Assembly: GCA_964371255.1 (NCBI GenBank)
Contig: CAYJKV010000002.1
Span: 66,553-130,552 of the forward strand
Direction of reading: 5' to 3'
Origin: an uncultured Candidatus Saccharibacteria bacterium
GTDB taxonomy: Bacteria > Patescibacteriota > Andersenbacteria > UBA10190
Length of the DNA: 64,000 bases
Numbering within the stretch: position 1 is the first letter of the stretch; every line of letters starts with the position of its first letter. Below are positions 1-64,000 of the stretch, one piece after another. The notes under the pieces were generated by a model. It did not search any database and was not told the DNA's origin. It saw only the letters and a program-made list of their open reading frames with translations. The position numbers and the translations under genes are program-made.

Positions 1-80
1 CTGACGCACATATTACGAAACATCGCTGAGCGAGCTTTCTTTGTCCGCCCTAATGTTTTAAATTTTTTCTTGTGACGCAT
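1..80 (-). CDS. rplQ: 50S ribosomal protein L17, N-terminal part (gene runs off the window start)
   Basis: Reverse-strand translation from the ATG at 80..78 gives MRHKKKFKTLGRTKKARSAMFRNMCV, which matches the conserved L17 N-terminus (MRH.K.GRKL.R...HR.AM.RNM). It lies 19 nt downstream of the rpoA stop, the canonical position. Not in the ORF track because it is truncated. Confidence 0.75.
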   Translation of the reverse strand, partial: MRHKKKFKTLGRTKKARSAMFRNMCV

Positions 81-99
81 ACTAATATCCCCCTCTGCA

Positions 100-1062
100 T
101 TATTTACTGTCTTCCTCTGAGTGCGTCTTGGCGTACTTATCACGGGCTTCGATAATATCATGCACTGCCTTTTCGCCCAATCCTGGTATGTCTTGAATCT
201 GTTCTTCGGACAGATCAATCACTTGCTCTACCGCCGTTATACCAACTCTCTCCAACGCGTTATGTACGCGTGAAGGTAGCTGCAACAAATTCAATGTATT
301 CTCGGTTTGGGTCATCTCTTCATCTACCTCTGCCTTTTCTTCCACTACTTCTGGGCGCTCGCCGGTCAACTTGTCTTCAAAGTCCCCCGTTAGCTCCTTA
401 AAATGATCGGTGAGAATTGACGCTGCTTGGTTCAATGCTTCTTTCGGTGTAATAGTTCCGTCCGTCTCGATGTGTATGTTGAGCTTATGATAATCAGTAG
501 CCTGTCCCACCCGGACATTCTCCACTTTAAAACTGACCCGGACTACCGGCGTAAAAATAGCATCTAACACGATTGTTCCAATCACTTCCTGCTCTGAGTC
601 TTGCATTTCCAAGGGCTTATAGCCCCGCCCTTGTTCCACTGTGCAGCGCAGCTCTAAACTTGCTTTCTTGTCCGTCAAAGTCGCGATTGGCGTTGCCCCG
701 TTACTAATACTAACCTCTGCTGGTAATTCAAAATCACTCGCGGTAATTTTCTTTTCTCCGTTTACTTTTAACTTAATCACTACCGGTTCAGCGCTGCTTG
801 ATGACAGTCGCACTCTCTTCAGGTTTAACGTTAATCCAATCATGTCCTCTTTCACGCCTGGTAAAGTCGTAAATTCGTGATCAACCCCTTCAATCTTTAC
901 TTTAGTAATCGCCGCCCCGGGGAGGGATGATAACAAAACGCGTCGCAATGCATTACCCACTGTTGGGCCGTAGCCTGGATAATAAGGATAGATGCTGAAA
1001 CTTGCGCTGTTCTTGTCCTCTTCCTCAATGTTTATTTGTTCGGGTAAGTAAATGGGTTCCAT
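100..1062 (-). CDS. rpoA: DNA-directed RNA polymerase alpha subunit
   Basis: 320 aa with the GNALRRVLLSSLPG motif of the alpha N-terminal domain and a C-terminal alpha-CTD helix-hairpin-helix (LNLLQLPSRVHNALERVGITAVEQV). ATG at 1062 and TAA at 100..102 were checked in the sequence. Confidence 0.95.
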   Translation of the reverse strand: MEPIYLPEQINIEEEDKNSASFSIYPYYPGYGPTVGNALRRVLLSSLPGAAITKVKIEGVDHEFTTLPGVKEDMIGLTLNLKRVRLSSSSAEPVVIKLKVNGEKKITASDFELPAEVSISNGATPIATLTDKKASLELRCTVEQGRGYKPLEMQDSEQEVIGTIVLDAIFTPVVRVSFKVENVRVGQATDYHKLNIHIETDGTITPKEALNQAASILTDHFKELTGDFEDKLTGERPEVVEEKAEVDEEMTQTENTLNLLQLPSRVHNALERVGITAVEQVIDLSEEQIQDIPGLGEKAVHDIIEARDKYAKTHSEEDSK

Positions 1063-1085
1063 AATATAAATTAAGATTTAAGCGC

Positions 1086-1613
1086 TTATCTAGACAAAAA
1101 TTCAACAATCTCTTGGATGGCAACACCAATCCCGGTTTGGTCAACCTCGGGTTTGCCCACGACTTTGAAGCCGTAATTTTTTACATCCAGCTCCAGCCAC
1201 TCGGCTAATTGTGTGTTTTGCATCCGTTTATCAAAATTAGTAAAGTATGATTTTTTCCTCTTGCCTTCTTTTACTTGCACTACATCACCCTCGCTTAGCA
1301 AAATTGACGCCACGTTCACCGAACGACCGTTGACACTAAACAGTCCATGACTAGCCATCTGCCTGGCTTGTGCTCGTGTCGTCGCGAACCCGGCGCGATA
1401 AATCGCATTATCCAATCTCCTTTCTAGCCGCTCTATTAAAGCCGGCCCTGTTTCCGCGCTGGATTTCTTGGCAGCTTTATAATAATTTTTGAGCTGGTTT
1501 TCAGCCACCCCGTAAATCTCCTTTAAGTTCTGTTTCTCTTCTAATTGGGCGCCGAAACGGCTCTTTGGTTTCCGCCGGCCTCTTGATTGCTGTTGTTGTG
1601 CTCCTGCTGGCAT
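1086..1613 (-). CDS. rpsD: 30S ribosomal protein S4
   Basis: 175 aa with a basic N-terminus (RGRRKPKSRFG) and an S4 RNA-binding domain (LIERLERRLDNAIYRAGFATTRAQARQMASHGLFSVNGRSVNVASILLSEGDVV). Sits between rpsK and rpoA as expected. Confidence 0.9.
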   Translation of the reverse strand: MPAGAQQQQSRGRRKPKSRFGAQLEEKQNLKEIYGVAENQLKNYYKAAKKSSAETGPALIERLERRLDNAIYRAGFATTRAQARQMASHGLFSVNGRSVNVASILLSEGDVVQVKEGKRKKSYFTNFDKRMQNTQLAEWLELDVKNYGFKVVGKPEVDQTGIGVAIQEIVEFLSR

Positions 1614-1622
1614 AGTCGTAGC

Positions 1623-2018
1623 TTAGACCCGGCGCTTTTTAGGCGCTCGCACACCGTTGTGTGGAATCGGTGTCAGGTCTTTAATTAATGTCAAAGTTAA
1701 ACCGGCCACATTCAAGGAACGAATGGCTGCCTCGCGTGCGCTGCCAATTCCTTTTACAAAAACACATGCTTCCTGTACGTTAAAAGGCTTTAATTTTTCC
1801 ATGACATCAGCCACCGCTTGTTGGGCGGCGTATGGCGTTGCTTTCCTTGTGCCGCTAAAACCAACGTGCCCCGCGCTGCTCTGGGCCAGCACATTACCCT
1901 GCGTATCTGTGGCTGATATCAAGGTGTTATTATAACTGGACTTAATATAAATCCTCGCCTGCTTTACAGTTGCTGGCTTTTTGCTCTTCTTGTTAGTTTT
2001 TCCCTTTGTTTCACCCAT
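1623..2018 (-). CDS. rpsK: 30S ribosomal protein S11
   Basis: 131 aa with S11 signatures (ARIYIKSSYNNTLISATDTQGNVL...SSAGHVGFSGTRKATPYAAQQA). Canonical position. Confidence 0.92.
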   Translation of the reverse strand: MGETKGKTNKKSKKPATVKQARIYIKSSYNNTLISATDTQGNVLAQSSAGHVGFSGTRKATPYAAQQAVADVMEKLKPFNVQEACVFVKGIGSAREAAIRSLNVAGLTLTLIKDLTPIPHNGVRAPKKRRV

Positions 2019-2057
2019 ATATGAATCGTAATTGCTTTTAAAATCTGCAGTATCAGG

Positions 2058-2450
2058 CTATGTCTTTTCCGCCGAAGCCTTACGTCCGCTGCCGGCTGTC
2101 TTTCTGACATTACCTCGCACCGTCCGAGAATTTGTTTTTGTCCGCTGGCCGCGCACTGGCAGGTTCTTGCTGTGTCTGGTACCGCGATAAGTGCCGACGT
2201 CTTTCTGGTGTTTGATATTTTGCATGACGCTGCGGCGCAAGTCTCCTTCCACTTGGATGTTTTCTTCAATGTAGTCGCGCAGCTTTTTTTCTTCTTCCGG
2301 GCCTAGCTCCTTAGTTTTCAATCCCTCATTAATTTTTAATTGCCCCAAAATTCGGCCGCTCAGAGATCGCCCAATCCCATAAATACTCATCAAACTGATG
2401 ACAATCTGTTTGTTGTCTGGTAGGTTAACTCCGCTAATACGAATTGGCAT
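2058..2450 (-). CDS. rpsM: 30S ribosomal protein S13
   Basis: 130 aa beginning MPIRISGVNLPDNKQIVISLMSIYGIGRS, the S13 N-terminal consensus (ARIAGV.LP..K...ALTYIYGIG), followed by a basic C-tail. Confidence 0.92.
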   Translation of the reverse strand: MPIRISGVNLPDNKQIVISLMSIYGIGRSLSGRILGQLKINEGLKTKELGPEEEKKLRDYIEENIQVEGDLRRSVMQNIKHQKDVGTYRGTRHSKNLPVRGQRTKTNSRTVRGNVRKTAGSGRKASAEKT

Positions 2451-2471
2451 ATATATAAATCAAATATCAAA

Positions 2472-2585
2472 TTATCCTTGTCTTTGCTTGTGCCGCGGAT
2501 TTTCACACAACACTCGCACTCTCCCTTTGCGTCTTACCACAGTGCACTTGGCACATATTTTTTTTACCGAAGATCTCACTTTCAT
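2472..2585 (-). CDS. rpmJ: 50S ribosomal protein L36 (37 aa; too short for the ORF track)
   Basis: Manual reverse-strand translation from the ATG at 2585..2583 to the TAA at 2474..2472 gives [37 protein letters not shown]. This is the L36 zinc-ribbon consensus (C..C...C..H), located between infA and rpsM. Confidence 0.85.
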
Positions 2586-2587
2586 AT

Positions 2588-2806
2588 TTATTCCATTCTT
2601 TGCACTATTCGTCCTTTGGTCAAGTCGTAGGGGGACATTTCCACCCGGACCCTGTCTCCCGGTAAGATCCGTATGCGATGAACCCGCATTCTGCCGCTTA
2701 AGTGGGCCATGATCTCCTGACCGCTATCCAGCGTGACTTGGAACTGCGTGTTCGGCAGGCTCTTTTCTACATCCCCTTCGACGGTGACAGTATCTTGCTT
2801 AGACAA
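2588..2806 (-). CDS. infA: translation initiation factor IF-1 (probable TTG start at 2806; the maximal ORF extends to 2854)
   Basis: 72 aa from the TTG at 2806..2804: [72 protein letters not shown]. This is an S1-like OB fold with the IF-1 consensus (G.V.E.L.N..F.V.L.NG....A..SGKMR...IRIL.GD.V..E.SPYDL.KGRI..R). The 88-aa version in the ORF track adds a non-conserved N-extension. Confidence 0.85.
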
Positions 2807-3161
2807 ATTACTATAATTAAAAATTATCCCTCGCTCCATAAAACTTGGGACCATCAGCTGCTTTGTTATGGTGCACCTGCTTACCCAAAGTCCTGGCGTG
2901 CGATTTCCATAGCTTAGTTAAACACACCTCTTTTGTCAAATATCTTTTTCCCGCCGCCGGTGCCATTTCCGCCTACTGAGGCCGCCCGGGGCCTATTCGT
3001 TCTTGGCCACCAACTGCCCAAAACCCTCGGTCGGTCAATTTCTATGCTGCCAAAAGCTCACGCTCCGAATTTTCGTCAACCAGCCCGCTGGCTTGAATTT
3101 CCGGCCATCGCCTTCACGATTTATTTCTGATTTCCCTCGCGCCCGACTTCGCACTTTATTC

Positions 3162-4601
3162 CTATATTTTCTTTTCTGACTCCAACTGAATATCCACCCG
3201 TCTTTCTATACGCGGTATTGATTTTACCCAAAAAGGCCAAAGTTTAATCTCCGTTGATCTAACTCCAGGCAGCCCTTCCAAATATTCACGAGCCTCTGTC
3301 ATTGAGCGGCCGGCTAGTTTTTGCCGCAACGTCTCCACCGCCAAGTTAGGCACGGTACTATGTGTGACTCGGACGGCAACGGTCGCCTGTGCCTCGTCCC
3401 AGTTTATGTCTTTAACACTAACAGTGAAAGAAATCGGCCCAGGAAACAGCATATAGTCCTTGTCTAACCGTCCCTCCAGTTTTTCCTTCATCCTCATTTC
3501 AAATAGCGCCTTTTCAAACCCAATCACCCGGACGACTATTTGTCCTTGGTAATCCATCGCCGGCACCTTATCCCCTTCTTGGCTGGTGCTGGTAAAATTC
3601 ACGACTTCCGTATTCCAACTTTCCTCCAATAATTCCCATCCTTCTGGTAACTCGTCCTTGATTTGCTGGGTCGCTTGTTGCCGGGCCTGATTCCCAGCTT
3701 CCTTGCTGGCCGCTGCCAGATCTTCTTTCCCTACCACCGCCACCGCTTCCCCACTTCCGCCGCTAAACGATTGCTTAGCTTCCGCCCAGACCACTTGTTG
3801 TGATGCTTCATCAAACGCCACGAAGTCAAGGCGCTGTCCCTCAATATTCCCCTCTTCCCCTTCCTCGGCAGCCAGCACTTCCACCGGGACTCGCCCGTTC
3901 GGTGGCACCATGGCATGCTTTTGCATATAAAACAGCCGGCCATCCTTAGTCTCCAGACGGCTTTGTTCCTTGATCTTTTGCTCGGTACCCGTGTTGTTCA
4001 CGATATCCACAACGCCGCTGCTTTTGCTGCCGATAATCTCACGATTTTGTACTTGCCAATTCCCCCGCACAGCAATTTCCCGATAAAAACTAGTCCCTGG
4101 AATGATTTGGTCGTTATTGTTGGCTTGGCCGATCAATACTTCCTCGTCAGCCAGCAAAGGTGCCGTTCTTAATTTAAGATCGATCGCCGCGGTCGGTAGA
4201 AAAATAATACTGGAGATCAAACCGGCAATCATTACTAAACCAATCAATCCCAACATAATCTTTCGCTCGGACTGTCCCATCCACACCCGCTGTTTCTTTG
4301 CCAAAGGTGCCGCGGCGAATAATGGTCGTCTTTCGGCTTGTGTCGCTTCCTCGGTTACTGTGCTAGGTTGGGCTAATTCCTCGGTCCTGATTTTTGCTAA
4401 AGGTACGCTTTTGCCGCTCAAGTCCATTGTCTTTTTATTTGGCGCACCGTCAGGGCCAACTCTACTGGCCGACTGCTTCAGCTTATCCTTGCTCGCCTGG
4501 CTGGCCTCAAATAATTCAATTTCTTCAACTTTGCCAATATCCAACGGCGGCAACCCGGTCTCGTTCTTATTGTCGCTGTTGCGCTTTATATCTCGCATCA
4601 T
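3162..4601 (-). CDS. hypothetical single-pass membrane protein (Lys/Glu-rich cytoplasmic N-region, one TM, large extracytoplasmic domain)
   Basis: 479 aa with a single hydrophobic helix LGLIGLVMIAGLISSIIFLP around residues 125-145. I recognise no catalytic motif. It occupies the position where secY-adk-map usually sit upstream of infA. Confidence 0.45.
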   Translation of the reverse strand: MMRDIKRNSDNKNETGLPPLDIGKVEEIELFEASQASKDKLKQSASRVGPDGAPNKKTMDLSGKSVPLAKIRTEELAQPSTVTEEATQAERRPLFAAAPLAKKQRVWMGQSERKIMLGLIGLVMIAGLISSIIFLPTAAIDLKLRTAPLLADEEVLIGQANNNDQIIPGTSFYREIAVRGNWQVQNREIIGSKSSGVVDIVNNTGTEQKIKEQSRLETKDGRLFYMQKHAMVPPNGRVPVEVLAAEEGEEGNIEGQRLDFVAFDEASQQVVWAEAKQSFSGGSGEAVAVVGKEDLAAASKEAGNQARQQATQQIKDELPEGWELLEESWNTEVVNFTSTSQEGDKVPAMDYQGQIVVRVIGFEKALFEMRMKEKLEGRLDKDYMLFPGPISFTVSVKDINWDEAQATVAVRVTHSTVPNLAVETLRQKLAGRSMTEAREYLEGLPGVRSTEIKLWPFWVKSIPRIERRVDIQLESEKKI

Positions 4602-4700
4602 ATTTTAATAATTATATTATCTCTTCACATCCTATCTCAAATTGCCCCATCAATCACATACTTATGTCCGCGTCGTTTGTTTTAGCTTGTGTAGACTCAT

Positions 4701-6479
4701 TTATTCCAGGATAGCTTTAATCCGTCTGATGCCGGCTGCCGCTGCTTCTTCTTTTATGATCCTAAACTTCCCTAGCTCGCTGGTGTTACCGGCGTGGGGA
4801 CCGCCGCATATTTCCAGGGACACGTCACCTATTTTATAGACGCTTACATTTTTCTCGTATTTTTCTTTGAACAATCCCACCGCGCCCATAACTTTAGCCT
4901 GCTCTAAGGTTGTTTCTATCCGCTCGACCTTGATCTGATCGGCTATCGCTTGATTGATAAACTCCTCAATTCGCCTAATCTCGTCCGCATTTAATTTACG
5001 ATCGAAATTAAAATCAAAACGCAATCGCTCCGCTGTAATGTTACTGCCTTTTTGATTTATGTCTTGGCCCAGCAGTGTATGCAGCGCTGCATGCAGCAGG
5101 TGTGTCGCTGTGTGGTATTTTCTTGATTGCCGACTCTCATCGGTGAGTCCCCCTTTGAATTTATTGCTTGATCCGGCCCGGGACTTAGCTTGGTGTTCAG
5201 CGAATTGCCGTTGAAAGTCTTCGAGGTCCACTCCTTTGCCCACTTCACTTGCCAGTTCAGCGGTTAACTCCACTGGAAAACCGAAACTTTGTAATAGCAA
5301 CAAGGCGTCATTGCCGCTGATTTTATTCGGGCTTATTTTTTCAATTTCCTCGAACTTCTTCATTCCCCTGTTCAATGATCTCGCAAACTTAATAATTTCC
5401 TGTTCGACCGCAGCTTGCGCGGCCGGTAAATTGCTTCTCATTTGCGGGTAAACTGATTCGTACTCGTGCACCACTTTTCCCATACCTGTCACAAATAGAC
5501 TCGTTAAATCCTGCCCGCCCAGGCTTTGCGCCGTGACTACAGTCCGTCTAATCAAGCGCCGCAGCACGTACCCTTGCTCCGTATTGCTGGGAATAACATG
5601 GTTTTCATCAGTCATCACAAATGTCACCGCTTTTAGATGGTCAGCCATTATTCTTAATTTTTTTTCGTTCACCGCCGACCCTTGCCAATACTCGTCGCGT
5701 AACCACTTCATCAAGGGTCGGTATGTATCGATCTCATAAATACTATTAAAACCGCCCAGTGCCATCGCCGTCCGCTCCAATCCCATGCCGGTATCAACAT
5801 TCTTCTGCTGCAGTGGTGCTAACTTTCCCCCATTGCTCCGCGTATATTCCATAAAAACGTCATTCCATATTTCCACCCATTGCTTGTTGTTCGGGTCGAA
5901 CTGCTGGGGTGCGGCTGCTGTTCCCGTCCAATAAAACATTTCCGTATCGGGTCCCTGCGGACCACTTTCTTTGCCTCCCGCCGGCCACCAATTCTCCTCA
6001 CTATTCAAAAAAGCGATCCGTTCCTTAGGTAAGCCGACCTCTTCCCATTTCTTCGCCACTCTCTCATCTCGCGGTGCGTTCTCATCGCCGGCAAATACAC
6101 TTACCGCCAGCCTCTTGGGATCGATGCCCAGCCATTGATCGTCGGTTAAAAATTCCCAGCTTAATTTAATCGCTTCATCCTTGCCATAATCACCCAGCGA
6201 CCAATTACCCAGCATTTCAAACACCGTCGCGTGCGTCTCATCTCCCACCTCATCGATGTCGGTCGTTCGCAAGCATAGCTGGACATCTGTTAACCGACGG
6301 CCCTGGGGGTGTGTTTGGCCCTGCAAGTAGGGCACTAGCGGATGCATTCCGGCGGTCGTAAACAAAACAGACGGATCATTTTCCGGAAGCAAAGAACTGC
6401 CGGCAATCCGCTGATGACCGTGCTTTTCGAAAAATTCCTGATATTTCTCCCGCAGCTCTTGACTGCTTATTTCAATCAT
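4701..6479 (-). CDS. alaS: alanine--tRNA ligase, short form (catalytic, tRNA-recognition and editing domains; no C-Ala domain)
   Basis: Class II AlaRS N-terminus (FFEKHGHQRIAGSSLLPENDPSVLFTTAGMHPL), GNWSLGDY, and the editing-domain metal site HTATHLLHAALHTLLG...CGGPH. The most likely start is the ATG at 6479 (MIEISSQELREKYQEFF); the maximal ORF starts at 6521. About 592 aa against about 870 aa for typical bacterial AlaRS. Confidence 0.9.
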   Translation of the reverse strand: MIEISSQELREKYQEFFEKHGHQRIAGSSLLPENDPSVLFTTAGMHPLVPYLQGQTHPQGRRLTDVQLCLRTTDIDEVGDETHATVFEMLGNWSLGDYGKDEAIKLSWEFLTDDQWLGIDPKRLAVSVFAGDENAPRDERVAKKWEEVGLPKERIAFLNSEENWWPAGGKESGPQGPDTEMFYWTGTAAAPQQFDPNNKQWVEIWNDVFMEYTRSNGGKLAPLQQKNVDTGMGLERTAMALGGFNSIYEIDTYRPLMKWLRDEYWQGSAVNEKKLRIMADHLKAVTFVMTDENHVIPSNTEQGYVLRRLIRRTVVTAQSLGGQDLTSLFVTGMGKVVHEYESVYPQMRSNLPAAQAAVEQEIIKFARSLNRGMKKFEEIEKISPNKISGNDALLLLQSFGFPVELTAELASEVGKGVDLEDFQRQFAEHQAKSRAGSSNKFKGGLTDESRQSRKYHTATHLLHAALHTLLGQDINQKGSNITAERLRFDFNFDRKLNADEIRRIEEFINQAIADQIKVERIETTLEQAKVMGAVGLFKEKYEKNVSVYKIGDVSLEICGGPHAGNTSELGKFRIIKEEAAAAGIRRIKAILE

Positions 6480-6528
6480 AAACTTATCCTGCCACTGACT
6501 TATGGCGGCCGCAACCCTCACTCAGAGC

Positions 6529-7218
6529 TTAAAAGTATTTTCTTTCCTTTGACTTAAATACGATCTCGACCGCCTCAGCAGCGTTGTTCACTATGTTGTA
6601 CAAACCCAATTCGCTTTTATCAATGGTCTTATATTCTTGCACTAACACCTGTCTGATCCAACTGTCTAGCCCTTCCCAGTAATCATGCCCGACACAAATA
6701 ATCGGCACCGCTTCCATTTTTTGGGTTTGCACCAGGGTCACCATTTCAAAAAATTCGTCTAGTGTGCCGTATCCTCCGGGGAAAAAAATGTAAGCCTGGG
6801 CCGAGGCTGACAGCATAACTTTGCGTGTGAAAAAATAATGGAAGCCTATACCTTGCTGAACGTATTTATTCCGGCGTTGTGCGCTTGGCAGTTCAATATC
6901 AAGCCCCACAGATTGACCGCCCCCTTCTACTGCTCCTCGATTAGCCGCTTCCATTATGCCTGGCCCTCCGCCGGTAATAATCGTATAACCTTGTTCTCCC
7001 AGCATTTTCCCCATCATTCTCGCTTCTTCATACCAGGTTGAGCCAGGTTCCAATTGGGCCGATCCAAAAACTGTCACTTCCCGCCGCAGTGGATAAAGAA
7101 ACTCAAATCCATCCACAAACTCAGCCATAATGCGGAAGATTCGCCAATTCGCATCCTCCGCAAAATCAAAGGGCTTATCAATGGGGACTTTTTGCTTCAG
7201 CTTGGCAGTATCCTTCAT
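6529..7218 (-). CDS. LOG-family protein (cytokinin riboside 5'-monophosphate phosphoribohydrolase / TIGR00730 Rossmann-fold nucleotide-binding family)
   Basis: 229 aa with the LOG signatures TGGGPGIMEAANRGA and PGGYGTLDEFFE. Confidence 0.85.
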   Translation of the reverse strand: MKDTAKLKQKVPIDKPFDFAEDANWRIFRIMAEFVDGFEFLYPLRREVTVFGSAQLEPGSTWYEEARMMGKMLGEQGYTIITGGGPGIMEAANRGAVEGGGQSVGLDIELPSAQRRNKYVQQGIGFHYFFTRKVMLSASAQAYIFFPGGYGTLDEFFEMVTLVQTQKMEAVPIICVGHDYWEGLDSWIRQVLVQEYKTIDKSELGLYNIVNNAAEAVEIVFKSKERKYF

Positions 7219-7258
7219 AGGTTAAATTATACCAGTCTTCTCCTAATTCGAAACATGA

Positions 7259-8938
7259 TTACCTGATAGACGGTGGTCGCGGCCCCCCGCTAAATTTCTG
7301 CTTATTAGTGGCAGCCATATTTATTTTTCCGCCACCCTGCAATTTTCTGCTCTCCTCCTGCCTCTCCGTCTTAAGTTTCTCGTAACACTCCCGGCAATAA
7401 ACCGGCTGTCCCGCCTTGGGCTCAAACGGCACGTCCGTATCTCGTCCACAACGATCGCATTTCACATGCACTAATCTCGGTTTTAATAAACTGGCCAGAT
7501 CGGTGATTTCCTCTGTGCTTTTTTCTACCCGCATCTCCTGTAATACTTTTTCCGCCTGGCTGGGTGCCGGCAACATCGGCTTATCTTCCCGCCGCGACTG
7601 TGTTTGCCTGCCTCGTGGTTGATTACCGGCTGTGCGATGGTCGGCCGCAGCATTGAAAACAACTCCGCTCCATCGTGCGATCTTATCCTCCACGATCGCC
7701 CGCGGTCGTCCGTACCGTTCCCGGGAGACGTTTATTACAGTTTCCTTCTTATCAAATCCTTCTCGACTGGGCGCAACAGTTTGCATGCTGAAAGCCTTAC
7801 TCGTGACGCCGTCAATCATTAACTTGATATAGGCATTGTACTTATCCAAGTTGACCAAATCGGTTTCCATGAATGTTGGCGCGAATTCTTTCTCCAAGAA
7901 CTCCGCGTCAGCCGCGCCTACCCTGAAACAAACTATCGTACCGGCGTTGCCAAAAACTGCGCCGCGTACCATTTCATCCTCCATCTGTTCAATATACTGG
8001 TGGGCCATTGTCAGATTTAACCGGTATTTACGCGCCTCCGATAAAATGCTGGCAAATGATTCGGTAGCAAAATTTTGGAACTCATCGACATACAAATAAA
8101 AATCCTTCCGCTGCGCTTCCGGTATTTTAGCCCGGTCCATGGCGGCTAATTGCAGGCGCGTTATGAGCATGGCTCCTAATAATGATGAATTATCTTCTCC
8201 GATCCTTCCCTTACTGGCATTGATCAGCAATATCTTTTGGTTATCCATCACATCTGTCATATCGATCGTGCTTTTGGGTTGAGCGACAATATTGCGGATA
8301 ATCGACGACGTTAAAAATTGCCCCACCTTATTCTGGATCGGTGAAATCGCTTCCGCTCTAAACCGTTCATTGTAATTGGAAAATTCGTTGAGCCAAAAAG
8401 ATTTGACGACCGGATCTTGAATCTTTTCCACGACTTTTTTACGGTATTGATTATCCCCTAACATCCGCAAAATTCCCAGCATAGTGCTCGCGGGATAATC
8501 CAGCAGAGCTAAAATCGTATTTCTTAAAATGTATTCCAGCCGCGGCCCCCAGGAGTCTGCCCAGATTTTCTTCAATGATCCAATTAAACCAGACGAAACT
8601 AAGTATTTATATTGCGGATCAACCGCCTCCAGTACGTTGAAACCGACCGGATATTCCACGTCCGATGGATCAAAATAAATCACGTCGTTGATTCGTTCCG
8701 GCGGGATGAAATCAAGTAAGCCCTCAGCCATATCCCCGTGTGGATCAACTAAGGCCACGCCTTTACCCCGCATAATATCCTGTTTGATCATCCCTTCCAT
8801 TAACGTTGTTTTTCCAACACCCGTTTTCCCAATGATGTATACATGCCGTCGTCGGTCATCGCTATAAATCCCAAACTGCCGTTCCTGTCCCCGGAACTTG
8901 GTCACCCCCATTACGGTTATGTCGCTGTCGTCTGCCAT
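7259..8938 (-). CDS. P-loop ATPase resembling type IV secretion coupling proteins (VirD4/TraG/TraD-like), with a C-terminal zinc ribbon
   Basis: 559 aa. Walker A is YIIGKTGVGKTTL followed by VALVDPHGD. Walker B is FYLYVDEFQNF, and an arginine-finger-like segment ARKYRLNLTMAHQ follows. The C-terminus carries CDRCGRDTD...VYCRECYEK (CxxC-N17-CxxC). The family is assigned from motif layout only; the ATG at 8938 was checked. Confidence 0.5.
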   Translation of the reverse strand: MADDSDITVMGVTKFRGQERQFGIYSDDRRRHVYIIGKTGVGKTTLMEGMIKQDIMRGKGVALVDPHGDMAEGLLDFIPPERINDVIYFDPSDVEYPVGFNVLEAVDPQYKYLVSSGLIGSLKKIWADSWGPRLEYILRNTILALLDYPASTMLGILRMLGDNQYRKKVVEKIQDPVVKSFWLNEFSNYNERFRAEAISPIQNKVGQFLTSSIIRNIVAQPKSTIDMTDVMDNQKILLINASKGRIGEDNSSLLGAMLITRLQLAAMDRAKIPEAQRKDFYLYVDEFQNFATESFASILSEARKYRLNLTMAHQYIEQMEDEMVRGAVFGNAGTIVCFRVGAADAEFLEKEFAPTFMETDLVNLDKYNAYIKLMIDGVTSKAFSMQTVAPSREGFDKKETVINVSRERYGRPRAIVEDKIARWSGVVFNAAADHRTAGNQPRGRQTQSRREDKPMLPAPSQAEKVLQEMRVEKSTEEITDLASLLKPRLVHVKCDRCGRDTDVPFEPKAGQPVYCRECYEKLKTERQEESRKLQGGGKINMAATNKQKFSGGPRPPSIR

Positions 8939-8968
8939 AGAATTATTTGCAATTAAAGGTCGTCAATA

Positions 8969-10393
8969 TTATACGTATGGCACATTCTCTGGTGCTCCGC
9001 CGACACCCGCTTTAGCACGTTCAAAAGCTGGCGCCTTTGAGTACTTGGTGGGGAAGTGGTAAAGCGTGGCTAGCTCTTCGTCACTCATCATATAACCGTC
9101 TTCATAACCCCAAAAATCACGCCATTGAAAAGACAAAAATATTTCTCTCTTTCGTCTATATCGGCGTGTCTTCTTCATCACGTAATTTGGCCCGTTAGTT
9201 TTTGTGTTCGGATCGGGCTTAAAACTGTTGAGATTATATGTATTAAATTGCTTAAAACCGCCAATCGCTCTGGAAATATTAGGCTTAGTAAGCTGGCCCA
9301 AGGGCGCTAAATAAAGCACGCGTATTTTTACCCGGTATCCGCCCTTTGATACTTTCCTCAATATCCCATCCATTTTGGCTGTGTCGCCCGCACTCACCTT
9401 GGGAAAGTCCAGGCTTGTTTTTCCCGCGGCTTTGCCAGCTTCTAAGGGTCCGCTGACACCGGCCTTGATCGCGTCTGCTGGGAATTGGGTCATCGCTTCC
9501 ATGGATTTACTCAACAGGCCTCGGGTTTTTTTTGTCTCTTTACCCGCTAACTTATCAATTTCTTCGCCGCCCTTATCCGCCCATTTCCTAATATCTTTAC
9601 CGTCGATCGGCCTGATTAATATTTGCACCCAAAATTGTTCACCCTCGTTGATATTAGTATACGCTTCCACTAAGGCTTGGTGCGGATCGATAAACTTCTC
9701 TTCCTCAGCGAAGACATCCTCGTAATCATGATAAGTCTTCACCGGATAAACATCATCTTCGGTCAATGCGATCTCCGAACCATACAGATCAAAAGTCTTA
9801 TCAATGTCTTTGTAATCATAAATCTGGGTATAATCTTGCGTTTCTACTACCTCTGCTTCTGGATATTGTCCGTACACAACACCTTCAAAAAACGTTTTGT
9901 GCATAGTCGGCACCACTAAGATATACCGAGCGCGCCCTTTTGTGCAGACTAATTCACAGCTGTACCAGGCTTCCAAATATCCTTCAAAATATCTTTCGAC
10001 TAAATCAGGGTTTTTATGAATGCCGTCAAGGACTGAGAAAATATTCTCCATTGCCTTCGGCGTTTGTTCTGAATCCTCTGGTACTGTTACTTGCAAGAAC
10101 GTCCAGCTGATCGCCGATACATAATCAACCATCTTAATATACAAATATATTTTCCAGATTACCCAGAGCATTAAACCCACCACCACCAGCCAGCCCCAAC
10201 TGAAAATGATATTGGTGCCGGCTTCTAGGTTAGATATTAAGCTGGCGGCCATCATGCCTGTGGGGTTTATATTAACTCGATGCCTGTGCATGACTCTATT
10301 ATACGTAAAGGTCAGGTTATCGGCGAACCTTACTGGCAACGTACCCCCAGCTTTTGCCAGACCTGTCCCGGGCCCCAACCCTGAATACCACAA
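8969..10393 (-). CDS. hypothetical membrane protein (N-terminal TM helix, highly acidic middle region, basic C-terminus); likely partner of the upstream ATPase
   Basis: 474 aa as the maximal ORF, which starts with TTG. More plausible starts are the ATG at 10291 (preceded by TATAAT) or the ATG at 10255 (MMAASLISNLEAG). TM segment IIFSWGWLVVVGLMLWVIWKIYLYI; acidic stretch DYKDIDKTFDLYGSEIALTEDDVYPVKTYHDYEDVFAEEEKF; basic tail KKTRRYRRKRE. No family recognised. It is 30 nt from the ATPase gene. Confidence 0.45.
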   Translation of the reverse strand: MWYSGLGPGTGLAKAGGTLPVRFADNLTFTYNRVMHRHRVNINPTGMMAASLISNLEAGTNIIFSWGWLVVVGLMLWVIWKIYLYIKMVDYVSAISWTFLQVTVPEDSEQTPKAMENIFSVLDGIHKNPDLVERYFEGYLEAWYSCELVCTKGRARYILVVPTMHKTFFEGVVYGQYPEAEVVETQDYTQIYDYKDIDKTFDLYGSEIALTEDDVYPVKTYHDYEDVFAEEEKFIDPHQALVEAYTNINEGEQFWVQILIRPIDGKDIRKWADKGGEEIDKLAGKETKKTRGLLSKSMEAMTQFPADAIKAGVSGPLEAGKAAGKTSLDFPKVSAGDTAKMDGILRKVSKGGYRVKIRVLYLAPLGQLTKPNISRAIGGFKQFNTYNLNSFKPDPNTKTNGPNYVMKKTRRYRRKREIFLSFQWRDFWGYEDGYMMSDEELATLYHFPTKYSKAPAFERAKAGVGGAPENVPYV

Positions 10394-10423
10394 GCAGCCT
10401 TAGCTAATTGCTTAAGGCTGCTT
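10392..10423. promoter_or_regulatory. perfect 11-bp inverted repeat (AAGCAGCCTTA-N10-TAAGGCTGCTT) between the HTH gene stop and the membrane-protein start
   Basis: Seen directly. It lies 29 nt after the stop at 10452 and overlaps the TTG of the maximal downstream ORF. It is T-rich on the plus-strand side only, so it is a stem-loop of unclear function (attenuator, RNA stabiliser or weak terminator). Confidence 0.3.
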
Positions 10424-10451
10424 AGAATAATGATTTATTTTTGCTGCTCTT

Positions 10452-11528
10452 TTACTTAGTCTCTGGTGTGCTGATATTCCTCAACGTGTACCGATCGTCT
10501 TCCACCTTCGCAAATTTATTACTATTTTGCAGGCCGAGAACGACGGTCGTTCGCTTCACCATGCGCTGTTTCATCACTTCCGCTAACAGCTCATCTTTCT
10601 TCATCGGTTTACCAGACTTGCTCAAAATTGCTTCCAGGACATCTGCGACCGTACCGGGCAAAAAGCCCCAATCGCTTAACCCATACATGCCTCTTCCCAC
10701 CAACACAAAGCGCGGATCTTTTATTAGTTCATTATGCACCGTCTGTTCATGAGCCTTCTTGTGGTCAAATTTCACTTCATTAATTTGCGCGGCGATATCT
10801 CGAAAATGCATTGGTTCACCGTTGCGGCGCAGAACAATATAAGCCTTGTCTCCAACCCCTCGGGGTGATGTTTCTACCCAATCCTTTAGTCCCCACTCGC
10901 TGAAAACTGTCCGCTTTAGTTCTTTGCTAGCTTCTAGCAGGGCTTTCACGCAAGCATCAGGTAGAACTTCTTCTGATACGCCGACTTGTTCTCTGATCTT
11001 CATTAACATCTCATTCTCCATGATTGGCTTTTTTGCCTTGCGCAAAATATTATCTGCCGCATTGACTACTTGGTCGGCATAAGTGTGATGTAACTTGGGG
11101 TGAGACCAATGCGGGCGAAATTTGTCGGAACGGGTCACGCGTTCATAATTTGGCAAAATATCCAAGAAGAACATCACCATGGTTGCTCCTGGCGCCTCGG
11201 TGAAACTCTGACCGACAACTAACATCAAATAATCCTCTGTTAGTATCCCCCCATACTGAGCAAACAGCGCTTCTAAGGTTTTAGCTACATTTTTTAACAC
11301 ATCTTCGCGTCGGGCCAGTAGCTTCTTAGCCTGTGCCTCAATCTGTCGCACCCTTTCCCGCGTGATGCCATATTCTTTGCCTATGCTGTCCAATGTTTCG
11401 ATTTGCCCTGACTCTAAACCGTAACGACGCTTAATAATATCCTGCGATCTGGTATCTAAAATGCCTAAAAGAACTCTCACTATTTCGTTGAGTTCACCTG
11501 CTTTGCTTATTGTTCTTTCTTGCTCCAT
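10452..11528 (-). CDS. sigma-70 region-4-like HTH protein fused to a C-terminal HARE-HTH domain
   Basis: 358 aa. The N-terminus, SQDIIKRRYGLESGQIETLDSIGKEYGITRERVRQIEAQAKKLL, matches the sigma-70 region 4 consensus (L..RE..VL.LRYGL......TLEEIG...GVTRERIRQIE..AL.KL). The C-terminus, KAYIVLRRNGEPMHFRDIAAQINE...KAHEQTVHNELIKDPRFVLVGRGMYGLSDWG, matches the HARE-HTH fold seen in RpoE/delta and in restriction enzymes. Sigma regions 2 and 3 are absent. Confidence 0.6.
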   Translation of the reverse strand: MEQERTISKAGELNEIVRVLLGILDTRSQDIIKRRYGLESGQIETLDSIGKEYGITRERVRQIEAQAKKLLARREDVLKNVAKTLEALFAQYGGILTEDYLMLVVGQSFTEAPGATMVMFFLDILPNYERVTRSDKFRPHWSHPKLHHTYADQVVNAADNILRKAKKPIMENEMLMKIREQVGVSEEVLPDACVKALLEASKELKRTVFSEWGLKDWVETSPRGVGDKAYIVLRRNGEPMHFRDIAAQINEVKFDHKKAHEQTVHNELIKDPRFVLVGRGMYGLSDWGFLPGTVADVLEAILSKSGKPMKKDELLAEVMKQRMVKRTTVVLGLQNSNKFAKVEDDRYTLRNISTPETK

Positions 11529-11588
11529 AAAGTTTAAAATTGCCGATAAACATTAATAAAATAACCTCTCTAATTGCCTTACGCTTGC

Positions 11589-11617
11589 AATATAGACCTT
11601 TCTTGACCATATGTCAA
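11589..11617 (-). promoter_or_regulatory. sigma-70-like promoter (TTGACA-N17-TATATT) for the HTH-fusion gene
   Basis: The minus strand reads cTTGACAtatggtcaagaaaggtcTATATTgcaag. The -35 is the reverse complement of 11612..11617 and the -10 is the reverse complement of 11589..11594, with a 17-nt spacer. It lies about 55-60 nt upstream of the ATG at 11528. The -35 sits inside the palindrome CTTGAC-N5-GTCAAG (11602..11618). Confidence 0.4.
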
Positions 11618-11688
11618 GTTTTTGTGCAGGTACTTTTCTGCACAACCTCACACTATAGTGATTGGCCTATATTTTGTCCAGTTTTCGT

Positions 11689-11708
11689 TGTCTGATATAT
11701 GTCAGACA
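11689..11708. promoter_or_regulatory. palindrome TGTCTGA-N6-TCAGACA immediately 3' of the murC stop; candidate operator or RNA hairpin
   Basis: Perfect 7-bp arms around an ATATAT centre, 11 nt from the murC TAA at 11719..11721. Not followed by a U-run on either strand, so not a canonical intrinsic terminator. A second hairpin, GTGCAG-N8-CTGCAC, lies at 11624..11643. Confidence 0.3.
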
Positions 11709-11718
11709 ATTCTGACAC

Positions 11719-13026
11719 TTATTTGGGACGCAATATAGTGCGCAACATCCCGTCTAAGTCCCCTGCGCTAAAAGCAATGGCTATTCCGAAAGATCCGGCC
11801 GCTTTCGTTAAGACATTATTCATGGCCTCGCCCTTTTTAACCTCTGCAATAAATATATTGTCCTTCTGCCAGCCGTTAATTAAATCAGTTTTTAGCTGCC
11901 CGGCCTGTGCGTCTGTATTTTCTCTTCCGCGCGGCATAAAAATTGGCGTTAGAATCACCCCGTCAGCTTTCCTAAAGGCACTAAGAAATTCCGGCAGGAA
12001 ATTTCGCAATCTTTCTTGCGTATGCGGTTCAAAGATTGCCACGATCCTTTGTTGTGGATATTTTTCTCTGGCCGCTTCCAACGTACGGGCAATCTCCGTC
12101 GGGTGATGGCCATAATCGCTGATTACTTCCATGCCTTGCCAGTCTCCCAATCTTTCAAACCTGCGTTTGATGCCGGTGTATGAGGCCAGATAGCCCGCCA
12201 GCTTTTGTTCCTCAGCGCCGGCCCAGCCTGCTATCCGCATGGCGATTAAGCCGTTCGTCTTCATATGTTGCCCGGGTGTACTTACCTGTACCTGGCTAGC
12301 CTCTTGTTCATCTAATACAATCGTATTGGCCGGCCATTCTACGGTCGGATGGTTTTGTTGTATGCCTTTCAATGTCATCACTACCCCAGCTTGTTTTCTA
12401 TGCCTGATAAACTTGCTATACGCTTCCTCTGTTTGTTCGAGCGAATTAAAAAAGTCCGGGTGGTCGAAGTCAATCGATGTGATAGCTATCAAGTCAGGCC
12501 TTAATGTTAAAAAATGTTCCCGGTACTCATCAGCCTCGAGCACTAAAATGTCGTTCGCGCCCATTCGCGCGTGTCTGCCTCCCCATTCCCGCATCGCTGC
12601 GCCAATCAACACAGTCGGATCGAGTCCCGCCGCAATCATAATATGCGCTGCCATGGCACAGGTTGATGATTTACCGTGCGTTCCGGTAACGGCGACCACG
12701 CGCTTGAAGCCTTTGGCAAAATTGCCGACTGCCGCCTGGTAATTTATTTCGCGCTTCAGATCACGGGCTGCCTGTCGCAGCCTGTGCTCTTGGTCGACCG
12801 CGTCTGAAAAAATCACCTCCGTAAAACCGCTCATTTGCTGTTTGAATTTTTCCTCATCAACCAGTTTGAACGGTTCGTCCTTCAGTAATTCCTTGGTCTC
12901 TTCAAGCTTGGCATCAGTGCCCACGACGTCTAAATCCTGCTGGCTTAATAGATATGCCAACCCGCGCATGCCGCTGCCGCCGATACCCACCATTCCCACT
13001 TTTTTCTGGCTTTGGCCCAACCTCAT
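11719..13026 (-). CDS. murC: UDP-N-acetylmuramate--L-alanine ligase
   Basis: 435 aa with VGIGGSGMRGLA, the Mur-ligase P-loop AVTGTHGKSST, and DYGHHPTE (the DYAHNP-type motif of MurC/MurD). Confidence 0.92.
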   Translation of the reverse strand: MRLGQSQKKVGMVGIGGSGMRGLAYLLSQQDLDVVGTDAKLEETKELLKDEPFKLVDEEKFKQQMSGFTEVIFSDAVDQEHRLRQAARDLKREINYQAAVGNFAKGFKRVVAVTGTHGKSSTCAMAAHIMIAAGLDPTVLIGAAMREWGGRHARMGANDILVLEADEYREHFLTLRPDLIAITSIDFDHPDFFNSLEQTEEAYSKFIRHRKQAGVVMTLKGIQQNHPTVEWPANTIVLDEQEASQVQVSTPGQHMKTNGLIAMRIAGWAGAEEQKLAGYLASYTGIKRRFERLGDWQGMEVISDYGHHPTEIARTLEAAREKYPQQRIVAIFEPHTQERLRNFLPEFLSAFRKADGVILTPIFMPRGRENTDAQAGQLKTDLINGWQKDNIFIAEVKKGEAMNNVLTKAAGSFGIAIAFSAGDLDGMLRTILRPK

Positions 13027-14246
13027 GCCTTGTCTTTTACAACCAGCTCAGCCTGCTTTTTCATCGCTTTTCTTATGGACTGGAAGGGTACCAAGCCCCT
13101 GGCTAGCCTGAAGGTCAGCTGCGCGATATCTCGCGCTGCGTTTGGATAATCAAACCGGCCAATATTCTGGCGCAGTACTTCCCGGATCTCCTTATCGTCT
13201 AATAGATTTCGGATATTTTGCAATAAAATATTACGTCCCAGATTTTCTTGACTGATCACCCGTACGGCTTCGGCTACTTCCATAATTTGCGCGTTTATCC
13301 TTTGGTGGTCTTGGGCCGCATTGGCCAGGGGGATGAGAATCGCTGCTTTTCGTAAATGTGCTAATTCCGCTAATGAGGTGGCGCCGGCTCGTGATATCAC
13401 TAAGTCAGCGGCCATTAGAGCCGCGCCCATCTTATCCGTCAACGCGCCAAATATTTTATATTTTTCTTGCCGACCAACCGATCGTAATATTCGATCAGCT
13501 TCGGTTTTAACGGCGGCTGCGTTAGTGACGCCTGCTAAATGAATGAGACCGGCCTGGGTGATTAATTCCGGTAAAATTTGCAGTGTTAACTCATTGATCT
13601 TCGCTGCTCCCTGGCTGCCCCCCATAATCAATACGACCGGTTCGGTTTCTTCAAAACCAAATAAACGCTTGGCGCTCGCGCTCGTTTCTCGCGCCAGACC
13701 CGGCCGCACGGGCGTCCCCGTCACGATGGTCTTTCTCTGGTGGTAACCCATGTCATGACGCGTCGCCGCGAAACCCACCGTAATAACTTGGGCCCAATTG
13801 GCTGTCAGCCGATTAGCCAAACCTAAAACGGCATCCGACTCGTGCACCAATAATGGAATACGATAAACAAACGCCGCTACGCAAACCGGTATACTCCCAT
13901 AGCCGCCTTTGCTTATCACGGCGTCCGGCATGATCCGCCACATTTGCCAGAGGGCTTTACTCAATCCGATCGGCAAGCGCCACAATATGTCGGTGACCGT
14001 TTGCCAGGCCGCGTAACGGCGCAGTTTTGCCGCCGGTATGTTAATTGTTTTCAGTCCCAACCTGTTAAAAAATTCACTATTCTGCTTATCCAACACTCCT
14101 AAGAAGTAGATATCTAATCGTTCACGGTCAATCCAAACTGGTAATTGGTCCTTGGTTTCCTGATGAACTGTCCTCAACATTTCCACCAGGGGTTCTAAGG
14201 GGATCATATGTCCGCCGGTGCCGCCGCCTGTCAATACAATGCGCAT
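13023..14246 (-). CDS. murG: undecaprenyldiphospho-muramoylpentapeptide beta-N-acetylglucosaminyltransferase
   Basis: 407 aa with MRIVLTGGGTGGHMIP and a GT28 C-terminal domain (IMGGSQGA). 4-nt overlap with murC. Confidence 0.92.
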   Translation of the reverse strand: MRIVLTGGGTGGHMIPLEPLVEMLRTVHQETKDQLPVWIDRERLDIYFLGVLDKQNSEFFNRLGLKTINIPAAKLRRYAAWQTVTDILWRLPIGLSKALWQMWRIMPDAVISKGGYGSIPVCVAAFVYRIPLLVHESDAVLGLANRLTANWAQVITVGFAATRHDMGYHQRKTIVTGTPVRPGLARETSASAKRLFGFEETEPVVLIMGGSQGAAKINELTLQILPELITQAGLIHLAGVTNAAAVKTEADRILRSVGRQEKYKIFGALTDKMGAALMAADLVISRAGATSLAELAHLRKAAILIPLANAAQDHQRINAQIMEVAEAVRVISQENLGRNILLQNIRNLLDDKEIREVLRQNIGRFDYPNAARDIAQLTFRLARGLVPFQSIRKAMKKQAELVVKDKA

Positions 14247-14358
14247 AATACTTGATTTCCTAATTTATCTTTTAATATATCACCTTATCTGCATCCTACC
14301 TCATTAACCTGTCAATATAAATCATCGATCCCAATCCCTTCTTCGCTATTTACTCGCT

Positions 14359-15504
14359 CTACTCTTGTGTATATTGGCTGATATTGAGCAATACCCCTGA
14401 TGCGAATAGCAACGTCGCTAGCGCTGAACCGCCGTAGCTGATAAATGGCAAAGGAATGCCGGTTAATGGCGTCAGGGCTAAAATTGACCCGATATTAATA
14501 AAAGCCTGCAATAAAATCCAAGCCGTTATGCCGGTCGCCAGCAGACGCCCAAAAACATCAGGGGCCTGCCGCGCGATCAACCAGCCCCGCCAGCCAATTA
14601 AGCCGAATACTAATATAACCAAGATTGATCGAATCAATCCAAACTCCTCAGCTAAAACAGCAAAAATTGCATCACCAGCCGGCTCTGGTAAATAGTAATA
14701 TTTTTGTCGGCTGCGCCCGAATCCCAAGCCCCACAAACCGCCAGTCCCAACTGCCAATAAAGCTTGGTTTATCTGATAACCAATCCCTTGCGGATCCAGT
14801 TCGGGATGCAAATAAACCATAATTCTCTCCAAGCGATAACGTGCTGTATTTAAAAAGACAGCGAACACGGCCAGTCCACCCAAGGCAATCATTATTAAAT
14901 GGCGCAACTTAAAACCGGCTACGAAAATCATGCTGGACGCCATCAGAGTAATTAACAGGAGCGTTCCCATGTCCGGCTGCATCATGATTAAGGTGCTAAG
15001 GATTGCCATCATAATCAAAAAAGGGATGACACTCTTCTTGAAATCCTTGACATCCTCACCCTTTTTCTCCAGCAATGCGGCTAAATATAAAATAAACGCT
15101 AACTTCGCTACCTCCGTGGGCTGCAGGGTTAAAGGCCCAATACCAATCCAGCGTGATGCCCCTCCCGCCGATACTGATAATCCAGGTACAAATACTAGCA
15201 CTAATAAAACCAAAGCCAACACAATAGCTGGGAACGCCAATCGTCTCCAGAATCGATAGGGTACAAAATAACCTACTAAAAACGTACCTAGTCCTATCAG
15301 GCCGCCATATAACATCTGGTGCTTCACGAAATAAAAAGCATCATTAAAGTATTTTTGTGCTAATACGGACGAGGCCGAAGCCAGCATCAGCCACCCAAAC
15401 ACCGTGATGCCGGCAATGGCCAACAACAACAAATGATCCCCGGCGTGCTTATGAATTTGCATGCTTGGTTCTGCTATATTATTTTTTTTAGTTACCTTAC
15501 GCAT
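14359..15504 (-). CDS. ftsW: SEDS-family peptidoglycan polymerase / lipid II flippase FtsW/RodA
   Basis: Polytopic protein with SEDS signatures (QINQALLAVGTGGLWGLGFGRSRQKYYYLPEPAGDAIFAVLAEEFG). The start proposed at the ATG at 15504 (MRKVTKKNN) abuts the murD stop; the maximal ORF starts at 15558. Confidence 0.85.
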   Translation of the reverse strand: MRKVTKKNNIAEPSMQIHKHAGDHLLLLAIAGITVFGWLMLASASSVLAQKYFNDAFYFVKHQMLYGGLIGLGTFLVGYFVPYRFWRRLAFPAIVLALVLLVLVFVPGLSVSAGGASRWIGIGPLTLQPTEVAKLAFILYLAALLEKKGEDVKDFKKSVIPFLIMMAILSTLIMMQPDMGTLLLITLMASSMIFVAGFKLRHLIMIALGGLAVFAVFLNTARYRLERIMVYLHPELDPQGIGYQINQALLAVGTGGLWGLGFGRSRQKYYYLPEPAGDAIFAVLAEEFGLIRSILVILVFGLIGWRGWLIARQAPDVFGRLLATGITAWILLQAFINIGSILALTPLTGIPLPFISYGGSALATLLFASGVLLNISQYTQE

Positions 15505-16903
15505 GCTTCTGCAAATTCCTGACCGCCTCTTTAAACTTATTTCCACGATCAAACTCATTCTTGAAAGAACTAAAACTAGTGGCGCCTGGAGACAGTAGTA
15601 CTATATCTTCAGCTTGGGCAATCTGTGCCGCACGGCGTACAGCGTCCGCCATGTCTGTCGCACTTTCGGCTTGGCTGCGTCCGCCAGCCCGTTCATACGC
15701 TTGCGCCATTTTTTCCGTCGCTGTTCCGGGCAACCAAATAATATGCCTGACATTAGCGATCGCTTCTTGCTGCGCCCAGGGTGCGAACTCCAGTACCTTA
15801 TCATTACCTCCTAAAATATGGACGATGGTTTTTCCTTGCAGCGCAGCTAAGGCTGCGATTGTGGCATCGGGCATGGTGGCGGCGGAATCATTAATGAATT
15901 CTACCTTGCCTATCACCGCTACTGTCTCCATGCGATGCGGTAACAATTTTACTTTTCGAAGTGCGCCGATGATTTGTTCCTTGTCCATCCCCTGTTGCCA
16001 AGCCAAATAAATGGCTGGTAATAAGTTACGAATTTCGTGTTCATATCTGGCGGGTAGCTCGTCTGTGTCCATCAGCCTTTCTTCACCCTTCAGTTCGCGT
16101 ACCATCACATGATTATGCTTGATGAAAATTCCTCTGGTTTTGTAATCCTTGATTGAATAACTTATGACTTGGCTGATCAGCTTGGTTGACCACGCGCGCA
16201 ATCTCTCATCGTCGAAGTTTAATATCGCCCTATCCGTCGGTTGCTGCCATTTAACAATTATTTTCTTTACATCCATATACTCTTCCCAGGAGGCATACGT
16301 GTTCAAGTGGTCTCGATAAATGGCAGTGATGATTGCTGTCCCCGGACTGATTTGTTGTGCCGCCAAAGGTTCTAACCGCCAGCTTGATAACTCAAAAACA
16401 ACTTTCTTGTCGTTATTAAGTTGCTCAAGTTGCAGTAATGGCGACGTACCTTCAATACCGATTGCCGGAATACCTAGTAATGCGGCGATGGCAGTCGTGG
16501 TGGTAGATTTTCCTTTCGAACCAGTAACGCCAATGATTCGGCGCCGGTCAAACCACCGGAAAAATAAACTACTGTCCATCTCTACCGGCACCCCAGCTGC
16601 TCGAGCGCGCAACAAGAATGGTAGATTTCGGGGAACTCCGGGATTAATTATAACCAAATCAGCCCTAGTAAAATCCTCGGCCCGGTGCTCACCTAGCACC
16701 CATTCAATCCCCTTATCCTGTCCGACCATTTTGATACTCTCCGCCAATTGTTCTGCATTCTTCAGGTCAGTCACCACCAACCTAGCGCCTTGTTTATGTA
16801 ACCAAAGTATATTACCGATTGCCCCTCCATGTTCTCCCAAACCAACAACCGTCACTCGTTTACCCTTGACATCATTCATCTTGCTCCAATCATTTAGTCT
16901 CAT
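15497..16903 (-). CDS. murD: UDP-N-acetylmuramoylalanine--D-glutamate ligase
   Basis: 468 aa with KRVTVVGLGEHGGA (N-terminal Rossmann fold), the P-loop IIGVTGSKGKSTTT, and a C-terminal Mur-ligase domain. Confidence 0.9.
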   Translation of the reverse strand: MRLNDWSKMNDVKGKRVTVVGLGEHGGAIGNILWLHKQGARLVVTDLKNAEQLAESIKMVGQDKGIEWVLGEHRAEDFTRADLVIINPGVPRNLPFLLRARAAGVPVEMDSSLFFRWFDRRRIIGVTGSKGKSTTTTAIAALLGIPAIGIEGTSPLLQLEQLNNDKKVVFELSSWRLEPLAAQQISPGTAIITAIYRDHLNTYASWEEYMDVKKIIVKWQQPTDRAILNFDDERLRAWSTKLISQVISYSIKDYKTRGIFIKHNHVMVRELKGEERLMDTDELPARYEHEIRNLLPAIYLAWQQGMDKEQIIGALRKVKLLPHRMETVAVIGKVEFINDSAATMPDATIAALAALQGKTIVHILGGNDKVLEFAPWAQQEAIANVRHIIWLPGTATEKMAQAYERAGGRSQAESATDMADAVRRAAQIAQAEDIVLLSPGATSFSSFKNEFDRGNKFKEAVRNLQKHA

Positions 16904-16948
16904 GTTTTTTTCATTCCTTATGCCTCGTTTACTCTACGTCTCGATACG

Positions 16949-18010
16949 TTACATTCCCAACAAACCAACCAGTAAACCGAGGGCTGAACTAACCGCCGCC
17001 ATAATCCAAAAACGCATGGTCACTTTTGTTTCCGGCCAACCAATTGCCTCAAAGTGATGATGTATGGGGGCAGATAAAAATATCTTCTTGCCTCGCCACT
17101 TTTTTGACAACACCTGGATGATGACAGAAATAGATTCCAGCACGAGCGGAAACGCGATAATCGGCAAAACCAAAGCAGAATTGGTCAACATGGCAATGAT
17201 GCCCAGGGTCGTTCCCAAACTCATGGCGCCGGTATCCCCCATAAAGAACCGCGCGGGATGTACGTTGAACCATAAGAAAGCGAGCAGCCCGCCGCCAATG
17301 GCGGAGCAGAAAATAGCTAACTCCATTCTTTCCATCCCAAAGGAGAGTGCCGCGTATGCAGCATAACAGAATAATAGAATTCCTCCCGCTAAACCATCTA
17401 ATCCGTCGGATTCATTCACAGAGAAGGCCGTAGCGACAATCACCAGTATAAATATCGGAACATACCATAAACCAATTTCAAAATCGCCGAAGTAAGGGAC
17501 GTGCAGCAAACTCCAGTCCAGTTTGAAATAAAACCACCAAGCCCCAATCGCAGCCACGGCCGTATATAACAACAAACGGTGCCGCATATTCAATCCGCCG
17601 CCATCCGGGCCGATTTTTCTCACATTAAGATAGTCATCCAACAAACCGACTAAGGCAGAACCAAGTAGTGCTCCTAGTGGCAGCAACGTTTGCGCCCGAC
17701 TTAAAAAATTTAATTGCTGCGTAATCCATGAAGGCCAAATAATACTTAATAGCCAAAAGAATACGGCCATCATCGTCACCGAAACCCAAACAATTATCCC
17801 GCCCCCGACTGGTGTGCCGGCCTTAGCGGCGTGTAGCTTCGAATAAATCGGTGTTTGGCCGGAGCTTCTGATGCTTTTCCCAAAATGGTATTTATATAAA
17901 AAATGCGTTAGTAGAGGCGTCATCCCAAACGCTACTAAAAACGTTAGGATCCCCATAATCACAATCCGGCCGACATCAATTACTAGATCAATGTTTTCAA
18001 ACTCATGCAT
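16949..18010 (-). CDS. mraY: phospho-N-acetylmuramoyl-pentapeptide transferase
   Basis: 353 aa polytopic protein with GTPVGGG, NESDGLDGLAGG and FFMGDTGAMSLG, the MraY/GT4-family polyprenyl-phosphate transferase signatures. Confidence 0.93.
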   Translation of the reverse strand: MHEFENIDLVIDVGRIVIMGILTFLVAFGMTPLLTHFLYKYHFGKSIRSSGQTPIYSKLHAAKAGTPVGGGIIVWVSVTMMAVFFWLLSIIWPSWITQQLNFLSRAQTLLPLGALLGSALVGLLDDYLNVRKIGPDGGGLNMRHRLLLYTAVAAIGAWWFYFKLDWSLLHVPYFGDFEIGLWYVPIFILVIVATAFSVNESDGLDGLAGGILLFCYAAYAALSFGMERMELAIFCSAIGGGLLAFLWFNVHPARFFMGDTGAMSLGTTLGIIAMLTNSALVLPIIAFPLVLESISVIIQVLSKKWRGKKIFLSAPIHHHFEAIGWPETKVTMRFWIMAAVSSALGLLVGLLGM

Positions 18011-18057
18011 AGCTATAGCTTAATACAAAATTGATCACCATACTTTACTTCCTTGTC

Positions 18058-18960
18058 TTACGGCCATTCATAACTGCGTTGCACCCATTCCACTACTGTT
18101 TTAATGTCCTGGAATCTTGATTCACTGCCCAAGACCACCGCCCCGATCCTTTGCCCTTTATCGCCATAAGTCATGACGACCAGGTTTTCTCCCGCCTCAG
18201 TGGTGTATCCTGTTTTAGCTGCCAAGACCGGAAAGTAAGTACCCAGCAGTTGATTAGTTGATTTGAATTTACGTGTTGCTCCGTTCTTGGTCGTTAGTGT
18301 ACCGTCTTCGGAAACCAAGAAGTTGCGCAATATTTTATCCCGATAATTGAGTTGAAACAATTCTTTGATGTCCCTAGCTGTCGAGTATTGTTCACCTCCA
18401 GCTAGGCCGGTCGCGTTGCTGATTTTTGTCGAATAAATACCGTTTTGTTTGATGAATCCATTTGCGGTATATACGAATTCATCTTCTGATCCTGATAAAC
18501 CATACGCCAAACTAACCATCGCATCATTAGCCGAAGCAATTAAGCCAGCGGCTAATAAGTCATCCGCCGACACCACGTCGCCGACCGGTAACTTAATGTT
18601 CGCGCCCATGCGCTGTGCCTTCAATGCCTCTGGTGGTATGGTCACCATCGTATTCATTGGCAAATATTTTCGTATCGTTAAAGCGGTGACTAATTTGCTT
18701 AGACTGGCTACCGGTCGTTTTTCATCAGCATTTTTTTCATACAAAATTATCCCAGTGGATTCATCCCAAACCAAGACTGCTCTAGCCGATAATACCACGT
18801 CAATCGCCTCGCCAGTTTTCATCGGCACCACCGGCCCATTAGTTACCCCCGCCACCGCCCCGGCATCTGTTGTCGACATTTTATCCTGAAGACAATCACT
18901 GCTTTGGTTGCTAACCAATAAGCAACTAATAATAACCACGGCCATGTTTAAGATCGACAT
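18058..18960 (-). CDS. D-alanyl-D-alanine carboxypeptidase (S11 / PBP5-family low-molecular-weight PBP)
   Basis: 300 aa with a signal-like N-terminus, SxxK (ASLSKL), SxN (SANDA) and KTG (KTGYT) active-site motifs. Confidence 0.8.
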   Translation of the reverse strand: MSILNMAVVIISCLLVSNQSSDCLQDKMSTTDAGAVAGVTNGPVVPMKTGEAIDVVLSARAVLVWDESTGIILYEKNADEKRPVASLSKLVTALTIRKYLPMNTMVTIPPEALKAQRMGANIKLPVGDVVSADDLLAAGLIASANDAMVSLAYGLSGSEDEFVYTANGFIKQNGIYSTKISNATGLAGGEQYSTARDIKELFQLNYRDKILRNFLVSEDGTLTTKNGATRKFKSTNQLLGTYFPVLAAKTGYTTEAGENLVVMTYGDKGQRIGAVVLGSESRFQDIKTVVEWVQRSYEWP

Positions 18961-18967
18961 ACTCAGC

Positions 18968-19786
18968 TTACTGATTGGCTTGTCGCCCAGCCGGTTGCGC
19001 GCGGTATTTCCAGAAATATTTTAAAGCTGACTTGATGTGCTCCCGCATTACCCAGTTAGTTGCTAGTCCCCACAAACCCCCATGCTCGCTGGTCCTCTGG
19101 TGGTAATGCGAAAACTTAGCCGTCGGCAAGTACTGAACCTTCCACCCCTTCATCCAAAACCTCCGGCACCAATCGACATCCTCGAAATAAAGGAAGAAAT
19201 TCTCATCCATGCCGCCCACTTGCTCTAAAGCTCTGGCATTAACCATCAGGCATGCACCCATTAACCAATCCACATCAGTGGGCGTCTGATGGTCATAATC
19301 TTTCATTAGAAATTTACGAACGGCCTGCTGTCCATTTTTTGTTTTACCCAACCACGTCCGCCGATATAGTACAGTTAATGGCCGGTAAAATTCATAACAA
19401 GAATATTGCAGCCGGCCGTTCGGTGAAAACAATTTACCGCCCAGGATACCTACCGCCGGATTCGCTTCCATGTATTCAATCATGGACATAATCGCTCCCT
19501 CCAAAACGACGATATCAGGGTTCAATATCAGCCTAAACTCTCCGGTGGTTTCCTTCAGGCCAACATTCACTCCGCCGGCTAGACCCATATTCCTGGCATT
19601 GCTTATCACTCTTATTTCTGGCCACTCAGAACGCAATAACTCCACGCTTTCATCAGCCGAAGCATTGTCCACTATCACAATCTCATATGGCCACGATAAC
19701 GTCTGCTTTAGAATCGATTGTACGCATGCTCGCGTCAGCTGGCCGGTATTATAGTTGACTATAATGATTGATAATTTCATGCCCAT
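18968..19786 (-). CDS. glycosyltransferase family 2
   Basis: 272 aa with LSIIIVNYNTGQLTRACVQSI...VIVDNASADES and the DxD region LNPDIVV, a GT-A fold. Confidence 0.8.
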   Translation of the reverse strand: MGMKLSIIIVNYNTGQLTRACVQSILKQTLSWPYEIVIVDNASADESVELLRSEWPEIRVISNARNMGLAGGVNVGLKETTGEFRLILNPDIVVLEGAIMSMIEYMEANPAVGILGGKLFSPNGRLQYSCYEFYRPLTVLYRRTWLGKTKNGQQAVRKFLMKDYDHQTPTDVDWLMGACLMVNARALEQVGGMDENFFLYFEDVDWCRRFWMKGWKVQYLPTAKFSHYHQRTSEHGGLWGLATNWVMREHIKSALKYFWKYRAQPAGRQANQ

Positions 19787-19797
19787 ATTCTTGAAAA

Positions 19798-20766
19798 CTA
19801 TCTATCTTCTTCGTGGTTATTCTGCCGCCAGTTAATTCGTTTATTCATAATTTTAGGGATGCCCATGACTGTCTCTACCAGCGTTGCTAGTAACGGCCAG
19901 TATACCGCGCCTAGCACCACAAAACCAAGTAACCGTATATCAACAAAGATTTCATGCCGCAGCGCATCTTTAACGGACGCGTTCTTTAGCATCATCCACA
20001 ACCAATTGCGCAGACCATATCGCGTTCTCTTGTCGCGTAATTTCTTAATCAGTAATACTATCCCTTCTCTCCAATTAGCGGCTGTTATTTTACCGAAGCC
20101 CCGGGCATGCACTCCCTGGGTAACGGCCACATATTTACATAGCCACCCTGCCTTCCTAAGACGCCAACCCAAATCCACATCTTCCTTATAAGCAAAAAAG
20201 TCCTCATCAAATATCTGACCATCGTTGCCCCGTACGTCTCGCAGGGCCGCCATTCTAAAACAGCCCGCGGCGCCAGTCACCGCTGCAAGCTCACGACTTT
20301 GTTGATATTGACCTGTATCGATTTCCCCTTCGCCAATCTCTTTGCCATTTAATGTCCAGGTCATCGCAATACCAGTGGAATCAATAATGTCTTGTCCTTC
20401 ACTATTTTTCCCCTTCAATAATTTGCCTTGTACTGCGCCGACTTTTTCATCGTCAAAAGCAGCTCGTAGCATCGACAAGCTTTCTTTAGCCAACACCAAA
20501 TCCGGGTTATGTAGCAGCACTAATTCTGTCGCACATTGCTTGAATCCGATATTATGGGCGGCGCCGAATCCCGTATTACGATCCAGACATATAATATCTG
20601 CTTTCGGTAACATTTGTTTGACAGTTTCCACTGATTCGTCAGACGAGTTATTATCGATATACCGAATCGTTATATCGTCTGGATAAGATGCTAATTGGCT
20701 CAAAGCCTTGGGTAATTCTGTGGCACTATTCCAGCCAACGATTTGAATGGTGAGAGTTTTTTCCAT
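19798..20766 (-). CDS. glycosyltransferase family 2
   Basis: 322 aa with IQIVGWNSATELPK...YIDNNSSDES, NPDLVL and a C-terminal amphipathic/TM segment. Confidence 0.75.
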   Translation of the reverse strand: MEKTLTIQIVGWNSATELPKALSQLASYPDDITIRYIDNNSSDESVETVKQMLPKADIICLDRNTGFGAAHNIGFKQCATELVLLHNPDLVLAKESLSMLRAAFDDEKVGAVQGKLLKGKNSEGQDIIDSTGIAMTWTLNGKEIGEGEIDTGQYQQSRELAAVTGAAGCFRMAALRDVRGNDGQIFDEDFFAYKEDVDLGWRLRKAGWLCKYVAVTQGVHARGFGKITAANWREGIVLLIKKLRDKRTRYGLRNWLWMMLKNASVKDALRHEIFVDIRLLGFVVLGAVYWPLLATLVETVMGIPKIMNKRINWRQNNHEEDR

Positions 20767-20842
20767 AATTGTTGTTTATGCTGCTTCCTTTCAATATATG
20801 GCCTAGTCAAAATTACGTCACTTTATTACTCCTAACACACCC

Positions 20843-20870
20843 TTGCTTCACTCAACGTAAGGTGTATAAC
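20843..20870 (+). promoter_or_regulatory. candidate promoter TTGCTT-N16-TATAAC upstream of the MurF-like gene
   Basis: Hexamers at 20843..20848 and 20865..20870, about 24 nt before the ATG at 20894, inside a divergent intergenic region. Confidence 0.3.
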
Positions 20871-20893
20871 CCATCCATACGCAAAATACAACC

Positions 20894-22423
20894 ATGGACA
20901 CCATAACCTTAATTAGCCTTCTGCTGGCCACACCAACTATAATCTTTTCTGCCCTATCACAAATATATGTCTGGCAGCGCAAAGAATATCGGTGGGACCG
21001 GGTTCGCGCTGAACTCTCTGAGCGTGGGCTGTCGGCATCTGTTCTAATAATGTCTTTGGCTTATGTGCTGGCTCTCATCTCCTGGTGGTTAAACTTTCCC
21101 TTGCTGGCTGTTCTTTCTCTTGCCCTGTTTCTCTTGCCCTACCTCTGGCGCCTTTTTACCCGGGGGATTTTTCGTCCTGACTGGACAAACAAAGCGCGTT
21201 TGGTCGGGCTCATTGAAGGTGTTGCTCTCTCCCTGCTTTGGCTTATAATTCTCTTCTCTTCTAGTCGTCAGGCAGTTAACTTATTAATCCTGATTATTAT
21301 CGTCACTCCTTTGACGGCCCTCTGTGTCGGTTTGGTGAATTGGCTGACCAACCCTTATAAACGCCGCGTTATTGCCCGGAGCCTCGTTCTTCGTCGCAGT
21401 CTCCCGGACTTGACCGTGGTCGGTGTTACCGGTAGTTATGGTAAAACAACAACTAAGCATCTTTTATCTGTTCTGGTGCCCTCGGCTGTCGTTTCCAGTG
21501 AGCACCGCAATTCTCCTTTCGTTATCGCTCAAGACATGCAGCAACAACTGTCCGATCAGACCAAAGTCTATATCGTGGAAATGAGCGCCTACCGTTCAGG
21601 AGAAATCCGAGAGTTGACTAATCTGACTATGCCAACCGTGGGCGTTATCACCAATATTAGCAACCAGCACCTGGCCCTATTTGGGTCGCTGCCAAAACTA
21701 ATCCAGACAAAATGGGAATTAATTAAGGCGCTACCTTCTTCCGGTATTGCGGTGCTCAATGCGGATGATCATAACCAGATAGTTCAGGCCCATTCCTATC
21801 CTGGCAAGATTTATTGGTTTTCCGCTACTAAACCGGCGGATGTCTATGCTAGTCGCGTCTCTTATTTGCCCGATCAGATTATTTTCCAGCTTCACCTGTT
21901 TTCTCGCGCCTACCCCGTGACCGTACCTTTGCTGAGCGAGGCATACCTGACCAGCCTCTTGGCCGCTGTGACGACGGCCTTAGCGGTCGGGACACCGCCA
22001 GCTGATATTATTAGCCGCCTGCCCTTACTTATGCCATATCCTCGCACTATGCAATTATTAACCGGCCCTTCCAACAGCCAAATTATCGATGATAGTTATT
22101 CAGCTAACGAACAATCCGTTCTGAATGCGCTTCGTCACTTACAGCGTTTTTCCGCCGTTGATCGACGGGTAATCATGGTGCCATTAATTGAATTAGGACC
22201 GACCGCTAAGGCCGTTCATGAGCGGATTGGTTTAGCACTCAAAGCAGCTGGTGCTAAGGTATATGTCTATGGCAGCGCTTGGCATCGCGAGCTTGACCAG
22301 CCATATTTTGCTAATCCTCGTTCTCTTAGAAAAATAGCCTGCCAGAATATATCAGCCCGCACAGTTATTTTACTCGAAGGGCGGATTCCGCCCTTAGTTC
22401 ATCAAGCCTTACATCTTTCCTAG
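20894..22423 (+). CDS. MurF-like Mur ligase (central and C-terminal domains) with an N-terminal ~170-aa polytopic membrane domain replacing the usual N-domain
   Basis: 509 aa. Residues 1-170 are hydrophobic with about 5 predicted TM helices. From residue ~175 come the Mur-ligase P-loop VVGVTGSYGKTTTKHLL and central-domain motifs (TNISNQHL). The C-terminal IIDDSYSANEQS is the MurF-type DDSYNANP signature, unlike the DYAHNP of MurC/MurD. Confidence 0.7.
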   Translation: MDTITLISLLLATPTIIFSALSQIYVWQRKEYRWDRVRAELSERGLSASVLIMSLAYVLALISWWLNFPLLAVLSLALFLLPYLWRLFTRGIFRPDWTNKARLVGLIEGVALSLLWLIILFSSSRQAVNLLILIIIVTPLTALCVGLVNWLTNPYKRRVIARSLVLRRSLPDLTVVGVTGSYGKTTTKHLLSVLVPSAVVSSEHRNSPFVIAQDMQQQLSDQTKVYIVEMSAYRSGEIRELTNLTMPTVGVITNISNQHLALFGSLPKLIQTKWELIKALPSSGIAVLNADDHNQIVQAHSYPGKIYWFSATKPADVYASRVSYLPDQIIFQLHLFSRAYPVTVPLLSEAYLTSLLAAVTTALAVGTPPADIISRLPLLMPYPRTMQLLTGPSNSQIIDDSYSANEQSVLNALRHLQRFSAVDRRVIMVPLIELGPTAKAVHERIGLALKAAGAKVYVYGSAWHRELDQPYFANPRSLRKIACQNISARTVILLEGRIPPLVHQALHLS

Positions 22424-22443
22424 CACCCATATCTATTAATCCT

Positions 22444-23682
22444 ATGCCAATTACCATTTCCCTTTCTCCCAATACACAATCCGATGATGTCTGGCGGGCT
22501 ATGCAAATTTTATTCTCGCCCTGGCGCTGGTCGGACAAAAAAGTTATTGATCAGATCTTACCCATCCTCTCTAAACACTTAGCTAATCGACCAGCTGTCT
22601 TAGTCTCCTCCGGACGTACCGCCATTTATCGCACATTGGAAGCGCTCGGCATTGGCCTGGGTGACGAAGTAATTATTCAAGCCTTCACCTGTCTGGCCGT
22701 TCCCGCTCCTATCCTATGGCGTCATGCCATACCGGTTTATGCCGACATTGATCTCTCAACTTATAATTACAACCTGGCGGATGTCGCAAAAAAAATCACT
22801 CCTCGCACCAAGGCCATCATTGTCCAACATACCTTTGGTATCGCCGGGCCGCTTGCTGGCCTCCGCCAATTAGCCGACCAACACCACCTTACTTTAATCG
22901 AAGACCTGTCGCACGCTTTTGGCGCTTTCTCTAAAGACCACCCGCTCGGCACTTTCGGACATGTGGCTATCTTAAGTTTCGGTCGTGACAAAACCATTTC
23001 CTGTGTCTACGGCGGAGCGATCGTCAGCATAGATGCTGGTCTGATTAAACATATCTCTGCTATTCAAGACTCCTTGCCGCTCGCGCCCGCCTGGTGGGTA
23101 ATACAACAATTGTTGCATCCGATCTTGATGTCGCTGATCGTCCGCTTTTATTTCTGGGGCAGTATTGGCAAAATATTTTTGGTGGGCGCGCAAAAACTTA
23201 AACTACTTAGCATGGCCGTAACCAATAACGAAAAGCTTGGCGGTCAACCCGCGTTTATTAATTGGCAGTTTTCTCCTGCGCTAGGCTTTTTGCTCCGGCA
23301 TCAACTGGGTAAATTCGGGCGGTACACTGCCAGACGTCAGGCCATTGCCCAGCAATATTTGACTCAGCTTCCGGCCGCCAAACAACTTACGCCCGCCAAC
23401 AAACCCAATTGGCTGCGCTTTCCTTTGCGCGTTAAAAACCGAACCCCATTATTGAAGTACGCCCGCCAACATCATATTTTGCTGGGCAATTGGTATGATC
23501 AACCCGTCACCCCGATTAGTTGCCAAGCACCTCATGTCTCTGGCTATCTTCCCGGTTCCTGCCCACAGGCGGAACTGGCAGCTTCTACTACCATCAACTT
23601 ACCGACTAATCCCAGTCTTTCTGACCACCAGATTTCCGAGATTATTGCGGTTTTATCCAAAGCCCGCTGGGCGCGTATTTAA
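22444..23682 (+). CDS. DegT/DnrJ/EryC1/StrS-family PLP-dependent sugar aminotransferase
   Basis: 412 aa with SSGRTAIYRTLEALGIG...GDEVIIQAFTCLA and the Schiff-base lysine region SFGRDKTIS, typical of aminotransferases acting on keto-sugar nucleotides. Confidence 0.8.
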   Translation: MPITISLSPNTQSDDVWRAMQILFSPWRWSDKKVIDQILPILSKHLANRPAVLVSSGRTAIYRTLEALGIGLGDEVIIQAFTCLAVPAPILWRHAIPVYADIDLSTYNYNLADVAKKITPRTKAIIVQHTFGIAGPLAGLRQLADQHHLTLIEDLSHAFGAFSKDHPLGTFGHVAILSFGRDKTISCVYGGAIVSIDAGLIKHISAIQDSLPLAPAWWVIQQLLHPILMSLIVRFYFWGSIGKIFLVGAQKLKLLSMAVTNNEKLGGQPAFINWQFSPALGFLLRHQLGKFGRYTARRQAIAQQYLTQLPAAKQLTPANKPNWLRFPLRVKNRTPLLKYARQHHILLGNWYDQPVTPISCQAPHVSGYLPGSCPQAELAASTTINLPTNPSLSDHQISEIIAVLSKARWARI

Positions 23683-23699
23683 TTTGCCACCTTATATCT

Positions 23700-24716
23700 A
23701 TGGACATTCATCCAATATCCGATCAGCAGTCATGGAACAACTTTGTCCTCTCCTGTCCTGATCAATCATTCCTGCAATCGTGGCAGTGGGGCCAGGTGCA
23801 GCGTCAAATGGGTGAGCCCGTCGATTATTTAGGCTTTTTCTCTGCTGACCGTTTGATTGGCGTTGCCTTGATTATCACTGTGCGCGCGCGGCGAGGTTGG
23901 CACTATCTTGTACCGCATGGTCCCCTAGCCGCGAACAATGAAACAATGCGAAGAATCATTCCTTTCTTAGTTGATTATTTAAGACAACACGCACCGCGTC
24001 GTCTTTCTGCCATCCGTCTCGCTCCTTTCTTGCCGTCGACCCCCGAGCATACCGATTTTTTTAAGCATCAGCGTTTTATCTCTGCTCCTTTGCACGTTCA
24101 CGCGGAACAAACCTGGGTGCTCGATATCAATCGTCCGGACGCTGAATTACTGGCGGGTATGCGGAAAACTACGCGTCAGGCTATTCGAAAAGCCCAACAA
24201 CAAAATGTGACAGTTGAGCTTGTCACCGACGACGCGGCCCTACCTGTTTTTTGGGAACTCTATCAACAAACTAAACAGCGTCACCATTTTGTACCGTGGT
24301 CACATGACATGCTCGCCGCGCAGCTCTCCGTCTTTTCCGCCGCCAATAATGTATTTTCAGTCACTGCTCGCGTCGCTGATCGCCCGGTAGCGGCGGCTAT
24401 CCTAATTCATTTTGGCCATACGGTTTATTATTACCATGGTGCTTCCATCAGGCTGCCCAATGCCGCGCCTGCCAGCCAATTACTACAGTGGCACGCTATT
24501 CAAACAGCTCGCGCTCGCCAGGCTAACCTTTACAATTTTTGGGGTATTGCGCCAGACAACCAACCGCACCACCCTTTTGCCGGCATTACTACTTTTAAAA
24601 AGGGCTTCGGTGGTCGAGCTGTTAATCTTCATCACGCGCAAGACCTGCCCTTAACTTGGCGCTACTGGCCTTTGTTTATAATTGAAAAATCACGCCAGCT
24701 GCGCCGCGGTTTTTAA
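23700..24716 (+). CDS. FemAB-family aminoacyl-tRNA-dependent peptidoglycan peptidyltransferase (FemX-like)
   Basis: 338 aa with the N-terminal FemAB signature FLQSWQWGQV...GW...PHGP and two GNAT-like halves of the FemAB fold. Confidence 0.7.
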   Translation: MDIHPISDQQSWNNFVLSCPDQSFLQSWQWGQVQRQMGEPVDYLGFFSADRLIGVALIITVRARRGWHYLVPHGPLAANNETMRRIIPFLVDYLRQHAPRRLSAIRLAPFLPSTPEHTDFFKHQRFISAPLHVHAEQTWVLDINRPDAELLAGMRKTTRQAIRKAQQQNVTVELVTDDAALPVFWELYQQTKQRHHFVPWSHDMLAAQLSVFSAANNVFSVTARVADRPVAAAILIHFGHTVYYYHGASIRLPNAAPASQLLQWHAIQTARARQANLYNFWGIAPDNQPHHPFAGITTFKKGFGGRAVNLHHAQDLPLTWRYWPLFIIEKSRQLRRGF

Positions 24717-24870
24717 AAAATACTTTCTGTCCTTATCCCCCAATTATTATATCTGCCTCTTTCCGATCAATTGATCATTGCTCCTTACCTAGTACCTCAT
24801 TGATTACAAATACTCGGGCAGCATTTCCTTTTCGATTTATTTATCAAAAGAGCCGCCTTCGTGTGTGTGA

Positions 24871-26343
24871 TTATTCTTCTTGATCGCCGCGTTCACTGTC
24901 TGTCAAAATGACCTGCCTGCTGGCTGCCGTTAATCCGGCCACAATCCAAAACATCGCGTTGGTCGGCCAAATATCCCAAATGTCAATAAAAAACGCCTGC
25001 ATAACAAAGGCTGCCAGCCAACCAACTCCCCACAAACCAATGATTTTACTGGTCGCGTTCGTGGCGCCGATTGTGTCGAAACAACTCAGCAAAAAACGCC
25101 AATATAACCAGCCATATAATAATAAACCAGCTAAACCCATCTCGACCATTGTTTTCAAGTATTGGTTGTCAACCAAGGTCTGGTTCTTGATCAACTGCAC
25201 GTCGCGGCTATTGCCCGTCGCGATGTCATAAATCTGAATATCATCTTGTCTGAAATTTTGCATCATCACGTCACCCAGTCCCTTGCCTACTAACGCTTCC
25301 GTGTTGGTCATGGGTCCGATTAGTCTCGCCATAAATTGCAGCCGCTCCTCGTTACTGGCATAACGCGGGTCGATAAATGATCGGACGTAAATACCGGCGC
25401 GTGTGTAGTGCATCATGCCCAAGGTTCCGCCAACCATAATCACGCCGGCCACTACAATGATTTTTACTAAGGATTTCCGGCTCATTGTCTTGGCTAGCTC
25501 TGTCATGCCCCAAGTGACAATTACCGCACTCATGCCGACTATGAATCCTATCCAAACAGCCCTTGAATAAGTCAGCCAGATGAACGGTAAAATTATCAGC
25601 CACAAGCCCAGCCAAACCAACCGCTGCTTTTTATTAGTCCAAACCATGCCTATGGCAGCCACTAATAAGCAAATACTGACGATGTACTGACCAAAAATAC
25701 TGGGATGTGCCAGTGTGCTGGAAATTCTGGGGATCCAAATCATTCGCACCGGGTCAAATCGCAGCACCGCGCTATCCATGGCCCATAACCACTGATAAAT
25801 ACCTAGTAGCGCCACCACCCCCGCACTATTTAATAACCAGACTAATCGCTGCTTCATCCGTTGCTGTGAATGCGGTAGATACAGTACTCCGAAGTATAAG
25901 AAAGCGTAAATAATAATATCTCGGGCTCGCAGGATTCCCAGCACTAAACCATTATCTGCCCGCAGCGCCTCCATGCCAGTCCAAATTATCAACCAGATAA
26001 TTGGTGTTGTTAGCGCAGCTCTCCGGTAGGGCAATGTTTGCCTGATAATTGGCCAAAGAAATTGCCGTGTGAATAAAGTAACAATAATTACATCTTTAAC
26101 CAGCGTGGCCGTACCAATAGTTTGCGTTATCTTCAGCATTGGCAGGATCGGCGCTAACACTATCAGCAGCCACAATCCTTGTTCCGGATTTTGCCAAACC
26201 CACCAGGCCGTGGCCATAAACAATAGACAGAAAAATCCCAACTGCCAACTCAGAAACACTGCAATAAAACTTGCTACCAAACCGGCTACTATAATCCAAC
26301 TGATACTATTCACCGACTCTTGCCAACGAGATGTCATGTTCAT
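24871..26343 (-). CDS. O-antigen ligase/polymerase-like (Wzy_C-type) polytopic membrane protein
   Basis: About 490 aa with at least 10 TM helices and a Wzy_C-like motif region (LTYSRAVWIGFIVGMSAV). The start chosen at the ATG at 26343 avoids the 49-nt overlap with the upstream GT2 gene; the maximal ORF starts at 26397. Confidence 0.5.
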   Translation of the reverse strand: MNMTSRWQESVNSISWIIVAGLVASFIAVFLSWQLGFFCLLFMATAWWVWQNPEQGLWLLIVLAPILPMLKITQTIGTATLVKDVIIVTLFTRQFLWPIIRQTLPYRRAALTTPIIWLIIWTGMEALRADNGLVLGILRARDIIIYAFLYFGVLYLPHSQQRMKQRLVWLLNSAGVVALLGIYQWLWAMDSAVLRFDPVRMIWIPRISSTLAHPSIFGQYIVSICLLVAAIGMVWTNKKQRLVWLGLWLIILPFIWLTYSRAVWIGFIVGMSAVIVTWGMTELAKTMSRKSLVKIIVVAGVIMVGGTLGMMHYTRAGIYVRSFIDPRYASNEERLQFMARLIGPMTNTEALVGKGLGDVMMQNFRQDDIQIYDIATGNSRDVQLIKNQTLVDNQYLKTMVEMGLAGLLLYGWLYWRFLLSCFDTIGATNATSKIIGLWGVGWLAAFVMQAFFIDIWDIWPTNAMFWIVAGLTAASRQVILTDSERGDQEE

Positions 26344-26348
26344 AACAG

Positions 26349-27236
26349 TTAACCTCTCATTTTTTGCCGCCATTGCTTCATCGAGGCCGGTATCCACAAA
26401 CTAACATTGATGATACTCAATAAGTAAATCAGCATAACAGACGGTGTATTAAAATATTTTCTAGTGTAGCGCAACATACTCTTTAACCACGGCCAATTCT
26501 TTCGGATGCCAATTACCTGCCGAAAACTGACCCCACCCAAATGAATGCCTCGGGCGCTTGGCGTATACCACACTTCCCAGCCCAAATCTGCCGCCCGGTG
26601 ACAATAATCCACTTCCTCAAACCAGACGAAAAATCCGTCATCAAGATACCCCACCTGCTGCCCGCACGTATTCCTAATAAGAAAAATCGCTCCCATGACT
26701 TGATCAACCCTCTGCTCCTGATCGTAATTAATCGTTGCCTCCTTCACCATCAAGCCCAGCTTAAGGGTGAAATAAACCATGTCCTTGGTATTTGGGAAAT
26801 GTCTGACGGAAGGTTGTAGTGTCTGATCGCTGTTTAGGATTTTTGGCCCCACGATCCCGATGCGTTCGTGACGATCCAGCAAGGATACCAAATTGGCTAT
26901 CATCCCAGGCAACGCGACCGTGTCCGGATTTAACAATAAAACGTGGGCGACCGATCCCCGCTCTTGCTGCCTCCTTAAGCCGATATTATTAGCGGCCGCA
27001 AAGCCTAGATTCCGGTCATTCATGATAAACCTGACGGCCGGTTTGTTGTTCAGGTCTGATACCGCCTGTTTTGCCTCGACCACAGATCGATCATTCGACG
27101 CGTTATCGACAACTATTACTTCCTCAATCATTTGCCTCTCCGGCAGGGCCGCTAGTGATCGCACACAATCTGCCAGACAGTGGCCGGTATTCCAGTTCAC
27201 TATTATAATTACGACCGTGCGGTTATCTGCAGTCAT
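26349..27236 (-). CDS. glycosyltransferase family 2
   Basis: 295 aa with VVIIIVNWNTGHCLADCVRSL...VIVVDNASNDRS and LLLNPDTV, a GT-A fold. Confidence 0.8.
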   Translation of the reverse strand: MTADNRTVVIIIVNWNTGHCLADCVRSLAALPERQMIEEVIVVDNASNDRSVVEAKQAVSDLNNKPAVRFIMNDRNLGFAAANNIGLRRQQERGSVAHVLLLNPDTVALPGMIANLVSLLDRHERIGIVGPKILNSDQTLQPSVRHFPNTKDMVYFTLKLGLMVKEATINYDQEQRVDQVMGAIFLIRNTCGQQVGYLDDGFFVWFEEVDYCHRAADLGWEVWYTPSARGIHLGGVSFRQVIGIRKNWPWLKSMLRYTRKYFNTPSVMLIYLLSIINVSLWIPASMKQWRQKMRG

Positions 27237-27282
27237 ATCCGTTATCTATTAAAAAACTAATCCTAATCCTACTTTATATCTA

Positions 27283-28038
27283 ATGACCAATCTACAACAA
27301 ATAAAAACCTATTTAGACGATTATCTCAATCTCGCCAGCTTTAGTGATGACTCTTGGAATGGGCTGCAATACGAGGGATCGTCTCAAATTCATAAGATCG
27401 CTTCAGCTGTTGATGCCACTTCCCAAGCGTTCGCGGCGGCCGGGGAGGCGGGTGCAGATATGCTCTTAGTCCATCACGGCTTGTTCTGGCACCAGTCGAA
27501 TCCCTCGTTGGTTGGCTGGCAAAAAGATAGGCTAGATTTATTAAGGAGTCAACAAATATCTCTTTATGCTGCTCATTTACCCCTCGACCAACATCCAGTC
27601 GTTGGCAACAACGCCCAAATTTTGAACCTGCTTAAGGCCCAGCGTACGGTTGGATTTTATCCCCACGACAATAATAACATCGGCTGGATAGGTCAGGTAA
27701 AACCAACCGCCCTATCGACCATTACTGACCAGTTAAACACAGGCCTGGCCGCTGCCTGCCGGGTTTTACCATTCGGCAAAAAACAGGTCACAACCATTGC
27801 TGTTTGTTCTGGGAGTGGCGGTTATGCCGGCTTTTTTGCTGCTTTGGCTGCCCATGTTGATCTGTACATCAGCGGCGACCCTGTCTACGTGGATCCTAAC
27901 GCGAAGGAAGCCCGGCTCAATGTCATATTTGCCGGACATTATGCGACCGAAACATTGGGTGTCATAACCCTGTCGGAGCAGTTGTCCCGGCAATATTCAC
28001 TGCCGCATACGTTTCTGGAACTGCCACCTGATCCCTGA
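27283..28038 (+). CDS. Nif3-like dinuclear metal-centre protein (GTP cyclohydrolase 1 type 2 / YqfO family)
   Basis: 251 aa with DSWNGLQ, LLVHHGLFW, LYAAHLPLDQHP and the C-terminal GHYATE. Confidence 0.8.
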   Translation: MTNLQQIKTYLDDYLNLASFSDDSWNGLQYEGSSQIHKIASAVDATSQAFAAAGEAGADMLLVHHGLFWHQSNPSLVGWQKDRLDLLRSQQISLYAAHLPLDQHPVVGNNAQILNLLKAQRTVGFYPHDNNNIGWIGQVKPTALSTITDQLNTGLAAACRVLPFGKKQVTTIAVCSGSGGYAGFFAALAAHVDLYISGDPVYVDPNAKEARLNVIFAGHYATETLGVITLSEQLSRQYSLPHTFLELPPDP

Positions 28039-28101
28039 TCATTAGTTCTGCCATCTTTGAGTGCTCGCTAAAAACGATAAAAAAAAGCCGACCTGCAATG
28101 A

Positions 28102-28590
28102 TCAGCTATAAGACATGGTTGCTAAAACAGCTTCGTGTCGCGTCCTTAGTCCATTTTCTCTTTCGGCAATGCTAACCAGCCAGTCTCTGCGTAACTCCTC
28201 AATTAATGCGGCCTGTACTGCGCTATTTTCATCTTGTAGAGCAAACAGCAATTCACCGTACGTCTGGATTAATCCGGGAAGCGCTATGGATAATTTGCAT
28301 CCTTCGCCGTGTTGGTCGTGACATCTTAATATCGTCCTCGCTACCAACTTTATCGCACTAACTTCCGGCCAATAAAAAATCATCATTCCTTTACCGCACC
28401 GGCAATATCCAACATTGCGTAGCTTATTATTGGGCATAGGTTCCAATGGATCCCAGCCAACAGTCGAGAATAATTCCGGGTTGGCTTCCTTATTACCTCC
28501 TGGCAACAACACTCCGCCTTGTTTTCCTACCAAAATAAAGGGAATGATCACCTTTCGCATTGCGTGTCTCCTAATAATAGAAAGAACCAC
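28102..28590 (-). CDS. hypothetical protein (Cys/His-rich; no recognised family)
   Basis: 162 aa as the maximal ORF; the start is probably the MRKV ATG at 28560. Contains CRCGKG and CHDQHGEGC. It sits antisense to the flanking operons. Confidence 0.3.
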   Translation of the reverse strand: MVLSIIRRHAMRKVIIPFILVGKQGGVLLPGGNKEANPELFSTVGWDPLEPMPNNKLRNVGYCRCGKGMMIFYWPEVSAIKLVARTILRCHDQHGEGCKLSIALPGLIQTYGELLFALQDENSAVQAALIEELRRDWLVSIAERENGLRTRHEAVLATMSYS

Positions 28591-28626
28591 TTAACCGCGC
28601 ATCATATTATGATAAACGATAATTAA

Positions 28627-29733
28627 TCAACTCTCAATTATCGCTAGTGTTTGTTTGGCTGTCTTGTCCCAGCTTACATTCTTTATTCGTTGCCTTCCCC
28701 TATTGATCAACTCTGCTCGTCCATTGATCGCTGCTTGGATACCATTTTTGATACTTAAGACATCAGTTGCTTTAATGATTTGCGCTGCGCCGCCCGCTAC
28801 ATCTGGTAACGCTGAATTATCACTTGTTACTACCGGACAGCCACAGCTCATCGCTTCCAATATTGGCATGCCGAATCCTTCATACAAACTGGGCAGCACA
28901 AAAACCTCTGCTCCCCAATATAAAGCGCGCAGCTCATTGTCCTTAACTGTTCCCAGGCGGTGAATTCTATTTTTAAACGGTGAATTATTATAAGCGTTAT
29001 CGATTGTTTGGCGTTTCCAGCCATGCCCCCCGGCCAATACTAATTGCCAATTATGATTCTCCGGCGCGAGCCGGTTAAAAGCTTTGATTAGTCTGACCAA
29101 ATTTTTTCTCGGCTGTATCTGCCCGACGTATAGAATATAAGGCTTGGTAATTCCCAGCTTCTGATTGATTACACCCATTGCCAATTGTGCCTCTTGCTCA
29201 TCCCGCGGCAAACGCCATTGCTCTTGATCTATGCCGTGTCCGACCACTCTAACTTCGCGGGTTCGCCGATAGTATTGAGCGATATCCCTGGCTGTCGCTT
29301 TCGACACCGCGATGATCTTCGTTGCTTGCCGGCAAACCTGAGCGCTGAATAGGTGCAGCAGCAGCCAGTCTTTGAAAGTAAATTGCCGGGGAAATTTGTG
29401 AATGGCTAAATCATGTACCACGGCTACCGTCTTCATTCTCGGCCTTAAAATCGGTAACTGCTGGATCGGCATGAATAATATCTCGGGTCGATACCGGTAA
29501 AGTTCCCATGGTAAACGAAGCTGCGTCCAGTATTTTGGCCAAGGTGATTTTAGTATTTTTACATTAGCGGCGGTTATTTCCTTTTCTACCCCTGGCGATA
29601 AAGAGGGACAAAAAAATAACCATTCATGTTTCGGTTGTAACTTTGGCAGCCTCTTCGCCAGCTCTTTGGTATATCTAGTCGTACCGTCCGCCCGGTTACT
29701 CGCTAAGTCTGAAATATCAAAGGCAATCTTCAT
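28627..29733 (-). CDS. glycosyltransferase family 4 (GT-B, retaining)
   Basis: 368 aa with the GT4 C-terminal signature SLYEGFGMPILEAMSCGCPVVTS. Confidence 0.85.
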   Translation of the reverse strand: MKIAFDISDLASNRADGTTRYTKELAKRLPKLQPKHEWLFFCPSLSPGVEKEITAANVKILKSPWPKYWTQLRLPWELYRYRPEILFMPIQQLPILRPRMKTVAVVHDLAIHKFPRQFTFKDWLLLHLFSAQVCRQATKIIAVSKATARDIAQYYRRTREVRVVGHGIDQEQWRLPRDEQEAQLAMGVINQKLGITKPYILYVGQIQPRKNLVRLIKAFNRLAPENHNWQLVLAGGHGWKRQTIDNAYNNSPFKNRIHRLGTVKDNELRALYWGAEVFVLPSLYEGFGMPILEAMSCGCPVVTSDNSALPDVAGGAAQIIKATDVLSIKNGIQAAINGRAELINRGRQRIKNVSWDKTAKQTLAIIES

Positions 29734-29756
29734 AGTTCCACCTTATCACACTCCGC

Positions 29757-32396
29757 TTAAAGCTCACGGATAAGTTTCAGCAAAGTGGCAACTCGGTTAT
29801 CCCAGTCGTGCGGCTCTGCTGCCTTGATTCTTTCCCGGCCGCCTGCCTCAGGTGCTCGATATGCTCTTCGAATACCATTTATAAAATCACGCTCGTTTTT
29901 GGCATAATTAATTAAATTGACGTATTCTCTCAGCTCGGGTAACCCCGTGACAACAATTGGCTTGCCCGTCGCCATAAACTCCCAGAACTTTAAGGGAAAA
30001 CTCGCTGCGTTGTATTTATTGGCGCGATAAGGAATAACGCATACATCAAAACAGTGGACAAATTGAGGCACCTGCGCTGGCGGTATTGTCCCCAGTAAAC
30101 TAACATTCTGAAGGCTCGCTAACTTTTTTAAAAGCTTCTTTTTTCTATCGATAATCGGTGAGCCGATAAACACAAAACTCCAGTCAGGCTGTGCCTGTGC
30201 TGCCCGATACAATAGCTCAAAATCCACCTTATATTCGTCCAGCGCCCCCACTGATCCAATAATTGGTTTCTGGAGCTTGGCCAACTCCTTAGGACATTGG
30301 CTCTCTGGCCGGCTGAATAATTTTGTGTTGCCGGCATTGAGCACTAATTTCACGTTGCGCCCTTTTTTGCTTTTACTATGAAAGAGACGTTTTGACGTCA
30401 CGCAAATTAGATCGGCCCGCTGCATAATCCTCTCTTCTTCCTCCTTTACCCGTGTCGGGTTTCTGTCTACGCCTGCTTGCGCCGCGTGGTCGTCTACACA
30501 ATCATAGATGACTTTGTCACCCTTGAAGGCGGATAAATATTCGGCTGCTTCAGTATCGTATACCCACATTATTCTCTCTCCTCGCTTGAATTTAAGCAGC
30601 GTCGCTATGTTTAAAACATTATAGCGGTTCAGTAGATGATTAAACCTGGCGACTGCACCCAGCTCCCTTGATCCAGGGATTAAATTAAACTGTGCCTTGA
30701 TATACAGGTTGTCATTTATTCGCTGGTACCAGAACAATCGCTTGCCATAAGACCAGATTCTTCCCGGCCTGCCTAAATTTTTCCCAATATATTTAACTAT
30801 CCACACCCGAGGTTCAACATACAGAACTGGTATATGGCAGCTAATTCTTGACATCACGTTTTGTCGGTTGGTCCATGTATTCGCGCCGTATTCAGCGCCG
30901 GCAAAACAAACAATTGTGTTCCTTACAGGCATTTTCCCTCTCCTGACCTCCCTCCGGCCCATTAAGGCTAACTCTTTGACGCCTGGTATCAGACGGCTCT
31001 TTCTGGCTTCGAACCAGACAAATCCTCCCAATAAAATAAACGCCATCAATCGCCATCCGAAAGGTGGATCAAAAAATAACCAACAAAAACTTACGGCTAG
31101 TAATAACAGAAACAGTAGCAATTGCCTTGTGAGTACACTGACGCCAAACTTTGTCTTGGCGATCGTCACCATCAGCGCGTAAGACAGCAATACGCCCCCT
31201 AACACGGCCCAGGCTGATAACAAAGGGTCTGGTTTCACAAATAGTAAACCGGTCATAATCACCCCTGTCACGCTGGTCATTAACAGGTATGTGTAAGCCC
31301 GTAATTTTGGGGCATCGGCTGGCACGAACACGCTGCTAGTCCCAATGTCGACTAACGTATAGAGGAAAAAGCCAAGGGTCATCACCAGGATTATCTTATG
31401 CGCTGCCAGATATTCTGCGCCGATTACATATTGTAAAATTTCTGGTGTGAAAAATAGCAGCAGCAACGCAATTCCCATCATCAACACCAATACCCGCTGC
31501 ATGTTACGAGTGACTACTTGGGCGAATTCGCCCCTTTGCTTCGTATAGAGGGAACTCATCCAGGCCAGATTCACCTCAGATAAGGCCATTGCTATTATCG
31601 TCATCTTCGAACCGAAAGTTTGTGATACATTCAAATAGCCCAGCTGTTCAGCCGATAGCACGCCACCTAACATGAGAATCGGCAAGCGCTGCCATAATAT
31701 AAAGAATATTCTGGCTGCGTACATATAAGCGCCAATACGCATCACGCGCCAGCCATATTTTTTTACGTCCGACCAGCTAGGCAACGCGAGATTCTGTTTC
31801 AACGCTCGGGTAATCAGCCAGAACAACAAAATAATCATTAGGGTGGTGGTTAACACAATTGCCCAAAAGAAACCAGCGACGCCAAATTTCCAAGCCATAT
31901 AGCCAAACACCGCCACGTTAATTGCTGCCGTCACAATTTGCACTACATAAAGTTCAATGAACTTCTTCATGCCAGTCAGCGTCGCGCCCATTACGTCCTG
32001 TAAGCCTTGCAACACTAACACGCCAGCGAACACTTCTAAAAAAGTTTCAATCTCGGGACGTCCGTATACTCGGCCGGCAATTAAACCTGCCAACAACAGC
32101 AATCCTACTGATAAGGGGATAGTTACGATTTGTCTAACCAGATGCGACACCCAAAATACCTTGCCAACCTCGCGGTTATTTTCTAAGACCGCGATCTCTC
32201 TGATCGCGCCATCGACAATCCCTAAATGCTGCGATACACCAATCACACCGCCAATTGACATCACTAATCCCACCAAGCCATATTCAGCCGGCGAAAATAT
32301 CCGAATAATTATAATGCTTTGTATGATGCCCAGCGCGGTTGTTACCGTCTTGGCTCCGATTGATATCGCTTGAATTCTACCCAGTTTGAACGGCAT
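29757..32396 (-). CDS. fusion protein: N-terminal Wzx-like polysaccharide-biosynthesis membrane domain (MOP superfamily, ~470 aa) and C-terminal GT-B glycosyltransferase domain
   Basis: 879 aa. Residues 1-~470 are polytopic (12-14 predicted helices) with the PST-family layout. Residues ~480-879 are soluble, with a GT4-like nucleotide-sugar-binding motif (FPLKFWEFMATGKPIVVTGLPEL). Confidence 0.6.
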   Translation of the reverse strand: MPFKLGRIQAISIGAKTVTTALGIIQSIIIIRIFSPAEYGLVGLVMSIGGVIGVSQHLGIVDGAIREIAVLENNREVGKVFWVSHLVRQIVTIPLSVGLLLLAGLIAGRVYGRPEIETFLEVFAGVLVLQGLQDVMGATLTGMKKFIELYVVQIVTAAINVAVFGYMAWKFGVAGFFWAIVLTTTLMIILLFWLITRALKQNLALPSWSDVKKYGWRVMRIGAYMYAARIFFILWQRLPILMLGGVLSAEQLGYLNVSQTFGSKMTIIAMALSEVNLAWMSSLYTKQRGEFAQVVTRNMQRVLVLMMGIALLLLFFTPEILQYVIGAEYLAAHKIILVMTLGFFLYTLVDIGTSSVFVPADAPKLRAYTYLLMTSVTGVIMTGLLFVKPDPLLSAWAVLGGVLLSYALMVTIAKTKFGVSVLTRQLLLFLLLLAVSFCWLFFDPPFGWRLMAFILLGGFVWFEARKSRLIPGVKELALMGRREVRRGKMPVRNTIVCFAGAEYGANTWTNRQNVMSRISCHIPVLYVEPRVWIVKYIGKNLGRPGRIWSYGKRLFWYQRINDNLYIKAQFNLIPGSRELGAVARFNHLLNRYNVLNIATLLKFKRGERIMWVYDTEAAEYLSAFKGDKVIYDCVDDHAAQAGVDRNPTRVKEEEERIMQRADLICVTSKRLFHSKSKKGRNVKLVLNAGNTKLFSRPESQCPKELAKLQKPIIGSVGALDEYKVDFELLYRAAQAQPDWSFVFIGSPIIDRKKKLLKKLASLQNVSLLGTIPPAQVPQFVHCFDVCVIPYRANKYNAASFPLKFWEFMATGKPIVVTGLPELREYVNLINYAKNERDFINGIRRAYRAPEAGGRERIKAAEPHDWDNRVATLLKLIREL

Positions 32397-32646
32397 ATGA
32401 ATAAATTAAATAGTACATCATAATCCACGCATTTCCCTGATCCGTCAAATGCTGATCAGTGCTTGCCTTAATACTTCAGCAAGGTTAACCGCGGTGCTTA
32501 TTATTAGTACTACTCAAGCCCTTTCTTACTACTCACCCTTCACTTAAGGTTTCATCTTCCCGAGGGTTTCTATTATTACCAAAAAACAAACCGCCCCCCG
32601 CCCTTCTTCACAAATTTGGTTATCGAAGGTTTCAGTTAATTAGATT

Positions 32647-33858
32647 TTACTGTGCCACTATGCCCAAAATGGCCTGCTCAATAACTTTGATCCTCTCTTC
32701 CCACGTGAATTTCTCCCTTGCCCTTTTCTGTGCTGCCCGCCCTAATTTTTCCCGAAAATTCTTATCCCTTAAGATTTTAGCCATGGCCTTTTCTATCGCC
32801 TGGGTCTCGCCGGACTCGACTATTATTCCCGTCCCTCCATCTATCACGGCTTCCGGAATCCCGCCGGTTCTGGTTGCCACAGCCGGTACGCCTTGGGCGG
32901 CTGCTTCCAGATAAACTATACCGAAGCCCTCGATGTCATCACCTAATGGTTTTGGCGTCAGTGCGAATAAAACTGCACCCGCATATAGCGCCGGCAAATC
33001 TGCGTTTGGTACCTCGGGTAAAAATAAAACGGCGGGATCAATTAATTCCCGCTCTACTGCCTTCTGCAGCGCTGACAACTGTGGCCCATCACCAACTATT
33101 ACCAGTGACGTATTACCAAATTCTGTCTGGTCCAATCTGGCAAAAGCCGCAATTAGCTCATCCCATCCCTTGCGTTCAATTAACCGCCCGACGCCAATCA
33201 CGTATGGTCTCCTGATATCATATTTCTTCAGCACCTTAACAATGTCTTCCTCGGCCACTGCACTGAAAATTATGTCATCTACTCCCGGCCAGGCCTTAAC
33301 AATTTTTTGTTCATTCACACCAATTTGTTTCAAGCTATCGCGGATCTGATCATTCAGGCAAAAAACTGCACTCGCTTCTTTGGTCACCATCCTTAATTTT
33401 TTCTTTTCTCGCCAGTGCTGGCGCCACCTTTCGATTTCCATGCCATATGTAAATATCACATACGGGATACCCAGTTTTTGTTTGATTAAATAACCGACCA
33501 ATCCTTCGAATAATCCTTTGCCACATAATACCGCGTCAAATTTCTCATCTTGGGCTCGCTTCTTTATCCACCAGTAAAGTCTTAGCCATCGGGGACGAAA
33601 CATTTTATTATAAAACCTCTTTCTAATAACTGCCACCTTGCGCCCTGTTTTGGGTGATCCGCTTGAGGTAATTACCTTAAATAGCGATTCTTCTCCGCTT
33701 TTCTCCGCTGTCGAATCCAAAAATTCGTGGTCATGTTTTAGTGCCACGACCGTGACTTCATGCCCATTCACCGCTAGATAATTAGCTATATGCCACAGAT
33801 AATTTTCTATTCCGCCAACATGCGGTGGCCAATTTTCAGTCAACATCAACAATTTCAT
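32647..33858 (-). CDS. glycosyltransferase family 4
   Basis: 403 aa with an N-terminal GT4 domain (MKLLMLTENWPPHVGGIENYL) and C-terminal EGFGIVYLEAAAQGVPAVATRTGGIPE. Confidence 0.85.
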   Translation of the reverse strand: MKLLMLTENWPPHVGGIENYLWHIANYLAVNGHEVTVVALKHDHEFLDSTAEKSGEESLFKVITSSGSPKTGRKVAVIRKRFYNKMFRPRWLRLYWWIKKRAQDEKFDAVLCGKGLFEGLVGYLIKQKLGIPYVIFTYGMEIERWRQHWREKKKLRMVTKEASAVFCLNDQIRDSLKQIGVNEQKIVKAWPGVDDIIFSAVAEEDIVKVLKKYDIRRPYVIGVGRLIERKGWDELIAAFARLDQTEFGNTSLVIVGDGPQLSALQKAVERELIDPAVLFLPEVPNADLPALYAGAVLFALTPKPLGDDIEGFGIVYLEAAAQGVPAVATRTGGIPEAVIDGGTGIIVESGETQAIEKAMAKILRDKNFREKLGRAAQKRAREKFTWEERIKVIEQAILGIVAQ

Positions 33859-33989
33859 ATATTTACATCCATACTATCACTTCTCGCTCGTGTTTACTCA
33901 ATACACAAGCTATCCCATTTGCTGACAATGCCCGATATTCCACCATTCGGCCTATTACTAATCCGCCGCTAATACGATCTAATGGAATA

Positions 33990-35432
33990 TTAATACGCTT
34001 TAACTAATCTTATGTTTTGATAGAAATACTTTAATATCTTCTGGTAGCTCCAACCGTCTTTATTCGCGAAACCATATGCTCCTTGCGCGCTCATGCCCAC
34101 GCAGTGTCCCTTGCATGAACTGGCCACGTGATGAGGGTCACTAACAGACTTTTGCAGGTGCGGAAACCGATCGGTGTTCCAGGCTTCCTTGGCTGACCGC
34201 GTCCGTCCATCAGAGTCGGAAAAGTACACGGTCGATACTGGCGTATCGCCCTCGCTATCTGCCACAATTATCCCCTTGACCTTATTAAAGACGGTGGCCA
34301 TTCTCGGCGTTATTATTTCATATTCGTAACCGCGGTAAATCTGATCAGCGGCTGTTTTCCCTATGTCGTACCCCCGGTTCACACTCCGTCCGCCCGTCAC
34401 GGCTTTGTGGTAAAGCACGTATGTTCTAGCCGCGATACTGAGTGCCTTGAGATACTCCTCCGGACCTTCACCAGACGTCTCCGCCAATCCGCGCAAGTAA
34501 TATTCTGTCCGAAGTTCATTGATCGCCCAGAGTTCATTAATCCCATCGCCTTTTCGTATCTCTATAATCCCGCGAAATCTATTATAGTTTTTCCCCGGAT
34601 AAGTAGCTGATGGATCAGAATAGCTTTTAATTTGCATGACCGCTTGATCTAGCGGTACTAACCTGATTTTGTTTATGGTATCAAAGCTTACGCCGCTGCC
34701 CCTGACGTGGTATTTGCCATCCGACCAGCTCACCTGCACAACATCATCTTTGCCTAACGTACTTAGTATTTTGCTACCGCCTTCCCGAATCTGGTATTTG
34801 CCGCTGCTGGTTAAACTGATGGCTGAGCCATCTGTGCCATAGATCCCTATGCGTACTTGGTCGCCCATTGGATGAGTGCTTAATCCAGACACGCTCCGGC
34901 TGGTCACCCCCGTTTGTGCCTCACTGCTCCCCGTCTGCCCGCAAATTGTATCCTTACCTTTCCTGACGTTCTTTTGTTTATGAAACTGCATCGAACTTAT
35001 CAGGGCCTTGGCCGTTTTAATTTCATTACAACTAATTCGTTTCCGCCACCACGCCTTCTCGGCATTACTGGGATTGCTGCCATAAATATTAATAAAAACC
35101 GGCAACACATCCTTGATTAGCTGTTGTTTATTGTCGCCCGCCGCTGTTGCTTTTGTGCTGCTGCTCTTAGTACTCACTGCTGTTGTCCCGACTGTGAGTC
35201 CTTTCGATTTTTGGTACGACATCGCCCCCACCAACGAGTTCCAGTCATTCTTCTCACCGCTTAGCACTCGTTTCGCCCAATAGGTATTTTCTGCAGCTTG
35301 TGGATTTCTGCCATAAACAAAACGAAAAGCTTCGTTCACTCTATTGACCAGAGACTGCGCTTGGACCGGTCTAAAACCAATTATTCCAGCGCTTAATATC
35401 ATGACGATTGCTATCACTTTTATTTTAATCAT
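33990..35432 (-). CDS. secreted SpoIID/LytB-domain protein with two N-terminal ~50-aa tandem repeats
   Basis: 480 aa with signal peptide MIKIKVIAIVMILSAGIIGFRPVQA. The repeats FRFVYGRNPQAAENTYWAKRV and FINIYGSNPSNAEKAWWRKRI look DUF4214-like (low confidence). The C-terminal SpoIID/LytB consensus is EYYLRGLAETSGEGPEEYLKALSIAARTY. Confidence 0.65.
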   Translation of the reverse strand: MIKIKVIAIVMILSAGIIGFRPVQAQSLVNRVNEAFRFVYGRNPQAAENTYWAKRVLSGEKNDWNSLVGAMSYQKSKGLTVGTTAVSTKSSSTKATAAGDNKQQLIKDVLPVFINIYGSNPSNAEKAWWRKRISCNEIKTAKALISSMQFHKQKNVRKGKDTICGQTGSSEAQTGVTSRSVSGLSTHPMGDQVRIGIYGTDGSAISLTSSGKYQIREGGSKILSTLGKDDVVQVSWSDGKYHVRGSGVSFDTINKIRLVPLDQAVMQIKSYSDPSATYPGKNYNRFRGIIEIRKGDGINELWAINELRTEYYLRGLAETSGEGPEEYLKALSIAARTYVLYHKAVTGGRSVNRGYDIGKTAADQIYRGYEYEIITPRMATVFNKVKGIIVADSEGDTPVSTVYFSDSDGRTRSAKEAWNTDRFPHLQKSVSDPHHVASSCKGHCVGMSAQGAYGFANKDGWSYQKILKYFYQNIRLVKAY

Positions 35433-35642
35433 GTTATTTCATCCTACCTTACAACGCTTTGTTTGTTAACAACCTTACCTGAATCTGTGACTTGGACTTA
35501 TTCACTAAAACAGATAATCGCACGAACCGCCGTGCTATACTTTAGCTGTGTTTGCAGATTCTCCAGATACCTGGCTGGACACAACACTCTATTTGACAAT
35601 TTCGGAACTATCAAGCATATTAACACCTCATTTAATCATTTC

Positions 35643-36704
35643 ATGCGTACTCATAACCCATCCCCAACCCCTTCTTGCCTGTCGCCAGCAACTTTAATGG
35701 CGCAGCATAGTCAGTCTGGCGCCAAACCGAATTCGGCCTCCCGCCTGGCAATCATTCTACCTGCCCTCAATGAAGCTAAAACCATCGGCTCGGTCATCGC
35801 GCGCGTACCGCATAATATTGCTGGCATTATCGACGTTACTGTCATTGTCATAGATGACGGTTCGACCGACTTAACCGCCGACATCGCCCGCTCCTTTGGC
35901 GCCGTCGTTGTCTCGCACGATTTAAATAAAGGGGTTGGTGCCGCTTTTCACACTGGCCTGCGGACGGCCTTGGCGTCAGGTGCGGACATTATTGTTAATA
36001 TAGATGCTGACGGACAATTTAATCCGAGCGATATCCCCTCCCTGATCAAGCCCATTCAATCTGATCAAGCCGACTTTGTCACCGCTACCCGTTTTGCCGA
36101 TCCCGCCCTGACGCCCCAGATGCCAGCGATCAAACTGCTTGGTAATCACCTCATGACCGCGATGGTGAATTTTATTACCAAGAAAAAATTTACCGACGTT
36201 TCCTGCGGTTTCCGTGCTTATTCGCGGGAAGCTGCGTTGCGACTGACTTTGTTTGGTTATTTTACTTACACTCAGGAAACATTTATCGACCTGGCCTTCA
36301 AGCAGATTAGGATGGTGGAGGTGCCCCTGGCTATCCGCGGCGTCAGGCAGCATGGCCGCTCTCGGGTGGCTAATAATCTTTGGCGTTACGGTTTGAAAAC
36401 GACTACTATTATTTTCCGTGCGGCGCGTGATTATCGTCCGCATTATTTCTTCGGATTGCCAGGCTTAGTAATTTTTGCCAGTGGGGTAGGCAGCGGTCTT
36501 TTTTTGCTGCAGCATTTTTTACGGACTGGCCAAACATTTCCCTATCGCTCACTAGTACAACTGTCCGGTATTCTAATTATTGTTGGTTTTTTGCTGCTGT
36601 TCCTGTCCTTGCTGGCTGACATGATGCATCGCAACCGCATTATCGTGGAGGAGGCAGTTTATCATGCCCGCAAAGCTTCCTACCAGAATACGGATCTCCG
36701 CTGA
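35643..36704 (+). CDS. GT2 polyprenyl-phosphate sugar synthase (Dpm1/GtrB/ArnC-like) with C-terminal TM helices
   Basis: LAIILPALNEAKTIGSVIA...VIVIDDGSTD...DADGQFNP (DxD), followed by two C-terminal TM helices as in GtrB. The maximal ORF starts at 35463; plausible starts are the ATG at 35643 or 35697. Confidence 0.75.
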   Translation: MRTHNPSPTPSCLSPATLMAQHSQSGAKPNSASRLAIILPALNEAKTIGSVIARVPHNIAGIIDVTVIVIDDGSTDLTADIARSFGAVVVSHDLNKGVGAAFHTGLRTALASGADIIVNIDADGQFNPSDIPSLIKPIQSDQADFVTATRFADPALTPQMPAIKLLGNHLMTAMVNFITKKKFTDVSCGFRAYSREAALRLTLFGYFTYTQETFIDLAFKQIRMVEVPLAIRGVRQHGRSRVANNLWRYGLKTTTIIFRAARDYRPHYFFGLPGLVIFASGVGSGLFLLQHFLRTGQTFPYRSLVQLSGILIIVGFLLLFLSLLADMMHRNRIIVEEAVYHARKASYQNTDLR

Positions 36705-36734
36705 ACAGCCTTTCGCTGTCTAAATTTCTATCTT

Positions 36735-37856
36735 GTGCCAGCGTCAACCTCGTCGACCATCAAAATATTGTTTATTTCCCGGGGCTGTCGTCTCTCCGCC
36801 GGAGGCATGGAGCGTTTTAGCTACGACCTCATCCATGCCGCTCACCGCCAACCGGATTTATCCGTCTCTGCTATTTATCATCACGGTCATCGCTTAACCT
36901 CCCCTCTTTTTTCTATCCTTGTCATCCCTCGTGTTCTCTGGCAAGCCCGCCGTTTTGATGTCGTCCATCTGGGCGATCCTATGTTAGCTCTGGCTGGCTG
37001 GCTAGTAAAAACCATCTGGCGGAAACAAGTGGCAGTTTCCGTTCATGGTCTGGATATCACGTATCCCAATACTTTCTATCAGTTATACCTGCGCTTGTTC
37101 TTTTGCCAGCTCGATCAATATTTCCCCATTAGCTCACATGTTGCGAAATTACTGCGCTCATTTAATGTGACTGGTCATGTCCATGTTATTAATCCGCCTC
37201 TTTCCATCGACTACTTCGATCCTACTATCAATCGTGCTCAACTTTCATCCTGGCTGTCGCGTTTTAACATTGCTTCTCCTGCCGCTGACAATGGCGATCG
37301 CCCGATATATTTCTTAACCACGGGTCGTCTGGTTAGTCGCAAAGGCCAAGCCTGGTTCATCCAGTCTGTCCTGCCTCATTTACCTGCTCGGGTGCAGTAC
37401 TTGATTGCTGGCAGTGGACCGTTGGATCAATCCTTGCGCCAATTGATTAAGACACTGCAGCTTGATGATCGTGTTCACTTACTAGGACGTGTTTCGGTTG
37501 ATGATTTGCGTCTTCTCTACAACACTGTTGACGCCTACCTGCAGCCCAACATTCAAACCAAGAACGATGTTGAAGGATTCGGCCTGGTCGTGCTGGAGGC
37601 AGCTGCTTGCGAGCTGCCTGTCTATGCCTCCGCTGTCGACGGTATACCGGATGCCATTATTGATAATAAAAATGGCCGCTTGCTGCCAGCTGGTGATCCA
37701 CTCTCGTGGCAAACTGCTTTGGAGCAATACATATTAAAACCACACCGTTCCCCGGCAGCGCGCGCTTACACCCTCCAAAAATTCAATTGGACTTCTTATC
37801 TACAAACAATGCTTAATGCTTTAGGCCAGGATCCGGTGTCGCACAGTCGTTACTAA
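36735..37856 (+). CDS. glycosyltransferase family 4
   Basis: 373 aa with VEGFGLVVLEAAACELPVYASAVDGIPD, the GT4 EX7E-type region. Confidence 0.8.
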   Translation: MPASTSSTIKILFISRGCRLSAGGMERFSYDLIHAAHRQPDLSVSAIYHHGHRLTSPLFSILVIPRVLWQARRFDVVHLGDPMLALAGWLVKTIWRKQVAVSVHGLDITYPNTFYQLYLRLFFCQLDQYFPISSHVAKLLRSFNVTGHVHVINPPLSIDYFDPTINRAQLSSWLSRFNIASPAADNGDRPIYFLTTGRLVSRKGQAWFIQSVLPHLPARVQYLIAGSGPLDQSLRQLIKTLQLDDRVHLLGRVSVDDLRLLYNTVDAYLQPNIQTKNDVEGFGLVVLEAAACELPVYASAVDGIPDAIIDNKNGRLLPAGDPLSWQTALEQYILKPHRSPAARAYTLQKFNWTSYLQTMLNALGQDPVSHSRY

Positions 37857-38513
37857 TCTTCCGATGGCGCCGGATCGTCCCGCATCAATTTCTCTGCGAT
37901 ATGATGGCAACGCCAGCATTTCATACGTGCATCGTCCGTCATAGTTAATTTTGTTGGGATGAATTTCCCACTCATCAAAAAAATATTGTAGCGCAGTTTT
38001 GAGTGATAAATAAATGGATCCATGGTGCCAATGTGTCGCCCGGCCGAACCGCAATCGGAACCGGCGCAGCATCAAACTCTCATGCGAATAAGTATTATGG
38101 AATTCACAGATATGCGGTCCCACATAAATGTTATCAATTTCTTTTGGTTCCAGATAATTTAGCGCATTATCCAACAGGCCGTTTACTATCGTTTTTCTGC
38201 TGACATGCAATGCCAGCACTTTCTCTTCCGTCATTATTATTACCGGTGCGCAATCTGCCGTATCAATGCCGATCACCCGGTCATCATCGATAGATAGATA
38301 AATTCCATCTGCTTCTGTCTCGCTAGTTATATGTGCCGCCCGCACGATATTGCCGCCGTGTGTCTGGTTAACTTTGACTATTTGATCGTCTGTTGTTTGG
38401 TCATTTATTTCTGATACGATCCATCGTCCGAATGTTTTACCTTCAGTTTGTTTTGGCTCCCGAGCCACTTGTTTTATAAATGGCGAGGTCCCCATTGTGA
38501 AATACTTTTTCAT
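37821..38513 (-). CDS. PgeF/YfiH-family protein (DUF152 multicopper-oxidase-like; peptidoglycan editing factor family)
   Basis: 230 aa with VNQTHGGNI, ADG and TADCAPV motifs of the YfiH family. The 3' end overlaps the convergent GT4 gene by 36 nt. Confidence 0.65.
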   Translation of the reverse strand: MKKYFTMGTSPFIKQVAREPKQTEGKTFGRWIVSEINDQTTDDQIVKVNQTHGGNIVRAAHITSETEADGIYLSIDDDRVIGIDTADCAPVIIMTEEKVLALHVSRKTIVNGLLDNALNYLEPKEIDNIYVGPHICEFHNTYSHESLMLRRFRLRFGRATHWHHGSIYLSLKTALQYFFDEWEIHPNKINYDGRCTYEMLALPSYRREIDAGRSGAIGRLVTTVRHRILA

Positions 38514-40290
38514 AGCTCTCTAACTCCCATTTAACAATCTCCTCCTGCCTGATTAACAAATATTGCGCTGCTTGTAAAGCCTTTACCTGTGCTGCACGGT
38601 TTCCTTGATAAGCTTGTTTGACGTTTTCCAGCATATTATCCTCCGGTGCTAGCCAATAGTCTGCCCGGAGCATTGCTCGTCCCGTAAACATTGGTACCAT
38701 CCACGGTGCTTCGCTGGCGGCCAAAATAACATCGGTCGCCTTCGTATTTTGACGGATATATTCCAAAGCCTCCTGAGCGGGTAGGTCTATTCGTTGCTCG
38801 TCCTGCCGCATTAAATGATCATGCGCCCTGGCTCCACTGATAAGCGCCGGCAGCAAAAATATTGTGATTATCCCAACGCTTGCCCCAACTTGCGCCAGCC
38901 TGGTTATCGGCGGGGCAGACACATACCACAATCTGCGCCACTTATAAAATAAATTGATGGCACTCGGCAACAATGATGGGTAACCAACCATTAACGCGTG
39001 ATAGATAAACCTTTCACCGTTGGCGACAACAATATCCCTTTGCGATGTCAGGAACATTAAAGTTGCCATGCCCATTAAAGTTGCCATAGTCAATTCCGCG
39101 CCGCTACTCGTTCCTCTTTGGTTTAAAATTATCAACGCCAAAATAATCACGACGGGCGCTAAACGCATCAACGACTCGGCAGCGGTGTATGAAAAATGCG
39201 GCCAACCGAGGCCAGCGTCCCCGGCGGAAAAATTAGCAAACAAGACAAACCAGACAATTATTCCCGCCAGCCACAGCCCTCGCCTTCCTCTGGTTTGTTT
39301 GGCCGTTAATGATTTTTGTAAGTAGTAGACGATTGTGACTGCCACCGCCGCCGCCCCGGTGACTGCGTTGGTCAGCATCAACAGCAGCACCAACACGCCT
39401 GCCGTAACATACAGCCGCACCCGTTGCGGGCCTTCCTCCCTCTCCGCCTCAACTAATAATGTCAGGACAAGCAGCCACAGGCCCATAATAAAGAAATGGG
39501 TCTGTGGGTAGATATAACTATCCCAGGATACTGCCAGCGCATAACCAATAATTGCGGCTTGAATGATCAGGACACCAACCCGCGATCGTATTCCGAGCCA
39601 CCACACTTCCTTTTTTTCTGGTTCCGGCCACCAGGTATCCATTAACAGGAAAAACATTGGTATGGTTATGATAATTTGCAGATACGTTAAGGTCGGCAGA
39701 AAATGCATCCAGTCCATACCCCAGCCAAAAGCTTTTATCAGTGTGGCTAAGCCGGCGTGCCACAACGATGGATACTCCAAGTATTCATTCGCGGCAAATG
39801 GGTTACCGCTTACCAGACCTTCCTCTAATAGAGACCTTTGCACTAAGGTCACCATTGTCATCGTGTCCCCATTATAAAATCCATGCGTTACCCAGGCGCT
39901 ATTCTGGAAACCATTTCTGCTTTGCACTAACCAACTGGCCAGCAGCACGCCTGCTAATACGAACACTACCGCCGCATCCCTTCGCCCGCTGCCTGCCTTG
40001 TGGTAAGGCCATGACCACTGTTTGAATATTAACAGCCAAGGTACTAAACAAACTAAAGCGCCGGCTAAGAAGAACGTCTCCAGATTTATGGCCTGTCCGA
40101 TGGTTCTTTTAATGAGAACTAATACCAGCCATTGGGCTTCCCAGAACGTCCCGGCACAAGCCAGTAGGGTCAATGTTCGCTGATGTTTAAATAATATTCC
40201 CGCTGCTAGCACGGAAGATATCGCTAATATTACTATCGTCACCATCATATTTTCATCATCTATCATCTGCACCCAAATATCCAGTTTCAC
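38443..40290 (-). CDS. large polytopic membrane protein, GT-C-like (candidate polyprenyl-phosphate-sugar-dependent glycosyltransferase)
   Basis: 615 aa with at least 12 predicted TM helices and loops rich in aromatic residues. No soluble catalytic motif recognised. It sits between two Dpm1-like GT2 genes. Confidence 0.45.
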   Translation of the reverse strand: MKLDIWVQMIDDENMMVTIVILAISSVLAAGILFKHQRTLTLLACAGTFWEAQWLVLVLIKRTIGQAINLETFFLAGALVCLVPWLLIFKQWSWPYHKAGSGRRDAAVVFVLAGVLLASWLVQSRNGFQNSAWVTHGFYNGDTMTMVTLVQRSLLEEGLVSGNPFAANEYLEYPSLWHAGLATLIKAFGWGMDWMHFLPTLTYLQIIITIPMFFLLMDTWWPEPEKKEVWWLGIRSRVGVLIIQAAIIGYALAVSWDSYIYPQTHFFIMGLWLLVLTLLVEAEREEGPQRVRLYVTAGVLVLLLMLTNAVTGAAAVAVTIVYYLQKSLTAKQTRGRRGLWLAGIIVWFVLFANFSAGDAGLGWPHFSYTAAESLMRLAPVVIILALIILNQRGTSSGAELTMATLMGMATLMFLTSQRDIVVANGERFIYHALMVGYPSLLPSAINLFYKWRRLWYVSAPPITRLAQVGASVGIITIFLLPALISGARAHDHLMRQDEQRIDLPAQEALEYIRQNTKATDVILAASEAPWMVPMFTGRAMLRADYWLAPEDNMLENVKQAYQGNRAAQVKALQAAQYLLIRQEEIVKWELESYEKVFHNGDLAIYKTSGSGAKTN

Positions 40291-40345
40291 CTGCTGGTTA
40301 TTTGTTACTTGCTTAAAAATCCCTTAAATTTATATTCATATATCT

Positions 40346-41074
40346 ATGCTTCCCCGGCCATCCCTCACGCTTAGCTTAATTATACCCGCCTACAACGAGG
40401 CTGTTCGCCTGCCTGTCTTTTTATCCAGTATCGTTAATTTCCATCAAGCTCACCCCGGCTATATCACAGAAATAATTTTGGTCGATGACGGGAGTACGGA
40501 TGCGACGGTGGCTGTGGCTCAGCAGTCTTCTTCCCGACTCCCTCTGAAAATTATTGTTTTACCGGTAAATCAAGGTAAGGGAGCCGCCGTTGCGGCCGGT
40601 ATTAAGCAGGCCCGTGGCGATGTCATAGTTTTTATGGACGCCGACGGCGCTACCGACATTTCTGAATTACCGAAAATGATAGCCGCTTTACAAAATTCTG
40701 ATATTGCTATTGGTAACCGTTGGCTTCCCGGCTCGAACACGCAGCGACATTCGCTCCTTCGCCGCTTTTCCGGCTGGACTTACCGGCGCTATATGGGACT
40801 GTTTAATATGAGTCAGATTGATACCATGTGCGGTTTCAAAGGATATCGCCGGAAGGTAGCGGCCAGCCTGTTCGCCAATCTACTGGAGCCTCGCTGGCTA
40901 TTCGATACGGAAATTGCTTACAAGGCCACCCTCGCCGGTTACACTATTACCAATTTCCCCATTCACTGGGAATCTAAAGATGGCAGTAAGCTTGGTACCT
41001 TAACACTCCTTAAATCCGCCTTAGGAATTTATCCCCTGATTTCTAGGATAAATAAAGACCACCAGGAAACTTGA
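40346..41074 (+). CDS. GT2 dolichyl/polyprenyl-phosphate hexosyltransferase (Dpm1-like)
   Basis: 242 aa with LSLIIPAYNEAVRL...ILVDDGSTDAT...NQGKGAAV...FMDADGATD, the Dpm1/PpmI-type catalytic domain without TM. Confidence 0.85.
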   Translation: MLPRPSLTLSLIIPAYNEAVRLPVFLSSIVNFHQAHPGYITEIILVDDGSTDATVAVAQQSSSRLPLKIIVLPVNQGKGAAVAAGIKQARGDVIVFMDADGATDISELPKMIAALQNSDIAIGNRWLPGSNTQRHSLLRRFSGWTYRRYMGLFNMSQIDTMCGFKGYRRKVAASLFANLLEPRWLFDTEIAYKATLAGYTITNFPIHWESKDGSKLGTLTLLKSALGIYPLISRINKDHQET

Positions 41075-41383
41075 TGTGGTTGAATCTGACATACTATTCT
41101 GCTCTTCCTCAAGCAGCGTCAATTGCCCTGTTGGTCTGACATTTTATCTTCATCAAAATATTTTCGTCATTTTGTTTACTAGATTTTGATGCTCAATCAA
41201 TCCCGTGGTCTTTCTAACCGTCGTCCTTCGGCCACGAGACCTAGTGGCTGATCGGACGGAAGTGAATTTAGTATCGGTCGCTATCTACCTCCCGACTTGC
41301 ATACAGCCAAGATTTGCGCTATATGTCATACTTCTAATTAACTATTCCCTCTTTTCTCTCTTTCCATTTTTTGTAAACAAATT

Positions 41384-42514
41384 ATGAAAATTGCGTTTGT
41401 CACAACCCAGTCAGCTAATGGCTCAACCCTGATCGGGCGTACGTTGCCGGTTGCTAAATACATCGCGTCTAAGCATGAGGTTCATCTGTTGGCTTTTGCC
41501 CCCCTGCCGGCCGTAGCCGGCCTGACCTGTCATGCGACTGGTCGTGATCCTTTTACGCGTACTCGACATGGCAAGAAACGTTTACGGTCCTGGCCTTTGC
41601 TGTTCAACATGCTTTCCTCTGCCTTGTCTATCGCCTGGCACCTCGGTCGCATTAATCCTGACCGGGTGGTGATTGTTAAAACCTTGCCCCACAACGTTCT
41701 CGGTGTTCGTTTATGGCACCTCGCTCACCCGCGTCGTCGGGTAATCATTGACGTTGACGATTTTGAGCTAACAGCCAACCGCCTAACATCTTTCTGGCAG
41801 CGCGCCTCCATCCATTGGGCACAGCGCTGTGCAGCTCATCTGTCCAGCCACGTTATCACCGCCACGCCATTCCTCTCTGATTATTTTTCCAATCTTCGGC
41901 CTGCTGCCGCCGTCACGCTTATCCCGACCGGTCTTGATCCAATAGCCCCGCCGGTCTATTCCGCGCAGCCGCACCTTGCCTACTTCGGCAGTCTTTCCAT
42001 CTCCTCCGGCCATCGCGTCGATTTTCTAGCAGAGATTTTATCAGCCACCCTTAAATCATTTCCTCATGCTAAACTAATCATCGCTGGGACTGGCGATGAT
42101 GAACATGCCCTAAAAGAATCATTTGTCAGCCTTGGTATCGCCCAGTCTGTTATCTGGCACGGTCGTTTTTCTCAAACCGATATCCCTATGCTGATAAAAA
42201 ATACAGCAATCATAGTCGATCCTATTGATTCCTCAGTGGCTAATCGCGCGAAGAGCAGCTTTCGCGTCCTGCTGGCGGCTAGCGTCGGCTTACCGGTTGT
42301 TACCAGCGACGTCGGCCTCCGGCCAATGCTCCTTCCTTCCTCTTTGCACCACCGTTTTTTTGCCGACCCCACCCCAGCGTCTATGACAAGCCAAATTGTC
42401 AATTTATTGACCAATCCTTTATCCCCGGCCGATCGACAGCTACTAGTCTCACACACCGCCCCCTATTATTGGTCGCGGCTCGCTCACGACTATCAGTGTA
42501 TTCTTGAGTCATGA
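41384..42514 (+). CDS. GT-B glycosyltransferase-like protein (divergent GT4 / group 1)
   Basis: 376 aa beginning MKIAFVTTQSANGSTLIGRTLPVAKYI, with a C-terminal Rossmann-like half (LIIAGTGDDEH...GLPVVTSDVG). Confidence 0.5.
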   Translation: MKIAFVTTQSANGSTLIGRTLPVAKYIASKHEVHLLAFAPLPAVAGLTCHATGRDPFTRTRHGKKRLRSWPLLFNMLSSALSIAWHLGRINPDRVVIVKTLPHNVLGVRLWHLAHPRRRVIIDVDDFELTANRLTSFWQRASIHWAQRCAAHLSSHVITATPFLSDYFSNLRPAAAVTLIPTGLDPIAPPVYSAQPHLAYFGSLSISSGHRVDFLAEILSATLKSFPHAKLIIAGTGDDEHALKESFVSLGIAQSVIWHGRFSQTDIPMLIKNTAIIVDPIDSSVANRAKSSFRVLLAASVGLPVVTSDVGLRPMLLPSSLHHRFFADPTPASMTSQIVNLLTNPLSPADRQLLVSHTAPYYWSRLAHDYQCILES

Positions 42515-44835
42515 CTTGGATTGCTCCAGCTCTGCCACCCTTGGCGTCATTAGCCGTTACCTTCTTGCCCGGCCTCTTCATCATTCGCGGCACTGGGCGC
42601 ATCTCCACCTTTCTGCCCCAATTAGCTCGAGCAATTTTATGGAGCCTGACCATCAATGCTCTGCTGGCGCTGCTGTTATCGGCCGTGCACTTACCGCCGG
42701 CCTTGGTCTTCCTGGTCGGACCAATTACCGCCTGCCTGGTTTTTTCTCGCCACTGGTCTCGTATTAAGGCCCGTCATGTCCCTATCATTCTTTCTTCGCT
42801 CTTAATGTTTTTGCTAACTTTTTTAGTCTTCAGTCTTCCCTTCCTCACTATACAAAATGGTCTGCCGACAGGTGACTCGCAAAAATCTATCTATTGGGCT
42901 AAGTACATTCTCGACCAGCAATCGTTGCCGGATTATTCCCTCTCTTTTGCTCAGCTCAATCGTGATCCGGTAGATTTTTATACCCCGGCTTTACATGCTG
43001 TAACCGCCGCTGTGATGCAGGTTTCTTCCCCCGGCTCCCACCCCTGGCTTGACTATACCGCCGTTGGTTTTTTAGCCATTGCTTTATCACTCGCGACAGC
43101 AGTGATCGCCCTCTCTCTCGTGCCATTAATAATGAAACCTTCCGGCCTGTCTCTCGTTTTGGTCATTACCCCCCTCATGTTATTGACCCATTTCAGGTTT
43201 CTACGGTATTTGCGCGAGCCAGGTTATCATCTGCAAAATATCGCTGGTGAGTTATTGCTCTTCGGCGGTTTGCTCTTACTGCTATCGCTGCTGCACCAAC
43301 CTAAAAAATCAGACGTGGTATTGCTCCTGTTGGTGTCCGTGACTCTTGGCTTAACGCACCAATTCTCAGCGTTTCTATCCGCCTTTGTCTGGCTTCCCGC
43401 TGTTATTGTCCTTCTGACGACTTACTGGACGAAACTAAAATCGTCCGGCCATTTGCCCCGTCTAATTCCGCTGGCCGCTCTAGTCTTAGTTGGCTTGTTG
43501 TCGCTGTTAGTTGCTCTCGATCTGGTTCAAAAAATTCCTCACCTCTTCAATACTAAACCGCACTTGTTGATTTTAACGCCCACTCCCACTGATTATCTGG
43601 ATCTTTTGGGTGCCGTATGGTTAATGTTGGCTCTGGTCGGTTTATATTTTATTTATTATTCAAGTCATTACCTCACAGCGAAGATCTTTGTTTATTCCAC
43701 CTTACTTTTATTAGGCATGTCCCAAGCCCCGCGCTTTTATATTGATATCCCGCCGGTCCGCGCTCTCCTCTATGCCGTTGTTCCTTTAAGCATTGCTGGT
43801 GCGGTTGGCTTGAGCGATCTTTTGCTTCGTCTGATTCGCCGACATTCCCCGGCGGCGCTCGGGACTGCGCTCTTGCTCATCTTAGTCGTAACAGCGTCCA
43901 TGTTTGCGTCAGTTTCCCAGGCTTTTCAATTATCCCATAATGTTCGTACCAACTCGACGATGCTACCCGAGCATTGGCCTTTATTAACTTTTTTACAAGC
44001 ACAAACTGACCAGGCCTCCGTGTTATATGATGATTATAACCGTCGTTCGTCATCGTGGCTGATTATGTCCGGCCATCCGGTCTTCGCCCGCCTGTCCTCT
44101 GATTTGAAAGTCCAAATGCAGGAAGCAAAGCAATCTACCACTCGTCAGGCATTATATTTAAAACAGCTCGACTTCGAAAAGATCTATCTGCTCGGCAGCC
44201 AGCCGGCTATCTCCACCTTGCTTGACAAATATAATATCAAGTGGTTAGTCGGGGTGGTTAATAGTTCGAGCGAGTCTTTCACGGTTAATCCGGCTTTTCA
44301 GGTCATCCAAACCGGCAGCGACCTGACCTTGTTTTCTCCGCGGTCTAATTCTTCGCCGCTGCGTGCATCCGACACTGATTATACCAAATGGCTTTTCCGC
44401 CCTACCACGCTCGCCAACGATCTGGGCGACCCGGAAGATACCTTTTTGCATTTACCCGCTAGCCTCCGGGCTACCCGCTTGTCTGCGCCTCAAGTCAGCG
44501 GGCCAATAACGTTTCGTACATCAACTGCCCCGCTGATACCTCTCTATTTCAATATCAATGACTATGTGTCGATTCTGTGGGATCAAGACGGAAACAATTT
44601 CCCCGACAACCTAGTGCAGCTTTCTGTGAGGACCGTTGAAGCCGACGGCCAACTTAGCATTACCTTTGGCGATGGCTTAACTATAGCGCTATCGGCTGAT
44701 GGCACGCCCGCCAATATCCCGGCCCGCGCGATTGATTTATCGGCGGCCCCCTATCTGATCTTTACGATTAATAATCCCTCCCAGCAGCCTGTTAACCTTG
44801 ACCTTATTGCCCTCGGTTTGTCTCGCACGCCTTAA
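42511..44835 (+). CDS. large polytopic membrane protein with a C-terminal extracytoplasmic domain (GT-C-like)
   Basis: 774 aa with about 14 TM helices in the first ~470 aa, then a soluble ~300-aa domain. ATGA overlap with the upstream gene. Confidence 0.45.
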   Translation: MTWIAPALPPLASLAVTFLPGLFIIRGTGRISTFLPQLARAILWSLTINALLALLLSAVHLPPALVFLVGPITACLVFSRHWSRIKARHVPIILSSLLMFLLTFLVFSLPFLTIQNGLPTGDSQKSIYWAKYILDQQSLPDYSLSFAQLNRDPVDFYTPALHAVTAAVMQVSSPGSHPWLDYTAVGFLAIALSLATAVIALSLVPLIMKPSGLSLVLVITPLMLLTHFRFLRYLREPGYHLQNIAGELLLFGGLLLLLSLLHQPKKSDVVLLLLVSVTLGLTHQFSAFLSAFVWLPAVIVLLTTYWTKLKSSGHLPRLIPLAALVLVGLLSLLVALDLVQKIPHLFNTKPHLLILTPTPTDYLDLLGAVWLMLALVGLYFIYYSSHYLTAKIFVYSTLLLLGMSQAPRFYIDIPPVRALLYAVVPLSIAGAVGLSDLLLRLIRRHSPAALGTALLLILVVTASMFASVSQAFQLSHNVRTNSTMLPEHWPLLTFLQAQTDQASVLYDDYNRRSSSWLIMSGHPVFARLSSDLKVQMQEAKQSTTRQALYLKQLDFEKIYLLGSQPAISTLLDKYNIKWLVGVVNSSSESFTVNPAFQVIQTGSDLTLFSPRSNSSPLRASDTDYTKWLFRPTTLANDLGDPEDTFLHLPASLRATRLSAPQVSGPITFRTSTAPLIPLYFNINDYVSILWDQDGNNFPDNLVQLSVRTVEADGQLSITFGDGLTIALSADGTPANIPARAIDLSAAPYLIFTINNPSQQPVNLDLIALGLSRTP

Positions 44836-44883
44836 TGTGATAAAGATGCTACTAGTCATAACCCATCCTAATTTGTTTGCACT

Positions 44884-46332
44884 ATGAGTCAGTCACGTTT
44901 TAGTGGGGCCGTTTCGCTGATGATTGCTCAAGCGGTTGTCCTATTACTTGGTTGGATCACTCATCCGATCATTGGTCGCATCCTCGGGCCTGGTCCGTAC
45001 GGCATTTATGGGGTTGTCTTATCTATTCAAACCATCCTCGGCCTATTTCTGGCCCTGGGTGTGCCAATGGCCATCTCTCGTTTCGTCGCCCAAGATCCGT
45101 CTCACTCCCGTAGCATATTAATGCAGGCCTTACGCATTCAGTTAATAATTGCTGTCGGTTTGTCAGTCCTCACTTTCTTATTCAGTCCCATGATTGCCCG
45201 ATCCCTAAATGACCCTGCTCTCGATTCCTATTTACGATTTGTCTCGTTGGTGCTGCTTCTTCAGGCCGGTTATCCGATATTTGTGCAGTTTCTCAGCGGT
45301 CTGCACTTATTCAACCGTCAAGCCTGGCTTAATATTTTTTATGCGGTCGTTAAGTTAACGGGTGCCTTGTCGCTGATTTTTGTCTGGCATGTTTACGGCG
45401 CTTTTGCCGGATTTGCGATCGGCGGCATATCAGCGGCGCTCTTGGGCTGGTATTGGACTCGCCATCTGGGTTCCGGCGACCAACTTAAGCTGCCATTAAA
45501 GAATTTTCTCTCTTTCGCCGGCATCTATGTGTTGATTTCTGTTGGGTTGCAACTATTAATCAGTCTTGACCTGTTCATGGTCAAAGCCATCCTTCAAGAC
45601 AATGTCGTCGCCGGTTATTATAACGCCGCCGTCACCTTATCACGCATTTCCTTTATGCTGCTCCAAAGTCTAACTTTCGTTCTCTTGCCTAGTGTGTCCG
45701 CCTTAACTCGGCCGGGTGCCGACCATAAGCAAGCAGCGATTTTTATCAGCGATAGCTTACGTTATCTGATTATGCTGATCATCCCGGCGACTGCCTTAGC
45801 CGCCGCTACCAGTCGCTCTTTGTTGCGACTTTTTTACTCGGCCCAATACGATCCGGCCGCCACACCTTTATCCATTTTAATGATCGGTTTAGCCGCCATT
45901 GCCTTCTTTCTTTTGCTGGCCAATATCGTCTCCGGTGCCGGCCGAGCCAAAGTCGCTTTGTTTGGCACTGTTATTATTTTAGTCATCAGCCCCTTGCTTG
46001 GTTTATATCTAATCCCAAACTTTGGTTTGATCGGAGCGGCCTGGCAAACCACTATCGCTGGTCTGGTCGGCTTAGTTGGTTTGGCGGTATATACCTTCTA
46101 CACTTTTCACCTGCCCGTACCTTACCCCAGCCTGCTTAATATTATAATTGGCAGCGCCATCGCTGTTCTCCCCACTTATTTCTGGCACGTTTTGCCCCTC
46201 TTCTTGCCGTTGCAGTATCTTGTGTTGCTGTCTGTTTATATTTTGGCGCTATTTGTCCTGCGGGAAATCAGACCCGGCGACCGGCAATTAATAGCCAACC
46301 TCCATCCGCTGCTCAAATGGATCGCTCGCTGA
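44884..46332 (+). CDS. Wzx-like oligosaccharide flippase (MOP superfamily, polysaccharide biosynthesis protein family)
   Basis: 482 aa with 12-14 TM helices and the Wzx/PST-family layout with short loops. Confidence 0.65.
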   Translation: MSQSRFSGAVSLMIAQAVVLLLGWITHPIIGRILGPGPYGIYGVVLSIQTILGLFLALGVPMAISRFVAQDPSHSRSILMQALRIQLIIAVGLSVLTFLFSPMIARSLNDPALDSYLRFVSLVLLLQAGYPIFVQFLSGLHLFNRQAWLNIFYAVVKLTGALSLIFVWHVYGAFAGFAIGGISAALLGWYWTRHLGSGDQLKLPLKNFLSFAGIYVLISVGLQLLISLDLFMVKAILQDNVVAGYYNAAVTLSRISFMLLQSLTFVLLPSVSALTRPGADHKQAAIFISDSLRYLIMLIIPATALAAATSRSLLRLFYSAQYDPAATPLSILMIGLAAIAFFLLLANIVSGAGRAKVALFGTVIILVISPLLGLYLIPNFGLIGAAWQTTIAGLVGLVGLAVYTFYTFHLPVPYPSLLNIIIGSAIAVLPTYFWHVLPLFLPLQYLVLLSVYILALFVLREIRPGDRQLIANLHPLLKWIAR

Positions 46333-46916
46333 TGAAACGTTTTTTTACAATTTCCTTAATCGGCCTGGTTCTGATTATTCTCTTCTTGGCAGCAAATTTC
46401 TTCCGTTCGTCTTCAGTCGCCGCTGGTTCTTTAGAAAATATTGATGGCATACCTTTTCCATTAGACGCCAATCGTCCCTTAGTCACGGAAAAGTTAGCCC
46501 ATGCTGATCTTTACCTTAATCATTCGCGTTTTGCCAGACGTCTGGAGCTGTCCATCACTTTCACCCCCCTGGGCCTTACTGGGTTGGCCGTGGGCATTAG
46601 AGATAATTCTTTTTGGCTCAGCTATAATAAAATAAATTTGTGCTGCTCAGAGGCTGAATTAGCGCAGCCAAATATTCCCTTAACTAAACTGATCACCATC
46701 CCAGTCACAGACAAATTGGCCGACCAGGATGGCTCGCTGGACCTTATGTTTTTTGCCACCTACCCCAACAGTCAATTAACCGAAGATGAGGGAGTATACG
46801 ATCGCACGCAATGGTTATTAAACAATTTAACAATAATTAATCGACCCGCTTGGCCTGACCTATCTTCCCTCCGGGACTTTATCAAATCCTCACTGCTCCG
46901 CGAACGTGCCTTATGA
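46317..46916 (+). CDS. hypothetical protein with an N-terminal signal-anchor
   Basis: 199 aa with N-terminal TM helix FTISLIGLVLIILFLAANFF. No family recognised. Overlaps its neighbours at both ends. Confidence 0.4.
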   Translation: MDRSLMKRFFTISLIGLVLIILFLAANFFRSSSVAAGSLENIDGIPFPLDANRPLVTEKLAHADLYLNHSRFARRLELSITFTPLGLTGLAVGIRDNSFWLSYNKINLCCSEAELAQPNIPLTKLITIPVTDKLADQDGSLDLMFFATYPNSQLTEDEGVYDRTQWLLNNLTIINRPAWPDLSSLRDFIKSSLLRERAL

Positions 46917-48382
46917 AAAAATCCTTCCGTCTAATATTAATTATGCTCTTTCTTCTCTCTTCCATCGGCCTTTTTTCTATCAACACCGAGCGAGAATTTG
47001 TCAGCTATACGCCGCAAGAGGGGGAATCAGGCGTTGTGCTTGGTTCGGATGCCGCTTACCGGCAGACTTTTGTTACCGAGCGTCATTCCATTAGCCGTCT
47101 GACGTTGTTCCTACGTCCGCTGATCAGTGAGCTGCCGCCGGCCTCTTTCACCGTCAATTTATCTACTGGAGACACTGTAAGAAAAAGCACGACTGTACCC
47201 GCCTCCCTTGTTGACCGGGATGGCGCTACGCAAATCAAGTTCCCCTCTCCCCTGCCCACCACTCCCGGTGACACCATCACTCTGACTATCGATATACCTG
47301 CCTCATTACACAATTTGCTCCGCGCTCAGGTTGTCAGTGCGGCGGATAATCCTGACATATCTGACATTTCTTTTTTCGTCAATGATGCCCAACAGCCGCT
47401 ACCCCTTGCCTTCCAATTATTTTATGATTATCGACCTCCGCTGTCTTATCAATTGGCTATTTATCTGATCTTTATTTGTATTTGGCTGGCCTCTCAGCGC
47501 TCTCTCCTCCATCCCGCGATCATCACCTCATATGTCATTGCGAGTGTTCTTGCCTTCTTAAGCCCGATGATCCTGTTAACCTCGATCAACTGGTTTCTGG
47601 CCATTGCCTTTGTCCTGGCCGTGGGCGGCATGATATTATTGCTTCGGACTTACGGCCTGACTCCGCCTAGCATCTTTCTGGGGGCTAACGCCTTTGGCTT
47701 TTCCACTTATTTTGCTCTCCATGCCCAGTCCGGGCGTGATCTATTACTACTATTTTCGCTATTGCCCTGGCTGTTTTTACTGTCGCGCCCTTCCATAAAA
47801 TCGCCGCTCCGATTCATGAGCTTGGCCGTTCTGTTGTGTGGCTTGCTGATTTTTCTGCTGCTGGCCCACTACCGCGCACCAAGCGTCACTCCCCTCCTGG
47901 TGGCTAATCTTAAGGATATTTTACTAGATCCCAACCAAATCCCAACCGCAGACAAGTTTCAAGCGGCCTACTATGCTCTGCAAATACCTCGTGGCGATCC
48001 GGCCACTATTCTCGCTGCGGGTGGTTGGGATAACTTCGGTAGTTATTTGGGGTATCTAAATCTTCCCTTCGCTCTTGTTGGTTTATTATTTTATTCTAAG
48101 CAGTCTCGCGGCATCGCTCTGCTTGGGGCATTAGGATTCCTCGTCGCTGCCTTCTCGCCCCTGACTACGCTGTTAGTACCTTCGCTGTGGTTTCCGCCGC
48201 AATATTTGATCATTCTTCTGTCTTTCGCTCTGGCGTTTTTCAGCGCCTTCGGCTTGGAAAAACTGCGTCTTTTCCTTGGTTTACACCCGGTCACCACGTT
48301 CATCGTATCTTCCCTGGCCGTAATTGCCCTGTTCGATTTGCTCAACGTTACTAGCAAAACATTGCAGTTTGGCTTGCTATGA
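46913..48382 (+). CDS. hypothetical membrane protein (N-terminal anchor, beta-rich middle domain, C-terminal polytopic region)
   Basis: 489 aa. No family recognised. ATGA overlaps on both sides. Confidence 0.4.
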   Translation: MKKSFRLILIMLFLLSSIGLFSINTEREFVSYTPQEGESGVVLGSDAAYRQTFVTERHSISRLTLFLRPLISELPPASFTVNLSTGDTVRKSTTVPASLVDRDGATQIKFPSPLPTTPGDTITLTIDIPASLHNLLRAQVVSAADNPDISDISFFVNDAQQPLPLAFQLFYDYRPPLSYQLAIYLIFICIWLASQRSLLHPAIITSYVIASVLAFLSPMILLTSINWFLAIAFVLAVGGMILLLRTYGLTPPSIFLGANAFGFSTYFALHAQSGRDLLLLFSLLPWLFLLSRPSIKSPLRFMSLAVLLCGLLIFLLLAHYRAPSVTPLLVANLKDILLDPNQIPTADKFQAAYYALQIPRGDPATILAAGGWDNFGSYLGYLNLPFALVGLLFYSKQSRGIALLGALGFLVAAFSPLTTLLVPSLWFPPQYLIILLSFALAFFSAFGLEKLRLFLGLHPVTTFIVSSLAVIALFDLLNVTSKTLQFGLL

Positions 48383-49995
48383 AAACTATGGACTCATCAA
48401 CCAGCCAAGCATCTGAATTCGCTCAAACTGCCACGTCAGCCGGCATGATTGGCCTGGCTGCTTTTGCTGGTTCTCTGGTGGGGTTCTTTTTGCAGCTGTT
48501 AGTGGCCTATTATTTTGGTGCTTCTAATCAGACTGACGCGTACTTTATGGCCCTCTCCACTTCGGAGCTTTTATCCAAACTGCTTCTCGGCGGATCAATC
48601 ACGGCTGTCTTCCTGCCCATGTTTATTAGCCGCCTCGCGCAAGGCAAGGCGCAAGCCGCTTGGCACATGGCTCTTAATTTGCTTCACCTGACACTCGTTG
48701 CGTTCGTTATTTTGTTAGCCTGCCTAGCCTTTTTTGCGGATCCTTTCGTCTCCTTCATCTCCCCTGGTTTTGATGCCGCAACGCATGAATTAACAACCCG
48801 TTTGTTATTAGTATTATTGCCGTCCTTTGCCGTTCTGTACTTGGTGGAATTGACTACTTCCATGCTTCAAGCGCTACATCATTTTTTTGTGCCGGCGCTG
48901 CTGCGCATTGTTTCCCCTGTTGTTTCTATCCTAACCATCCTGGCCTTAGTCAAATCGATTGGTATTTATGCGCTGGCATTAGGTGTAGTCATTGGTGCCT
49001 TCATCCAGCTATTCATGCTCCTCTCTACGCTTCGTCGGCAGGGTTTCTCGTATTCTTTTGTTTTTCAGCCCTTTGACCCGGCTATTAAGCGTCTTATTTA
49101 TCTGACCTATCCTTTCCTGTTATCCGTGCTTATTACTCAAGGTGCCGGCATTACCTACCGTATTCTTGTCTCCGACTTAGCCTCGGGCAGTTTAGCCGCC
49201 ATTAAATTTGCAGAAAAAATTACGCAATTATTAACGATCATCTTTTTAAACTCAGTTACTATGGTTATTTATCCGATCCTGTCTGCCAAGGCTGCTCAGC
49301 ATGACTGGTTGGGCATGCGCGATACTATCGCCAGTAGTATTCGCCTTATTTTCTTTGTCACAGTCCCGGTGATTACGGGTGTCGCCCTTCTTCGTCTTCC
49401 CTTGATCTCATTTATTTATCAACGGGGATCATTTTCTGCCTCCGACGCAGCGATGACCAGTGTGGCTTTGCTCTTTCTCGCGATCGGATTGACCACCAAT
49501 GGTATTAGTTCGGTCCTCGGTCACGCCACCTTAGCCTTGCAGGAAACTAGGGCAGCGGTCGCTGTTAGTATCGCGTCGCAAGCAGTGGCCATCTCGTTGT
49601 TCGTGCTATTGGTGCCCAAGTTGGCGCACGCCGGTCTGGCCCTAGCTTCTTCCTTGGTACCTCTCGCGATTGCTCTATTATATTTCCTTTATTTAACTCG
49701 TTTCCTCCCCCATTTGTCCTCTATCTTTATTCATTCCACCTATATTAAGACGATTGTTCTAACCCTGCTCATGGGAACACTTGTGTTCCTGATTAGCCCC
49801 TGGACAATGTTGATCACGGACACCCGGCCGGTCTCACTCTTCCTTCAGCTTGCTGTGCCCGCACTCCTCGGTGCTGCTTTCTTCATAACGGCCGCTTATC
49901 TTTGGCGTATACCTGAATTAATTCAGTTGCTGTCCATTGTTCGCCTGCGCTCTTCAAAACTAACACTGCTTTTCCGCCGGTCGTCGGCCGATTAA
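48379..49995 (+). CDS. MurJ/MviN-family lipid-linked oligosaccharide flippase
   Basis: 538 aa with 14 TM helices and the MurJ N-terminal signature YYFGASNQTDAYFMALSTSELLSKLLLGGSITAVFLPMF (the FGAS..DAF.......R.....G...AAF.P motif). Confidence 0.7.
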   Translation: MKTMDSSTSQASEFAQTATSAGMIGLAAFAGSLVGFFLQLLVAYYFGASNQTDAYFMALSTSELLSKLLLGGSITAVFLPMFISRLAQGKAQAAWHMALNLLHLTLVAFVILLACLAFFADPFVSFISPGFDAATHELTTRLLLVLLPSFAVLYLVELTTSMLQALHHFFVPALLRIVSPVVSILTILALVKSIGIYALALGVVIGAFIQLFMLLSTLRRQGFSYSFVFQPFDPAIKRLIYLTYPFLLSVLITQGAGITYRILVSDLASGSLAAIKFAEKITQLLTIIFLNSVTMVIYPILSAKAAQHDWLGMRDTIASSIRLIFFVTVPVITGVALLRLPLISFIYQRGSFSASDAAMTSVALLFLAIGLTTNGISSVLGHATLALQETRAAVAVSIASQAVAISLFVLLVPKLAHAGLALASSLVPLAIALLYFLYLTRFLPHLSSIFIHSTYIKTIVLTLLMGTLVFLISPWTMLITDTRPVSLFLQLAVPALLGAAFFITAAYLWRIPELIQLLSIVRLRSSKLTLLFRRSSAD

Positions 49996-50012
49996 TCTTA
50001 ATTTATAATCTT

Positions 50013-51101
50013 ATGTCATTCGCCGTCGTTGAATATTCCAGCAAATCGGGCGACATTTGGCGTCATACACCAGAGCGGCCTAATTATTTATGCGATCCCG
50101 CCCGGGTCATGGATCCAACAAGTTTTGGCTGTTATGTTTCTGCGCTGTCGGGGGAACACATCCCGCTGACAAAAATTATTAATGCTTCCCGCTTTCTTAA
50201 TCGCGTCCACAGAAAACTCCATGGTGCCTGGCCGACCAACTATTCATTGGATTACTTCACCAAGTTTGATCGCCTGTTAGTCGTCTATGAAGCAGCGAAT
50301 AGTCGTACTTTATCCACTTTTATCCACCGCCTGCAGCGAGAATTACCAAACCTCAAGATCCTGGGCGTTCCCACGCAACCTTATGGTTTGTTGCGTTTAC
50401 AGTGGCAGATTGAACCGCAGATTAAACTTGACCTGCAAGAGTTTATCAATAGTTGCGATATTTTTATTTCTATCGTTAAAAGCACGACCGACCTCTGGCA
50501 AAGTTTTACAACGCACCCGGTCCATTATTTACCTCAGCCGTATCCGGTCGAGCACGCGCTGCGTAATTGGCAACCCCGGTCAAGCAAACAGCCAATTATT
50601 TTTGTCTCTGGTGTGACCGCGCGGCCCAATATTCAGCTCGGCCACGAGGTTGCCTCAGCCTTGCAGCAACAATTCCCTGACCACATTATTCATGTCACTA
50701 ATACGCCTGATGCGCCGCTTGATTCAACTCATCTTCAAGGTCTGAAATACGAGGTTAAGCCCTTCTTGTCTTGGTCTGATCATCTGAGATATTTATCAAC
50801 TGTTAAATTAGTTATCAATACCGACTTTACGCAAACTAGAGGCCGCGTCCAAATGGATTGCGCGGCTGTCGGCACCCCATCAGTGGGAGCGGATTCCGAT
50901 GCTCAGCTGGACCTCTGGCCACATGGCGCTGCGGCACCTGACACACCCGTTAAGACGATTATCAAATCCGCTAGCCGTCTTTTGTCGGATAGCCACGTCT
51001 ACGAAGAGTGGGTGAAGTTTGCCCGGTCAAGACTGCCGTTTTATAACTATGCGCACAGTGCAGACCGCATGAATAGTTTATACTCGTTAATTAAAAAATA
51101 G
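50013..51101 (+). CDS. hypothetical protein, possibly a divergent GT-B-fold glycosyltransferase
   Basis: 362 aa. Weak similarity only (RVQMDCAAVGTPSVGADSD resembles the GT4 EX7E region). Confidence 0.35.
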   Translation: MSFAVVEYSSKSGDIWRHTPERPNYLCDPARVMDPTSFGCYVSALSGEHIPLTKIINASRFLNRVHRKLHGAWPTNYSLDYFTKFDRLLVVYEAANSRTLSTFIHRLQRELPNLKILGVPTQPYGLLRLQWQIEPQIKLDLQEFINSCDIFISIVKSTTDLWQSFTTHPVHYLPQPYPVEHALRNWQPRSSKQPIIFVSGVTARPNIQLGHEVASALQQQFPDHIIHVTNTPDAPLDSTHLQGLKYEVKPFLSWSDHLRYLSTVKLVINTDFTQTRGRVQMDCAAVGTPSVGADSDAQLDLWPHGAAAPDTPVKTIIKSASRLLSDSHVYEEWVKFARSRLPFYNYAHSADRMNSLYSLIKK

Positions 51102-51111
51102 CGCAACCTTT

Positions 51112-52209
51112 ATGTCTAAAGCTGCCTCGGAGCGATCATCTATCCTCACCCCTAAATTCTTAGTCCGTCATCTCGGCAATATGGGTGATATGATTTTTAT
51201 TGTTCCGCCTGTCTTGGCTGCTCTCAAGACCGACTACCCGGGCTGCCACATTACCCTGGTCACGTCATGGGGATACAAACAGCCATCACGCTGGCCGTTT
51301 TCTCAAACAACCTGGTGGGGTGAACGCAACCAAAGCGGTCACAGCCTGCATTTAATAATGACCAACCCACATATCGATCAATTAATTCATTGGCATGACC
51401 GGCGGCTCTCTTTATCTGGAACTATTTGTCATGAAGATGATCGCTCTTTTCCCACTTGGAATAAGTCTTATTATGAGGAGCAAGTGCGCAGCGGGCGCTT
51501 TGATCGCGTCATTGAATTGGATTTTGGTTTGTCCGTGACAGACAATCCTCTGACGCGCGCCTACGCCCAAGCTGGCCTCACTGGCGCTCGTCCGATCGAC
51601 TACCACCTGTATCTTACCGCCTCCGATCGTCAAATTGGCGAAGCTGTCATGTCCAATTTTCCCCGTCCGCGTATTGTCTTATTGGAGAGTCTAAGCCACC
51701 ATTCCACTCGCGGTTGGGATCCGGCTAAAGTGATTGCCTTGTCGTCGGCTATCACTGAAAAATATGGCGTTGAGCCGATTTGGTTCGGTTCCAAGTACCA
51801 TCATTATTATCATGGCCGTCCGCTTTCACTGCGCGAGAATATTGCTACTTTAACCGTCTGTGATGTGGGTATCGGAGTTTTATCCGGCCCGCTTCATTTC
51901 GCCGCTGCCGCCGGTCTGCCGACGCTGACGCTATACTGCGACCACCCGCTTCGCCGCGCGGCGCCAGCTTACTTTCAAAACCCCTCCTTGCCTCCTTCCA
52001 CCGTCCAACATCGCACCCTTCTGGGTCCGCATAAGATGCCAATGAGAATTTTGAAAGGGGATCGTGATTCGCTTTGCTTAACCCCAACCGAATTAGCTGC
52101 TCAAAATTTTATTAATTGGTCAAATCCAGGCAAGCAATCCACCAAGAGCTGCTTATCTGTTATTACTGTCGATGAAATCATGACCGTCCTTTCAGATATG
52201 CTAAAATAA
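51112..52209 (+). CDS. glycosyltransferase family 9 (heptosyltransferase-like)
   Basis: 365 aa with the N-terminal GT9 motif MGDMIFIVPPVLAALKTDYPGCHITLVTS and the C-terminal LSGPLHFAAAAGLPTLTLY. Confidence 0.65.
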   Translation: MSKAASERSSILTPKFLVRHLGNMGDMIFIVPPVLAALKTDYPGCHITLVTSWGYKQPSRWPFSQTTWWGERNQSGHSLHLIMTNPHIDQLIHWHDRRLSLSGTICHEDDRSFPTWNKSYYEEQVRSGRFDRVIELDFGLSVTDNPLTRAYAQAGLTGARPIDYHLYLTASDRQIGEAVMSNFPRPRIVLLESLSHHSTRGWDPAKVIALSSAITEKYGVEPIWFGSKYHHYYHGRPLSLRENIATLTVCDVGIGVLSGPLHFAAAAGLPTLTLYCDHPLRRAAPAYFQNPSLPPSTVQHRTLLGPHKMPMRILKGDRDSLCLTPTELAAQNFINWSNPGKQSTKSCLSVITVDEIMTVLSDMLK

Positions 52210-52285
52210 CCCCCTTGCCCCTCTTTACTACCTGTCATAATTTACATATAGATCTCACCTAATTTATTCTTCCATAAATATATAT

Positions 52286-53014
52286 ATGTCACCGCCAAAG
52301 ACAGCTCACGCCAACTCCATCTGGGTTATTATTCCTACGTATAATGAGAAACTAAATATCGGCCGTTTGGTCGCGGATATTTTTTCGCTGCCATTCGCTG
52401 ACCTTTCCGTTCTCATTGTGGATGATAATTCGCCTGACGGTACCGGCTCTTTGATCACTCAGCTACAAAACAAATACCCCCGGCTGTTTCTGCTCTCGCG
52501 TCCCGTCAAAAATGGCTTGGGCCGCGCATATGTTGATGGTTTTTCTTACGCCATTGGCCAGGGTGCCACGGCCATTGTTCAGATGGATGCCGACTTCTCT
52601 CACAACCCCGCCGACATTCCCCGCCTGCTTTCGTCTCTTGATCAGCATGATGTGGTTGTTGGTTCACGCTATGCTCATGGTATTAGCGTCATAAATTGGC
52701 CTCTGCGCCGGCTGCTGCTGAGTACCGGCGCTAACATTTATGCTGGTTTTATTACTGGCATGCCTTTTAAGGACTGTACAGGTGGCTTTCGGGCTTGGCG
52801 TGTCCATGTCTTAAAACAAATTAATTTCTCCGATGTGAAGGTTGACGGCTATGGGTTTCAGATTATTATGCTCTATCGCGCCTGGCGTCAACACAGTCGT
52901 ATCACGGAGATACCCATCATTTTCACTGAGCGGCGGGAAGGTCAGTCTAAAATGAGTCGGACTATTATTGCCGAAGCTATGCTTTTGGTTTGGAAATTGC
53001 GTCTTTTTGGTTAA
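52286..53014 (+). CDS. GT2 polyprenyl-phosphate mannosyl/glycosyl transferase (Dpm1/Ppm1-like)
   Basis: 242 aa with IWVIIPTYNEKLNI...LIVDDNSPDGT...GLGRAYVDG...QMDADFSHNP. Confidence 0.85.
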   Translation: MSPPKTAHANSIWVIIPTYNEKLNIGRLVADIFSLPFADLSVLIVDDNSPDGTGSLITQLQNKYPRLFLLSRPVKNGLGRAYVDGFSYAIGQGATAIVQMDADFSHNPADIPRLLSSLDQHDVVVGSRYAHGISVINWPLRRLLLSTGANIYAGFITGMPFKDCTGGFRAWRVHVLKQINFSDVKVDGYGFQIIMLYRAWRQHSRITEIPIIFTERREGQSKMSRTIIAEAMLLVWKLRLFG

Positions 53015-53036
53015 GCACCACTGACTCTATCGTTTC

Positions 53037-55283
53037 GTGAACCCATTACCGGCCAAGTCAATCACTCAGGCTTTCCCCCTTCTCTTCCTTTTGCTGATAA
53101 TCACTGCCGCGTTTTTTCCCTTGTTTATCGGTCGTTTTTATGCCATTGGTGACATCCGTGAGGTCTATATTCCGCTGGAATATTTTTTTCATAATCAGAT
53201 ATTAGCTGGGCACTTGCCTGCCTGGCTCGCCGACGCGGCCTGGGGGTTTCCGGTTATCGCCTCAGCGCAAATCGGTTTCTTCTACCCACCCTTACTCCTG
53301 CTGCGTTACCTGCCGCCCGCCATCTATTTGTCATTTCTGCTATTAATCCATTTTTTGTGGTTCGCCTTGGGTGCGTATCTTTTTTATCGGCGCTTTGTGT
53401 CATCAGCTGCTGCCGCGCTTGGCGCCCTGTCTTTATCTTTAGGCGGATTCGTAACCTTGCATCTGACGCATCTTAATATCATTTTTTCCCTAGCTTGGTT
53501 GCCTTGGCAGTTCCTGGTCATCTATTTACTCCGCCGTTCCCTGAGTACACGATCGGTGCTGAGTTTATCAGTCTTATTGGCGCTACCCTTTCTAGTCGGG
53601 CAGATCCAAGTTCCGCTTTTAATGTTTCTAGCCGCCAGTGCCTGGCTCCTTTATCTGCGTCATCGCCATCAATTATTATGGCGCCGCTCATTGCTCATTC
53701 TCGCCGCCCTTGTTATTTTGATGATTTTTATCAGTGCTGTTCAGCTTTTGCCGACCTATGAACTCATGCAGCAATCTACTCGGGATCTCTCTTCCACGTC
53801 CTTTGATCTGACTCGCGCTAATCAGCATAGTTTTCCCCTTTATCACTTGCCAACGGTTCTGTTTCCTCGGTTTTTTGCCAATGATAACCTCTATTGGGGC
53901 CGGCGTCTCCAAATCGAATATGGTTTGTACTTTGGTACGTTCCCTTTATTAGCGGCTTTTGTCTGTCTTTTCCGTCGTCGCTTCCATCAAGCGGTTTATG
54001 CCGACCCTCTTCCCCGTGTCGTACCCTTCTTTGCGGTTTTGTTAATCTTATCGTTCCTTTTCGCCCTCGGCTCCCTGTCACCTTTTCGCCTGATAAAAAT
54101 TGAACCATCATTATGGGTCTTTTCCGCGCCGGCTCGCTGGCTGCTGCTGACCAGTTTTTCTTTGTCGTTTTTTTCCGCTGTCGGCGCCGATCGTTTTTTT
54201 CGCGATCCTGCCCCCTGGCTACCTCTTATTCGTCGCTGCGTCATCGCTCTTTATGGCTTTGTCTTGCTGAGCCAATTTGCCCTTTGGCTGCTTATCAAAA
54301 CGGTGCCCGCCTGGCTTTATCCTGGGTTATCAGTTACTCATCAGGATAAAATCGCCTCGCTTTTAAATAGTGCTTTTCATTCCGGCCTAAGCTTACTTTC
54401 TCCTTATACTTATTTACCCTTGCTCGTGATCCTGATCTTCGCCTTGCGTTTTGTCCTCCGGCATCCGGCCCGGTGGGCTCTGTCGCTGACCGCTCTAGAA
54501 TTATTCATCCTCTTTATTACCACCACCCCGACCGTACCCTGGCGTGATATAACATCGCCGCCTGCTTCCTTAGCTGCCCTGCCTGAGGTTATCCGAACAG
54601 GACAAGCGCGCTTATATTCTATTCGTGACGGTGGCGATACCGGCGCCTATTTTACTGATCCTTCATCCCGCGCCAACGCCGCCATTCGTCAGCAGCAACG
54701 AGAATTACTCATACCCCTGATTCATACCCAATTTAACTTAGCCGGTATTGAATGGCCGGCCTCACTTGATTTATCAAATCATTCCGCCATTTTTTCCCAT
54801 CTTCGCGCCAATGACAGCTATCAATTAACGAATGCCGTTTTATCAAAAGAACTAAATATCGGCGCTGTCCTGACTTACAGCGGCCAATCAGCCCAAATTG
54901 AGGCTTTGGATTTCTCGCCTCGATTGGAAATAATTTCGCCGCAGAATATTTCCTCTCCTTTGCCCTATCCTTACTCGCCGGACGGCTCGTTTTCTATTGA
55001 CCTGCATGTCACCGAACCTTCGCGCCTGGTCGTCCGCGACTCTTTTTATCCTGGTTGGCGTGCTACTATTGATGAAAAACCAACACCGATCACCGCTTAC
55101 CGGGATATCTTCCGCCAGATTGCTCTTCCCGTTGGCCGTCACCACGTCTCTTTTTCCTACCGTCCTGTCTATTTATATGCCGGTATTATCATCTCGGCAC
55201 TGACCGCCAGCCTCATTCTGATTTATGTCTTGATTACTTACACCCATGATCGCCGATCCATCAACCTAACAGACAATCTATGA
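53037..55283 (+). CDS. large polytopic membrane protein (GT-C / YfhO-like candidate glycosyltransferase)
   Basis: 748 aa with about 14 TM helices across the first ~500 aa, a soluble domain and a terminal TM. It lies immediately downstream of a Dpm1-like GT2 gene. Confidence 0.45.
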   Translation: MNPLPAKSITQAFPLLFLLLIITAAFFPLFIGRFYAIGDIREVYIPLEYFFHNQILAGHLPAWLADAAWGFPVIASAQIGFFYPPLLLLRYLPPAIYLSFLLLIHFLWFALGAYLFYRRFVSSAAAALGALSLSLGGFVTLHLTHLNIIFSLAWLPWQFLVIYLLRRSLSTRSVLSLSVLLALPFLVGQIQVPLLMFLAASAWLLYLRHRHQLLWRRSLLILAALVILMIFISAVQLLPTYELMQQSTRDLSSTSFDLTRANQHSFPLYHLPTVLFPRFFANDNLYWGRRLQIEYGLYFGTFPLLAAFVCLFRRRFHQAVYADPLPRVVPFFAVLLILSFLFALGSLSPFRLIKIEPSLWVFSAPARWLLLTSFSLSFFSAVGADRFFRDPAPWLPLIRRCVIALYGFVLLSQFALWLLIKTVPAWLYPGLSVTHQDKIASLLNSAFHSGLSLLSPYTYLPLLVILIFALRFVLRHPARWALSLTALELFILFITTTPTVPWRDITSPPASLAALPEVIRTGQARLYSIRDGGDTGAYFTDPSSRANAAIRQQQRELLIPLIHTQFNLAGIEWPASLDLSNHSAIFSHLRANDSYQLTNAVLSKELNIGAVLTYSGQSAQIEALDFSPRLEIISPQNISSPLPYPYSPDGSFSIDLHVTEPSRLVVRDSFYPGWRATIDEKPTPITAYRDIFRQIALPVGRHHVSFSYRPVYLYAGIIISALTASLILIYVLITYTHDRRSINLTDNL

Positions 55284-56488
55284 AACTACTTATCTCAGTA
55301 CCAAGCGGTTATCATGCGCGTGAAATATTGCTCCCCTTGCAAACGCTATTAACAGCGGACAGCGCCATTGAGGCCGTTTATGTCATCACGCCGGCTGCCC
55401 CTTGGCAGACGGAACTTTTCCCTGGTTTTTCCGCTAAATTTTCCTGGCATACCAATCCTGCTACAACCTCAGGTCACGACGCCCTTCTCACCACGCTTAA
55501 ACCAGACCTAGTCTTAACCCCCACGATGGGTTTGGACCTGAAGGATACGCCTATTATTATATCTGCTCGTCAGTTTAACATTCCTACCCTCACCTTCATT
55601 TCCAGCTGGGATAATGTTTTCAAAATTTCGCGTCTCATGCAACGGGGTTATGCCAAGCATGTAAAAAATCACACGACCCCATATGCCATGCCTGATTACT
55701 TTGCCGTCTGGAACCAGCTCAACGCCGATCATCTCTTTCGCCTCTTCCCCTCCCTGCACCCGGCGCAAGTGGTTATAACCGGGCCGCCTCGTTTCGACTA
55801 CTTCTCCCATACTGACCGCATCCCGGCTAAGGCAGATTTATTTGCCTATCTTAATATCACTGCCGACCCCTCTGACACTAGCCTCATCCATTGTGCCACG
55901 ACCGAGCTCTACCCGTTAAATTACGTGATTAAACGTATCCATCAGGCCGCCCTGCGGCATCAATTAACTGGCCCGGTTAGTTTGTATGCTTCCGTTCATC
56001 CCGGCGGTGACATATCGAAACATTCTTACCAAAAATACGGCGCGTCCGTCCGCTACTCATTTGGTCGCCGTGCCGTCTCTCCTCATCCCGACTTTATTTA
56101 TCTACCCACTGTCCAGGAAATATATTTATTAGTCGCGTTGTTCCAGCATTCGTCCTTATTAATTAACCAGTCATCTACCGTCGCTATCGAATCGATGCGG
56201 GCTAATAGACCAGTCATCAATGTGATGTACGGCCGCGCTTTTGACTGGTGGCGTTGGCGGCGCTCCATGGTCTATCGCGACTTTCAGCAGCATTATCGAT
56301 ATATTACCAACAACCATGGCACTACCCTCGTCAAGCATTCACGATCTCTAATACCGGCCATCAATGACTATTTAACAAGGCCGACGCTGCATAGCCATGA
56401 ACGCCGCATTACTGCCCAGAAATTAATCACTTACACGGATGGTAGTTCAGCTCGTCGGCTAATTGATCTGGCTAAGTCCATTGTTTGA
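55280..56488 (+). CDS. hypothetical protein (possibly a GT-B-like or glycerophosphotransferase-like fold)
   Basis: 402 aa. No confident motif. Confidence 0.35.
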   Translation: MKLLISVPSGYHAREILLPLQTLLTADSAIEAVYVITPAAPWQTELFPGFSAKFSWHTNPATTSGHDALLTTLKPDLVLTPTMGLDLKDTPIIISARQFNIPTLTFISSWDNVFKISRLMQRGYAKHVKNHTTPYAMPDYFAVWNQLNADHLFRLFPSLHPAQVVITGPPRFDYFSHTDRIPAKADLFAYLNITADPSDTSLIHCATTELYPLNYVIKRIHQAALRHQLTGPVSLYASVHPGGDISKHSYQKYGASVRYSFGRRAVSPHPDFIYLPTVQEIYLLVALFQHSSLLINQSSTVAIESMRANRPVINVMYGRAFDWWRWRRSMVYRDFQQHYRYITNNHGTTLVKHSRSLIPAINDYLTRPTLHSHERRITAQKLITYTDGSSARRLIDLAKSIV

Positions 56489-56535
56489 CAGTGACGCGTA
56501 TTAGTTCTTTAATGATTGCTCTATAGCTATTTTTT

Positions 56536-57399
56536 ATGAAATTTCATTATATCTCACATCCGCGCCGCAATCCGACAATTACCGCCTCCCTACGCCAAGC
56601 TTGCCGCCGCCGGGGAGTTGAATTTGTGCTGGTTAATCCCTTCCATTTTGACTTCACGGATCCAGAGTCTTTACCCCGGTCGGGTGATGCTGTTTACCGC
56701 TCATTAGCCAGGACGGCTGGCAACGGTTTATCCAGAACCGTTGAACGATGGCTCCTCCACGAACAAGTCGCTACTTTTTATACCTCTTATGAACGAGCCC
56801 TTAGTCAATGGCCTCAATCTTATGTTATTCACGCCAAGCATGGTTTGCCTCAGCCGCTCACTGTCTGGAACGTGCCGCGCGACCGTCAGTTGATTGATCG
56901 TTATGTCGATTTTGTGCAAGGCTACCCGGTCATCATTAAAATCACCGGCGGCAGCCATGGCGTCGGGGTTTTAAAAGCGGACTCCGCGTCTTCCCTTTAT
57001 TCAATCATTGATTATCTCCATGGCATCAACACTCCCGCCATCATCCGCCAGTTTATACATGCCAGACATTCAGCGCGCTTGATTGTCTTGGGTGATAAAG
57101 TGGTCGCCAGTATTGAATATAGCGCTCCCGAACATGATTTTCGTACGAATATTGGCCGTCACCCCATCGTTAAACCCAAGGAATTTCCCGCCGCTATCAA
57201 ACGCCTAGCCGTGCAGGCAGTCTCAACCATGGGTAACCAATTTGGGGGCGTAGATATTTTGATCGATTCAAACGGCCGGCCCTACATCACCGAGATGAAT
57301 TTCCCCTGTAATTTTGCCCGCGCTGCCAACGCTACTAATATCGACATCGCCGGACTGATGATCGATTTCTTAATATCCAAATCTTTACCTCATGTTTAA
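56536..57399 (+). CDS. ATP-grasp ligase (RimK / D-Ala-D-Ala-ligase-like fold)
   Basis: 287 aa with YPVIIKITGGSHGVGVL, ARLIVLGDKVVASIEYSAPEHDFRTNIG and GGVDILIDSNGRPYITEMNF, which map onto the ATP-grasp B-loop and Mg-binding motifs. Confidence 0.7.
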   Translation: MKFHYISHPRRNPTITASLRQACRRRGVEFVLVNPFHFDFTDPESLPRSGDAVYRSLARTAGNGLSRTVERWLLHEQVATFYTSYERALSQWPQSYVIHAKHGLPQPLTVWNVPRDRQLIDRYVDFVQGYPVIIKITGGSHGVGVLKADSASSLYSIIDYLHGINTPAIIRQFIHARHSARLIVLGDKVVASIEYSAPEHDFRTNIGRHPIVKPKEFPAAIKRLAVQAVSTMGNQFGGVDILIDSNGRPYITEMNFPCNFARAANATNIDIAGLMIDFLISKSLPHV

Positions 57400-58051
57400 G
57401 CGCGGTTATATATCAATAGTCTTTGATGATGGCTATGAAGCAGTCTATCAAAATGCCCTGCCGGCCTTGCGCCGCTTTAACCTGCCAGCAGTTTTTGCCT
57501 TGCCGCTAAACGGGGAAAAACTAGCAAAAACAGAACGTCGCGCCGTTCGTCCTTGGACCCAATGGCTGTCGCTTGTGCGGGAGGGTCATGAGATCGCTTC
57601 GCATTCTGTCAACCATCTGAACCTGACTCGTTTGTCTGCCGCTGAACTGAATCTTGAGCTAACCGAATCTGCGCAAAAACTCAACGCCGTAACTTTAGTC
57701 TATCCAGGCGGTGCGGTTAATGATGACGTCGCCCAAGCAGCCTCGCAATATTATCAAGCCGGCCGCACCGTTCATTATGGTTTTGAAACGGTCCCCCCCC
57801 AAGAACCGATGCGACTGCGCTCATACAATTTTTCCCGCCGTAATTTCACTGTCTGGAAGGCTAATCTGTTAGCCCTGTGGGCGTATTTAAGCGATAGCTG
57901 GTTAATTGAAACCTACCATCTGGTCGATGACTTAGATCAAATAACCGTTCATAACGTTCCCACCAAAGACTTTGTTCGCCACCTCTCTTTTATTAAGCGC
58001 CTGCCTGTCCGGGTGCAAACTATTAAAGATATTATTAATTTATCTAAATAG
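57392..58051 (+). CDS. polysaccharide deacetylase (NodB homology domain, CE4)
   Basis: 219 aa with SIVFDDGYEAV (Asp-Asp metal/catalytic motif) and EIASHSVNH (His motif). Contains a C8 homopolymer at 57793..57800. Confidence 0.75.
   Translation: MFKRGYISIVFDDGYEAVYQNALPALRRFNLPAVFALPLNGEKLAKTERRAVRPWTQWLSLVREGHEIASHSVNHLNLTRLSAAELNLELTESAQKLNAVTLVYPGGAVNDDVAQAASQYYQAGRTVHYGFETVPPQEPMRLRSYNFSRRNFTVWKANLLALWAYLSDSWLIETYHLVDDLDQITVHNVPTKDFVRHLSFIKRLPVRVQTIKDIINLSK
57793..57800 (+). repeat. poly-C(8) homopolymeric tract inside the CE4 deacetylase CDS
   Basis: Seen directly: gtCCCCCCCCaag, encoding VPPQ. The only 8-nt G/C homopolymer I noticed in the window. Confidence 0.9.
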
Positions 58052-58059
58052 CTGCCGAC

Positions 58060-58905
58060 ATGCTTTCCGCTATTGTCATTACCCGCAACGAAGAGGACTC
58101 CATTGCCGGCTGTCTCGCAAGTTTATCCTTTGCTGACCAGGTTGTGGTGGTCGATTCCGGCAGTACTGATAATACCGTGTCAGTCGCGCGGCAGCGCGGT
58201 GCCCAAGTCTATACCCATGCTTGGTCCAGCTATGGTGATCAGAAAAATTTTGGCGCCTCCAAAGCATTAGGGCAGTGGCTATTGTTTATTGATGCAGACG
58301 AGCAGGTCTCCCCTGCCTTAGCTACCACCATCACCGCCTTGGTCGGTAATACTGCCGCCGCTCCGCCTCATGATTTTTATTGGCTGCGCATTATTACCGT
58401 CTTCCTCAATCGTCCGCTACCTCATTTATTTGGCAATAACGTCCGTCTATTTAAAAAATCTGCCGGCCAGTGGGACACGGCCCCCGTTCATGAGCAAGTC
58501 CTGACCGCGACTGACCAGACCATTAAACTCGGCGATCAATGGTCAGGCCGGCTTTTCCCGCCCCTGTTTCATTACTCGCATCGCACAGTGACCTCATATC
58601 TTACTAAGATGTATCACTATACTACTCTCGATGCCCGGCACATGTTCCGCACACAGCGTCATCGGTCCGGTAAAAAATATTACCCCTCGGTATTTCTGCC
58701 CTATCGATTATTTGTTCGTCAACTGGTTAAACTGCTTTTTTACCGGCGTGGTTTTATGGACGGTTTAGCTGGCTGTCTCTGGTGTGTGTTGTCTGCTTAT
58801 TATGAATTTGATATGGCCAAAAAATATAATCGGCTTAGCCGAACGCCTCCTCAATACCCGCTTCAGGCTGCCGCGCCTGATCAGCCAGCAGAAAAAGCGG
58901 ATTAA
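58060..58905 (+). CDS. glycosyltransferase family 2
   Basis: 281 aa with LSAIVITRNEEDSIAGCLASL...VVVVDSGSTDNT and FIDADE. Confidence 0.8.
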   Translation: MLSAIVITRNEEDSIAGCLASLSFADQVVVVDSGSTDNTVSVARQRGAQVYTHAWSSYGDQKNFGASKALGQWLLFIDADEQVSPALATTITALVGNTAAAPPHDFYWLRIITVFLNRPLPHLFGNNVRLFKKSAGQWDTAPVHEQVLTATDQTIKLGDQWSGRLFPPLFHYSHRTVTSYLTKMYHYTTLDARHMFRTQRHRSGKKYYPSVFLPYRLFVRQLVKLLFYRRGFMDGLAGCLWCVLSAYYEFDMAKKYNRLSRTPPQYPLQAAAPDQPAEKAD

Positions 58906-58913
58906 TTATTCTT

Positions 58914-60065
58914 ATGCGGATCGTCCATACTTGCTTGCGTTACCCCCCCGCTACTGGCGGTGTGGAAACCTATGTACAACAACTGGTCACTCGCACCCGT
59001 AATATTGAGCAGCAGATTGATGTCCGAGTCCTCACCAGTAAAATGCGCACCCATGGTCCGATTTCCGACTTGTCACCGGACTTATTGTTAGACGATCCGC
59101 CATACGTGCAGCGCCTCCATCACCTGGCTACTCCCTTTGTTTCCTACCCTCGTTTGCAGGCCCTCAAATATTATTTGACCCATCATAACCCTGACATTGT
59201 TCACGGCTACAGCTTTTGGTACCAGCCGGCCGATGTCGCTGCCCGCTGGGCAGCCCAACATCGCCGCCTCTTTATTTTTCATCCGATGTACTACGAATCA
59301 GTCAGGCGAAAGAAACTCACCTGGCAGATTTATTGCCGAACCATCGGCTATCGGACTTTCGCGGCCGCTGATGCCGTGGTCGTTATTTCTCCTTATGAGC
59401 AAAGCCTGATTACGCGGGCCGGCTTTCCGGTTAAACGGTTTTATCTAATTCCACCTGGCATAGACATTTCTGAATTTAATCATCCCGGTATCAATCCATA
59501 TCCTTCGTCCTCGTCGATCGCTCCTATTATCCTTTGTGTCTCACGTTTGTCGGCTGAAAAGAAACTTCAGGACGTAATATCCGTCATGCCGCAAGTGCTG
59601 CACCATGCTCCCCACGCTCATCTTTTTCTAGTCGGCGAGGATTTTGGTTATCAGTCAGAGCTCCGGGCCTTAATAAATAAACTTGACCTCTCCGGCCACG
59701 TCCATTTTCTTGGCCGCCTCAGTCGTCAGCAGCTGCTTGGTGCCTATCAACATGCCGATCTTTTCATTCATCCTTCTAATTATGAAGCTTTTGGCATTGT
59801 CGTGGCAGAGGCGATGGCCGCTCGCCTGCCTGTCATCGCTCGCGACACCTCTGCCATACCATACGTTGCCCCGCATCGTCAGGCCGCTCTTCTATTCCGT
59901 ACTCAAAACGATCTCACGGCCAATATCTTGACTGTGCTTAGAGACAACAAATATGCACAAACTCTCACCAACAACGCCTATCAACGAGTTCTGACGAACT
60001 TCACGTGGGATTTAACTCAAAAAAAAGTGGCCGATCTTTACTCAGGGTTACTGACTAAAGATTAG
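58914..60065 (+). CDS. glycosyltransferase family 4
   Basis: 383 aa with SNYEAFGIVVAEAMAARLPVIARDTSAIPYV. Contains a C7 tract at codons 10-12 (58943..58949). Confidence 0.85.
   Translation: MRIVHTCLRYPPATGGVETYVQQLVTRTRNIEQQIDVRVLTSKMRTHGPISDLSPDLLLDDPPYVQRLHHLATPFVSYPRLQALKYYLTHHNPDIVHGYSFWYQPADVAARWAAQHRRLFIFHPMYYESVRRKKLTWQIYCRTIGYRTFAAADAVVVISPYEQSLITRAGFPVKRFYLIPPGIDISEFNHPGINPYPSSSSIAPIILCVSRLSAEKKLQDVISVMPQVLHHAPHAHLFLVGEDFGYQSELRALINKLDLSGHVHFLGRLSRQQLLGAYQHADLFIHPSNYEAFGIVVAEAMAARLPVIARDTSAIPYVAPHRQAALLFRTQNDLTANILTVLRDNKYAQTLTNNAYQRVLTNFTWDLTQKKVADLYSGLLTKD
58943..58949 (+). repeat. poly-C(7) homopolymeric tract at the 5' end of the GT4 CDS
   Basis: Seen directly: taCCCCCCCgct, encoding YPPA at codons 10-12. 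Confidence 0.9.
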
Positions 60066-60469
60066 TCACTGAACGCCAGGTTGTCTTGTCCACTCGCGGC
60101 GCAAAGCTGCTCGGCTAAAGACAGGAGGGAATGCGATTGGATGTGCGCAATTTGTCTGGGATGAAATTCCTGGAAATCAACAAACTTGGTTAAATGTCGA
60201 TCATCATCACCAACCAAAATCACGACAAATGGGCCATGCGCATTTTGCTTAAGGGCCTCCTCCGCATTGCTGATCTCTGTTTGTTGCTTGACGTTTCTGC
60301 CCAGTCGATTCACCTCATCCAATACAACCATGTGCACATTATCATAAACTTCATAGAGGCCTTCCCACTGTTCAAAACCCAACACGCTGACCTGAAAACC
60401 TGCCTGTGCTAAAGTTCCAACAATGCCGGTTGGTTCGTCAGATACTACAATTGCCTTCCTGTCTCTCAT
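60062..60469 (-). CDS. hypothetical stand-alone receiver (CheY-like)-fold protein
   Basis: 135 aa with an alternating beta/alpha pattern and acidic residues at receiver-like positions (VVSDEP...VVLDE...VVILVGDDD...TKF). Weak call. Confidence 0.35.
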   Translation of the reverse strand: MRDRKAIVVSDEPTGIVGTLAQAGFQVSVLGFEQWEGLYEVYDNVHMVVLDEVNRLGRNVKQQTEISNAEEALKQNAHGPFVVILVGDDDRHLTKFVDFQEFHPRQIAHIQSHSLLSLAEQLCAASGQDNLAFSD

Positions 60470-60551
60470 TTTCCTACCCTCTTATAAGTTGGTGAGAGAA
60501 CGAAAAAACCTTACAATATGACTATCTAAACTATTATACTTTTGTATTGCC

Positions 60552-61625
60552 ATGTCAAACCTTAACTATCTCATCCTGTCGCTCTCCGGCATCGGTAACT
60601 ATCTCATGCACACCGCTCTTATTCACGCCATTAAAGTACATCAGCCAACCGCTACCATTACTCTCTGGGTGGCCCCTCGTCACACGGCGGTTCTCGCCCA
60701 GGCCAACCCCGACATTGATCATGTTATTAAGGCTCCTATCAAGCGCTCATTGTTGGGCCACCTGCAACAAGTTATCAGGTTGCGTCATTTATCCCCTGAC
60801 ACGGGATTCATTCTTTACCCGGGACAACTTTGGAAGAGTGCGCTCTACGTTTTTTTAGCGGGGGCTTACCGGCGTGTCGGACATCGTTATATGCATCTAG
60901 GTAATCCTGACAGTTCATTATTACTGACTAATCCGGTCAATGTTAATCCCGCGCTGCATGATATTGATCAAAATCTCGCGCTGCTGCAACCGTTGTCCAT
61001 CCCAATTCCGTCTGCCCTGCCCCCTTATTTTGTCACGATACCGACCCATTATCAGCAACAGGCGAAATCACTTCTAGCCCGCGTGCACCATTCATCCCCC
61101 GCCGCTAAAATTTACTTCGGTCTTCACCCCGGCTCTGCGCCAGATTTTGCCTGGAAACGCTGGCCGATTGAACGATATGCCAGCCTGGCTAAGCAAATAA
61201 TTAAAAAGTATCACGCTCATGTTTTAATATTCGGCGGCGCTCAAGAACTTACGCTCATGAAAAACCTTCGCCGTCTCATCGGCCCGGACCATTCGTCTAT
61301 AATGTCTGCCCACTTGCTCACCGTCGCGGCCCTGATGAAAAATTGCCAATTATTTATCGCTAATGACTCAGGGCTAATGCATCTTTCCTCGGCCTTGTCT
61401 GTTCCGACTATTGGTCTATTTGGTCCCACCAATGAGCGTCGCACGGGTCCTCGCGGTCAAGGCAGCGTGCCACTGCGCGCTCCCGGCACTGCCCCTGTTT
61501 ATGACGTCAACACAAACTACGCCCTGGGCTCAAGCCCTCATCCGTTCATGTTGGCTCTTAACACTTCCCTGGTTATGGCGGCAGTAGAAAATATACTAAA
61601 TCAACCCCCGGCTCAATCGTCGTAG
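60552..61625 (+). CDS. glycosyltransferase family 9 (heptosyltransferase-like)
   Basis: 357 aa with LILSLSGIGNYLMHTALIHAIK and the C-terminal IANDSGLMHLSSALSVPTIGLFGPTN. Confidence 0.7.
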   Translation: MSNLNYLILSLSGIGNYLMHTALIHAIKVHQPTATITLWVAPRHTAVLAQANPDIDHVIKAPIKRSLLGHLQQVIRLRHLSPDTGFILYPGQLWKSALYVFLAGAYRRVGHRYMHLGNPDSSLLLTNPVNVNPALHDIDQNLALLQPLSIPIPSALPPYFVTIPTHYQQQAKSLLARVHHSSPAAKIYFGLHPGSAPDFAWKRWPIERYASLAKQIIKKYHAHVLIFGGAQELTLMKNLRRLIGPDHSSIMSAHLLTVAALMKNCQLFIANDSGLMHLSSALSVPTIGLFGPTNERRTGPRGQGSVPLRAPGTAPVYDVNTNYALGSSPHPFMLALNTSLVMAAVENILNQPPAQSS

Positions 61626-61630
61626 CACTT

Positions 61631-62596
61631 TCACCCCGCTTGTTTTACGCCGGGTTTTACTGCCTTTTCTTCTCGCGCGACATCATTCGTGTCCATTCTG
61701 TTAATGGCATATCTAATATCCCGCCAAGAACCTATTGTTTCCCCACCTTTTGTAGTAAAGGCGGCAGCACAACCTAGCTTCTTCAGAATTGCCTCAGTTT
61801 CTTTATTGTATGAGCCATAGGGATAACACATCGTCCAGCCAACCTCGGGAACTCCAATACTAATCAGCGCCCTTAAAGCTTGATCAATTTCCTCTTGTTG
61901 TTTCTCCCGTGACAATTTTTCCAACCAAACATGATTATAACCATGGTTGCCAACTGTCATGCCGTCTTCCAGCAACTGCTTAACTTCACCTACCTTCATG
62001 TAAAGCCCATCTGCGATTGATCTTTCATCTTGCCCCACGTGTTGAGCAAACATCTCATTAATAATTAACGTTCGTACTCGATCCGGCAGCGCGAACTGAA
62101 GCATGCTTTTGATATATTTAATTTCCGCGCTATCAAATCTTCCGGGTTTGCCATATTCTCGCCAATATTCACTAATTTGCCACAACGTGTCTTCTCCGCG
62201 TCGCTGCTCAATCATCGCATGCATCGTCTTAATTATATCAAGAGGCCTGATTCCTCGGCCCAGTATCAATTGAATCTTATTTGTTTCTGTGATCTTTCTT
62301 TCCCACACCGCCCGGCTAGAGATAAAAAATATCGCGGCCACCTTTTCTTCCGCCAAAATCGGCCTTACAGTCGTAAAGTGCTCCCGGTAACCGTCATCGA
62401 ATGTCAATAATATATCCGTACGTGGCAACACCTTATTTTGCTTTACGCTCTCCAAAAAATCCGTTGGGGTAATAATTCTGCCGCTCCTCCTGAGTAAGTT
62501 TAATTGCCGCCGAAATTGATCAACGGATAACGCCTTCAGCTGCGGCCACTTACTACCCGCCACGTCTCTCACGTAGTGGTAGTTAACTATGCGCAT
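61631..62596 (-). CDS. polysaccharide deacetylase (NodB domain, CE4)
   Basis: 321 aa with ILLTFDDGYREHF and VGNHGYNH motifs. Confidence 0.8.
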   Translation of the reverse strand: MRIVNYHYVRDVAGSKWPQLKALSVDQFRRQLNLLRRSGRIITPTDFLESVKQNKVLPRTDILLTFDDGYREHFTTVRPILAEEKVAAIFFISSRAVWERKITETNKIQLILGRGIRPLDIIKTMHAMIEQRRGEDTLWQISEYWREYGKPGRFDSAEIKYIKSMLQFALPDRVRTLIINEMFAQHVGQDERSIADGLYMKVGEVKQLLEDGMTVGNHGYNHVWLEKLSREKQQEEIDQALRALISIGVPEVGWTMCYPYGSYNKETEAILKKLGCAAAFTTKGGETIGSWRDIRYAINRMDTNDVAREEKAVKPGVKQAG

Positions 62597-62618
62597 GTCA
62601 GCCAGCTTTAATTGTCAT

Positions 62619-63527
62619 CTAGTCTTTAACACCATGAATCATAAACGCGGAGGCTTGCCCGATCAGTCTTAAATCATGAGCATACTCCTGCAGGAGATTC
62701 GCTATTTCAAAATGAATACGAGGCTCGCTGGTTTTAAAACTGGGCGGACCGCAATGGATATGCACCGGGCCGACACCATCAATCCTGAAACCTTCGCGAT
62801 CCATAATTTTCATCAACTGGATCGGCGTATATTGATAGCGTGAGCCCACGGCAATGCCGGTGTTGGCATGAATCATCTCTTCGTTCTGCATCGGCGCAAC
62901 CGTCATCTCGAGCAGCTCCCGCACCGGTCGGTGGTCATTGAGCGCCACAATTTCGGCCGCCAACGTTTCCACTGTTCCCTCGGCTATTTCGCCGGCCGTG
63001 TATTCATTAGCGGACATCATATTAAATAATCGATTACGCGAGCTCACGACCAATGACCCTCCTGGCTTTAAAATACGGTAAGCATCATTAAAAAAATCGT
63101 CCCGTTGCTCATAGGAGATATATTCGATAAAGCCATTCGCGACCACCACGTCATAACTTTTATCCTCGACGTGCCAATCAAAGAAATCGGCCAAAATAAA
63201 CTCCGCCAAGCTTATTTTATCGTCTATCGCCCGCTGATGAGCTAAGTCCACCATTCCCCCCGCGATGTCAATCCCAGTCGCTTTAATCCCCATTTTCGCT
63301 GTTTCACAAACTAGATCACCTACCCCGCTGCCAATATCCAATAAATACTTAGTCTCTGTCCGTTTCTTTAATACTGCGAGCACGTAATCATTGCGCTGCT
63401 TTATGACATTCACTTTATTTATAACCAGTCCATCTGCCTTACGCTCCCAATCCTGCGCCTTTTCGTCAAAAAATCTCTTTGCTTCTTCTTGCTGCTTGGT
63501 GCGTTGAATTTTTTCCCGTATGTTCAT
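62619..63527 (-). CDS. class I SAM-dependent methyltransferase
   Basis: 302 aa with motif I LLDIGSGVGDL and post-I/II motifs GIDIAGGMV and ILKPGGSLVVS. Confidence 0.8.
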   Translation of the reverse strand: MNIREKIQRTKQQEEAKRFFDEKAQDWERKADGLVINKVNVIKQRNDYVLAVLKKRTETKYLLDIGSGVGDLVCETAKMGIKATGIDIAGGMVDLAHQRAIDDKISLAEFILADFFDWHVEDKSYDVVVANGFIEYISYEQRDDFFNDAYRILKPGGSLVVSSRNRLFNMMSANEYTAGEIAEGTVETLAAEIVALNDHRPVRELLEMTVAPMQNEEMIHANTGIAVGSRYQYTPIQLMKIMDREGFRIDGVGPVHIHCGPPSFKTSEPRIHFEIANLLQEYAHDLRLIGQASAFMIHGVKD

Positions 63528-64000
63528 TGTTTAGATATTACTTGTTTATAAAATACTTCATACTGCGATGCAATCCTTTCTTTAGTGAGATTGCTGATCA
63601 CCCATGCCCTCGCCTCCCTGCCCATGGCTTGCCTTTCTGTATCATTCATCCGCAGTGCCTTGATTATAGACTCGCTCAGAGCTTCCCGGGAATTGCGCTT
63701 AAAAAGCAGGCCAGTCTTTCCAGTTTTGATCATTTCGCTTGGTCCGCCGACATCGGCCGCTACTACTACTTTACCTCTAGCCATACCTTCTGCCACTGTT
63801 CGTCCAAACGGTTCATGCCAAATATGCGGCGCCACAACGATCTGTGCCTGGTTATATTCCCTGATCGTTTGATCCCACGGGACCGGCCCGATCAATTTAA
63901 CTGAGTATTGTAAACCGTATTTTTCAATCCTCGATTCGTATTCCTGACGATTTCTCCCCTCGCCGACTATTCTTAATGATGCCTTAGGTTCCTTTTGTAT
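63524..64000 (-). CDS. glycosyltransferase family 4, C-terminal part (gene continues beyond the window end)
   Basis: The C-terminal GT4 region is HEPFGRTVAEGMARGKVVVAADVGGPSEMI. The frame stays open upstream of the track's TTG at 63895 all the way to position 64000. Confidence 0.7.
   Translation of the reverse strand: MQKEPKASLRIVGEGRNRQEYESRIEKYGLQYSVKLIGPVPWDQTIREYNQAQIVVAPHIWHEPFGRTVAEGMARGKVVVAADVGGPSEMIKTGKTGLLFKRNSREALSESIIKALRMNDTERQAMGREARAWVISNLTKERIASQYEVFYKQVISKQ

Follow-up and report, generated by a model that had tools for sequence, protein, structure and literature searches.

A Probable Split Type IV Coupling Protein, Linked to a Sigma-Region-4/HARE-HTH Gene, in Patescibacterial Chromosomes

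Introduction

What might an ATPase resembling the coupling proteins of conjugation do among housekeeping genes? The question is raised by a locus within a 64,000-nucleotide stretch of DNA from an uncultured Candidatus Saccharibacteria bacterium (hereafter the window), where a gene for a P-loop ATPase follows one for a membrane protein of the DUF8128 family (Table 1). An earlier note on this DNA had described the two as a module of their own.

Organization of the Locus

Both open reading frames of the earlier note were recovered on the minus strand with the boundaries it had assigned. The pair it had recognized is borne out as a pair, but not as a two-gene module: a 358-aa protein containing sigma region 4 and HARE-HTH domains is encoded immediately upstream, giving a three-gene unit in the order sigma/HARE, DUF8128, ATPase. 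The placement of the module between the LOG/alaS genes and the mur cluster likewise stands except for direct adjacency to the latter, where the sigma/HARE gene intervenes; murC, murG, ftsW, murD, and mraY lie near the module. All genes of the window are housekeeping or cell-envelope genes, and the GC content of the module is uniform with that of its flanks. As had been claimed, the 49 ORFs scanned in the window include no member of a relaxase, VirB4, pilin, or integrase family, and the ATPase gene has no relaxase or mating-pair-formation (VirB4, VirB6) gene linked to it within these 64 kb. The scanned ORFs were drawn from 54 listed at a length of at least 150 aa, the five others lying inside, or largely overlapping, annotated genes on the opposite strand.

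Table 1. Features of the three-gene unit, in window coordinates
Feature	Position	Strand	Basis
Candidate promoter: best sigma-70-like match, TTGACA-17-TATATT, ~60 nt upstream of the sigma/HARE gene	11589..11617	-	consensus, 11 of 12 matches
Sigma/HARE protein, 358 aa: sigma-70 region 4 (aa 21-67), HARE-HTH/RNAP-delta-like (aa 228-287), conserved C-terminal domain (aa ~290-350)	10452..11528	-	
Spacer between sigma/HARE and DUF8128 genes: 13-bp stem-loop just after the stop codon; TATAAT 7 nt before ATG 10291	10292..10451	-	
DUF8128 (PF26449) subunit, 440 aa from ATG 10291; probable N-terminal half of a split coupling protein	8969..10291	-	
Single transmembrane helix, aa ~28-46, predicted N-out/C-in	10154..10210	-	K/R bias, model, natural fusion
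Signature EELATLYHFP near the DUF8128 C-terminus, just ahead of where fused homologues run on into the ATPase	9050..9079	-	
In-frame spacer between the two halves, 30 nt, two stop codons (TAA, TGA)	8939..8968	-	
T4CP-type ATPase subunit, 559 aa, no transmembrane segment	7259..8938	-	profile and fold matches
All-alpha insertion, aa ~108-232, between Walker A and Walker B	8243..8617	-	model, hhalign, Pfam
Walker A GKTGVGKTT, aa 37-45	8804..8830	-	invariant columns in ATPase alignment
Walker B YLYVDEFQNF, aa 281-290	8069..8098	-	invariant columns in ATPase alignment
C-terminal CxxC-x17-CxxC treble-clef zinc ribbon, aa 490-522	7373..7471	-	PF23477, TIGR04272

The domains of the sigma/HARE protein are recognized by Pfam (Sigma70_r4, 45.1 bits; HARE-HTH, 56.9 bits) and by the RNA polymerase (RNAP) delta model TIGR04567 (59.9 bits; cut-off 42), and conserved motifs are visible in its alignment. 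Its overall architecture nevertheless differs from that of RNAP delta, which consists of an N-terminal HARE-HTH domain and an acidic tail, and only region 4 of sigma is present, full sigma models scoring 25-56 bits against cut-offs of 240-800. Sigma region 4 and the delta-like HARE-HTH are RNAP-binding modules in known contexts, so the neighbor may act as a regulator or RNAP factor and need not be a DNA adaptor. With regard to transcription of the unit, the best sigma-70-like match upstream of this gene is a candidate promoter for all three genes on the basis of sequence, promoter-like sites occurring in the region at chance level (nine found, 8.5 expected). The spacer preceding the DUF8128 gene has an overall z-score of only -1.7, and the scan calls neither a terminator nor a promoter within it; the TATAAT that had been thought to hint at a separate promoter is present, but lacks a usable -35 element.

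A Motor of the Coupling Protein Class

The product of the last gene had been described as a VirD4/TraG-like P-loop ATPase with Walker A, Walker B, and a terminal pair of CxxC motifs, a description that its motifs and the Pfam and NCBIfam searches uphold. Pfam models scoring above their curated cut-offs are TrwB_AAD_bind (34.6 bits, spanning aa 28-321), DUF87 (35.0), TraG-D_C (28.1), and T4SS-DNA_transf, and the PDB sequence matches are to TrwB and DotL only. In profile comparison (hhalign) the ATPase aligns with TrwB over 262 columns (prob 97.2, E 2.9e-11) that span the P-loop, the all-alpha domain, and Walker B, whereas the match to VirB4 is limited to the P-loop. Residues 108-232 are modeled as helices only, and this insertion corresponds to the all-alpha domain of T4CPs. 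A Foldseek search with the predicted structure returns DotL first (E 1.7e-10) and TrwB (TM 0.55-0.59 on target), both ranking above HerA, Cagbeta, and VirB4. By HMM, profile, and fold the closest relatives are thus translocating coupling proteins, and a non-translocating family is not favored. The curated NCBIfam T4CP families (TraD, CD1115 VirD4-like) gave only 41-50 bits against cut-offs of 250-647.

Only 36 aa precede the P-loop and the protein has no hydrophobic segment, such that the N-terminal transmembrane domain is absent from the ATPase polypeptide itself; a helix is provided in trans by DUF8128. At the other end a disordered linker (aa 430-481) leads to the zinc ribbon, in which CDRCGRDTDVPFEPKAGQPVYCREC occupies aa 494-518. 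The ribbon is identified by PF23477 (zf_Tbcl_2; 52.3 bits, cut-off 27) and TIGR04272 (NCBIfam CxxC-x17-CxxC; 53 bits, cut-off 36), and this region of the predicted model has a pLDDT of 85-92. Of the 66 complete orthologues 33 share this ribbon, and either a zinc ribbon or a basic tail is found in half of the ATPase orthologues.

The DUF8128 Partner and its Fused Relatives

Membership of the upstream subunit in PF26449 is a precomputed assignment, made for a 100%-identical cluster (P0001) and for nearly all homologues; the family comprises 1,496 representatives at 50% identity. Read from TTG 10393 the ORF would encode 474 aa, but homologues measure 415-448 aa and cannot be aligned with it at the N-terminus, which makes ATG 10291 the likely start. 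The single transmembrane helix, acidic middle, and basic tail that had been noted were all recovered: residues 61-250 have a pI of 4.3 (39 D/E vs. 17 K/R), and residues 301-440, the C-terminal third, a pI of 10.0. The predicted model (AF2; pLDDT 84, pTM 0.79) contains a long N-terminal helix at aa 13-60. In 118 of 135 family members K/R residues are more common after the transmembrane helix than before it, and the existence of natural fusions to a cytoplasmic ATPase likewise puts this domain on the cytosolic side; under this predicted topology the cytoplasmic domain would comprise about 380 aa. A P-loop-like string, AGKAAGKT, also occurs in this protein and was dismissed as fortuitous, being non-conserved and situated in a low-confidence loop.

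The DUF8128 model is structurally closest to gp156 of Bacillus phage G and to phage JL (E 1e-16, TMq 0.50-0.54). Against the PDB the sole fold recovered by Foldseek is that of TrwK, the VirB4 of R388, which accounts for all of the top nine matches (E 1.4e-4 to 4.8e-2, prob 0.6-1.0, TM-scores of only 0.30-0.39); hhalign comparisons with TrwK, pSK41 TrsE, TrsD, and a TcpF-like VirB4 gave no signal. Judged from the model, the DUF8128 fold may weakly resemble the VirB4 N-terminal domain, and no other PDB fold.

The relationship between the two subunits becomes apparent from homologues in which they form one chain. An 883-aa protein of a S. clausii plasmid matches the DUF8128 profile at aa 41-313 (prob 99.2, E 2.9e-19) and the ATPase profile at aa 326-726 (prob 99.9, E 6e-32). 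A 904-aa Bacillus plasmid protein likewise contains DUF8128 followed by the ATPase, as does phrog_5156 (positions 80-311 and 407-805). A further fused ORF, of 956 aa, has surroundings of the Patescibacterial type and is preceded by a Sigma70_r4 gene. The plasmid and phage proteins are collinear with the window pair and share with it an EELATxxHFP-type motif, the P-loop, the all-alpha domain, and Walker B; the EELATLYHFP columns, invariant or nearly so in DUF8128 alignments, align with EEMAAIMRLP of the plasmid proteins. In Bacillus and Shouchella the fused gene, annotated as a "DUF87 domain-containing protein," is followed immediately by a relaxase-family gene within a Tcp-like transfer module, in the order DUF87 protein, Replic_Relax, TcpC, TcpE, ATP-binding protein. 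The relatives differ from the present system in being single polypeptides without an N-terminal transmembrane helix, in being borne by plasmids (beside Replic_Relax and TcpC/TcpE/TcpF-like genes) or phages and not by a chromosome, and in having no sigma/HARE neighbor; no zinc ribbon was seen in them, and identity to the window proteins is only 22-27%.

The two stop codons between the halves indicate that the split is real in this genome, and the lack of a membrane helix in the Firmicutes fused proteins suggests that membrane tethering was acquired in Patescibacteria and is not general to the family. On the sequence comparisons, the DUF8128 partner is best taken as the detached N-terminal half of a T4CP subfamily that occurs as a single chain on Firmicutes plasmids and phages, and not as a new kind of accessory protein. 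The two genes together very probably represent one split T4CP-type ATPase of the VirD4/TrwB class.

Conservation among Patescibacteria

The pairing is conserved well beyond the window. Gene order was compared in 80 genomes or loci from many Patescibacterial lineages, 79 of them evaluable for ATPase adjacency. The ATPase gene lies directly downstream of DUF8128 on the same strand in 71 of the 79, with a median gap of 16.5 nt, and across classes its product is 46-68% identical (71 loci). The pairing is far beyond chance, and fused forms exist besides. Among Patescibacteria the split falls at the linker, and the chromosomal pair is very widespread, strongly conserved, and located apart from relaxase and VirB4 genes. 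The most conserved neighbor of the pair is the sigma/HARE gene, found at position -1 of DUF8128 in 69/80 loci, often with gaps of 0-8 nt; in approximately 10% of loci sigma/HARE and DUF8128 occur together and the ATPase is not adjacent. Other recurrent neighbors include SecDF, tRNA synthetases, and LOG. SecD/SecF are upstream in 41-43 of the 80 loci, so part of the synteny may reflect inherited gene order rather than functional coupling. With respect to whether the partner belongs to a larger mobile element, the genomic setting described above argues otherwise, and no relative was found in IMG/VR (2.9 million contigs).

T4CP homologues have been reported in 2,918 of 3,035 Patescibacterial genomes, a count that may not correspond to the DUF8128-paired family, and only 148 of 5,713 such homologues are near virB4 (PMC12102498). 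Since T4CP homologues located apart from virB4 are already on record in Patescibacteria (PMC12102498), the ATPase itself is not new.

Probable Function and Alternatives

The account favored here, with somewhat more confidence than doubt, is that of a chromosomal, vertically inherited, membrane-tethered two-subunit T4CP that was exapted from monoderm conjugation and probably translocates DNA. A coupling protein of conjugation would thereby have been recruited to a core cellular role, and the "minimal DNA/protein translocation or uptake device" of the earlier note may describe it. That the pair is specifically a membrane-tethered DNA translocase is proposed tentatively, as a prospect falling a little short of an even chance. 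In such a mechanism DUF8128 would hold the ATPase against the membrane on its cytoplasmic side and aid ring assembly. The all-alpha domain, the basic tail or zinc ribbon, and the sigma/HARE protein would engage a nucleic-acid substrate, most likely DNA, and ATP hydrolysis would drive the substrate into, or draw it out of, a membrane channel whose genes lie elsewhere, with the Patescibacterial T4SS and the competence channel as candidates. T4CPs move proteins as well as DNA.

An unlikely alternative is that the Patescibacterial T4SS uses this as its regular coupling protein, encoded apart from virB4 and recruiting protein effectors, not DNA, for delivery to a host cell. T4CPs do serve effector-translocating T4SSs, with DotL and Cagbeta among the structural matches; the Patescibacterial T4SS lacks relaxases and its role is thought to be non-conjugative (PMC12102498; PMC10633639), and T4CP genes are often far from virB4 (PMC12102498). 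However, T4CP homologues occur in more genomes than VirB4 does (2,918 vs. 2,417; PMC12102498), and in one Tn-seq study of Ca. Southlakia epibionticum a T4CP homologue, which may not be the orthologue of the window ATPase, was non-essential where T4SS genes were essential (PMC12102498). In addition, the conserved neighbor is of a nucleic-acid-binding type, a zinc ribbon or basic tail is carried by half of the orthologues, and no effector-type gene is linked. An FtsK/SpoIIIE-like motor that clears or segregates septal DNA during cell division, which would explain the proximity of mur genes and ftsW, is very unlikely. Conservation at a housekeeping level, membrane tethering, and an ATPase superfamily common to FtsK all suit such a role, but murC adjacency is limited to the Andersenbacteria-like loci (L001-L005), the module elsewhere neighboring SecDF, tRNA synthetases, or MltG-like genes. 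The ATPase has no match to Pfam FtsK_SpoIIIE or FtsK_gamma at E<0.01, FtsK structures are absent from its top 50 fold matches, its fold and profile are closest to T4CPs, and FtsK is already named for Saccharibacteria in the literature (from term counts only).

The domains of the sigma/HARE protein, both RNAP-contacting in known contexts, and the tight linkage of its gene could also point to a transcription-linked unit, in which this protein would bind RNAP and the ATPase would target RNAP-DNA complexes or transcription at the membrane. Such a unit is highly improbable: no T4CP-class ATPase is known to act on RNAP, on plasmids this ATPase family operates alongside relaxases, and HARE-HTH is found in DNA-modification and restriction contexts as well (Pfam description). 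Finally, relatives on plasmids and in Bacillus phages, together with a PADLOC match of the ATPase to mad8 (3e-20, 71 bits) and a weak one to HerA, might suggest the degenerate remains of a conjugative element or phage, or an anti-phage defense ATPase of the HerA or MADS kind, instead of a working cellular system. This is scarcely credible, as all catalytic motifs are intact and invariant, the position and three-gene order are fixed across classes, GC content matches the flanks, and IMG/VR holds no relative. The mad8 match concerns the ATPase alone, its neighbors having no defense hit of any kind in the PADLOC search; no SIR2, DUF4297, NurA, or mad partner was found in the window, and no other MADS, defense, integrase, or transposase gene lies near the module there.

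Relation to Known Systems

VirD4/TrwB-type proteins (TrwB of R388, DotL, and Cagbeta) provide the best profile and fold matches of the ATPase and have the same nucleotide-binding domain with an all-alpha insertion. Canonical members possess their own two-helix N-terminal transmembrane domain and linkage to a relaxase or T4SS, and lack a DUF8128 domain and zinc ribbon; in each respect the opposite holds here. A functional precedent for DNA uptake is offered by CedD and CedB. In the Sulfolobales, DNA import requires CedD, in which an ATPase is combined with a transmembrane segment and a VirB4-like N-terminal domain (PMC11868833). The likeness lies in a membrane segment and VirB4-NTD-like domain coupled to an ATPase of the FtsK-HerA superfamily, encoded chromosomally and without a relaxase; the Ced ATPases are nonetheless single polypeptides of the HerA/VirB4 clade, whereas the present one is of the T4CP clade and divided between two genes, and the NCBIfam CedD model matches it in the P-loop region alone, at 30 bits where the cut-off is 600. 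It is conceivable, if quite unlikely, that DUF8128 and the T4CP retain an ancestral architecture of N-terminal domain plus motor, as in VirB4 and CedB/CedD, turned in Patescibacteria into a near-universal housekeeping motor for DNA import or DNA handling, guided by the sigma/HARE protein. Without any link to conjugation, such a motor would feed these nucleotide-auxotrophic cells, or would take the part of a ComFA-type motor in their natural competence.

Recruitment of a soluble coupling ATPase to the membrane by the product of another gene is also known from plasmid pIP501, in which TraJ, a T4CP without a transmembrane domain, works with the membrane protein TraI (PMC7434980). The partners of this subgroup are described only as "small membrane proteins," and the multi-helix "TraJ-like" proteins of ~200 residues belong to another subgroup, the TraG-J pairs (PMC7434980). 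The partner here is 440 aa long and corresponds to a domain within the ATPase polypeptide of its relatives. TrsK, the T4CP of pSK41, matches the ATPase profile weakly (prob 20).

A Coupling-Protein ATPase Without a Transmembrane Domain

The ATPase passes the Pfam cut-offs for TrwB_AAD_bind, DUF87, TraG-D_C and zf_Tbcl_2, and also that of the NCBIfam model for the CxxC-x17-CxxC domain. An earlier note, made from the sequence, had described a VirD4/TraG-like ATPase with both Walker motifs and a terminal CxxC...CxxC ribbon; all of these are present, with the catalytic residues intact, and both the HMM search and the fold search place the protein in the class that the note had named. In the PDB its sequence relatives are TrwB and DotL only. 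TrwB of R388 aligns to a profile of 54 ATPase orthologues over 262 columns (probability 97.2, E 2.9e-11), spanning the P-loop, the all-alpha domain and Walker B; for VirB4 of R388 the P-loop alone is aligned (probability 16). In the AlphaFold model (pLDDT 74) an insertion made up of helices only (aa 108-232) separates the two Walker motifs; residues 430-481 form a disordered linker, and the small zinc ribbon is confidently predicted. Foldseek ranks DotL and TrwB first (TM 0.55-0.59 on target), with HerA, DndH-C, Cagbeta and VirB4 far behind. From these matches in sequence, profile and modelled fold, the ATPase can therefore be classed as a coupling protein (T4CP) of the VirD4/TrwB type that lacks a transmembrane (TM) domain. 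It reaches none of the curated NCBIfam T4CP cut-offs and thus belongs to no named equivalog. The zinc ribbon occurs in 33 of 66 orthologues, while other orthologues carry basic tails, and relatives are found on plasmids of Streptomyces, Staphylococcus, Sulfolobus and haloarchaea.

The ATPase also matches the PADLOC model mad8 of the MADS defence system (71 bits, aa 9-372), which suggests that mad8, too, branched off from this T4CP-like lineage. In two homologous loci a second, diverged T4CP-like paralogue directly follows the first (L018:5704-6900 and L061:8361-9608; 49% and 40% identity to the window ATPase, respectively), in keeping with the roughly two T4CP homologues that genomes are reported to carry on average.

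The DUF8128 Partner

Counted from a TTG codon, the partner ORF comprises 474 aa; homologues measure 415-448 aa and have unalignable N-termini, so that the ATG at 10291 (440 aa) is the likely start. The traits noted earlier (440-470 aa, one TM helix, an acidic middle and a basic tail) were all recovered, with a pI of 4.3 for aa 61-250 and of 10.0 for the C-terminal third. Pfam family PF26449 (DUF8128) is assigned to the identical protein cluster and to nearly all partner homologues, the assignment coming from precomputed matches (the older Pfam copy searched directly lacks this model). The family numbers 1,496 representatives at 50% identity (E<=1e-3) and has the signature EELATLYHFP near its C-terminus. 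Lysine and arginine residues following the TM helix outnumber those preceding it in 118 of 135 members, and the globular part is accordingly predicted to be cytoplasmic. The structural model (pLDDT 84, pTM 0.79) consists of a long N-terminal helix followed by alpha/beta domains. A P-loop-like AGKAAGKT was rejected as an ATP site, as it is not conserved and the loop containing it is disordered. Searching PDB sequences with the DUF8128 profile gave no meaningful match, and a literature search on DUF8128/PF26449 found no paper.

Fold matches of the partner model in the PDB are confined to TrwK/VirB4 of R388, the nine best extending over some 440-460 aligned columns (E 1.4e-4 to 4.8e-2) at TM-scores of only 0.30-0.39. 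Comparisons of the DUF8128 profile by hhalign with TrwK, TrsD and TrsE of pSK41 and a TcpF-like VirB4 were all negative, and Pfam searches of 56 members at E<10 lent no support to a VirB4 N-terminal domain or TrsD relationship. A resemblance between DUF8128 and the VirB4 N-terminal domain is an open lead suggested by models. What gives it interest is the Sulfolobales DNA import system, whose CedB and CedD likewise join a VirB4-NTD-like domain to a TM segment and a superfamily ATPase (PMC11868833). DUF8128 may thus offer a structural connection between the N-terminal architectures of T4CPs and VirB4.

One Protein in Two Genes

Four independent lines agree that the DUF8128 partner and the ATPase are one protein in two pieces. 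With the partner as query, a tblastn search of plasmids found a match within a Shouchella clausii plasmid protein of 883 aa, annotated as "DUF87 domain-containing protein". Its aa 41-313 align with the profile of DUF8128 (probability 99.2, E 2.9e-19), EEMAAIMRLP standing opposite the family motif, and its aa 326-726 with that of the ATPase (probability 99.9, E 6e-32). The same two-part match is seen in a 904-aa protein from a Bacillus plasmid. Among phages, the PHROG family phrog_5156 (824 positions, function unknown) aligns with the partner at 80-311 and with the ATPase at 407-805, and the best structural matches to the partner model are Bacillus phage G gp156 and proteins of phages JL and Slash (E 1e-16 to 4e-14). 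On one Patescibacteria-type contig a fused 956-aa protein (DUF8128 + TrwB_AAD_bind; P0313/L087), whose ORF is genuine in its assembly, stands directly behind a Sigma70_r4 gene. In the window the two ORFs share a frame and lie 30 nt apart with two stop codons between them, and the point of division coincides exactly with the linker.

In both plasmids a Replic_Relax (replication-relaxation) gene comes immediately after the fused gene, and TcpC-like and TcpE-like genes and a gene for a large ATP-binding protein follow in the 3' direction; the position of the fused gene is that of the coupling protein in a monoderm transfer module. The fused plasmid proteins lack a TM helix, whereas the Patescibacterial partner has one. 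The membrane anchor is therefore an addition in Patescibacteria, and DUF8128 an integral domain of this T4CP subfamily rather than a mere anchor.

An apparent 1,016-aa fusion in another homologous locus (L070, 5464-8515) is spurious, produced by a stretch of masked N that spans the junction between DUF8128 and the ATPase, and serves as a caution for automated fusion calls in the genome collection. On pFDU301A of Priestia megaterium, a 1.08-Mb replicon listed without annotation, a 534-aa ORF contains a stretch resembling DUF8128 (L083, 692121-692996; 25% identity across 70% of the partner, E 6e-11).

Gene Order and the Third Gene

Features of the module and its surroundings, in order of transcription for the minus-strand genes from mraY to rpoA
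Feature	Position	Strand	Remark
mraY, murD, ftsW, murG		-
murC	11719-13026	-
TTGACA-17-TATATT	11617-11589	-	best sigma-70-like site; only strong one; upstream of third gene
sigma70_r4/HARE-HTH gene	10452-11528	-	third gene, 358 aa
Stem-loop, 13 bp	10390-10424	-	in 160-nt spacer
DUF8128 gene	8969-10291	-	partner, 440 aa
ATPase gene	7259-8938	-	559 aa
Walker A GKTGVGKTT	ATPase aa 37-45	-	ORF translation
Walker B YLYVDEFQNF	ATPase aa 281-290	-	ORF translation
CxxC-x17-CxxC	ATPase aa 494-518	-	ORF translation
LOG-family gene	6529-7218	-
AlaRS gene	4701-6521	-	short, 606 aa
Membrane protein gene	3162-4601	-	479 aa, one TM helix
S4, RpoA genes		-
Flippase-GT4 fusion	29757-32396		879 aa
ORF without Pfam match	28102-28590	-	162 aa
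ORF without Pfam match	38443-40290	-	615 aa
ORF without Pfam match	46317-46916	+	199 aa
ORF without Pfam match	46913-48382	+	489 aa
ORF without Pfam match	50013-51101	+	362 aa

The earlier note had placed a two-gene module between the LOG/alaS genes and the mur cluster. The LOG/alaS side holds; on the other side the pair does not abut the mur cluster, as a 358-aa gene that had been overlooked intervenes before murC. Its product carries sigma-70 region 4 (aa 21-67) and a HARE-HTH domain (aa 228-287) that passes the cut-off of the RNAP-delta model. Conserved blocks read TLExIGxxYGITRERVRQIE, PLHF..IA..IN and QTVHNELIKDxRFVLVGRGxYAL, the last being followed by a further conserved C-terminal domain. 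Both modules bind DNA and/or RNA polymerase in known settings, and the product could be a DNA adaptor, an operon regulator or an RNAP factor. Their presence in one protein is an unusual pairing, on which a HARE-HTH/sigma literature search found nothing relevant.

The hint that the partner has its own promoter found no support: the TATAAT before the ATG at 10291 lacks a -35 element and was not called in the promoter scan. Counts of sigma-70-like sites in the region are no better than in shuffles. The spacer contains a perfect stem-loop (AAGCAGCCUUAAGC...GCUAAGGCUGCUU) directly after the sigma/HARE stop codon; it has no T-run, the scan did not call it a terminator, and the z-score of the spacer as a whole reaches only -1.7.

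Conservation Across Patescibacteria

A pattern scan with one genome per species yielded at least 581 confirmed loci, 80 of which were kept for analysis; they include Andersen-, Terry-, Portnoy-, Buchanan-, Lipton-, Moran-, Magasanik-, Doudna-, Uhr-, Niyogi-, Sung-, Colwell- and Yanofskybacteria, among others, some "Gammaproteobacteria" and "Saccharibacteria" titles in the scanned records being apparently placeholder labels. The pairing is retained: the ATPase gene lies 3' of the DUF8128 gene, in the same orientation, in 71 of 79 evaluable loci (median gap 16.5 nt), and the sigma-r4/HARE-HTH gene is immediately 5' of DUF8128 in 69 of 80, frequently separated from it by 0-8 nt. In eight loci the sigma/HARE and DUF8128 genes are followed by a different gene, MltG-like in four. 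LOG, alaS and murC are neighbours in Andersenbacteria-like loci only. Identity across lineages is 46-68% for the ATPase and 27-63% for DUF8128. A scan of the IMG/VR viral collection returned no relative.

Farther upstream, at positions -2/-3 relative to DUF8128, SecD/SecF are found in 41-43 of the 80 loci (L009, L015, L025 and about 40 others). The resulting five-gene block secD-secF-sigma/HARE-DUF8128-T4CP, present in many lineages, is absent from the window; the linkage may reflect functional coupling or inherited gene order.

T4CP homologues have been reported in 2,918 of 3,035 Patescibacterial genomes, versus 2,417 for VirB4, and only 148 of 5,713 such homologues lie near virB4; the authors mention exaptation as a possibility (PMC12102498). 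These counts would include the DUF8128-linked ATPase family.

Possible Function and Significance

The ATPase is very probably a T4CP-type enzyme split over two genes; that the whole acts as a membrane-tethered DNA translocase is a tentative reading, though the leading one. DUF8128 would anchor the ATPase to the membrane on its inner side and aid ring assembly; a subgroup of T4CPs that lack a TM domain and have separate membrane proteins as partners is already recognised (PMC7434980). A nucleic-acid substrate may be bound by the all-alpha domain, by the tail or zinc ribbon and by the sigma/HARE protein, and ATP hydrolysis would move it to or from a channel encoded elsewhere.

The earlier observation that conjugation genes are lacking nearby was borne out, with no relaxase, VirB4, pilin, integrase or transposase family in any of the 49 ORFs scanned in the 64-kb window. 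Coupling of protein effectors to the type IV secretion system is unlikely. An FtsK-like part in division is a weaker candidate still, a role linked to RNAP seems improbable, and a remnant or a defence system is hardly to be expected. Patescibacteria (CPR) make up a large share of bacterial diversity; their genomes are tiny, and 3 kb retained by almost all lineages should therefore do something important.

Earlier work had already recorded this class of ATPase, the DUF and how abundant "orphan" T4CPs are in Patescibacteria; the literature searched gave no account of a partner protein for these T4CPs, of the split or of a linked DNA-binding gene. New relative to it are DUF8128 as the detached N-terminal half of a coupling protein, single-chain plasmid and phage relatives adjoining relaxase-family genes, the TM helix gained by DUF8128, and the conserved sigma-r4/HARE-HTH partner. 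A Pfam DUF is thereby assigned a role, as the coupling protein's missing half, and together with the single-chain Firmicutes plasmid form and the sigma-r4/HARE-HTH companion it constitutes a testable unit for genetics in cultivable Saccharibacteria.

Surroundings of the Module

The window resembles Patescibacterial chromosomal DNA of the Candidatus Andersenbacteria type, this being the name on the closest homologues of both the ATPase and the DUF8128 protein. GC content is even across the window (0.45-0.51), and tRNA and Rfam searches of it gave 0 matches. All 2-kb bins have a negative GC skew (-0.11 to -0.28; 1-64000) and the cumulative curve is monotonic, placing the whole window on one replichore without origin or terminus. 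Typical bacterial AlaRS is much longer than the 606 aa encoded here (566 aa in the homologous locus L041); the protein apparently ends after the editing domain, so that the C-terminal C-Ala domain appears to be absent. The membrane protein encoded between AlaRS and the ribosomal/RpoA genes has a borderline Baseplate_J match (21.6 bits against a cut-off of 21.1). Positions 14000-64000 form a very large cell-envelope glycan region, in which five ORFs have no Pfam match at E<1e-4. It encodes at least 15 glycosyltransferases (GT2, GT4, GT9), two MurJ/Wzx-type flippases, Wzy_C, YfhO, FemAB, polysaccharide deacetylases, SpoIID and a RimK-like ATP-grasp protein, and includes a protein in which a flippase is fused to a GT4 domain.

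Follow-up and report, generated by a model that had tools for sequence, protein, structure and literature searches.

A Membrane-Anchored MurF-Type Ligase Encoded with DegT- and FemAB-Family Partners Across Patescibacteria

Mur Ligases and Their Described Variants

MurF is the ATP-dependent enzyme which attaches D-Ala-D-Ala to the MurNAc-tripeptide precursor of peptidoglycan. In canonical MurF the substrate's UDP end is held by domain 1, a soluble domain of about 75–100 amino acids. Related ligases depart from this plan in different ways. The poly-gamma-glutamate synthetase CapB/PgsB is a member of the Mur ligase family with an N-terminal membrane anchor. The MurT/GatD system combines a Mur ligase fold lacking the UDP-binding domain with a partner enzyme and a membrane-bound precursor; MurT is soluble, amidates D-iGlu together with a glutaminase, and in S. 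aureus acts on lipid II. In addition, natural chimeras of Mur enzymes have been described (MurE-MurF, MurC-Ddl, MurC-MurB, MurG-MurC, MurD-FtsW, and MraY-MurG), and in MurD-FtsW a Mur ligase is tethered to a polytopic membrane protein (PMC10214165). This survey sampled only proteins of more than 600 amino acids from named species (PMC10214165), and therefore the family treated here was not covered.

The protein examined here, termed TM-MurF, is encoded in a 64-kb stretch of DNA (the window) at 20894..22423 on the plus strand, and its 509 amino acids combine a polytopic membrane part with MurF-type ligase domains according to Pfam, NCBIfam, AlphaFold2, and Foldseek. It has in common with the canonical MurF enzymes of E. 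coli (1GG4), P. aeruginosa (4CVK), and A. baumannii (4QF5) the central and C-terminal domains, the P-loop, the glutamate, histidine, and lysine aligned with catalytic residues, the DDSYxAN and xELG motifs, and, in several lineages, a dcw position directly or almost directly ahead of mraY. It differs from them in being an integral membrane protein, in which the soluble domain 1 is exchanged for a five-helix transmembrane domain of approximately 165 amino acids with invariant motifs of its own, and in scoring below the cutoff of the murF model TIGR01143. Like the chimeras it is a Mur ligase fused to another protein part, but this part is no known enzyme of the pathway and replaces a domain instead of adding one. 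The Mur ligase fold without a UDP-binding domain is shared with MurT/GatD, yet TM-MurF is clearly MurF-like and its similarity to MurT is weak (NCBIfam NF052464, 4e-5). Anchoring of a Mur-family ligase at its N-terminus recalls CapB/PgsB, from which TM-MurF is set apart by the conserved five-helix anchor, the peptidoglycan gene context, and the lack of a match to PgsB or FolC models.

The Ligase Domains

A reading made previously from the sequence alone had assigned the central and C-terminal domains of MurF to this reading frame, and Pfam and NCBIfam agree. The central, ATP-binding domain (21425..21976, plus strand) corresponds to PF08245, Mur_ligase_M, at residues 178–361 (3e-28), and the C-terminal domain (22049..22291, plus strand) to PF02875, Mur_ligase_C, at residues 386–466, with 29.1 bits barely over the cutoff of 28.4. 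The two motifs picked out in that reading, the P-loop VGVTGSYGKTTTK and DDSYSANEQS, are both present. The P-loop pattern T179-G-S-x-G-K184 is invariant across the family (82 homologues), as are glutamate 229, histidine 259, and lysine 273, with glutamate 275 being conserved; the region of these four residues aligns with the segments IELGA, AAHL, and AKAKGE of E. coli MurF. In the Mur ligase family the counterparts of glutamate 229 and histidine 259 are the catalytic glutamate and histidine, and that of lysine 273 is the position of the carbamylated lysine. In the C-terminal part DDSYSAN (residues 399–405) and P-L-I-E-L-G align with both E. coli and P. aeruginosa MurF. The latter motif, P-x-x-E-L-G (proline 430, E433-L434-G435), together with histidine 442 matches GDMAELG and the next histidine of MurF.

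Among the NCBIfam models TIGR01143 came out on top with 189.1 bits, compared to 86 bits for murD and 56–71 bits for murE, and it was the top model for all 22 family members tested (22/22). The score lies under the curated cutoff of 288.6 bits, a shortfall which is in part due to the missing domain 1: the alignment begins only at profile position 74, so that this domain must be absent from TM-MurF, and a Pfam search of the protein did not find PF01225. By sequence, the best-matching solved structures were without exception MurF enzymes, among them those of P. aeruginosa (1e-26) and E. coli (5e-26). The AlphaFold2 model (pLDDT 95, pTM 0.92) led to the same family. Its nearest structures in Foldseek were MurF 4qf5, 4cvm, and 1gg4 with E values of 4e-24 to 8e-22 over about 366–370 columns (4qf5_B: 4e-24, target TM-score 0.70, 366 columns), the place of domain 1 being taken by the transmembrane domain; the best nine matches were all MurF, followed by MurE and MurC. 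An identity as PgsB/CapB or FolC/FPGS was rejected, these models being absent among the matches of the window protein and of the 22 members, for which MurF was best.

The N-Terminal Membrane Domain

The replacement of the N-terminal domain by a polytopic membrane segment, likewise proposed beforehand, is borne out by five transmembrane helices found with both Kyte-Doolittle hydropathy and AlphaFold2, at about residues 3–24, 48–66, 69–89, 99–120, and 126–150. The domain spans residues 1–172 (20894..21409, plus strand), stands in for MurF domain 1, and contains an additional short cytoplasmic helix at residues 34–43. The fifth transmembrane helix is predicted to run unbroken from residue 126 to 168 and thus reaches the start of the ligase domain. 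The median number of lysines plus arginines per loop alternates 0/5/0/4/0/6, from which a topology with the N-terminus outside and the ligase in the cytoplasm is predicted.

Two arginine- and lysine-rich motifs in predicted cytoplasmic loops stand out in the alignment of the 82 homologues, which show 31–63% identity. The first, W27-Q-x-K-E-Y-R-x-D-R36 in cytoplasmic loop 1 (20972..21001, plus strand), has glutamine 28, lysine 30, glutamate 31, tyrosine 32, arginine 33, aspartate 35, and arginine 36 invariant and tryptophan 27 kept in at least 90% of the sequences. The second, G91-x-x-R94-P95-x-x-T98 in cytoplasmic loop 3 (21164..21187, plus strand), has arginine 94 and proline 95 invariant and glycine 91 and threonine 98 kept in at least 90%.

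Neither a Pfam match nor a structural relative was found for the transmembrane domain. A profile built on it yielded 657 clusters at 50% identity. In full-length matches the domain lay at the N-terminus of proteins of about 500–600 amino acids, distant matches all had the transmembrane part followed by Mur_ligase_M and the C-terminal domain, and the short matches inspected were truncated fragments. No free-standing version was seen in this search, the domain being found only as a fusion to the ligase.

The Partner Enzymes

Tightly behind TM-murF, as had been pointed out before, follow two further genes on the same plus strand with gaps of 20 and 17 nucleotides, and co-transcription of the three is predicted. 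The first of them (22444..23682) encodes a PLP enzyme of 412 amino acids of the DegT/DnrJ/EryC1 family (PF01041, 1.7e-54), and its Schiff-base lysine motif SFGRDK is kept in 66 homologues. The earlier label of a sugar aminotransferase stands as far as the DegT family is concerned, but only at family level: the closest solved members gave 90–94 bits in phmmer, and the best equivalog, ArnB NF008658, reached 112 bits where 631 are required, with others lower. Like the DegT/DnrJ/EryC1/StrS sugar aminotransferases such as ArnB, QdtB, and PseC, the enzyme has the PLP fold and this lysine motif, but it differs from them by an extra insertion of about 48 amino acids and by the lack of a partner gene forming a keto sugar; no such enzyme is encoded in the module, and no sugar 4,6-dehydratase or oxidoreductase gene lies beside degT. 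The insertion, located by alignment to QdtB 3frk (residues 209–280; 23068..23283, plus strand), is partly hydrophobic and conserved in 66 Patescibacteria homologues relative to the solved enzymes of the family. Its median maximal KD19 of 1.56 is borderline for a transmembrane segment (1.42 in the window protein). Textbook peptidoglycan synthesis is not known to involve an enzyme of the DegT family.

The second partner (23700..24716) is a putative aminoacyl-tRNA-dependent transferase of 338 amino acids matching Pfam FemAB PF02388 (1e-33) and PF13480 (1.9e-19). It shares the FemAB fold family and a FemX-like size with the branching enzymes FemX, MurM, and FemAB, but is far under every curated equivalog cutoff (NF047883 FemX: 36.7 bits, cutoff 500) and matches S. 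aureus FemX and FemA only weakly, the FemX structure 6snr with no better than 4e-6. The best NCBIfam match was the exopolysaccharide-associated PEP-CTERM FemAB type with 57 bits. A further difference is the fixed linkage to murF and degT, which is not known from the characterised systems.

Gene Order and Distribution

In the window TM-murF divergently adjoins a dcw-type block (11719..18010, minus strand; Pfam and NCBIfam) composed of murC (11719–13026), murG (13023–14246), ftsW (14359–15558), murD (15497–16903), and mraY (16949–18010), all on the minus strand. The mraY product is an ordinary member of its family (TIGR00445, 206 bits, above cutoff). The absence of murE and murF from this block had been noted previously, and neither murE nor a second murF was found in the whole window or within about 10 kb past either end. 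Between mraY and TM-murF (18058..20766, minus strand; Pfam and NCBIfam) lie genes for an S11 D-Ala-D-Ala carboxypeptidase-like protein resembling dacA (18058–18960) and two GT2 glycosyltransferases (18968–19786 and 19798–20766), all on the minus strand and syntenic in all Andersenbacteria-type loci. A divergent intergenic region of 127 bp (20767..20893) separates the second GT2 gene from TM-murF, and a consensus scan found no promoter enrichment in it. The module also borders a very large glycan-synthesis region with Wzy-like, flippase, and many glycosyltransferase genes.

TM-MurF occurs in at least 235 GTDB species genomes from many Patescibacteria lineages. The three genes are contiguous in 53 of the 59 loci with room for them, including loci remote from dcw genes (L005 lies far from any), and this synteny supports the view, put forward in the sequence-only reading, that the three proteins form a functionally linked module; in the remaining six neither a DegT nor a FemAB gene lies beside the ligase gene. 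In the Microgenomates order murE-pgeF-murC-murB-murA-glmU-glmS-hydrolase-TMmurF-degT-femAB-mraY-ftsW-murG the trio occupies the slot of canonical murF, and no other murF is present within this type of cluster. Locus L075, which was checked with NCBIfam, reads ftsI-murE-pgeF-murC-murB-murA-glmU-glmS-hydrolase-TMmurF-degT-femAB-x-mraY-ftsW-murG-ftsQ-ftsA, again with no other murF, and phmmer gave the same core order for L064 and L037. At the level of the cluster TM-murF holds the murF slot in L064, L075, L037, L080, and L085, and it is immediately upstream of mraY in L066 and L084. In some lineages an alpha/beta hydrolase gene precedes TM-murF. A gene for SerRS and a LysRS-like gene are located upstream of the module in 17 of 80 loci. 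Another finding was that MurE of related lineages also lacks domain 1, yet has gained no membrane domain.

The arrangement had been thought undescribed. No paper describing the architecture was found in the literature; it is not rare, however: numerous Patescibacteria lineages have it, and the name MurF is already given to the protein by annotation pipelines.

Proposed Role

The first of two possibilities raised by the sequence-only reading, a non-canonical membrane-associated MurF, agrees with the best match of 22/22 members, with the nearest fold, and with the occupation of the murF slot in several lineages. TM-MurF is thus likely to be the housekeeping D-Ala-D-Ala-adding MurF of the lineage, including the bacterium of the window, a patescibacterium of Candidatus Andersenbacteria type; it would be a polytopic protein acting beside MraY together with co-transcribed enzymes which modify the precursor. 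Points against this assignment are the TIGR01143 score under the cutoff, the constant company of a DegT enzyme, the absence of a gene for keto-sugar formation from the module, and the six loci in which both partners are missing beside the ligase. By default its substrate would still be UDP-MurNAc-tripeptide, with a lipid-linked substrate as the main alternative. The cytoplasmic W27–R36 and G91–T98 motifs may have taken over the task of holding the substrate by its diphosphate-sugar end, or they may attach the enzyme to MraY, which assumes a placement of these loops relative to the active site that we infer; the final cytoplasmic step of precursor synthesis would then be carried out at the membrane's inner face, its product passing straight to MraY. 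On the same precursor the FemX-like enzyme could place a residue derived from aminoacyl-tRNA, creating a branch of the stem peptide, and the DegT enzyme could supply or modify an amine-bearing group. As TM-MurF and its two partners are conserved across the very large, uncultured Patescibacteria (CPR), the peptidoglycan precursor of these organisms is probably completed at the membrane.

Loss of the UDP-binding domain could, on the other hand, mean an altered substrate rather than a relocated MurF. In such a re-ordered pathway the substrate of TM-MurF, still the sole MurF, would not be UDP-MurNAc-tripeptide but the lipid-linked undecaprenyl-PP-MurNAc-tripeptide, whether or not GlcNAc is attached. 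The precursor transferred by MraY would carry the tripeptide, and attachment of D-Ala-D-Ala, branching of the FemX type, and the step catalysed by DegT would all follow on the lipid carrier at the membrane. In its favour, the transmembrane domain has its invariant charged residues, basic as well as acidic, at the membrane interface on the cytoplasmic side, the place expected for a lipid-diphosphate head group. S. aureus FemX, known as lipid II:glycine glycyltransferase (6snr), belongs to the FemAB family, the DegT partner has its conserved, partly hydrophobic insertion, and NCBIfam gives the homologue MurT the name lipid II isoglutaminyl synthase (NF052464). This scheme is nevertheless unlikely. 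The related MurE enzymes lost domain 1 without a membrane domain, so that this loss need not imply loss of the UDP-linked substrate; MraY is ordinary by its TIGR00445 score, TM-murF stays upstream of mraY in gene order, and the hydrophobicity of the DegT insertion is borderline.

Less probable by a good deal is the synthesis or decoration of another envelope glycopolymer by the hydrolase, TM-MurF, DegT, and FemAB proteins, in which an amino sugar made by DegT would receive, on its new amine, an aminoacyl residue transferred by FemAB from aminoacyl-tRNA, and the ligase would lengthen the peptide, with peptidoglycan left to a canonical MurF encoded elsewhere. The genes do travel as a unit, even apart from dcw genes; the glycan-synthesis region next to the module, the PEP-CTERM type as top match of the FemAB protein, and the tRNA synthetase genes upstream in some loci fit such a role. 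The pairing of a PLP enzyme with a FemX-like tRNA-dependent transferase also has a precedent in DhpH of dehydrophos biosynthesis. But in Microgenomates-type loci, where no other murF is found, the module sits between murA/glmS and mraY among all the other Mur enzymes, in two loci the ligase gene directly precedes mraY without degT or femAB, the ligase is MurF-like in sequence and fold including its C-terminal acceptor domain, and DegT is not accompanied by a sugar 4,6-dehydratase or oxidoreductase.

An artefact, in which a frameshift, misassembly, or wrong start codon joined a small membrane-protein gene to a truncated murF, is favoured only by the unusual architecture and is refuted to the point of being negligible, because over 80 independent assemblies show the architecture at full length (the fusion is found in hundreds, from different studies) and the AlphaFold2 helix is continuous from the fifth transmembrane segment into the ligase, the N-terminal region being part of one uninterrupted reading frame with whose residue 1 the N-termini of homologues line up, and never seen on its own.

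A MurF-type ligase with a membrane domain

The three open reading frames described in the sequence-only reading were recovered at exactly its coordinates, all on the plus strand, at 20894..22423 (509 amino acids), 22444..23682 (412 amino acids), and 23700..24716 (338 amino acids), with gaps of 20 and 17 nucleotides between them. In Pfam searches Mur_ligase_M (residues 178–361, 3e-28) and Mur_ligase_C (residues 386–466) were assigned to the first product, here called TM-MurF, DegT_DnrJ_EryC1 (1.7e-54) to the second, and FemAB (1e-33) plus Acetyltransf_6 to the third. The top NCBIfam model for TM-MurF was TIGR01143 murF with 189 bits, followed by the murD model with 86 bits and the murE models with 56–71 bits. 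As the alignment to TIGR01143 starts only at profile position 74, domain 1, the N-terminal domain which holds the UDP end of the substrate in canonical MurF, is missing. Alignment to the MurF sequences of P. aeruginosa and E. coli showed that the P-loop, the xELG motif, and the next histidine are kept. Glutamate 229, histidine 259, and lysine 273 match the IELGA, AAHL, and AKAKGE segments of the E. coli enzyme, and DDSYSAN corresponds to its DDSYNAN.

AlphaFold2, supplied with an alignment of 82 sequences, yielded a very confident model of TM-MurF as one body (mean pLDDT 95, pTM 0.92). When this model was compared to the PDB with Foldseek, the MurF structures 4qf5, 4cvm, 1gg4, and 3zl8 were matched over about 366–370 columns with E values from 4e-24 to 3e-21, and structures of MurE and MurC came after MurF in the ranking. 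An identity as a CapB- or FolC-type ligase was rejected, the best matches being to MurF.

Residues 1–160 of TM-MurF contain five strongly hydrophobic segments. This membrane region is more than hydrophobic filler: in the alignment of 82 homologues glutamine 28, lysine 30, glutamate 31, tyrosine 32, arginine 33, aspartate 35, arginine 36, arginine 94, and proline 95 are invariant, and tryptophan 27, glycine 91, and threonine 98 almost so. The helices predicted by AlphaFold2 comprise residues 3–29, 34–43, 48–66, 69–89, 99–120, and a long helix 126–168 which leads from the fifth transmembrane segment to where the ligase domain begins. The median number of lysines plus arginines in consecutive extramembrane segments alternates across the family (0, 5, 0, 4, 0, 6). 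The positive-inside rule thus puts the N-terminus outside, the ligase in the cytoplasm, and both invariant motifs of the membrane domain in cytoplasmic loops.

Spread of the family

A search of a collection of 5.8 billion proteins retrieved 895 relatives of TM-MurF. The best 120 of these are nearly all full-length, with 33–63% identity and 480–600 amino acids; they come mostly from Candidatus Andersenbacteria where a source is named, and are labelled MurF, “Mur ligase family protein”, or “hypothetical”. A profile built from the N-terminal 160–170 residues was also run against 1.84 billion cluster representatives and matched 657 clusters at E ≤ 1e-3, of which 160 reached E ≤ 1e-10. In full-length matches the membrane domain is N-terminal in proteins of about 500–600 amino acids, all ten distant matches inspected carry it together with Mur_ligase_M (with or without the C domain), and the short matches inspected break off abruptly within the membrane or the ligase domain and are thus fragments. 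Among these matches the membrane domain was therefore observed only in fusion with the ligase, and a free-standing family of such membrane proteins was rejected. The member names of the distant clusters added little further taxonomy.

A pattern scan with one genome per GTDB species found a relative in at least 235 genomes. The best 80 of these stem from Andersenbacteria, Kerfeld-, Specht-, Nealson-, and Gottesmanbacteria, Microgenomates, Parcubacteria, Gracilibacteria, Peri- and Peregrinibacteria, and “Altimarinota”; unrelated phyla named in some records are taken to be binning or labelling errors. In 78 of these 80 loci the match reaches the N-terminal QxKEYRxDR motif. An origin of the architecture as a frameshift or fusion artefact is excluded, the fusion being kept across the family.

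Gene order and partner enzymes

In the window the genes adjoining on the minus strand encode MurC, MurG, FtsW, MurD, MraY, a protein resembling S11 D-Ala-D-Ala carboxypeptidases, and two GT2 glycosyltransferases. The longest ftsW frame shares 62 nucleotides with the end of murD (15497–15558; genes at 14359–16903), and the true start of ftsW probably lies further downstream, as judged from shorter FtsW calls in related loci. Neither murE nor a second murF was found among all other open reading frames of at least 150 amino acids in the window or in about 10 kb past each of its ends. In the operon region, promoter and terminator signals showed no enrichment over shuffled sequences.

Loci of the Andersenbacteria type keep the arrangement of the window down to 37–44% identity, with murC-murG-ftsW-murD-mraY-dacA(-scpB-scpA)-GT2-GT2 on one strand and TM-murF-degT-femAB divergent from it. 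The three genes also stay joined amid quite different neighbours in distant lineages, such as locus L005, where a 68-amino-acid DUF5652 protein (L005:11641-11847) lies between TM-murF and degT. Of the 59 loci whose sequence extends 2.7 kb or more downstream, 53 have degT directly after the ligase gene and then femAB. In two others (L066, L084) the ligase gene is directly followed by mraY-ftsW-murG with neither partner adjoining, and in four (L044, L046, L058, L079) neither partner occurs within 10 kb. These four loci belong to genomes that are labelled Gracilibacteria, Peribacteria, or Altimarinota or are unclassified, and their alignment to the window protein stops around residue 446–470.

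Outside Andersenbacteria a conserved alpha/beta hydrolase gene is usually located upstream of TM-murF (32 of 69 loci with room for it); examples of this upstream stretch in the loci L034–L087 are L086:4949-9909, L075:9225-9947, and L005:9285-10004. The window contains no copy of this hydrolase gene. A second FemAB paralogue lies between hydrolase and ligase in six loci. Seryl-tRNA synthetase is encoded near TM-murF in 17 loci, usually with a class-II LysRS-like gene. This may indicate which aminoacyl-tRNA serves the Fem enzymes as donor, or it may be a coincidence.

The Gottesmanbacteria locus L075 has, according to NCBIfam, the order ftsI-murE-pgeF-murC-murB-murA-glmU-like-glmS-hydrolase-TMmurF-degT-femAB, continued after a 121-amino-acid frame (L075:13945-14310) by mraY-ftsW-murG-ftsQ-ftsA. 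TM-murF therefore occupies the ordinary place of murF in a dcw cluster in which the other Mur enzymes are present and no other murF occurs. By phmmer matches the core murE-murC-murB-murA-hydrolase-TMmurF-degT-femAB-mraY is common to L064 and L037, and the part from TMmurF to murG is also found in L080 and L085. The regions flanking TM-murF in 80 related loci contained no second murF, and murE was seen there in only four, in a short form.

This short MurE has about 400–430 amino acids in L075 (L075:489-1745) as well as in L064, L037, and L083. It also lacks domain 1, since the match to the MurE models starts at about profile position 89; an in-frame stop lies 12 nucleotides upstream of its start in L075. 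The best 120 homologues have 356–429 amino acids with the Mur_ligase_M and C domains only. The search yielded solely proteins from Gottesmanbacteria/Microgenomates and no murE locus from Andersenbacteria.

The DegT enzyme has an intact lysine motif and a conserved, partly hydrophobic insertion of 48 amino acids. It is near no characterised orthologue among the NCBIfam models, and no partner forming a keto sugar is encoded with it. Its best 120 homologues all come from close relatives within Patescibacteria, so that no outside context points to its substrate.

Proposed function

The sequence-only reading had left the choice between a non-canonical membrane MurF and a three-gene module for envelope modification. 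The former is favoured here: TM-MurF is probably the D-Ala-D-Ala-adding MurF of the lineage itself, turned into an integral membrane protein when a domain with five transmembrane segments replaced domain 1. This reading draws on established features, namely the MurF-type catalytic domains with the aligned residues kept, the topology, the conserved cytoplasmic motifs, the operon, and the dcw position. The loops rich in arginine, lysine, glutamate, aspartate, and tyrosine may take the role of domain 1 by gripping the substrate at its diphosphate-sugar end, or may dock the enzyme to MraY, so that the last step of stem peptide synthesis would occur at the inner membrane face and its product could be passed directly to MraY. 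The FemX-like enzyme would add a tRNA-borne residue onto the same precursor, and the DegT enzyme would contribute an amine-bearing modification.

That TM-MurF instead acts on a lipid-linked tripeptide intermediate appears rather unlikely, although the loss of the UDP-binding domain, the conserved charged loops at the membrane interface, and the lipid II-directed relatives of the FemAB partner speak for it. MurE of Microgenomates likewise has no domain 1 and yet has gained no membrane domain, so loss of domain 1 alone is no evidence for a non-UDP substrate; in addition, MraY is ordinary. The end of stem peptide assembly would in this case be shifted onto the lipid carrier. MraY would move MurNAc-tripeptide, the polytopic MurF would attach D-Ala-D-Ala to the undecaprenyl-diphosphate-linked intermediate with the invariant cytoplasmic loops as diphosphate-binding site, and the DegT-like and FemX-like enzymes, in a membrane-associated complex with TM-MurF, would alter the lipid intermediate further. 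Such a re-ordered pathway is likewise considered rather unlikely.

Still less probable, and by a clear step, is a separate module for a glycopolymer decorated with peptides, with peptidoglycan left to a canonical MurF encoded elsewhere. The three genes are mobile between surroundings, and in the window they adjoin a large glycan-synthesis region; both would suit such a module. Their insertion between murA/glmS and mraY and the MurF-specific sequence and fold of the ligase speak against it.

Relation to known systems and significance

Textbook Mur ligases are soluble cytoplasmic enzymes, with domain 1 accepted as the handle by which the UDP-linked substrate is gripped. MurT of MurT/GatD is a Mur-fold enzyme with a membrane-bound precursor as substrate, and CapB/PgsB is a Mur-family ligase anchored in the membrane; both are looser analogies to TM-MurF. 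Known Mur fusions pair ligases with other pathway proteins (MurE-MurF, MurC-Ddl, MurC-MurB, MurG-MurC, MurD-FtsW, and MraY-MurG; PMC10214165). A MurF with a membrane domain is not mentioned in this survey, which sampled only proteins of more than 600 amino acids from named species, and the architecture is not mentioned by Méheust et al. 2019 on CPR-enriched protein families. No description of the architecture or of the linkage to DegT and FemAB was found in a literature search for which subscription journals were mostly outside coverage, so that this absence is no proof. What is already known is the label MurF in databases; the finding itself is real and conserved, and undescribed as far as the literature was searched. 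TM-MurF is best filed as derived from MurF and predicted to work like it, and as a structural variant rather than a standard member because domain 1 is missing and the curated score cutoff is not reached.

The rule that Mur ligases are soluble and bear a UDP-binding head is broken across a very large bacterial radiation, huge and almost wholly uncultured, in many lineages of which the handle of MurF has been swapped for a conserved integral membrane domain with no recognised fold relative; at least in Microgenomates domain 1 of MurE has been deleted too. The tie of a membrane MurF to a tRNA-dependent transferase and a PLP enzyme, the latter an obligatory and so far unexplained partner, suggests that the late steps of precursor synthesis are arranged differently in space and perhaps differ in chemistry, and may account for channelling of scarce precursors in cells with minimal genomes. 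Whether the substrate is UDP-linked or lipid-linked is a concrete, testable question, as is the possibility that the precursor pathway ends at the membrane in a changed order. If the lipid-carrier reading were true, the peptidoglycan pathway would be re-ordered in a lineage for which literature estimates range from 15 to 50% of bacterial species. With its architecture TM-MurF may serve as a signature protein of Patescibacteria, and it marks an annotation gap, as pipelines assign MurF or “hypothetical” and leave the membrane domain unrecorded.

Other features of the window

The very large envelope-glycan region (24871–63527) contains many GT2, GT4, and GT9 genes and encodes a Wzy-like polymerase/ligase (24871–26397), an 879-amino-acid Polysacc_synt flippase fused to a GT1 domain (29757–32396), large membrane proteins resembling DUF6541 (42511–44835) and YfhO (53037–55283), and MurJ (48379–49995), along with two polysaccharide deacetylases, a Glyphos_transf-like gene, and a second flippase. 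A RimK-type ATP-grasp ligase among the glycan genes (56536–57399) shows weak similarity to the C-domain of D-Ala-D-Ala ligase; no clear copy of Ddl, Alr, or MurI was seen within the window. A SpoIID-domain gene (33990–35432) and a PgeF/YfiH-family (Cu-oxidase_4) gene (37821–38513) are located in the same region; pgeF of L075 lies between murE and murC.

Scans for tRNAs and Rfam families across the window found nothing. An alanyl-tRNA synthetase of 606 amino acids with a GTG start (4701–6521) has the catalytic and SAD domains, and no match was found for a C-terminal extension. A VirD4/TrwB-like coupling ATPase with a C-terminal treble-clef zinc finger (7259–8938) adjoins a 474-amino-acid protein (8969–10393), which gave no Pfam match in the scan and is listed as DUF8128 in a precomputed table, and a protein with sigma-70 region 4 and HARE-HTH domains is encoded beside these two at 10452–11528. 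The GC skew is below zero in all 2-kb bins of positions 1–64000 (−0.11 to −0.28) whatever the gene orientation, which places the entire window on a single replication arm, with more C than G on the plus strand.

Follow-up and report, generated by a model that had tools for sequence, protein, structure and literature searches.

The glycosyltransferase-rich locus analyzed here was found to form the middle of a syntenic cell-envelope supercluster that is shared across the lineage and directly adjoins the dcw peptidoglycan operon. The window, as we call the whole 64,000-nucleotide stretch, originated from the chromosome of Candidatus Andersenbacteria (CPR/Patescibacteria), an uncultured ultra-small bacterium. 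The limits initially drawn for the locus (24871-64000) proved arbitrary, as the glycan block extended in both directions: it started at two GT2 genes heading the dcw operon (18968) and, in same-species sequence (L048-L050), ran ca. 8.7 kb beyond position 64000. It thus spanned ca. 54 kb with ca. 25 glycosyltransferases, more than first described. The best reading was a core pathway that makes a glycopolymer associated with peptidoglycan, and we put at roughly even odds the whole reading that the supercluster makes one or a few conserved wall-associated glycopolymers resembling secondary-cell-wall polysaccharides. Of the products proposed initially, a secondary cell-wall polymer, an S-layer glycan and a host-attachment glycan were all plausible; nothing in the sequence pointed to an acceptor, whether wall, protein or lipid.

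The content of 24871-64000 was checked against Pfam-A (gathering score) and NCBIfam (equivalog cut-offs). Pfam supported five GT2, seven GT4-type and two GT9 genes (one marginal), a TagF-like GT-B and YfhO, and further two Wzx flippases (one GT-fused), MurJ, a Wzy_C protein, two CE4 deacetylases, a RimK ATP-grasp ligase, a SAM methyltransferase, PgeF, SpoIID and NIF3, this second set just as initially annotated. The large multi-glycosyltransferase locus was real, with the glycosyltransferase calls passing HMM thresholds, and the claim that the cell invests very heavily in assembling surface or wall glycoconjugates was supported. The six or more GT4 claimed became seven (one Wzx-fused, one cut by the window end), while the six GT2 were reduced to five above the gathering score, with two more just upstream (18968-20766). 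All specific NCBIfam equivalog matches fell far short of the cut-off and allowed no assignment of sugar specificity. The paralogous glycosyltransferases shared just 24-37% identity, indicating that they were not a recent duplication array.

Gene order was conserved in related species. In 35 species-representative loci the first half kept the order MraY-DDCP-GT2-GT2-MurF-DegT-FemAB-WzyC-GT2-GT4-WzxGT4, continuing as GT4-SpoIID-GT2-GT4-PgeF-GT-C-GT2-GT4-mem774, and it was retained even in a relative only 36% identical; core genes were present in 82-96% of assessable loci. The second half (Wzx-...-MurJ-...-YfhO-TagF-like-CE4-GT2-GT4-GT9-GT4s) was kept in four related loci (L043, L045, L046 and L047). 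Glycan genes were conserved as well as peptidoglycan genes; in L007, the Wzx-GT4 fusion was 78% identical, compared with 63% for MurF and 70% for FemAB. An assembly chimera was not indicated, as 12 stretches from seven contigs of independent assemblies were colinear with window positions 19,594-64,000 at 99.5-100% identity, and exact copies of three locus proteins occurred on at least 23 contigs per protein. The initial annotation had set the locus against housekeeping content and raised a variable island. Neither view held, and the locus belongs to the housekeeping content both in position and in evolution: it adjoined the dcw operon, its order was kept in ca. 35 Andersenbacteria-type species, its codon usage matched that of same-strand neighboring housekeeping genes (r = 0.92), and its GC equaled that of the flanks. 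The locus is neither chimera nor island. Gene order kept across the whole lineage suggested that it probably builds a conserved surface sugar polymer; alternatively, several products unrelated to one another may depend on the block. The peptidoglycan-associated glycopolymer remained our favored reading.

The association with peptidoglycan synthesis was evident from the dcw-type genes, all Pfam-supported and on the minus strand: MurC (11719-13026), MurG (13023-14246), FtsW (14359-15558), MurD (15497-16903) and MraY (16949-18010), the last also passing its NCBIfam equivalog cut-off (206 against 192 bits). A D-Ala-D-Ala carboxypeptidase (Peptidase_S11, 150 bits; 18058-18960, minus strand) adjoined MraY here and in L008, L017 and L033. 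The MurC-MraY set lay downstream of the two GT2 genes in one minus-strand gene string. These two were missed by the initial coordinates and belong to the conserved block: a 322-aa enzyme with a C-terminal TM segment (19798-20766, by Pfam, TM scan and synteny) was the first gene of the string, and a 272-aa enzyme (18968-19786, 85 bits to Glycos_transf_2) had orthologs 47-65% identical at the equivalent position. On the plus strand followed a MurF-like Mur ligase (20894-22423), a DegT/ArnB/PseC-like sugar aminotransferase (22444-23682; 13/15 assessable loci) and a FemAB-family peptidyl transferase (23700-24716; 15/17), all Pfam-supported and below NCBIfam equivalog cut-offs. Within the glycan genes lay a SpoIID-domain protein for peptidoglycan remodeling with an N-terminal TM segment (33990-35432, minus strand; Pfam, median identity 64%, 19/22 assessable loci), a PgeF/YfiH-family (Cu-oxidase_4) peptidoglycan editing factor homolog (37821-38513, minus strand; 59.9 bits) and the lipid II flippase MurJ (48379-49995, plus strand; 217 bits). 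These three are ordinary interleaved peptidoglycan functions rather than exotic content, and the CE4 enzymes are probably likewise.

GT2, GT4, GT9 and TagF-like genes were spread over both strands. On the minus strand, Pfam identified a 295-aa GT2 weakly resembling rhamnosyl/galactofuranosyl-transferases in NCBIfam (26349-27236; 18/22 assessable loci) and GT4 enzymes of 368 aa (28627-29733, 113 bits; 22/23) and 403 aa (32647-33858, 133 bits; 21/23). On the plus strand, a GT4 of 373 aa (349 aa as called) lay at 36735-37856 (Pfam; 15/17), and a 376-aa GT4-type GT-B (41384-42514, Pfam) opened a 15-gene operon in which no gap exceeded 76 nt and five junctions overlapped by 4 nt; the overlapping operons described initially were thus real by intergenic distances. 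This operon contained a 402-aa TagF-like/BFO_1060-like GT-B (55280-56488; Glyphos_transf 28.4 bits, NCBIfam below cut-off) with no match among PDB sequences, and closed with a GT2 (58060-58905) and a GT4 (58914-60065), both Pfam-supported and conserved in L043 and L045-L047. Of the two GT9 calls, one was clear, a heptosyltransferase-like enzyme (60552-61625, plus strand) scoring 99.6 bits in Pfam, below NCBIfam equivalog cut-offs, and matching WaaF (1PSW) over its full length at 1.8e-15; the other, of 365 aa (51112-52209, plus strand), was a marginal GT9-like GT-B at 24.3 bits over 48 residues, with hhalign 61% to GT9_357. GT9 enzymes are unusual in a bacterium that presumably has no LPS, and they are not known to function in wall polymers of monoderms. 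At the window end, the C-terminal part of a GT4 was found by Pfam (63524-64000, minus strand; full protein 415 aa). In same-species sequence beyond, three further GT4 genes and the gene of a 716-aa membrane protein came before it, and further out lay a GacI/GacJ-like GT2 and DUF2304 pair (DUF2304 61.7 bits) and another GT4.

The first of the two Wzx-type flippases (29757-32396, minus strand; Polysacc_synt_3 and Glycos_transf_1) was fused to a TuaH-like GT4/GT-B domain, with the flippase at residues ca. 1-450 (ca. 11-12 TM segments) and the transferase at ca. 490-879; NCBIfam TuaH matched at 1.1e-40, below cut-off. More than 120 clusters of full-length homologs, 50-78% identical, shared its architecture, and such a conserved fusion remains unusual. 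The second flippase (Polysacc_synt, 90 bits; 44884-46332, plus strand) had orthologs 55-84% identical. Two Wzx proteins need not imply two polymers, as one may flip a polyprenyl-phosphate monosaccharide by analogy with GacK. The O-antigen-ligase-like protein (24871-26397, minus strand; ca. 10 TM segments, 18/19 assessable loci) exceeded the Wzy_C cut-off marginally (32.9 against 31.7 bits) and had no match among PDB sequences. It is a candidate polymerase or ligase of the O-antigen ligase/polymerase/O-OTase superfamily; the polymerase assignment is weak because of this marginal score and because the domain also occurs in ligases and protein O-oligosaccharyltransferases. A 489-aa polytopic protein (46913-48382, plus strand; ca. 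10 TM segments by TM scan), with no Pfam match even at E <= 1, is by position a candidate Wzy-type polymerase; it varied between species, being absent in L043 and 28% identical in L046. In the window and the 8.7 kb beyond, Pfam and NCBIfam revealed no priming phosphoglycosyltransferase of the WecA/TagO or WbaP/PglC type, and neither an LCP ligase nor a Wzz/PCP chain-length regulator was found in the same range, whose sole nucleotide-sugar synthesis gene was the DegT aminotransferase. The absence of a priming transferase other than MraY remains unusual, and these gaps weigh against the favored reading.

Three GT-C-like proteins had been proposed, of which two stood and one was weakly supported. 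The 615-aa protein at 38443-40290 (minus strand) had no HMM match, and its 45 homolog clusters were all without Pfam assignment. Its AlphaFold2 model (pLDDT 93.6, pTM 0.93) retrieved only GT-C enzymes (STT3/AglB/DPY19/AftA/ArnT) among the top 20 Foldseek matches, at probability 1.0, so by predicted fold it is a GT-C enzyme of an orphan family, with invariant motifs HGFYNGD (136-142) and LEYP (171-174). It was divergently paired, in nine loci, with a short soluble Dpm1/PpgS/ArnC-like GT2 of 242 aa (40346-41074, plus strand; Pfam 118 bits, NCBIfam, synteny), a candidate polyprenyl-phosphate-sugar synthase serving it. The second, a 748-aa YfhO-family enzyme (53037-55283, plus strand), matched Pfam YfhO at 38.7 bits over a C-terminal stretch only, and its homologs carried a precomputed YfhO assignment. 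A 242-aa PpgS/AglJ/ArnC-like GT2 (52286-53014, plus strand; Pfam 108 bits, NCBIfam), whose homolog adjoins YfhO in L043, L045 and L047, is its candidate synthase. The third, a 774-aa polytopic protein (42511-44835, plus strand), scored 21.7 bits to DUF6541, below the cut-off of 29; eight of 23 aligned relatives matched DUF6541 at E <= 0.01 (best 3e-9), hhalign gave 74.7% against the orphan family, and only 114 matches were found in 1.84 billion representatives. It is probably a GT-C enzyme. A further GT2 of polyprenyl-phosphate-sugar synthase type (35643-36704, plus strand; Pfam) had two C-terminal TM segments by TM scan and matched AglJ (4e-42) and PpgS (9e-30), both below cut-offs; the mechanical ORF start was 35463, and the true start is probably the ATG at 35643, giving 353 aa.

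Tailoring genes were more variable, with the ATP-grasp ligase, the methyltransferase and the larger CE4 missing from some related loci. The RimK-family ligase (56536-57399, plus strand; Pfam 85.9 bits, NCBIfam rimK_fam 108 bits, below 143) was absent in L043 and L046. It was followed by a 219-aa CE4 polysaccharide deacetylase (57392-58051, plus strand; Pfam) for which the TM scan found no TM or signal segment. A 321-aa CE4 (61631-62596) and the methyltransferase (62619-63527), both Pfam-supported and seen in close relatives only, formed the tail of a minus-strand operon starting beyond the window. The NIF3/DUF34 protein (27283-28038, plus strand; 190 bits), in only 4/23 assessable loci, is probably a variable passenger outside the pathway. 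Four further proteins had no family match: 162 aa (152 as called; 28102-28590, minus strand; Pfam and NCBIfam), confined to the closest relative (1/23 assessable loci); ca. 195 aa with one TM segment (46317-46916, plus strand), conserved in L043, L046 and L047; 135 aa (60062-60469, minus strand; Pfam), with an ortholog in L047 and an ORF of similar size in L045; and a conserved soluble 362-aa protein (50013-51101, plus strand; orthologs 48-67% identical). The last is a possible divergent GT-B, given hhalign 68% to GT4_403 over 261 columns and Glyco_trans_1_4 at E = 0.21.

Family membership and gene adjacency suggested the following mechanism throughout. At the cytoplasmic face, soluble GT2, GT4 and GT9 enzymes, together with the Wzx-fused TuaH-like domain, would build up an oligosaccharide linked to a polyprenyl lipid carrier, and the fusion would link late glycosyl transfer with export of the unit. 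Outside the membrane, the Wzy_C protein, and possibly the 489-aa protein, would polymerize or ligate the unit. At least three GT-A and GT-C pairs would then decorate the polymer there from polyprenyl-phosphate monosaccharides: GT2 40346 with GT-C 38443 and GT2 52286 with YfhO 53037, both also adjacent in relatives, and, past the window end, the GT2 with DUF2304. The membrane-anchored GT2 35643 and the 774-aa protein may take part in this decoration too, and the second Wzx (44884) may be the GacK-like flippase for the donors. Optional tailoring would involve the CE4 deacetylases, the RimK-type ligase (e.g., amino-acid amidation of uronic acids) and the methyltransferase. MurJ, SpoIID, PgeF, the DD-carboxypeptidase, MurF and FemAB would retain their usual peptidoglycan functions; their genes sit together with those for the glycan and would in part be co-transcribed with them, which suggests coordinated wall and glycopolymer synthesis.

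In a cultivated Patescibacterium, EPS genes were reported to be essential or to cause a growth defect (PMC10633639). In Gram-positive bacteria, a GT-A enzyme, a flippase (GtrA- or Wzx-type) and a GT-C enzyme decorate LTA, WTA and SCWP as "multi-component transmembrane glycosylation systems," and the decorated polymers include the Wzx/Wzy-dependent SCWP of B. anthracis (PMC8035078). A comparable set comprises GacI with the DUF2304 protein GacJ, Wzx-type GacK and GT-C GacL (bioRxiv 10.1101/180810); the GT2 and DUF2304 pair beyond the window was likened to GacI/GacJ. The initial view that the combination was no textbook pathway therefore held only in part: mixing Wzx/Wzy with Dpm1-like GT2 and GT-C enzymes is established in Gram-positive bacteria. 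Compared with that Gram-positive logic, the Andersenbacteria locus was peculiar in having no primer except MraY, and in its GT9 enzymes, Wzx-GT4 fusion and orphan GT-C family. It otherwise followed the same logic as Gram-positive wall polysaccharides, and its polymer is probably assembled by routes already known in those bacteria.

Mechanical ORF calling and Pfam-A scans of every sizeable ORF, with gathering scores as the cut-off, indicated that the window is a normal chromosomal stretch; a search across it for tRNA or Rfam elements returned none. The genes for rpoA and ribosomal proteins S4, S11 and S13 occupy 100-2450, and between these and a dcw-type peptidoglycan cluster lie genes for a weak Baseplate_J-like protein, AlaRS, a LOG-family protein, a TrwB/TraG-like ATPase and a Sigma70_r4+HARE-HTH protein. 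The Baseplate_J match of the 479-aa protein (3162-4601, minus strand) is borderline, at 21.6 bits against a cut-off of 21.1, and the AlaRS beside it (4701-6521, minus strand) is unusually short, ending at the tRNA_SAD domain with 606 aa. At 7259-10393 (minus strand) are encoded a 559-aa coupling ATPase, TrwB/TraG/HerA-like and bearing a treble-clef zinc finger at its C-terminus, and after it a family-less 474-aa membrane-associated protein; both sit between housekeeping genes, and a similar ATPase was found in a GT-C-rich locus of a relative (L042). The protein with an N-terminal Sigma-70 region 4 and a HARE-HTH domain (10452-11528, minus strand) lies directly upstream of murC and could regulate the dcw/glycan string.

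The dcw-type cluster itself encodes, on the minus strand, MurC (11719), MurG (13023), FtsW (14359), MurD (15497), MraY (16949) and a DD-carboxypeptidase (18058), with two GT2 genes (18968-19786 and 19798-20766) at the head of the string. A divergent operon (20894-24716) encodes a MurF-like ligase, a DegT aminotransferase and FemAB. The contiguous murC-murG-ftsW-murD-mraY genes with murF nearby identified this region as a dcw cluster by both Pfam and NCBIfam.

Beyond it, the glycosyltransferase-rich block described in the initial annotation was borne out, with its glycosyltransferase, Wzx, MurJ and tailoring calls passing Pfam gathering scores. Between 24871 and 64000 these scores were reached by five GT2 proteins, not the six first counted, and by seven GT4-type GT-B proteins, one of which is the C-terminal domain of an 879-aa Wzx-GT4 fusion (29757-32396) and one of which is cut at the window end. 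Of the two GT9 calls, 60552-61625 is full length and strong (99.6 bits); the match of 51112-52209, at 24.3 bits over 48 residues, is marginal. Also above threshold were a TagF-like Glyphos_transf protein, YfhO, a second Wzx, MurJ (217 bits), two CE4 deacetylases, a RimK ATP-grasp ligase, a SAM methyltransferase, PgeF, SpoIID, NIF3 and a Wzy_C protein at 24871-26397 (32.9 bits against a cut-off of 31.7). The 4-nt overlaps reported within the operons are visible in the ORF coordinates, and MurJ lies in the middle of a 15-gene glycosyltransferase operon built in this way. One start codon required correction: the mechanical ORF at 35463-36704 (413 aa, TTG start) was over-extended, as orthologs and public gene calls begin at the ATG at 35643 (353 aa), so that the divergent intergenic region to SpoIID measures ~210 bp and not 30 bp. 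The glycosyltransferases of the locus were mutually 24-37% identical in an all-against-all BLASTP comparison, which ruled out a recent expansion of paralogs.

Same-species contigs showed that the block runs on past 64000. The GT4 cut at the window end is 415 aa long in the same species and is preceded by three further GT4 genes and a family-less 716-aa membrane protein; farther out lie a pair consisting of a GT2 (233 aa) and a DUF2304 protein (117 aa, Pfam 61.7 bits), and then one more GT4. Measured from 18968, the block spans ~54 kb and encodes ~25 predicted glycosyltransferases (8 GT2, 11 GT4-type, 2 GT9, 1 TagF-like and 3 GT-C), a count that leaves out MurG, FtsW and a possible GT-B at 50013.

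Glycan loci are often variable islands, and a locus of this size could have been an assembly chimera or a strain-variable, horizontally acquired island, all the more as some same-species contigs (L001, L003 and L005) seemed to carry no intact copy of the genes for a 774-aa (42511-44835) or a 615-aa (38443-40290) membrane protein. Pseudogenization or phase variation of these GT-C genes was considered and rejected, the cause being 100-N scaffold gaps (L001, 6253-6352; L003 and L005, 487-586; also in L053 and L054), which make both genes, and NIF3 in L054, look disrupted in public gene tables. For each of three locus proteins, exact copies turned up on at least 23 contigs in ENA metagenome assemblies, and 12 fetched stretches from seven contigs were colinear with the window from 19,594 to 64,000 at 99.5-100% identity. 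One 102.8-kb contig (NODE_292) spans 19.7-64 kb of the window and ~9.5 kb beyond its end. The initial annotation had named a chimera with read-pair or coverage breaks as grounds for refutation; by this colinearity, an assembly chimera is excluded.

Composition spoke equally against a horizontally acquired island. GC was 0.476 in the locus and 0.483 in its flanks, GC3 was 0.507 and 0.508, and the relative synonymous codon usage (RSCU) of the locus correlated with that of same-strand housekeeping genes at r = 0.92, compared with r ~0 for opposite-strand genes; the low overall correlation (0.45) is due to this strand effect. Chimera and island together retain next to no weight. Strand also shaped the window in a wider sense, as GC skew lay between -0.11 and -0.28 in every 2-kb bin of 1-64000, whichever strand was coding. 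Genes on the minus strand had third-position G/C/A/T frequencies of.30/.20/.26/.23, those on the plus strand.21/.30/.16/.33, so that it is the strand that dictates codon usage; the C/T-rich strand carries the 15-gene operon (41384-60065).

Scanning one genome per species, with window proteins mapped by tblastn and blastp, yielded 35 loci. The order MraY-DD-CPase-GT2-GT2-MurF-DegT-FemAB-Wzy_C-GT2-GT4-Wzx/GT4-GT4-SpoIID was kept in essentially every sufficiently flanked locus, continuing as SpoIID-GT2-GT4-PgeF-GT-C-GT2-GT4-774-aa protein, and this first-half order held down to a relative with only 36% identity (L033). Among assessable loci, the GT4 genes at 28627-29733 and 32647-33858 were present in 22/23 and 21/23, Wzy_C in 18/19, SpoIID in 19/22, the GT2 at 35643-36704 and the GT4 at 36735-37856 in 15/17 each, FemAB in 15/17 and DegT in 13/15. 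NIF3 (4/23) and a 162-aa ORF (1/23) are therefore regarded as passengers. The second half, checked through YfhO homologs and their contigs, kept its order in four further species: Wzx, a 19x-aa protein, a variable 489-aa protein, MurJ, a 362-aa protein, a GT9-like protein, GT2 and YfhO, followed by a TagF-like protein, a variable RimK, CE4, GT2, GT4, GT9 and several GT4. In one of these species (contig JBBDZC01) both halves occur together and colinear, the second ~21 kb from the fusion. Full-length homologs of the fusion, 50-78% identical and built of the same two domains, form more than 120 clusters, and those with a named source are labeled Candidatus Andersenbacteria, a lineage of Patescibacteria. 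In the closest species representative (L007), the glycan genes were 60-83% identical to those of the window, a range that includes MurF (63%) and FemAB (70%). Because gene order is kept across the lineage, identities resemble those of peptidoglycan genes, composition is uniform and codon usage is native, the locus is, on these sequence comparisons, core and vertically inherited and no variable island. This answers the core-or-island comparison proposed in the initial annotation, with synteny in ~35 species. Conservation on a par with peptidoglycan genes argues for a structurally important, invariant glycopolymer as the predicted product, and not for a variable antigen.

Several related loci deserve separate mention. 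In one (L045; JBDRMS010000005.1, 1-7200), genes for an HsdM type I R-M methylase, a PhdYeFM antitoxin, RadC and XseAB lie directly upstream of the 362-aa gene, and the Wzx...MurJ genes of the window are absent from those 7 kb, so the block can be split. Two YfhO homologs considered as orthologs (P0166 in L042 and P0231 in L044) were rejected as paralogs belonging to other GT-C-rich loci, which lie ~70-90 kb from the main block. The first of these (CAZSUC010000001.1, 610.6-632.9 kb) holds seven GT-C-type genes in 22 kb, of the types ALG3 (weak), PMT, PMT_2 (four genes, weak matches counted) and YfhO, adjoining a TrwB/TraG-like ATPase and an AAA+ protein; in the second, PMT/PMT_2 genes lie beside a fused Glucosamine_iso+PIG-L protein. 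Many TPA MAGs titled "uncultured Candidatus Saccharibacteria bacterium" (L011, L013, L014, L016, L017, L019, L022 and others) carry the same syntenic locus with the same 50-60% identity as Andersenbacteria-titled genomes, and by this likeness the Saccharibacteria label looks generic or wrong. Of the fusion, nothing but the TuaH-like GT domain was found outside Patescibacteria (L040, Candidatus Omnitrophota QNCE01000038.1; 32% identity over residues 561-876), and this 11-kb locus also encodes a GT9 homolog with 26% identity to the GT9 at 60552-61625.

Some of the conserved proteins belong to no existing family. The 615-aa protein at 38443-40290 (~12 TM segments) had no Pfam, NCBIfam or PDB sequence match, the last also tried with an 11-sequence profile, and its homologs form only 45 clusters, found in this lineage only, with no Pfam domain in any. 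An AlphaFold2 model built from these 45 sequences reached pLDDT 93.6 and pTM 0.93, and its best 20 Foldseek matches (E <= 1e-3; probability 1.0, TM 0.38-0.49) were all GT-C proteins, including STT3/OST, AglB, DPY19, AftA and ArnT. Because all of these best 20 matches are GT-Cs, the protein is, as modeled, an orphan GT-C family without an existing model. Its gene is divergently paired with that of a 242-aa GT2 at 40346, a pairing kept in nine related loci. Residues N140-G141-D142 and E172 are invariant across the 45 homologs and form a candidate for the acidic, DxD-like motif that GT-Cs carry in an extracytoplasmic loop, as may G121-D122, nearly invariant in the family of the 774-aa protein. 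The latter had 114 matches among 1.84 billion representative proteins; its own DUF6541 match was sub-threshold, 8 of 23 aligned relatives matched DUF6541 at E <= 0.01 (best 3e-9), and profile comparison related it, with 75% probability, to the C-terminal portion of the 38443 family. It is a probable GT-C.

Elsewhere in its operon, the 489-aa protein at 46913-48382 (~10 TM segments) is the most variable gene product; neither it nor two orthologs had a Pfam match even at E <= 1, and local hhalign comparisons with Wzy_C and YfhO, made among membrane proteins, neither supported nor excluded a relation. The soluble 362-aa protein at 50013-51101, with orthologs 48-67% identical, gave hints of a putative GT-B fold (hhalign 68%; a Pfam match at E = 0.21), and a single-sequence AlphaFold2 model reached a pLDDT of only 38.6. 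PDB sequence and profile searches with 38443-40290, 42511-44835, 50013-51101, 55280-56488 and 24871-26397 returned nothing meaningful.

We consider it about an even chance that the block makes one or more wall-associated glycopolymers akin to a secondary cell wall polysaccharide (SCWP). The proposed mechanism draws throughout on family membership and gene context. The minus-strand module at 24871-33858, composed of the Wzy_C protein, a GT2, a GT4, the Wzx-GT4 fusion with its TuaH-like GT domain and a further GT4, would build, export and polymerize or ligate a lipid-linked unit. Two Wzx-type flippases pass Pfam, the fusion (Polysacc_synt_3, 78.6 bits) and 44884-46332 (Polysacc_synt, 90.1 bits). 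In the fusion, the GT domain would sit in the cytoplasm after ~12 TM helices, and a late transfer would therefore couple to export. GT-A/GT-C pairs would decorate the product outside the membrane. The three candidate GT-A proteins (35643-36704, with two C-terminal TM segments, 40346-41074 and 52286-53014) are solid members of GT2 and had as nearest NCBIfam families the polyprenyl-phosphate-sugar synthases AglJ, PpgS, ArnC and dolichyl-P-hexose transferase, all far below cut-off. Each of the two short GT2 genes adjoins a GT-C, 40346-41074 the one at 38443-40290 (by AlphaFold2 and Foldseek) and 52286-53014 YfhO (by Pfam), and the adjacency is conserved. No GtrA-family flippase was matched in the block; the Wzx at 44884-46332 shares an operon with the GT2/GT-C genes and is by position a candidate flippase, possibly GacK-like. 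The CE4 enzymes, the RimK-type ligase and the methyltransferase would tailor the product; the RimK-type ligase, the methyltransferase and the 321-aa CE4 (61631-62596) are exactly the genes gained or lost between species.

The Wzy_C domain is common to polymerases, ligases and protein O-oligosaccharyltransferases, and a 32.9-bit match cannot tell these subfamilies apart. The block could thus serve protein O-glycosylation of an S-layer and/or type IV pilins, with Wzx flipping the glycan, the Wzy_C protein acting as a PglL/PilO-type enzyme (the domain is present, without a PDB sequence match) and PMT-like GT-Cs fed by Dpm1-like GT2s. Such a role would fit the YfhO paralogs of relatives, which adjoin PMT/PMT_2 genes, the best NCBIfam match of the TagF-like protein at 55280-56488 (a BFO_1060 family glycosyltransferase, below cut-off) and the GT2 matches to the S-layer N-glycosylation enzyme AglJ and to PgfS, likewise below cut-off. 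S-layers have been reported in some Patescibacteria (PMC13293708), and glycosylated S-layers were suggested for CPR bacteria (PMC5220378). Protein O-glycosylation is nevertheless unlikely, since neither the window nor the related loci examined hold an S-layer or pilin gene, and the conserved linkage is to dcw, MurJ, SpoIID, PgeF and FemAB and not to secretion or pilus genes. Moreover, ~25 glycosyltransferases far exceed, to our knowledge, the need of bacterial protein glycosylation loci. The tight, conserved linkage to the same genes favors a peptidoglycan-associated polymer as the putative product.

Several parts of a complete pathway were looked for in the ~73 kb formed by the window and the stretch beyond it. 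No priming phosphoglycosyltransferase (WecA/TagO or WbaP/PglC) was found there except MraY, no LCP ligase, and no nucleotide-sugar pathway genes beyond the one DegT aminotransferase; window ORFs of at least 100 aa gave no Pfam match to a Wzz/PCP chain-length regulator. PF00953 matched just one protein, and NCBIfam marks it as a true MraY (206 bits against a cut-off of 192; WecA model 35.6 bits). A lipoglycan or glycolipid anchored in the membrane, akin to LM/LAM or to an LTA anchor, needs no polyprenyl-PP primer, and none is in the locus; here GT4s would glycosylate a scavenged (phospho)lipid, a flippase would export it and GT-Cs would elongate it with polyprenyl-P-sugars from Ppm1/PpgS-like GT2s. 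The combination of GT4, Dpm1-like GT2 and several GT-Cs is the logic of actinobacterial lipoglycans. The GT2+DUF2304 pair is similar to PpgS/Rv3632 of M. tuberculosis (bioRxiv 10.1101/180810). The GT4s at 28627-29733 and 58914-60065 had sub-threshold matches to the glycolipid synthases IagA/BgsA, Dgs, Mgs and GlcN-PG synthase, but these were far below cut-off and are common to many other GT4 families. We regard a lipoglycan as improbable, because the Wzx flippases and Wzy_C protein point to polyprenyl-PP-linked repeat units and no PI-synthase or acyltransferase genes are in the locus.

With MraY as the only polyprenyl-phosphate phosphoglycosyl transferase in ~73 kb, the glycan could also be built on, or transferred to, peptidoglycan precursors, lipid II or nascent peptidoglycan being glycosylated by the locus enzymes and exported by MurJ or Wzx. 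This would explain why the glycan genes and the dcw operon are joined and why MurJ lies among the former: the MraY-MurC string begins with two GT2 genes, MurJ lies mid-operon among 15 genes with 4-nt overlaps, and the arrangement is kept across the lineage. Yet co-location is weak evidence, only ~73 kb of the genome was seen and a primer may be encoded elsewhere, the dedicated Wzx and Wzy_C proteins argue for a separate lipid-linked intermediate, and we know of no precedent for extensive glycosylation of lipid II, so that this route is highly improbable. The protein-glycosylation, lipoglycan and precursor alternatives to an SCWP-like polymer keep their share of probability because the ~73 kb hold no primer, LCP or Wzz of their own and the Wzy_C score does not discriminate. 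A bolder possibility, itself quite improbable, is that Andersenbacteria merged secondary-glycan and peptidoglycan synthesis in one primer-less supercluster, with MraY-derived lipid priming or direct build on peptidoglycan precursors, Wzx-GT-gated export, and extracellular elaboration by lineage-specific GT-Cs (38443-40290 and the DUF6541-like 774-aa protein) and by GT9 enzymes put to a new use in an LPS-less bacterium. If true, this would be a wall-glycopolymer route that no cultivated bacterium is described to have, and its product might be the conserved surface structure for host contact.

The structure and assembly of the CPR/Patescibacteria envelope are essentially unknown (PMC5220378). 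The many glycosyltransferases of CPR bacteria, 20 genome-wide in one Parcubacterium, were proposed before to make polysaccharides, glycoproteins or a glycosylated S-layer (PMC5220378), and EPS genes matter for the growth of a cultivated Saccharibacterium (PMC10633639). In the portion of the literature consulted we found nothing on Andersenbacteria envelopes or glycans, and for a Wzx fused to a GT domain the titles and abstracts retrieved concerned only other systems; neither is proof of novelty. What this study adds is one ~54-kb block, conserved across a lineage and joined to dcw, a conserved Wzx-GT4 fusion within it, a membrane protein predicted from its model to found a GT-C family, and a block logic that maps onto Gram-positive wall-polysaccharide pathways. 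"Many glycosyltransferases" thereby becomes a defined lineage-wide gene set, occupying several percent of a genome that we presume to be roughly 1 Mb, and two or three conserved family-less proteins were identified besides the new GT-C family. The GT-A/GT-C pairs, the Wzx-GT4 fusion and the GT9 enzymes are targets for experiments, and the predicted conserved surface epitope could serve for lectin or antibody enrichment of these uncultured cells and might be recognized by phages or hosts. The enzyme families and overall logic are already known, and neither new chemistry nor a new principle is shown; the value, resting on family-level inference, would lie in research on the CPR envelope and on GT-Cs.

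The block was also compared with the known systems closest to it. With the GT9 enzymes WaaC/WaaF of LPS synthesis, the protein at 60552-61625 shares full-length likeness (WaaF 1PSW, 1.8e-15; 3TOV, 4.2e-13) but falls below every NCBIfam heptosyltransferase equivalog cut-off, and the window holds no lipid A, Kdo or ADP-heptose genes. Since CPR bacteria are reported to be without LPS synthesis (PMC5220378), the acceptor of this GT9 must differ from an LPS core. The Glyphos_transf match at 55280-56488 is weak (28.4 bits), and TagO, TagA and the TagGH ABC exporter, which accompany TagF/TarF in wall teichoic acid synthesis, were all absent from the window. The actinobacterial lipomannan/lipoarabinomannan systems with PpgS/Rv3632 resemble the block in their many GT4s, polyprenyl-P-sugar-synthase-like GT2s (PpgS is among the best NCBIfam matches), DUF2304 partner and several GT-Cs, and the structural matches to the orphan GT-C include AftA; the block differs in having Wzx and Wzy_C and no PI-anchor enzymes, and the sequence likeness is at superfamily level only.

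The B. subtilis tuaABCDEFGH operon is close in another respect, as the GT domain of the fusion is nearest to TuaH (1.1e-40) and other glycosyltransferases show weaker TuaC and TuaG likeness. All scores are far below equivalog cut-offs (TuaH, 139.7 against 550 bits), and NCBIfam found neither a TuaA primer nor a TuaD UDP-glucose dehydrogenase in the window. We take the Wzx-type flippase of the block to be TuaB-like and the Wzy-like membrane protein to be TuaE-like. TuaB and TuaH are separate proteins in Bacillus, whereas they are fused in the window.

In multi-component transmembrane glycosylation, a GT-A makes a C55-P-sugar, a GtrA- or Wzx-type flippase exports it and a GT-C then attaches the sugar to LTA, WTA or SCWP; the GT-Cs of such systems are often little alike in sequence and are recognized by structure (PMC8035078). 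CsbB/YfhO is one example (PMC5836110), and in S. pyogenes the set consists of GacI and its DUF2304 partner GacJ, a flippase of Wzx type (GacK) and the GT-C GacL (bioRxiv 10.1101/180810). The initial annotation had called the combination of Wzx/Wzy with Dpm1/GT-C steps no textbook pathway, but Gram-positive wall systems combine these steps and so provide the precedent (PMC8035078; bioRxiv 10.1101/180810): the Wzx/Wzy-dependent SCWP of B. anthracis is further decorated by such a system, GtsABC (PMC8035078). By analogy, this SCWP pathway and the block would share Wzx-type export, a Wzy-like membrane protein, cytoplasmic glycosyltransferases and GT-A/GT-C pairs that decorate a peptidoglycan-bound polymer outside the cell, a polymer conserved and not hypervariable. 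The block differs in having no TagO/WecA primer and no LCP ligase, and in its Wzx-GT fusion, GT9 and TagF-like enzymes and junction with the dcw operon. Compared with the CsbB/YfhO/GtcA systems of B. subtilis, S. aureus and Listeria, GacI/J/K/L of S. pyogenes and CsdAB/CD/EF of L. lactis, the block is distinguished by the lack of a GtrA-family match, by a lineage-restricted GT-C (38443-40290; 45 clusters) that has no Pfam model and is known from its sequence and a predicted structure, and by at least three pairs in one conserved block. The likenesses are Dpm1/CsbB-like GT2s paired with adjacent polytopic GT-Cs, one of these being a YfhO member and another recognizable only by structure, as is known for GacL and GtlB, a GT2+DUF2304 pair beyond the window end resembling GacI/GacJ, and, within the same operon, a Wzx-type flippase as a candidate counterpart of GacK.
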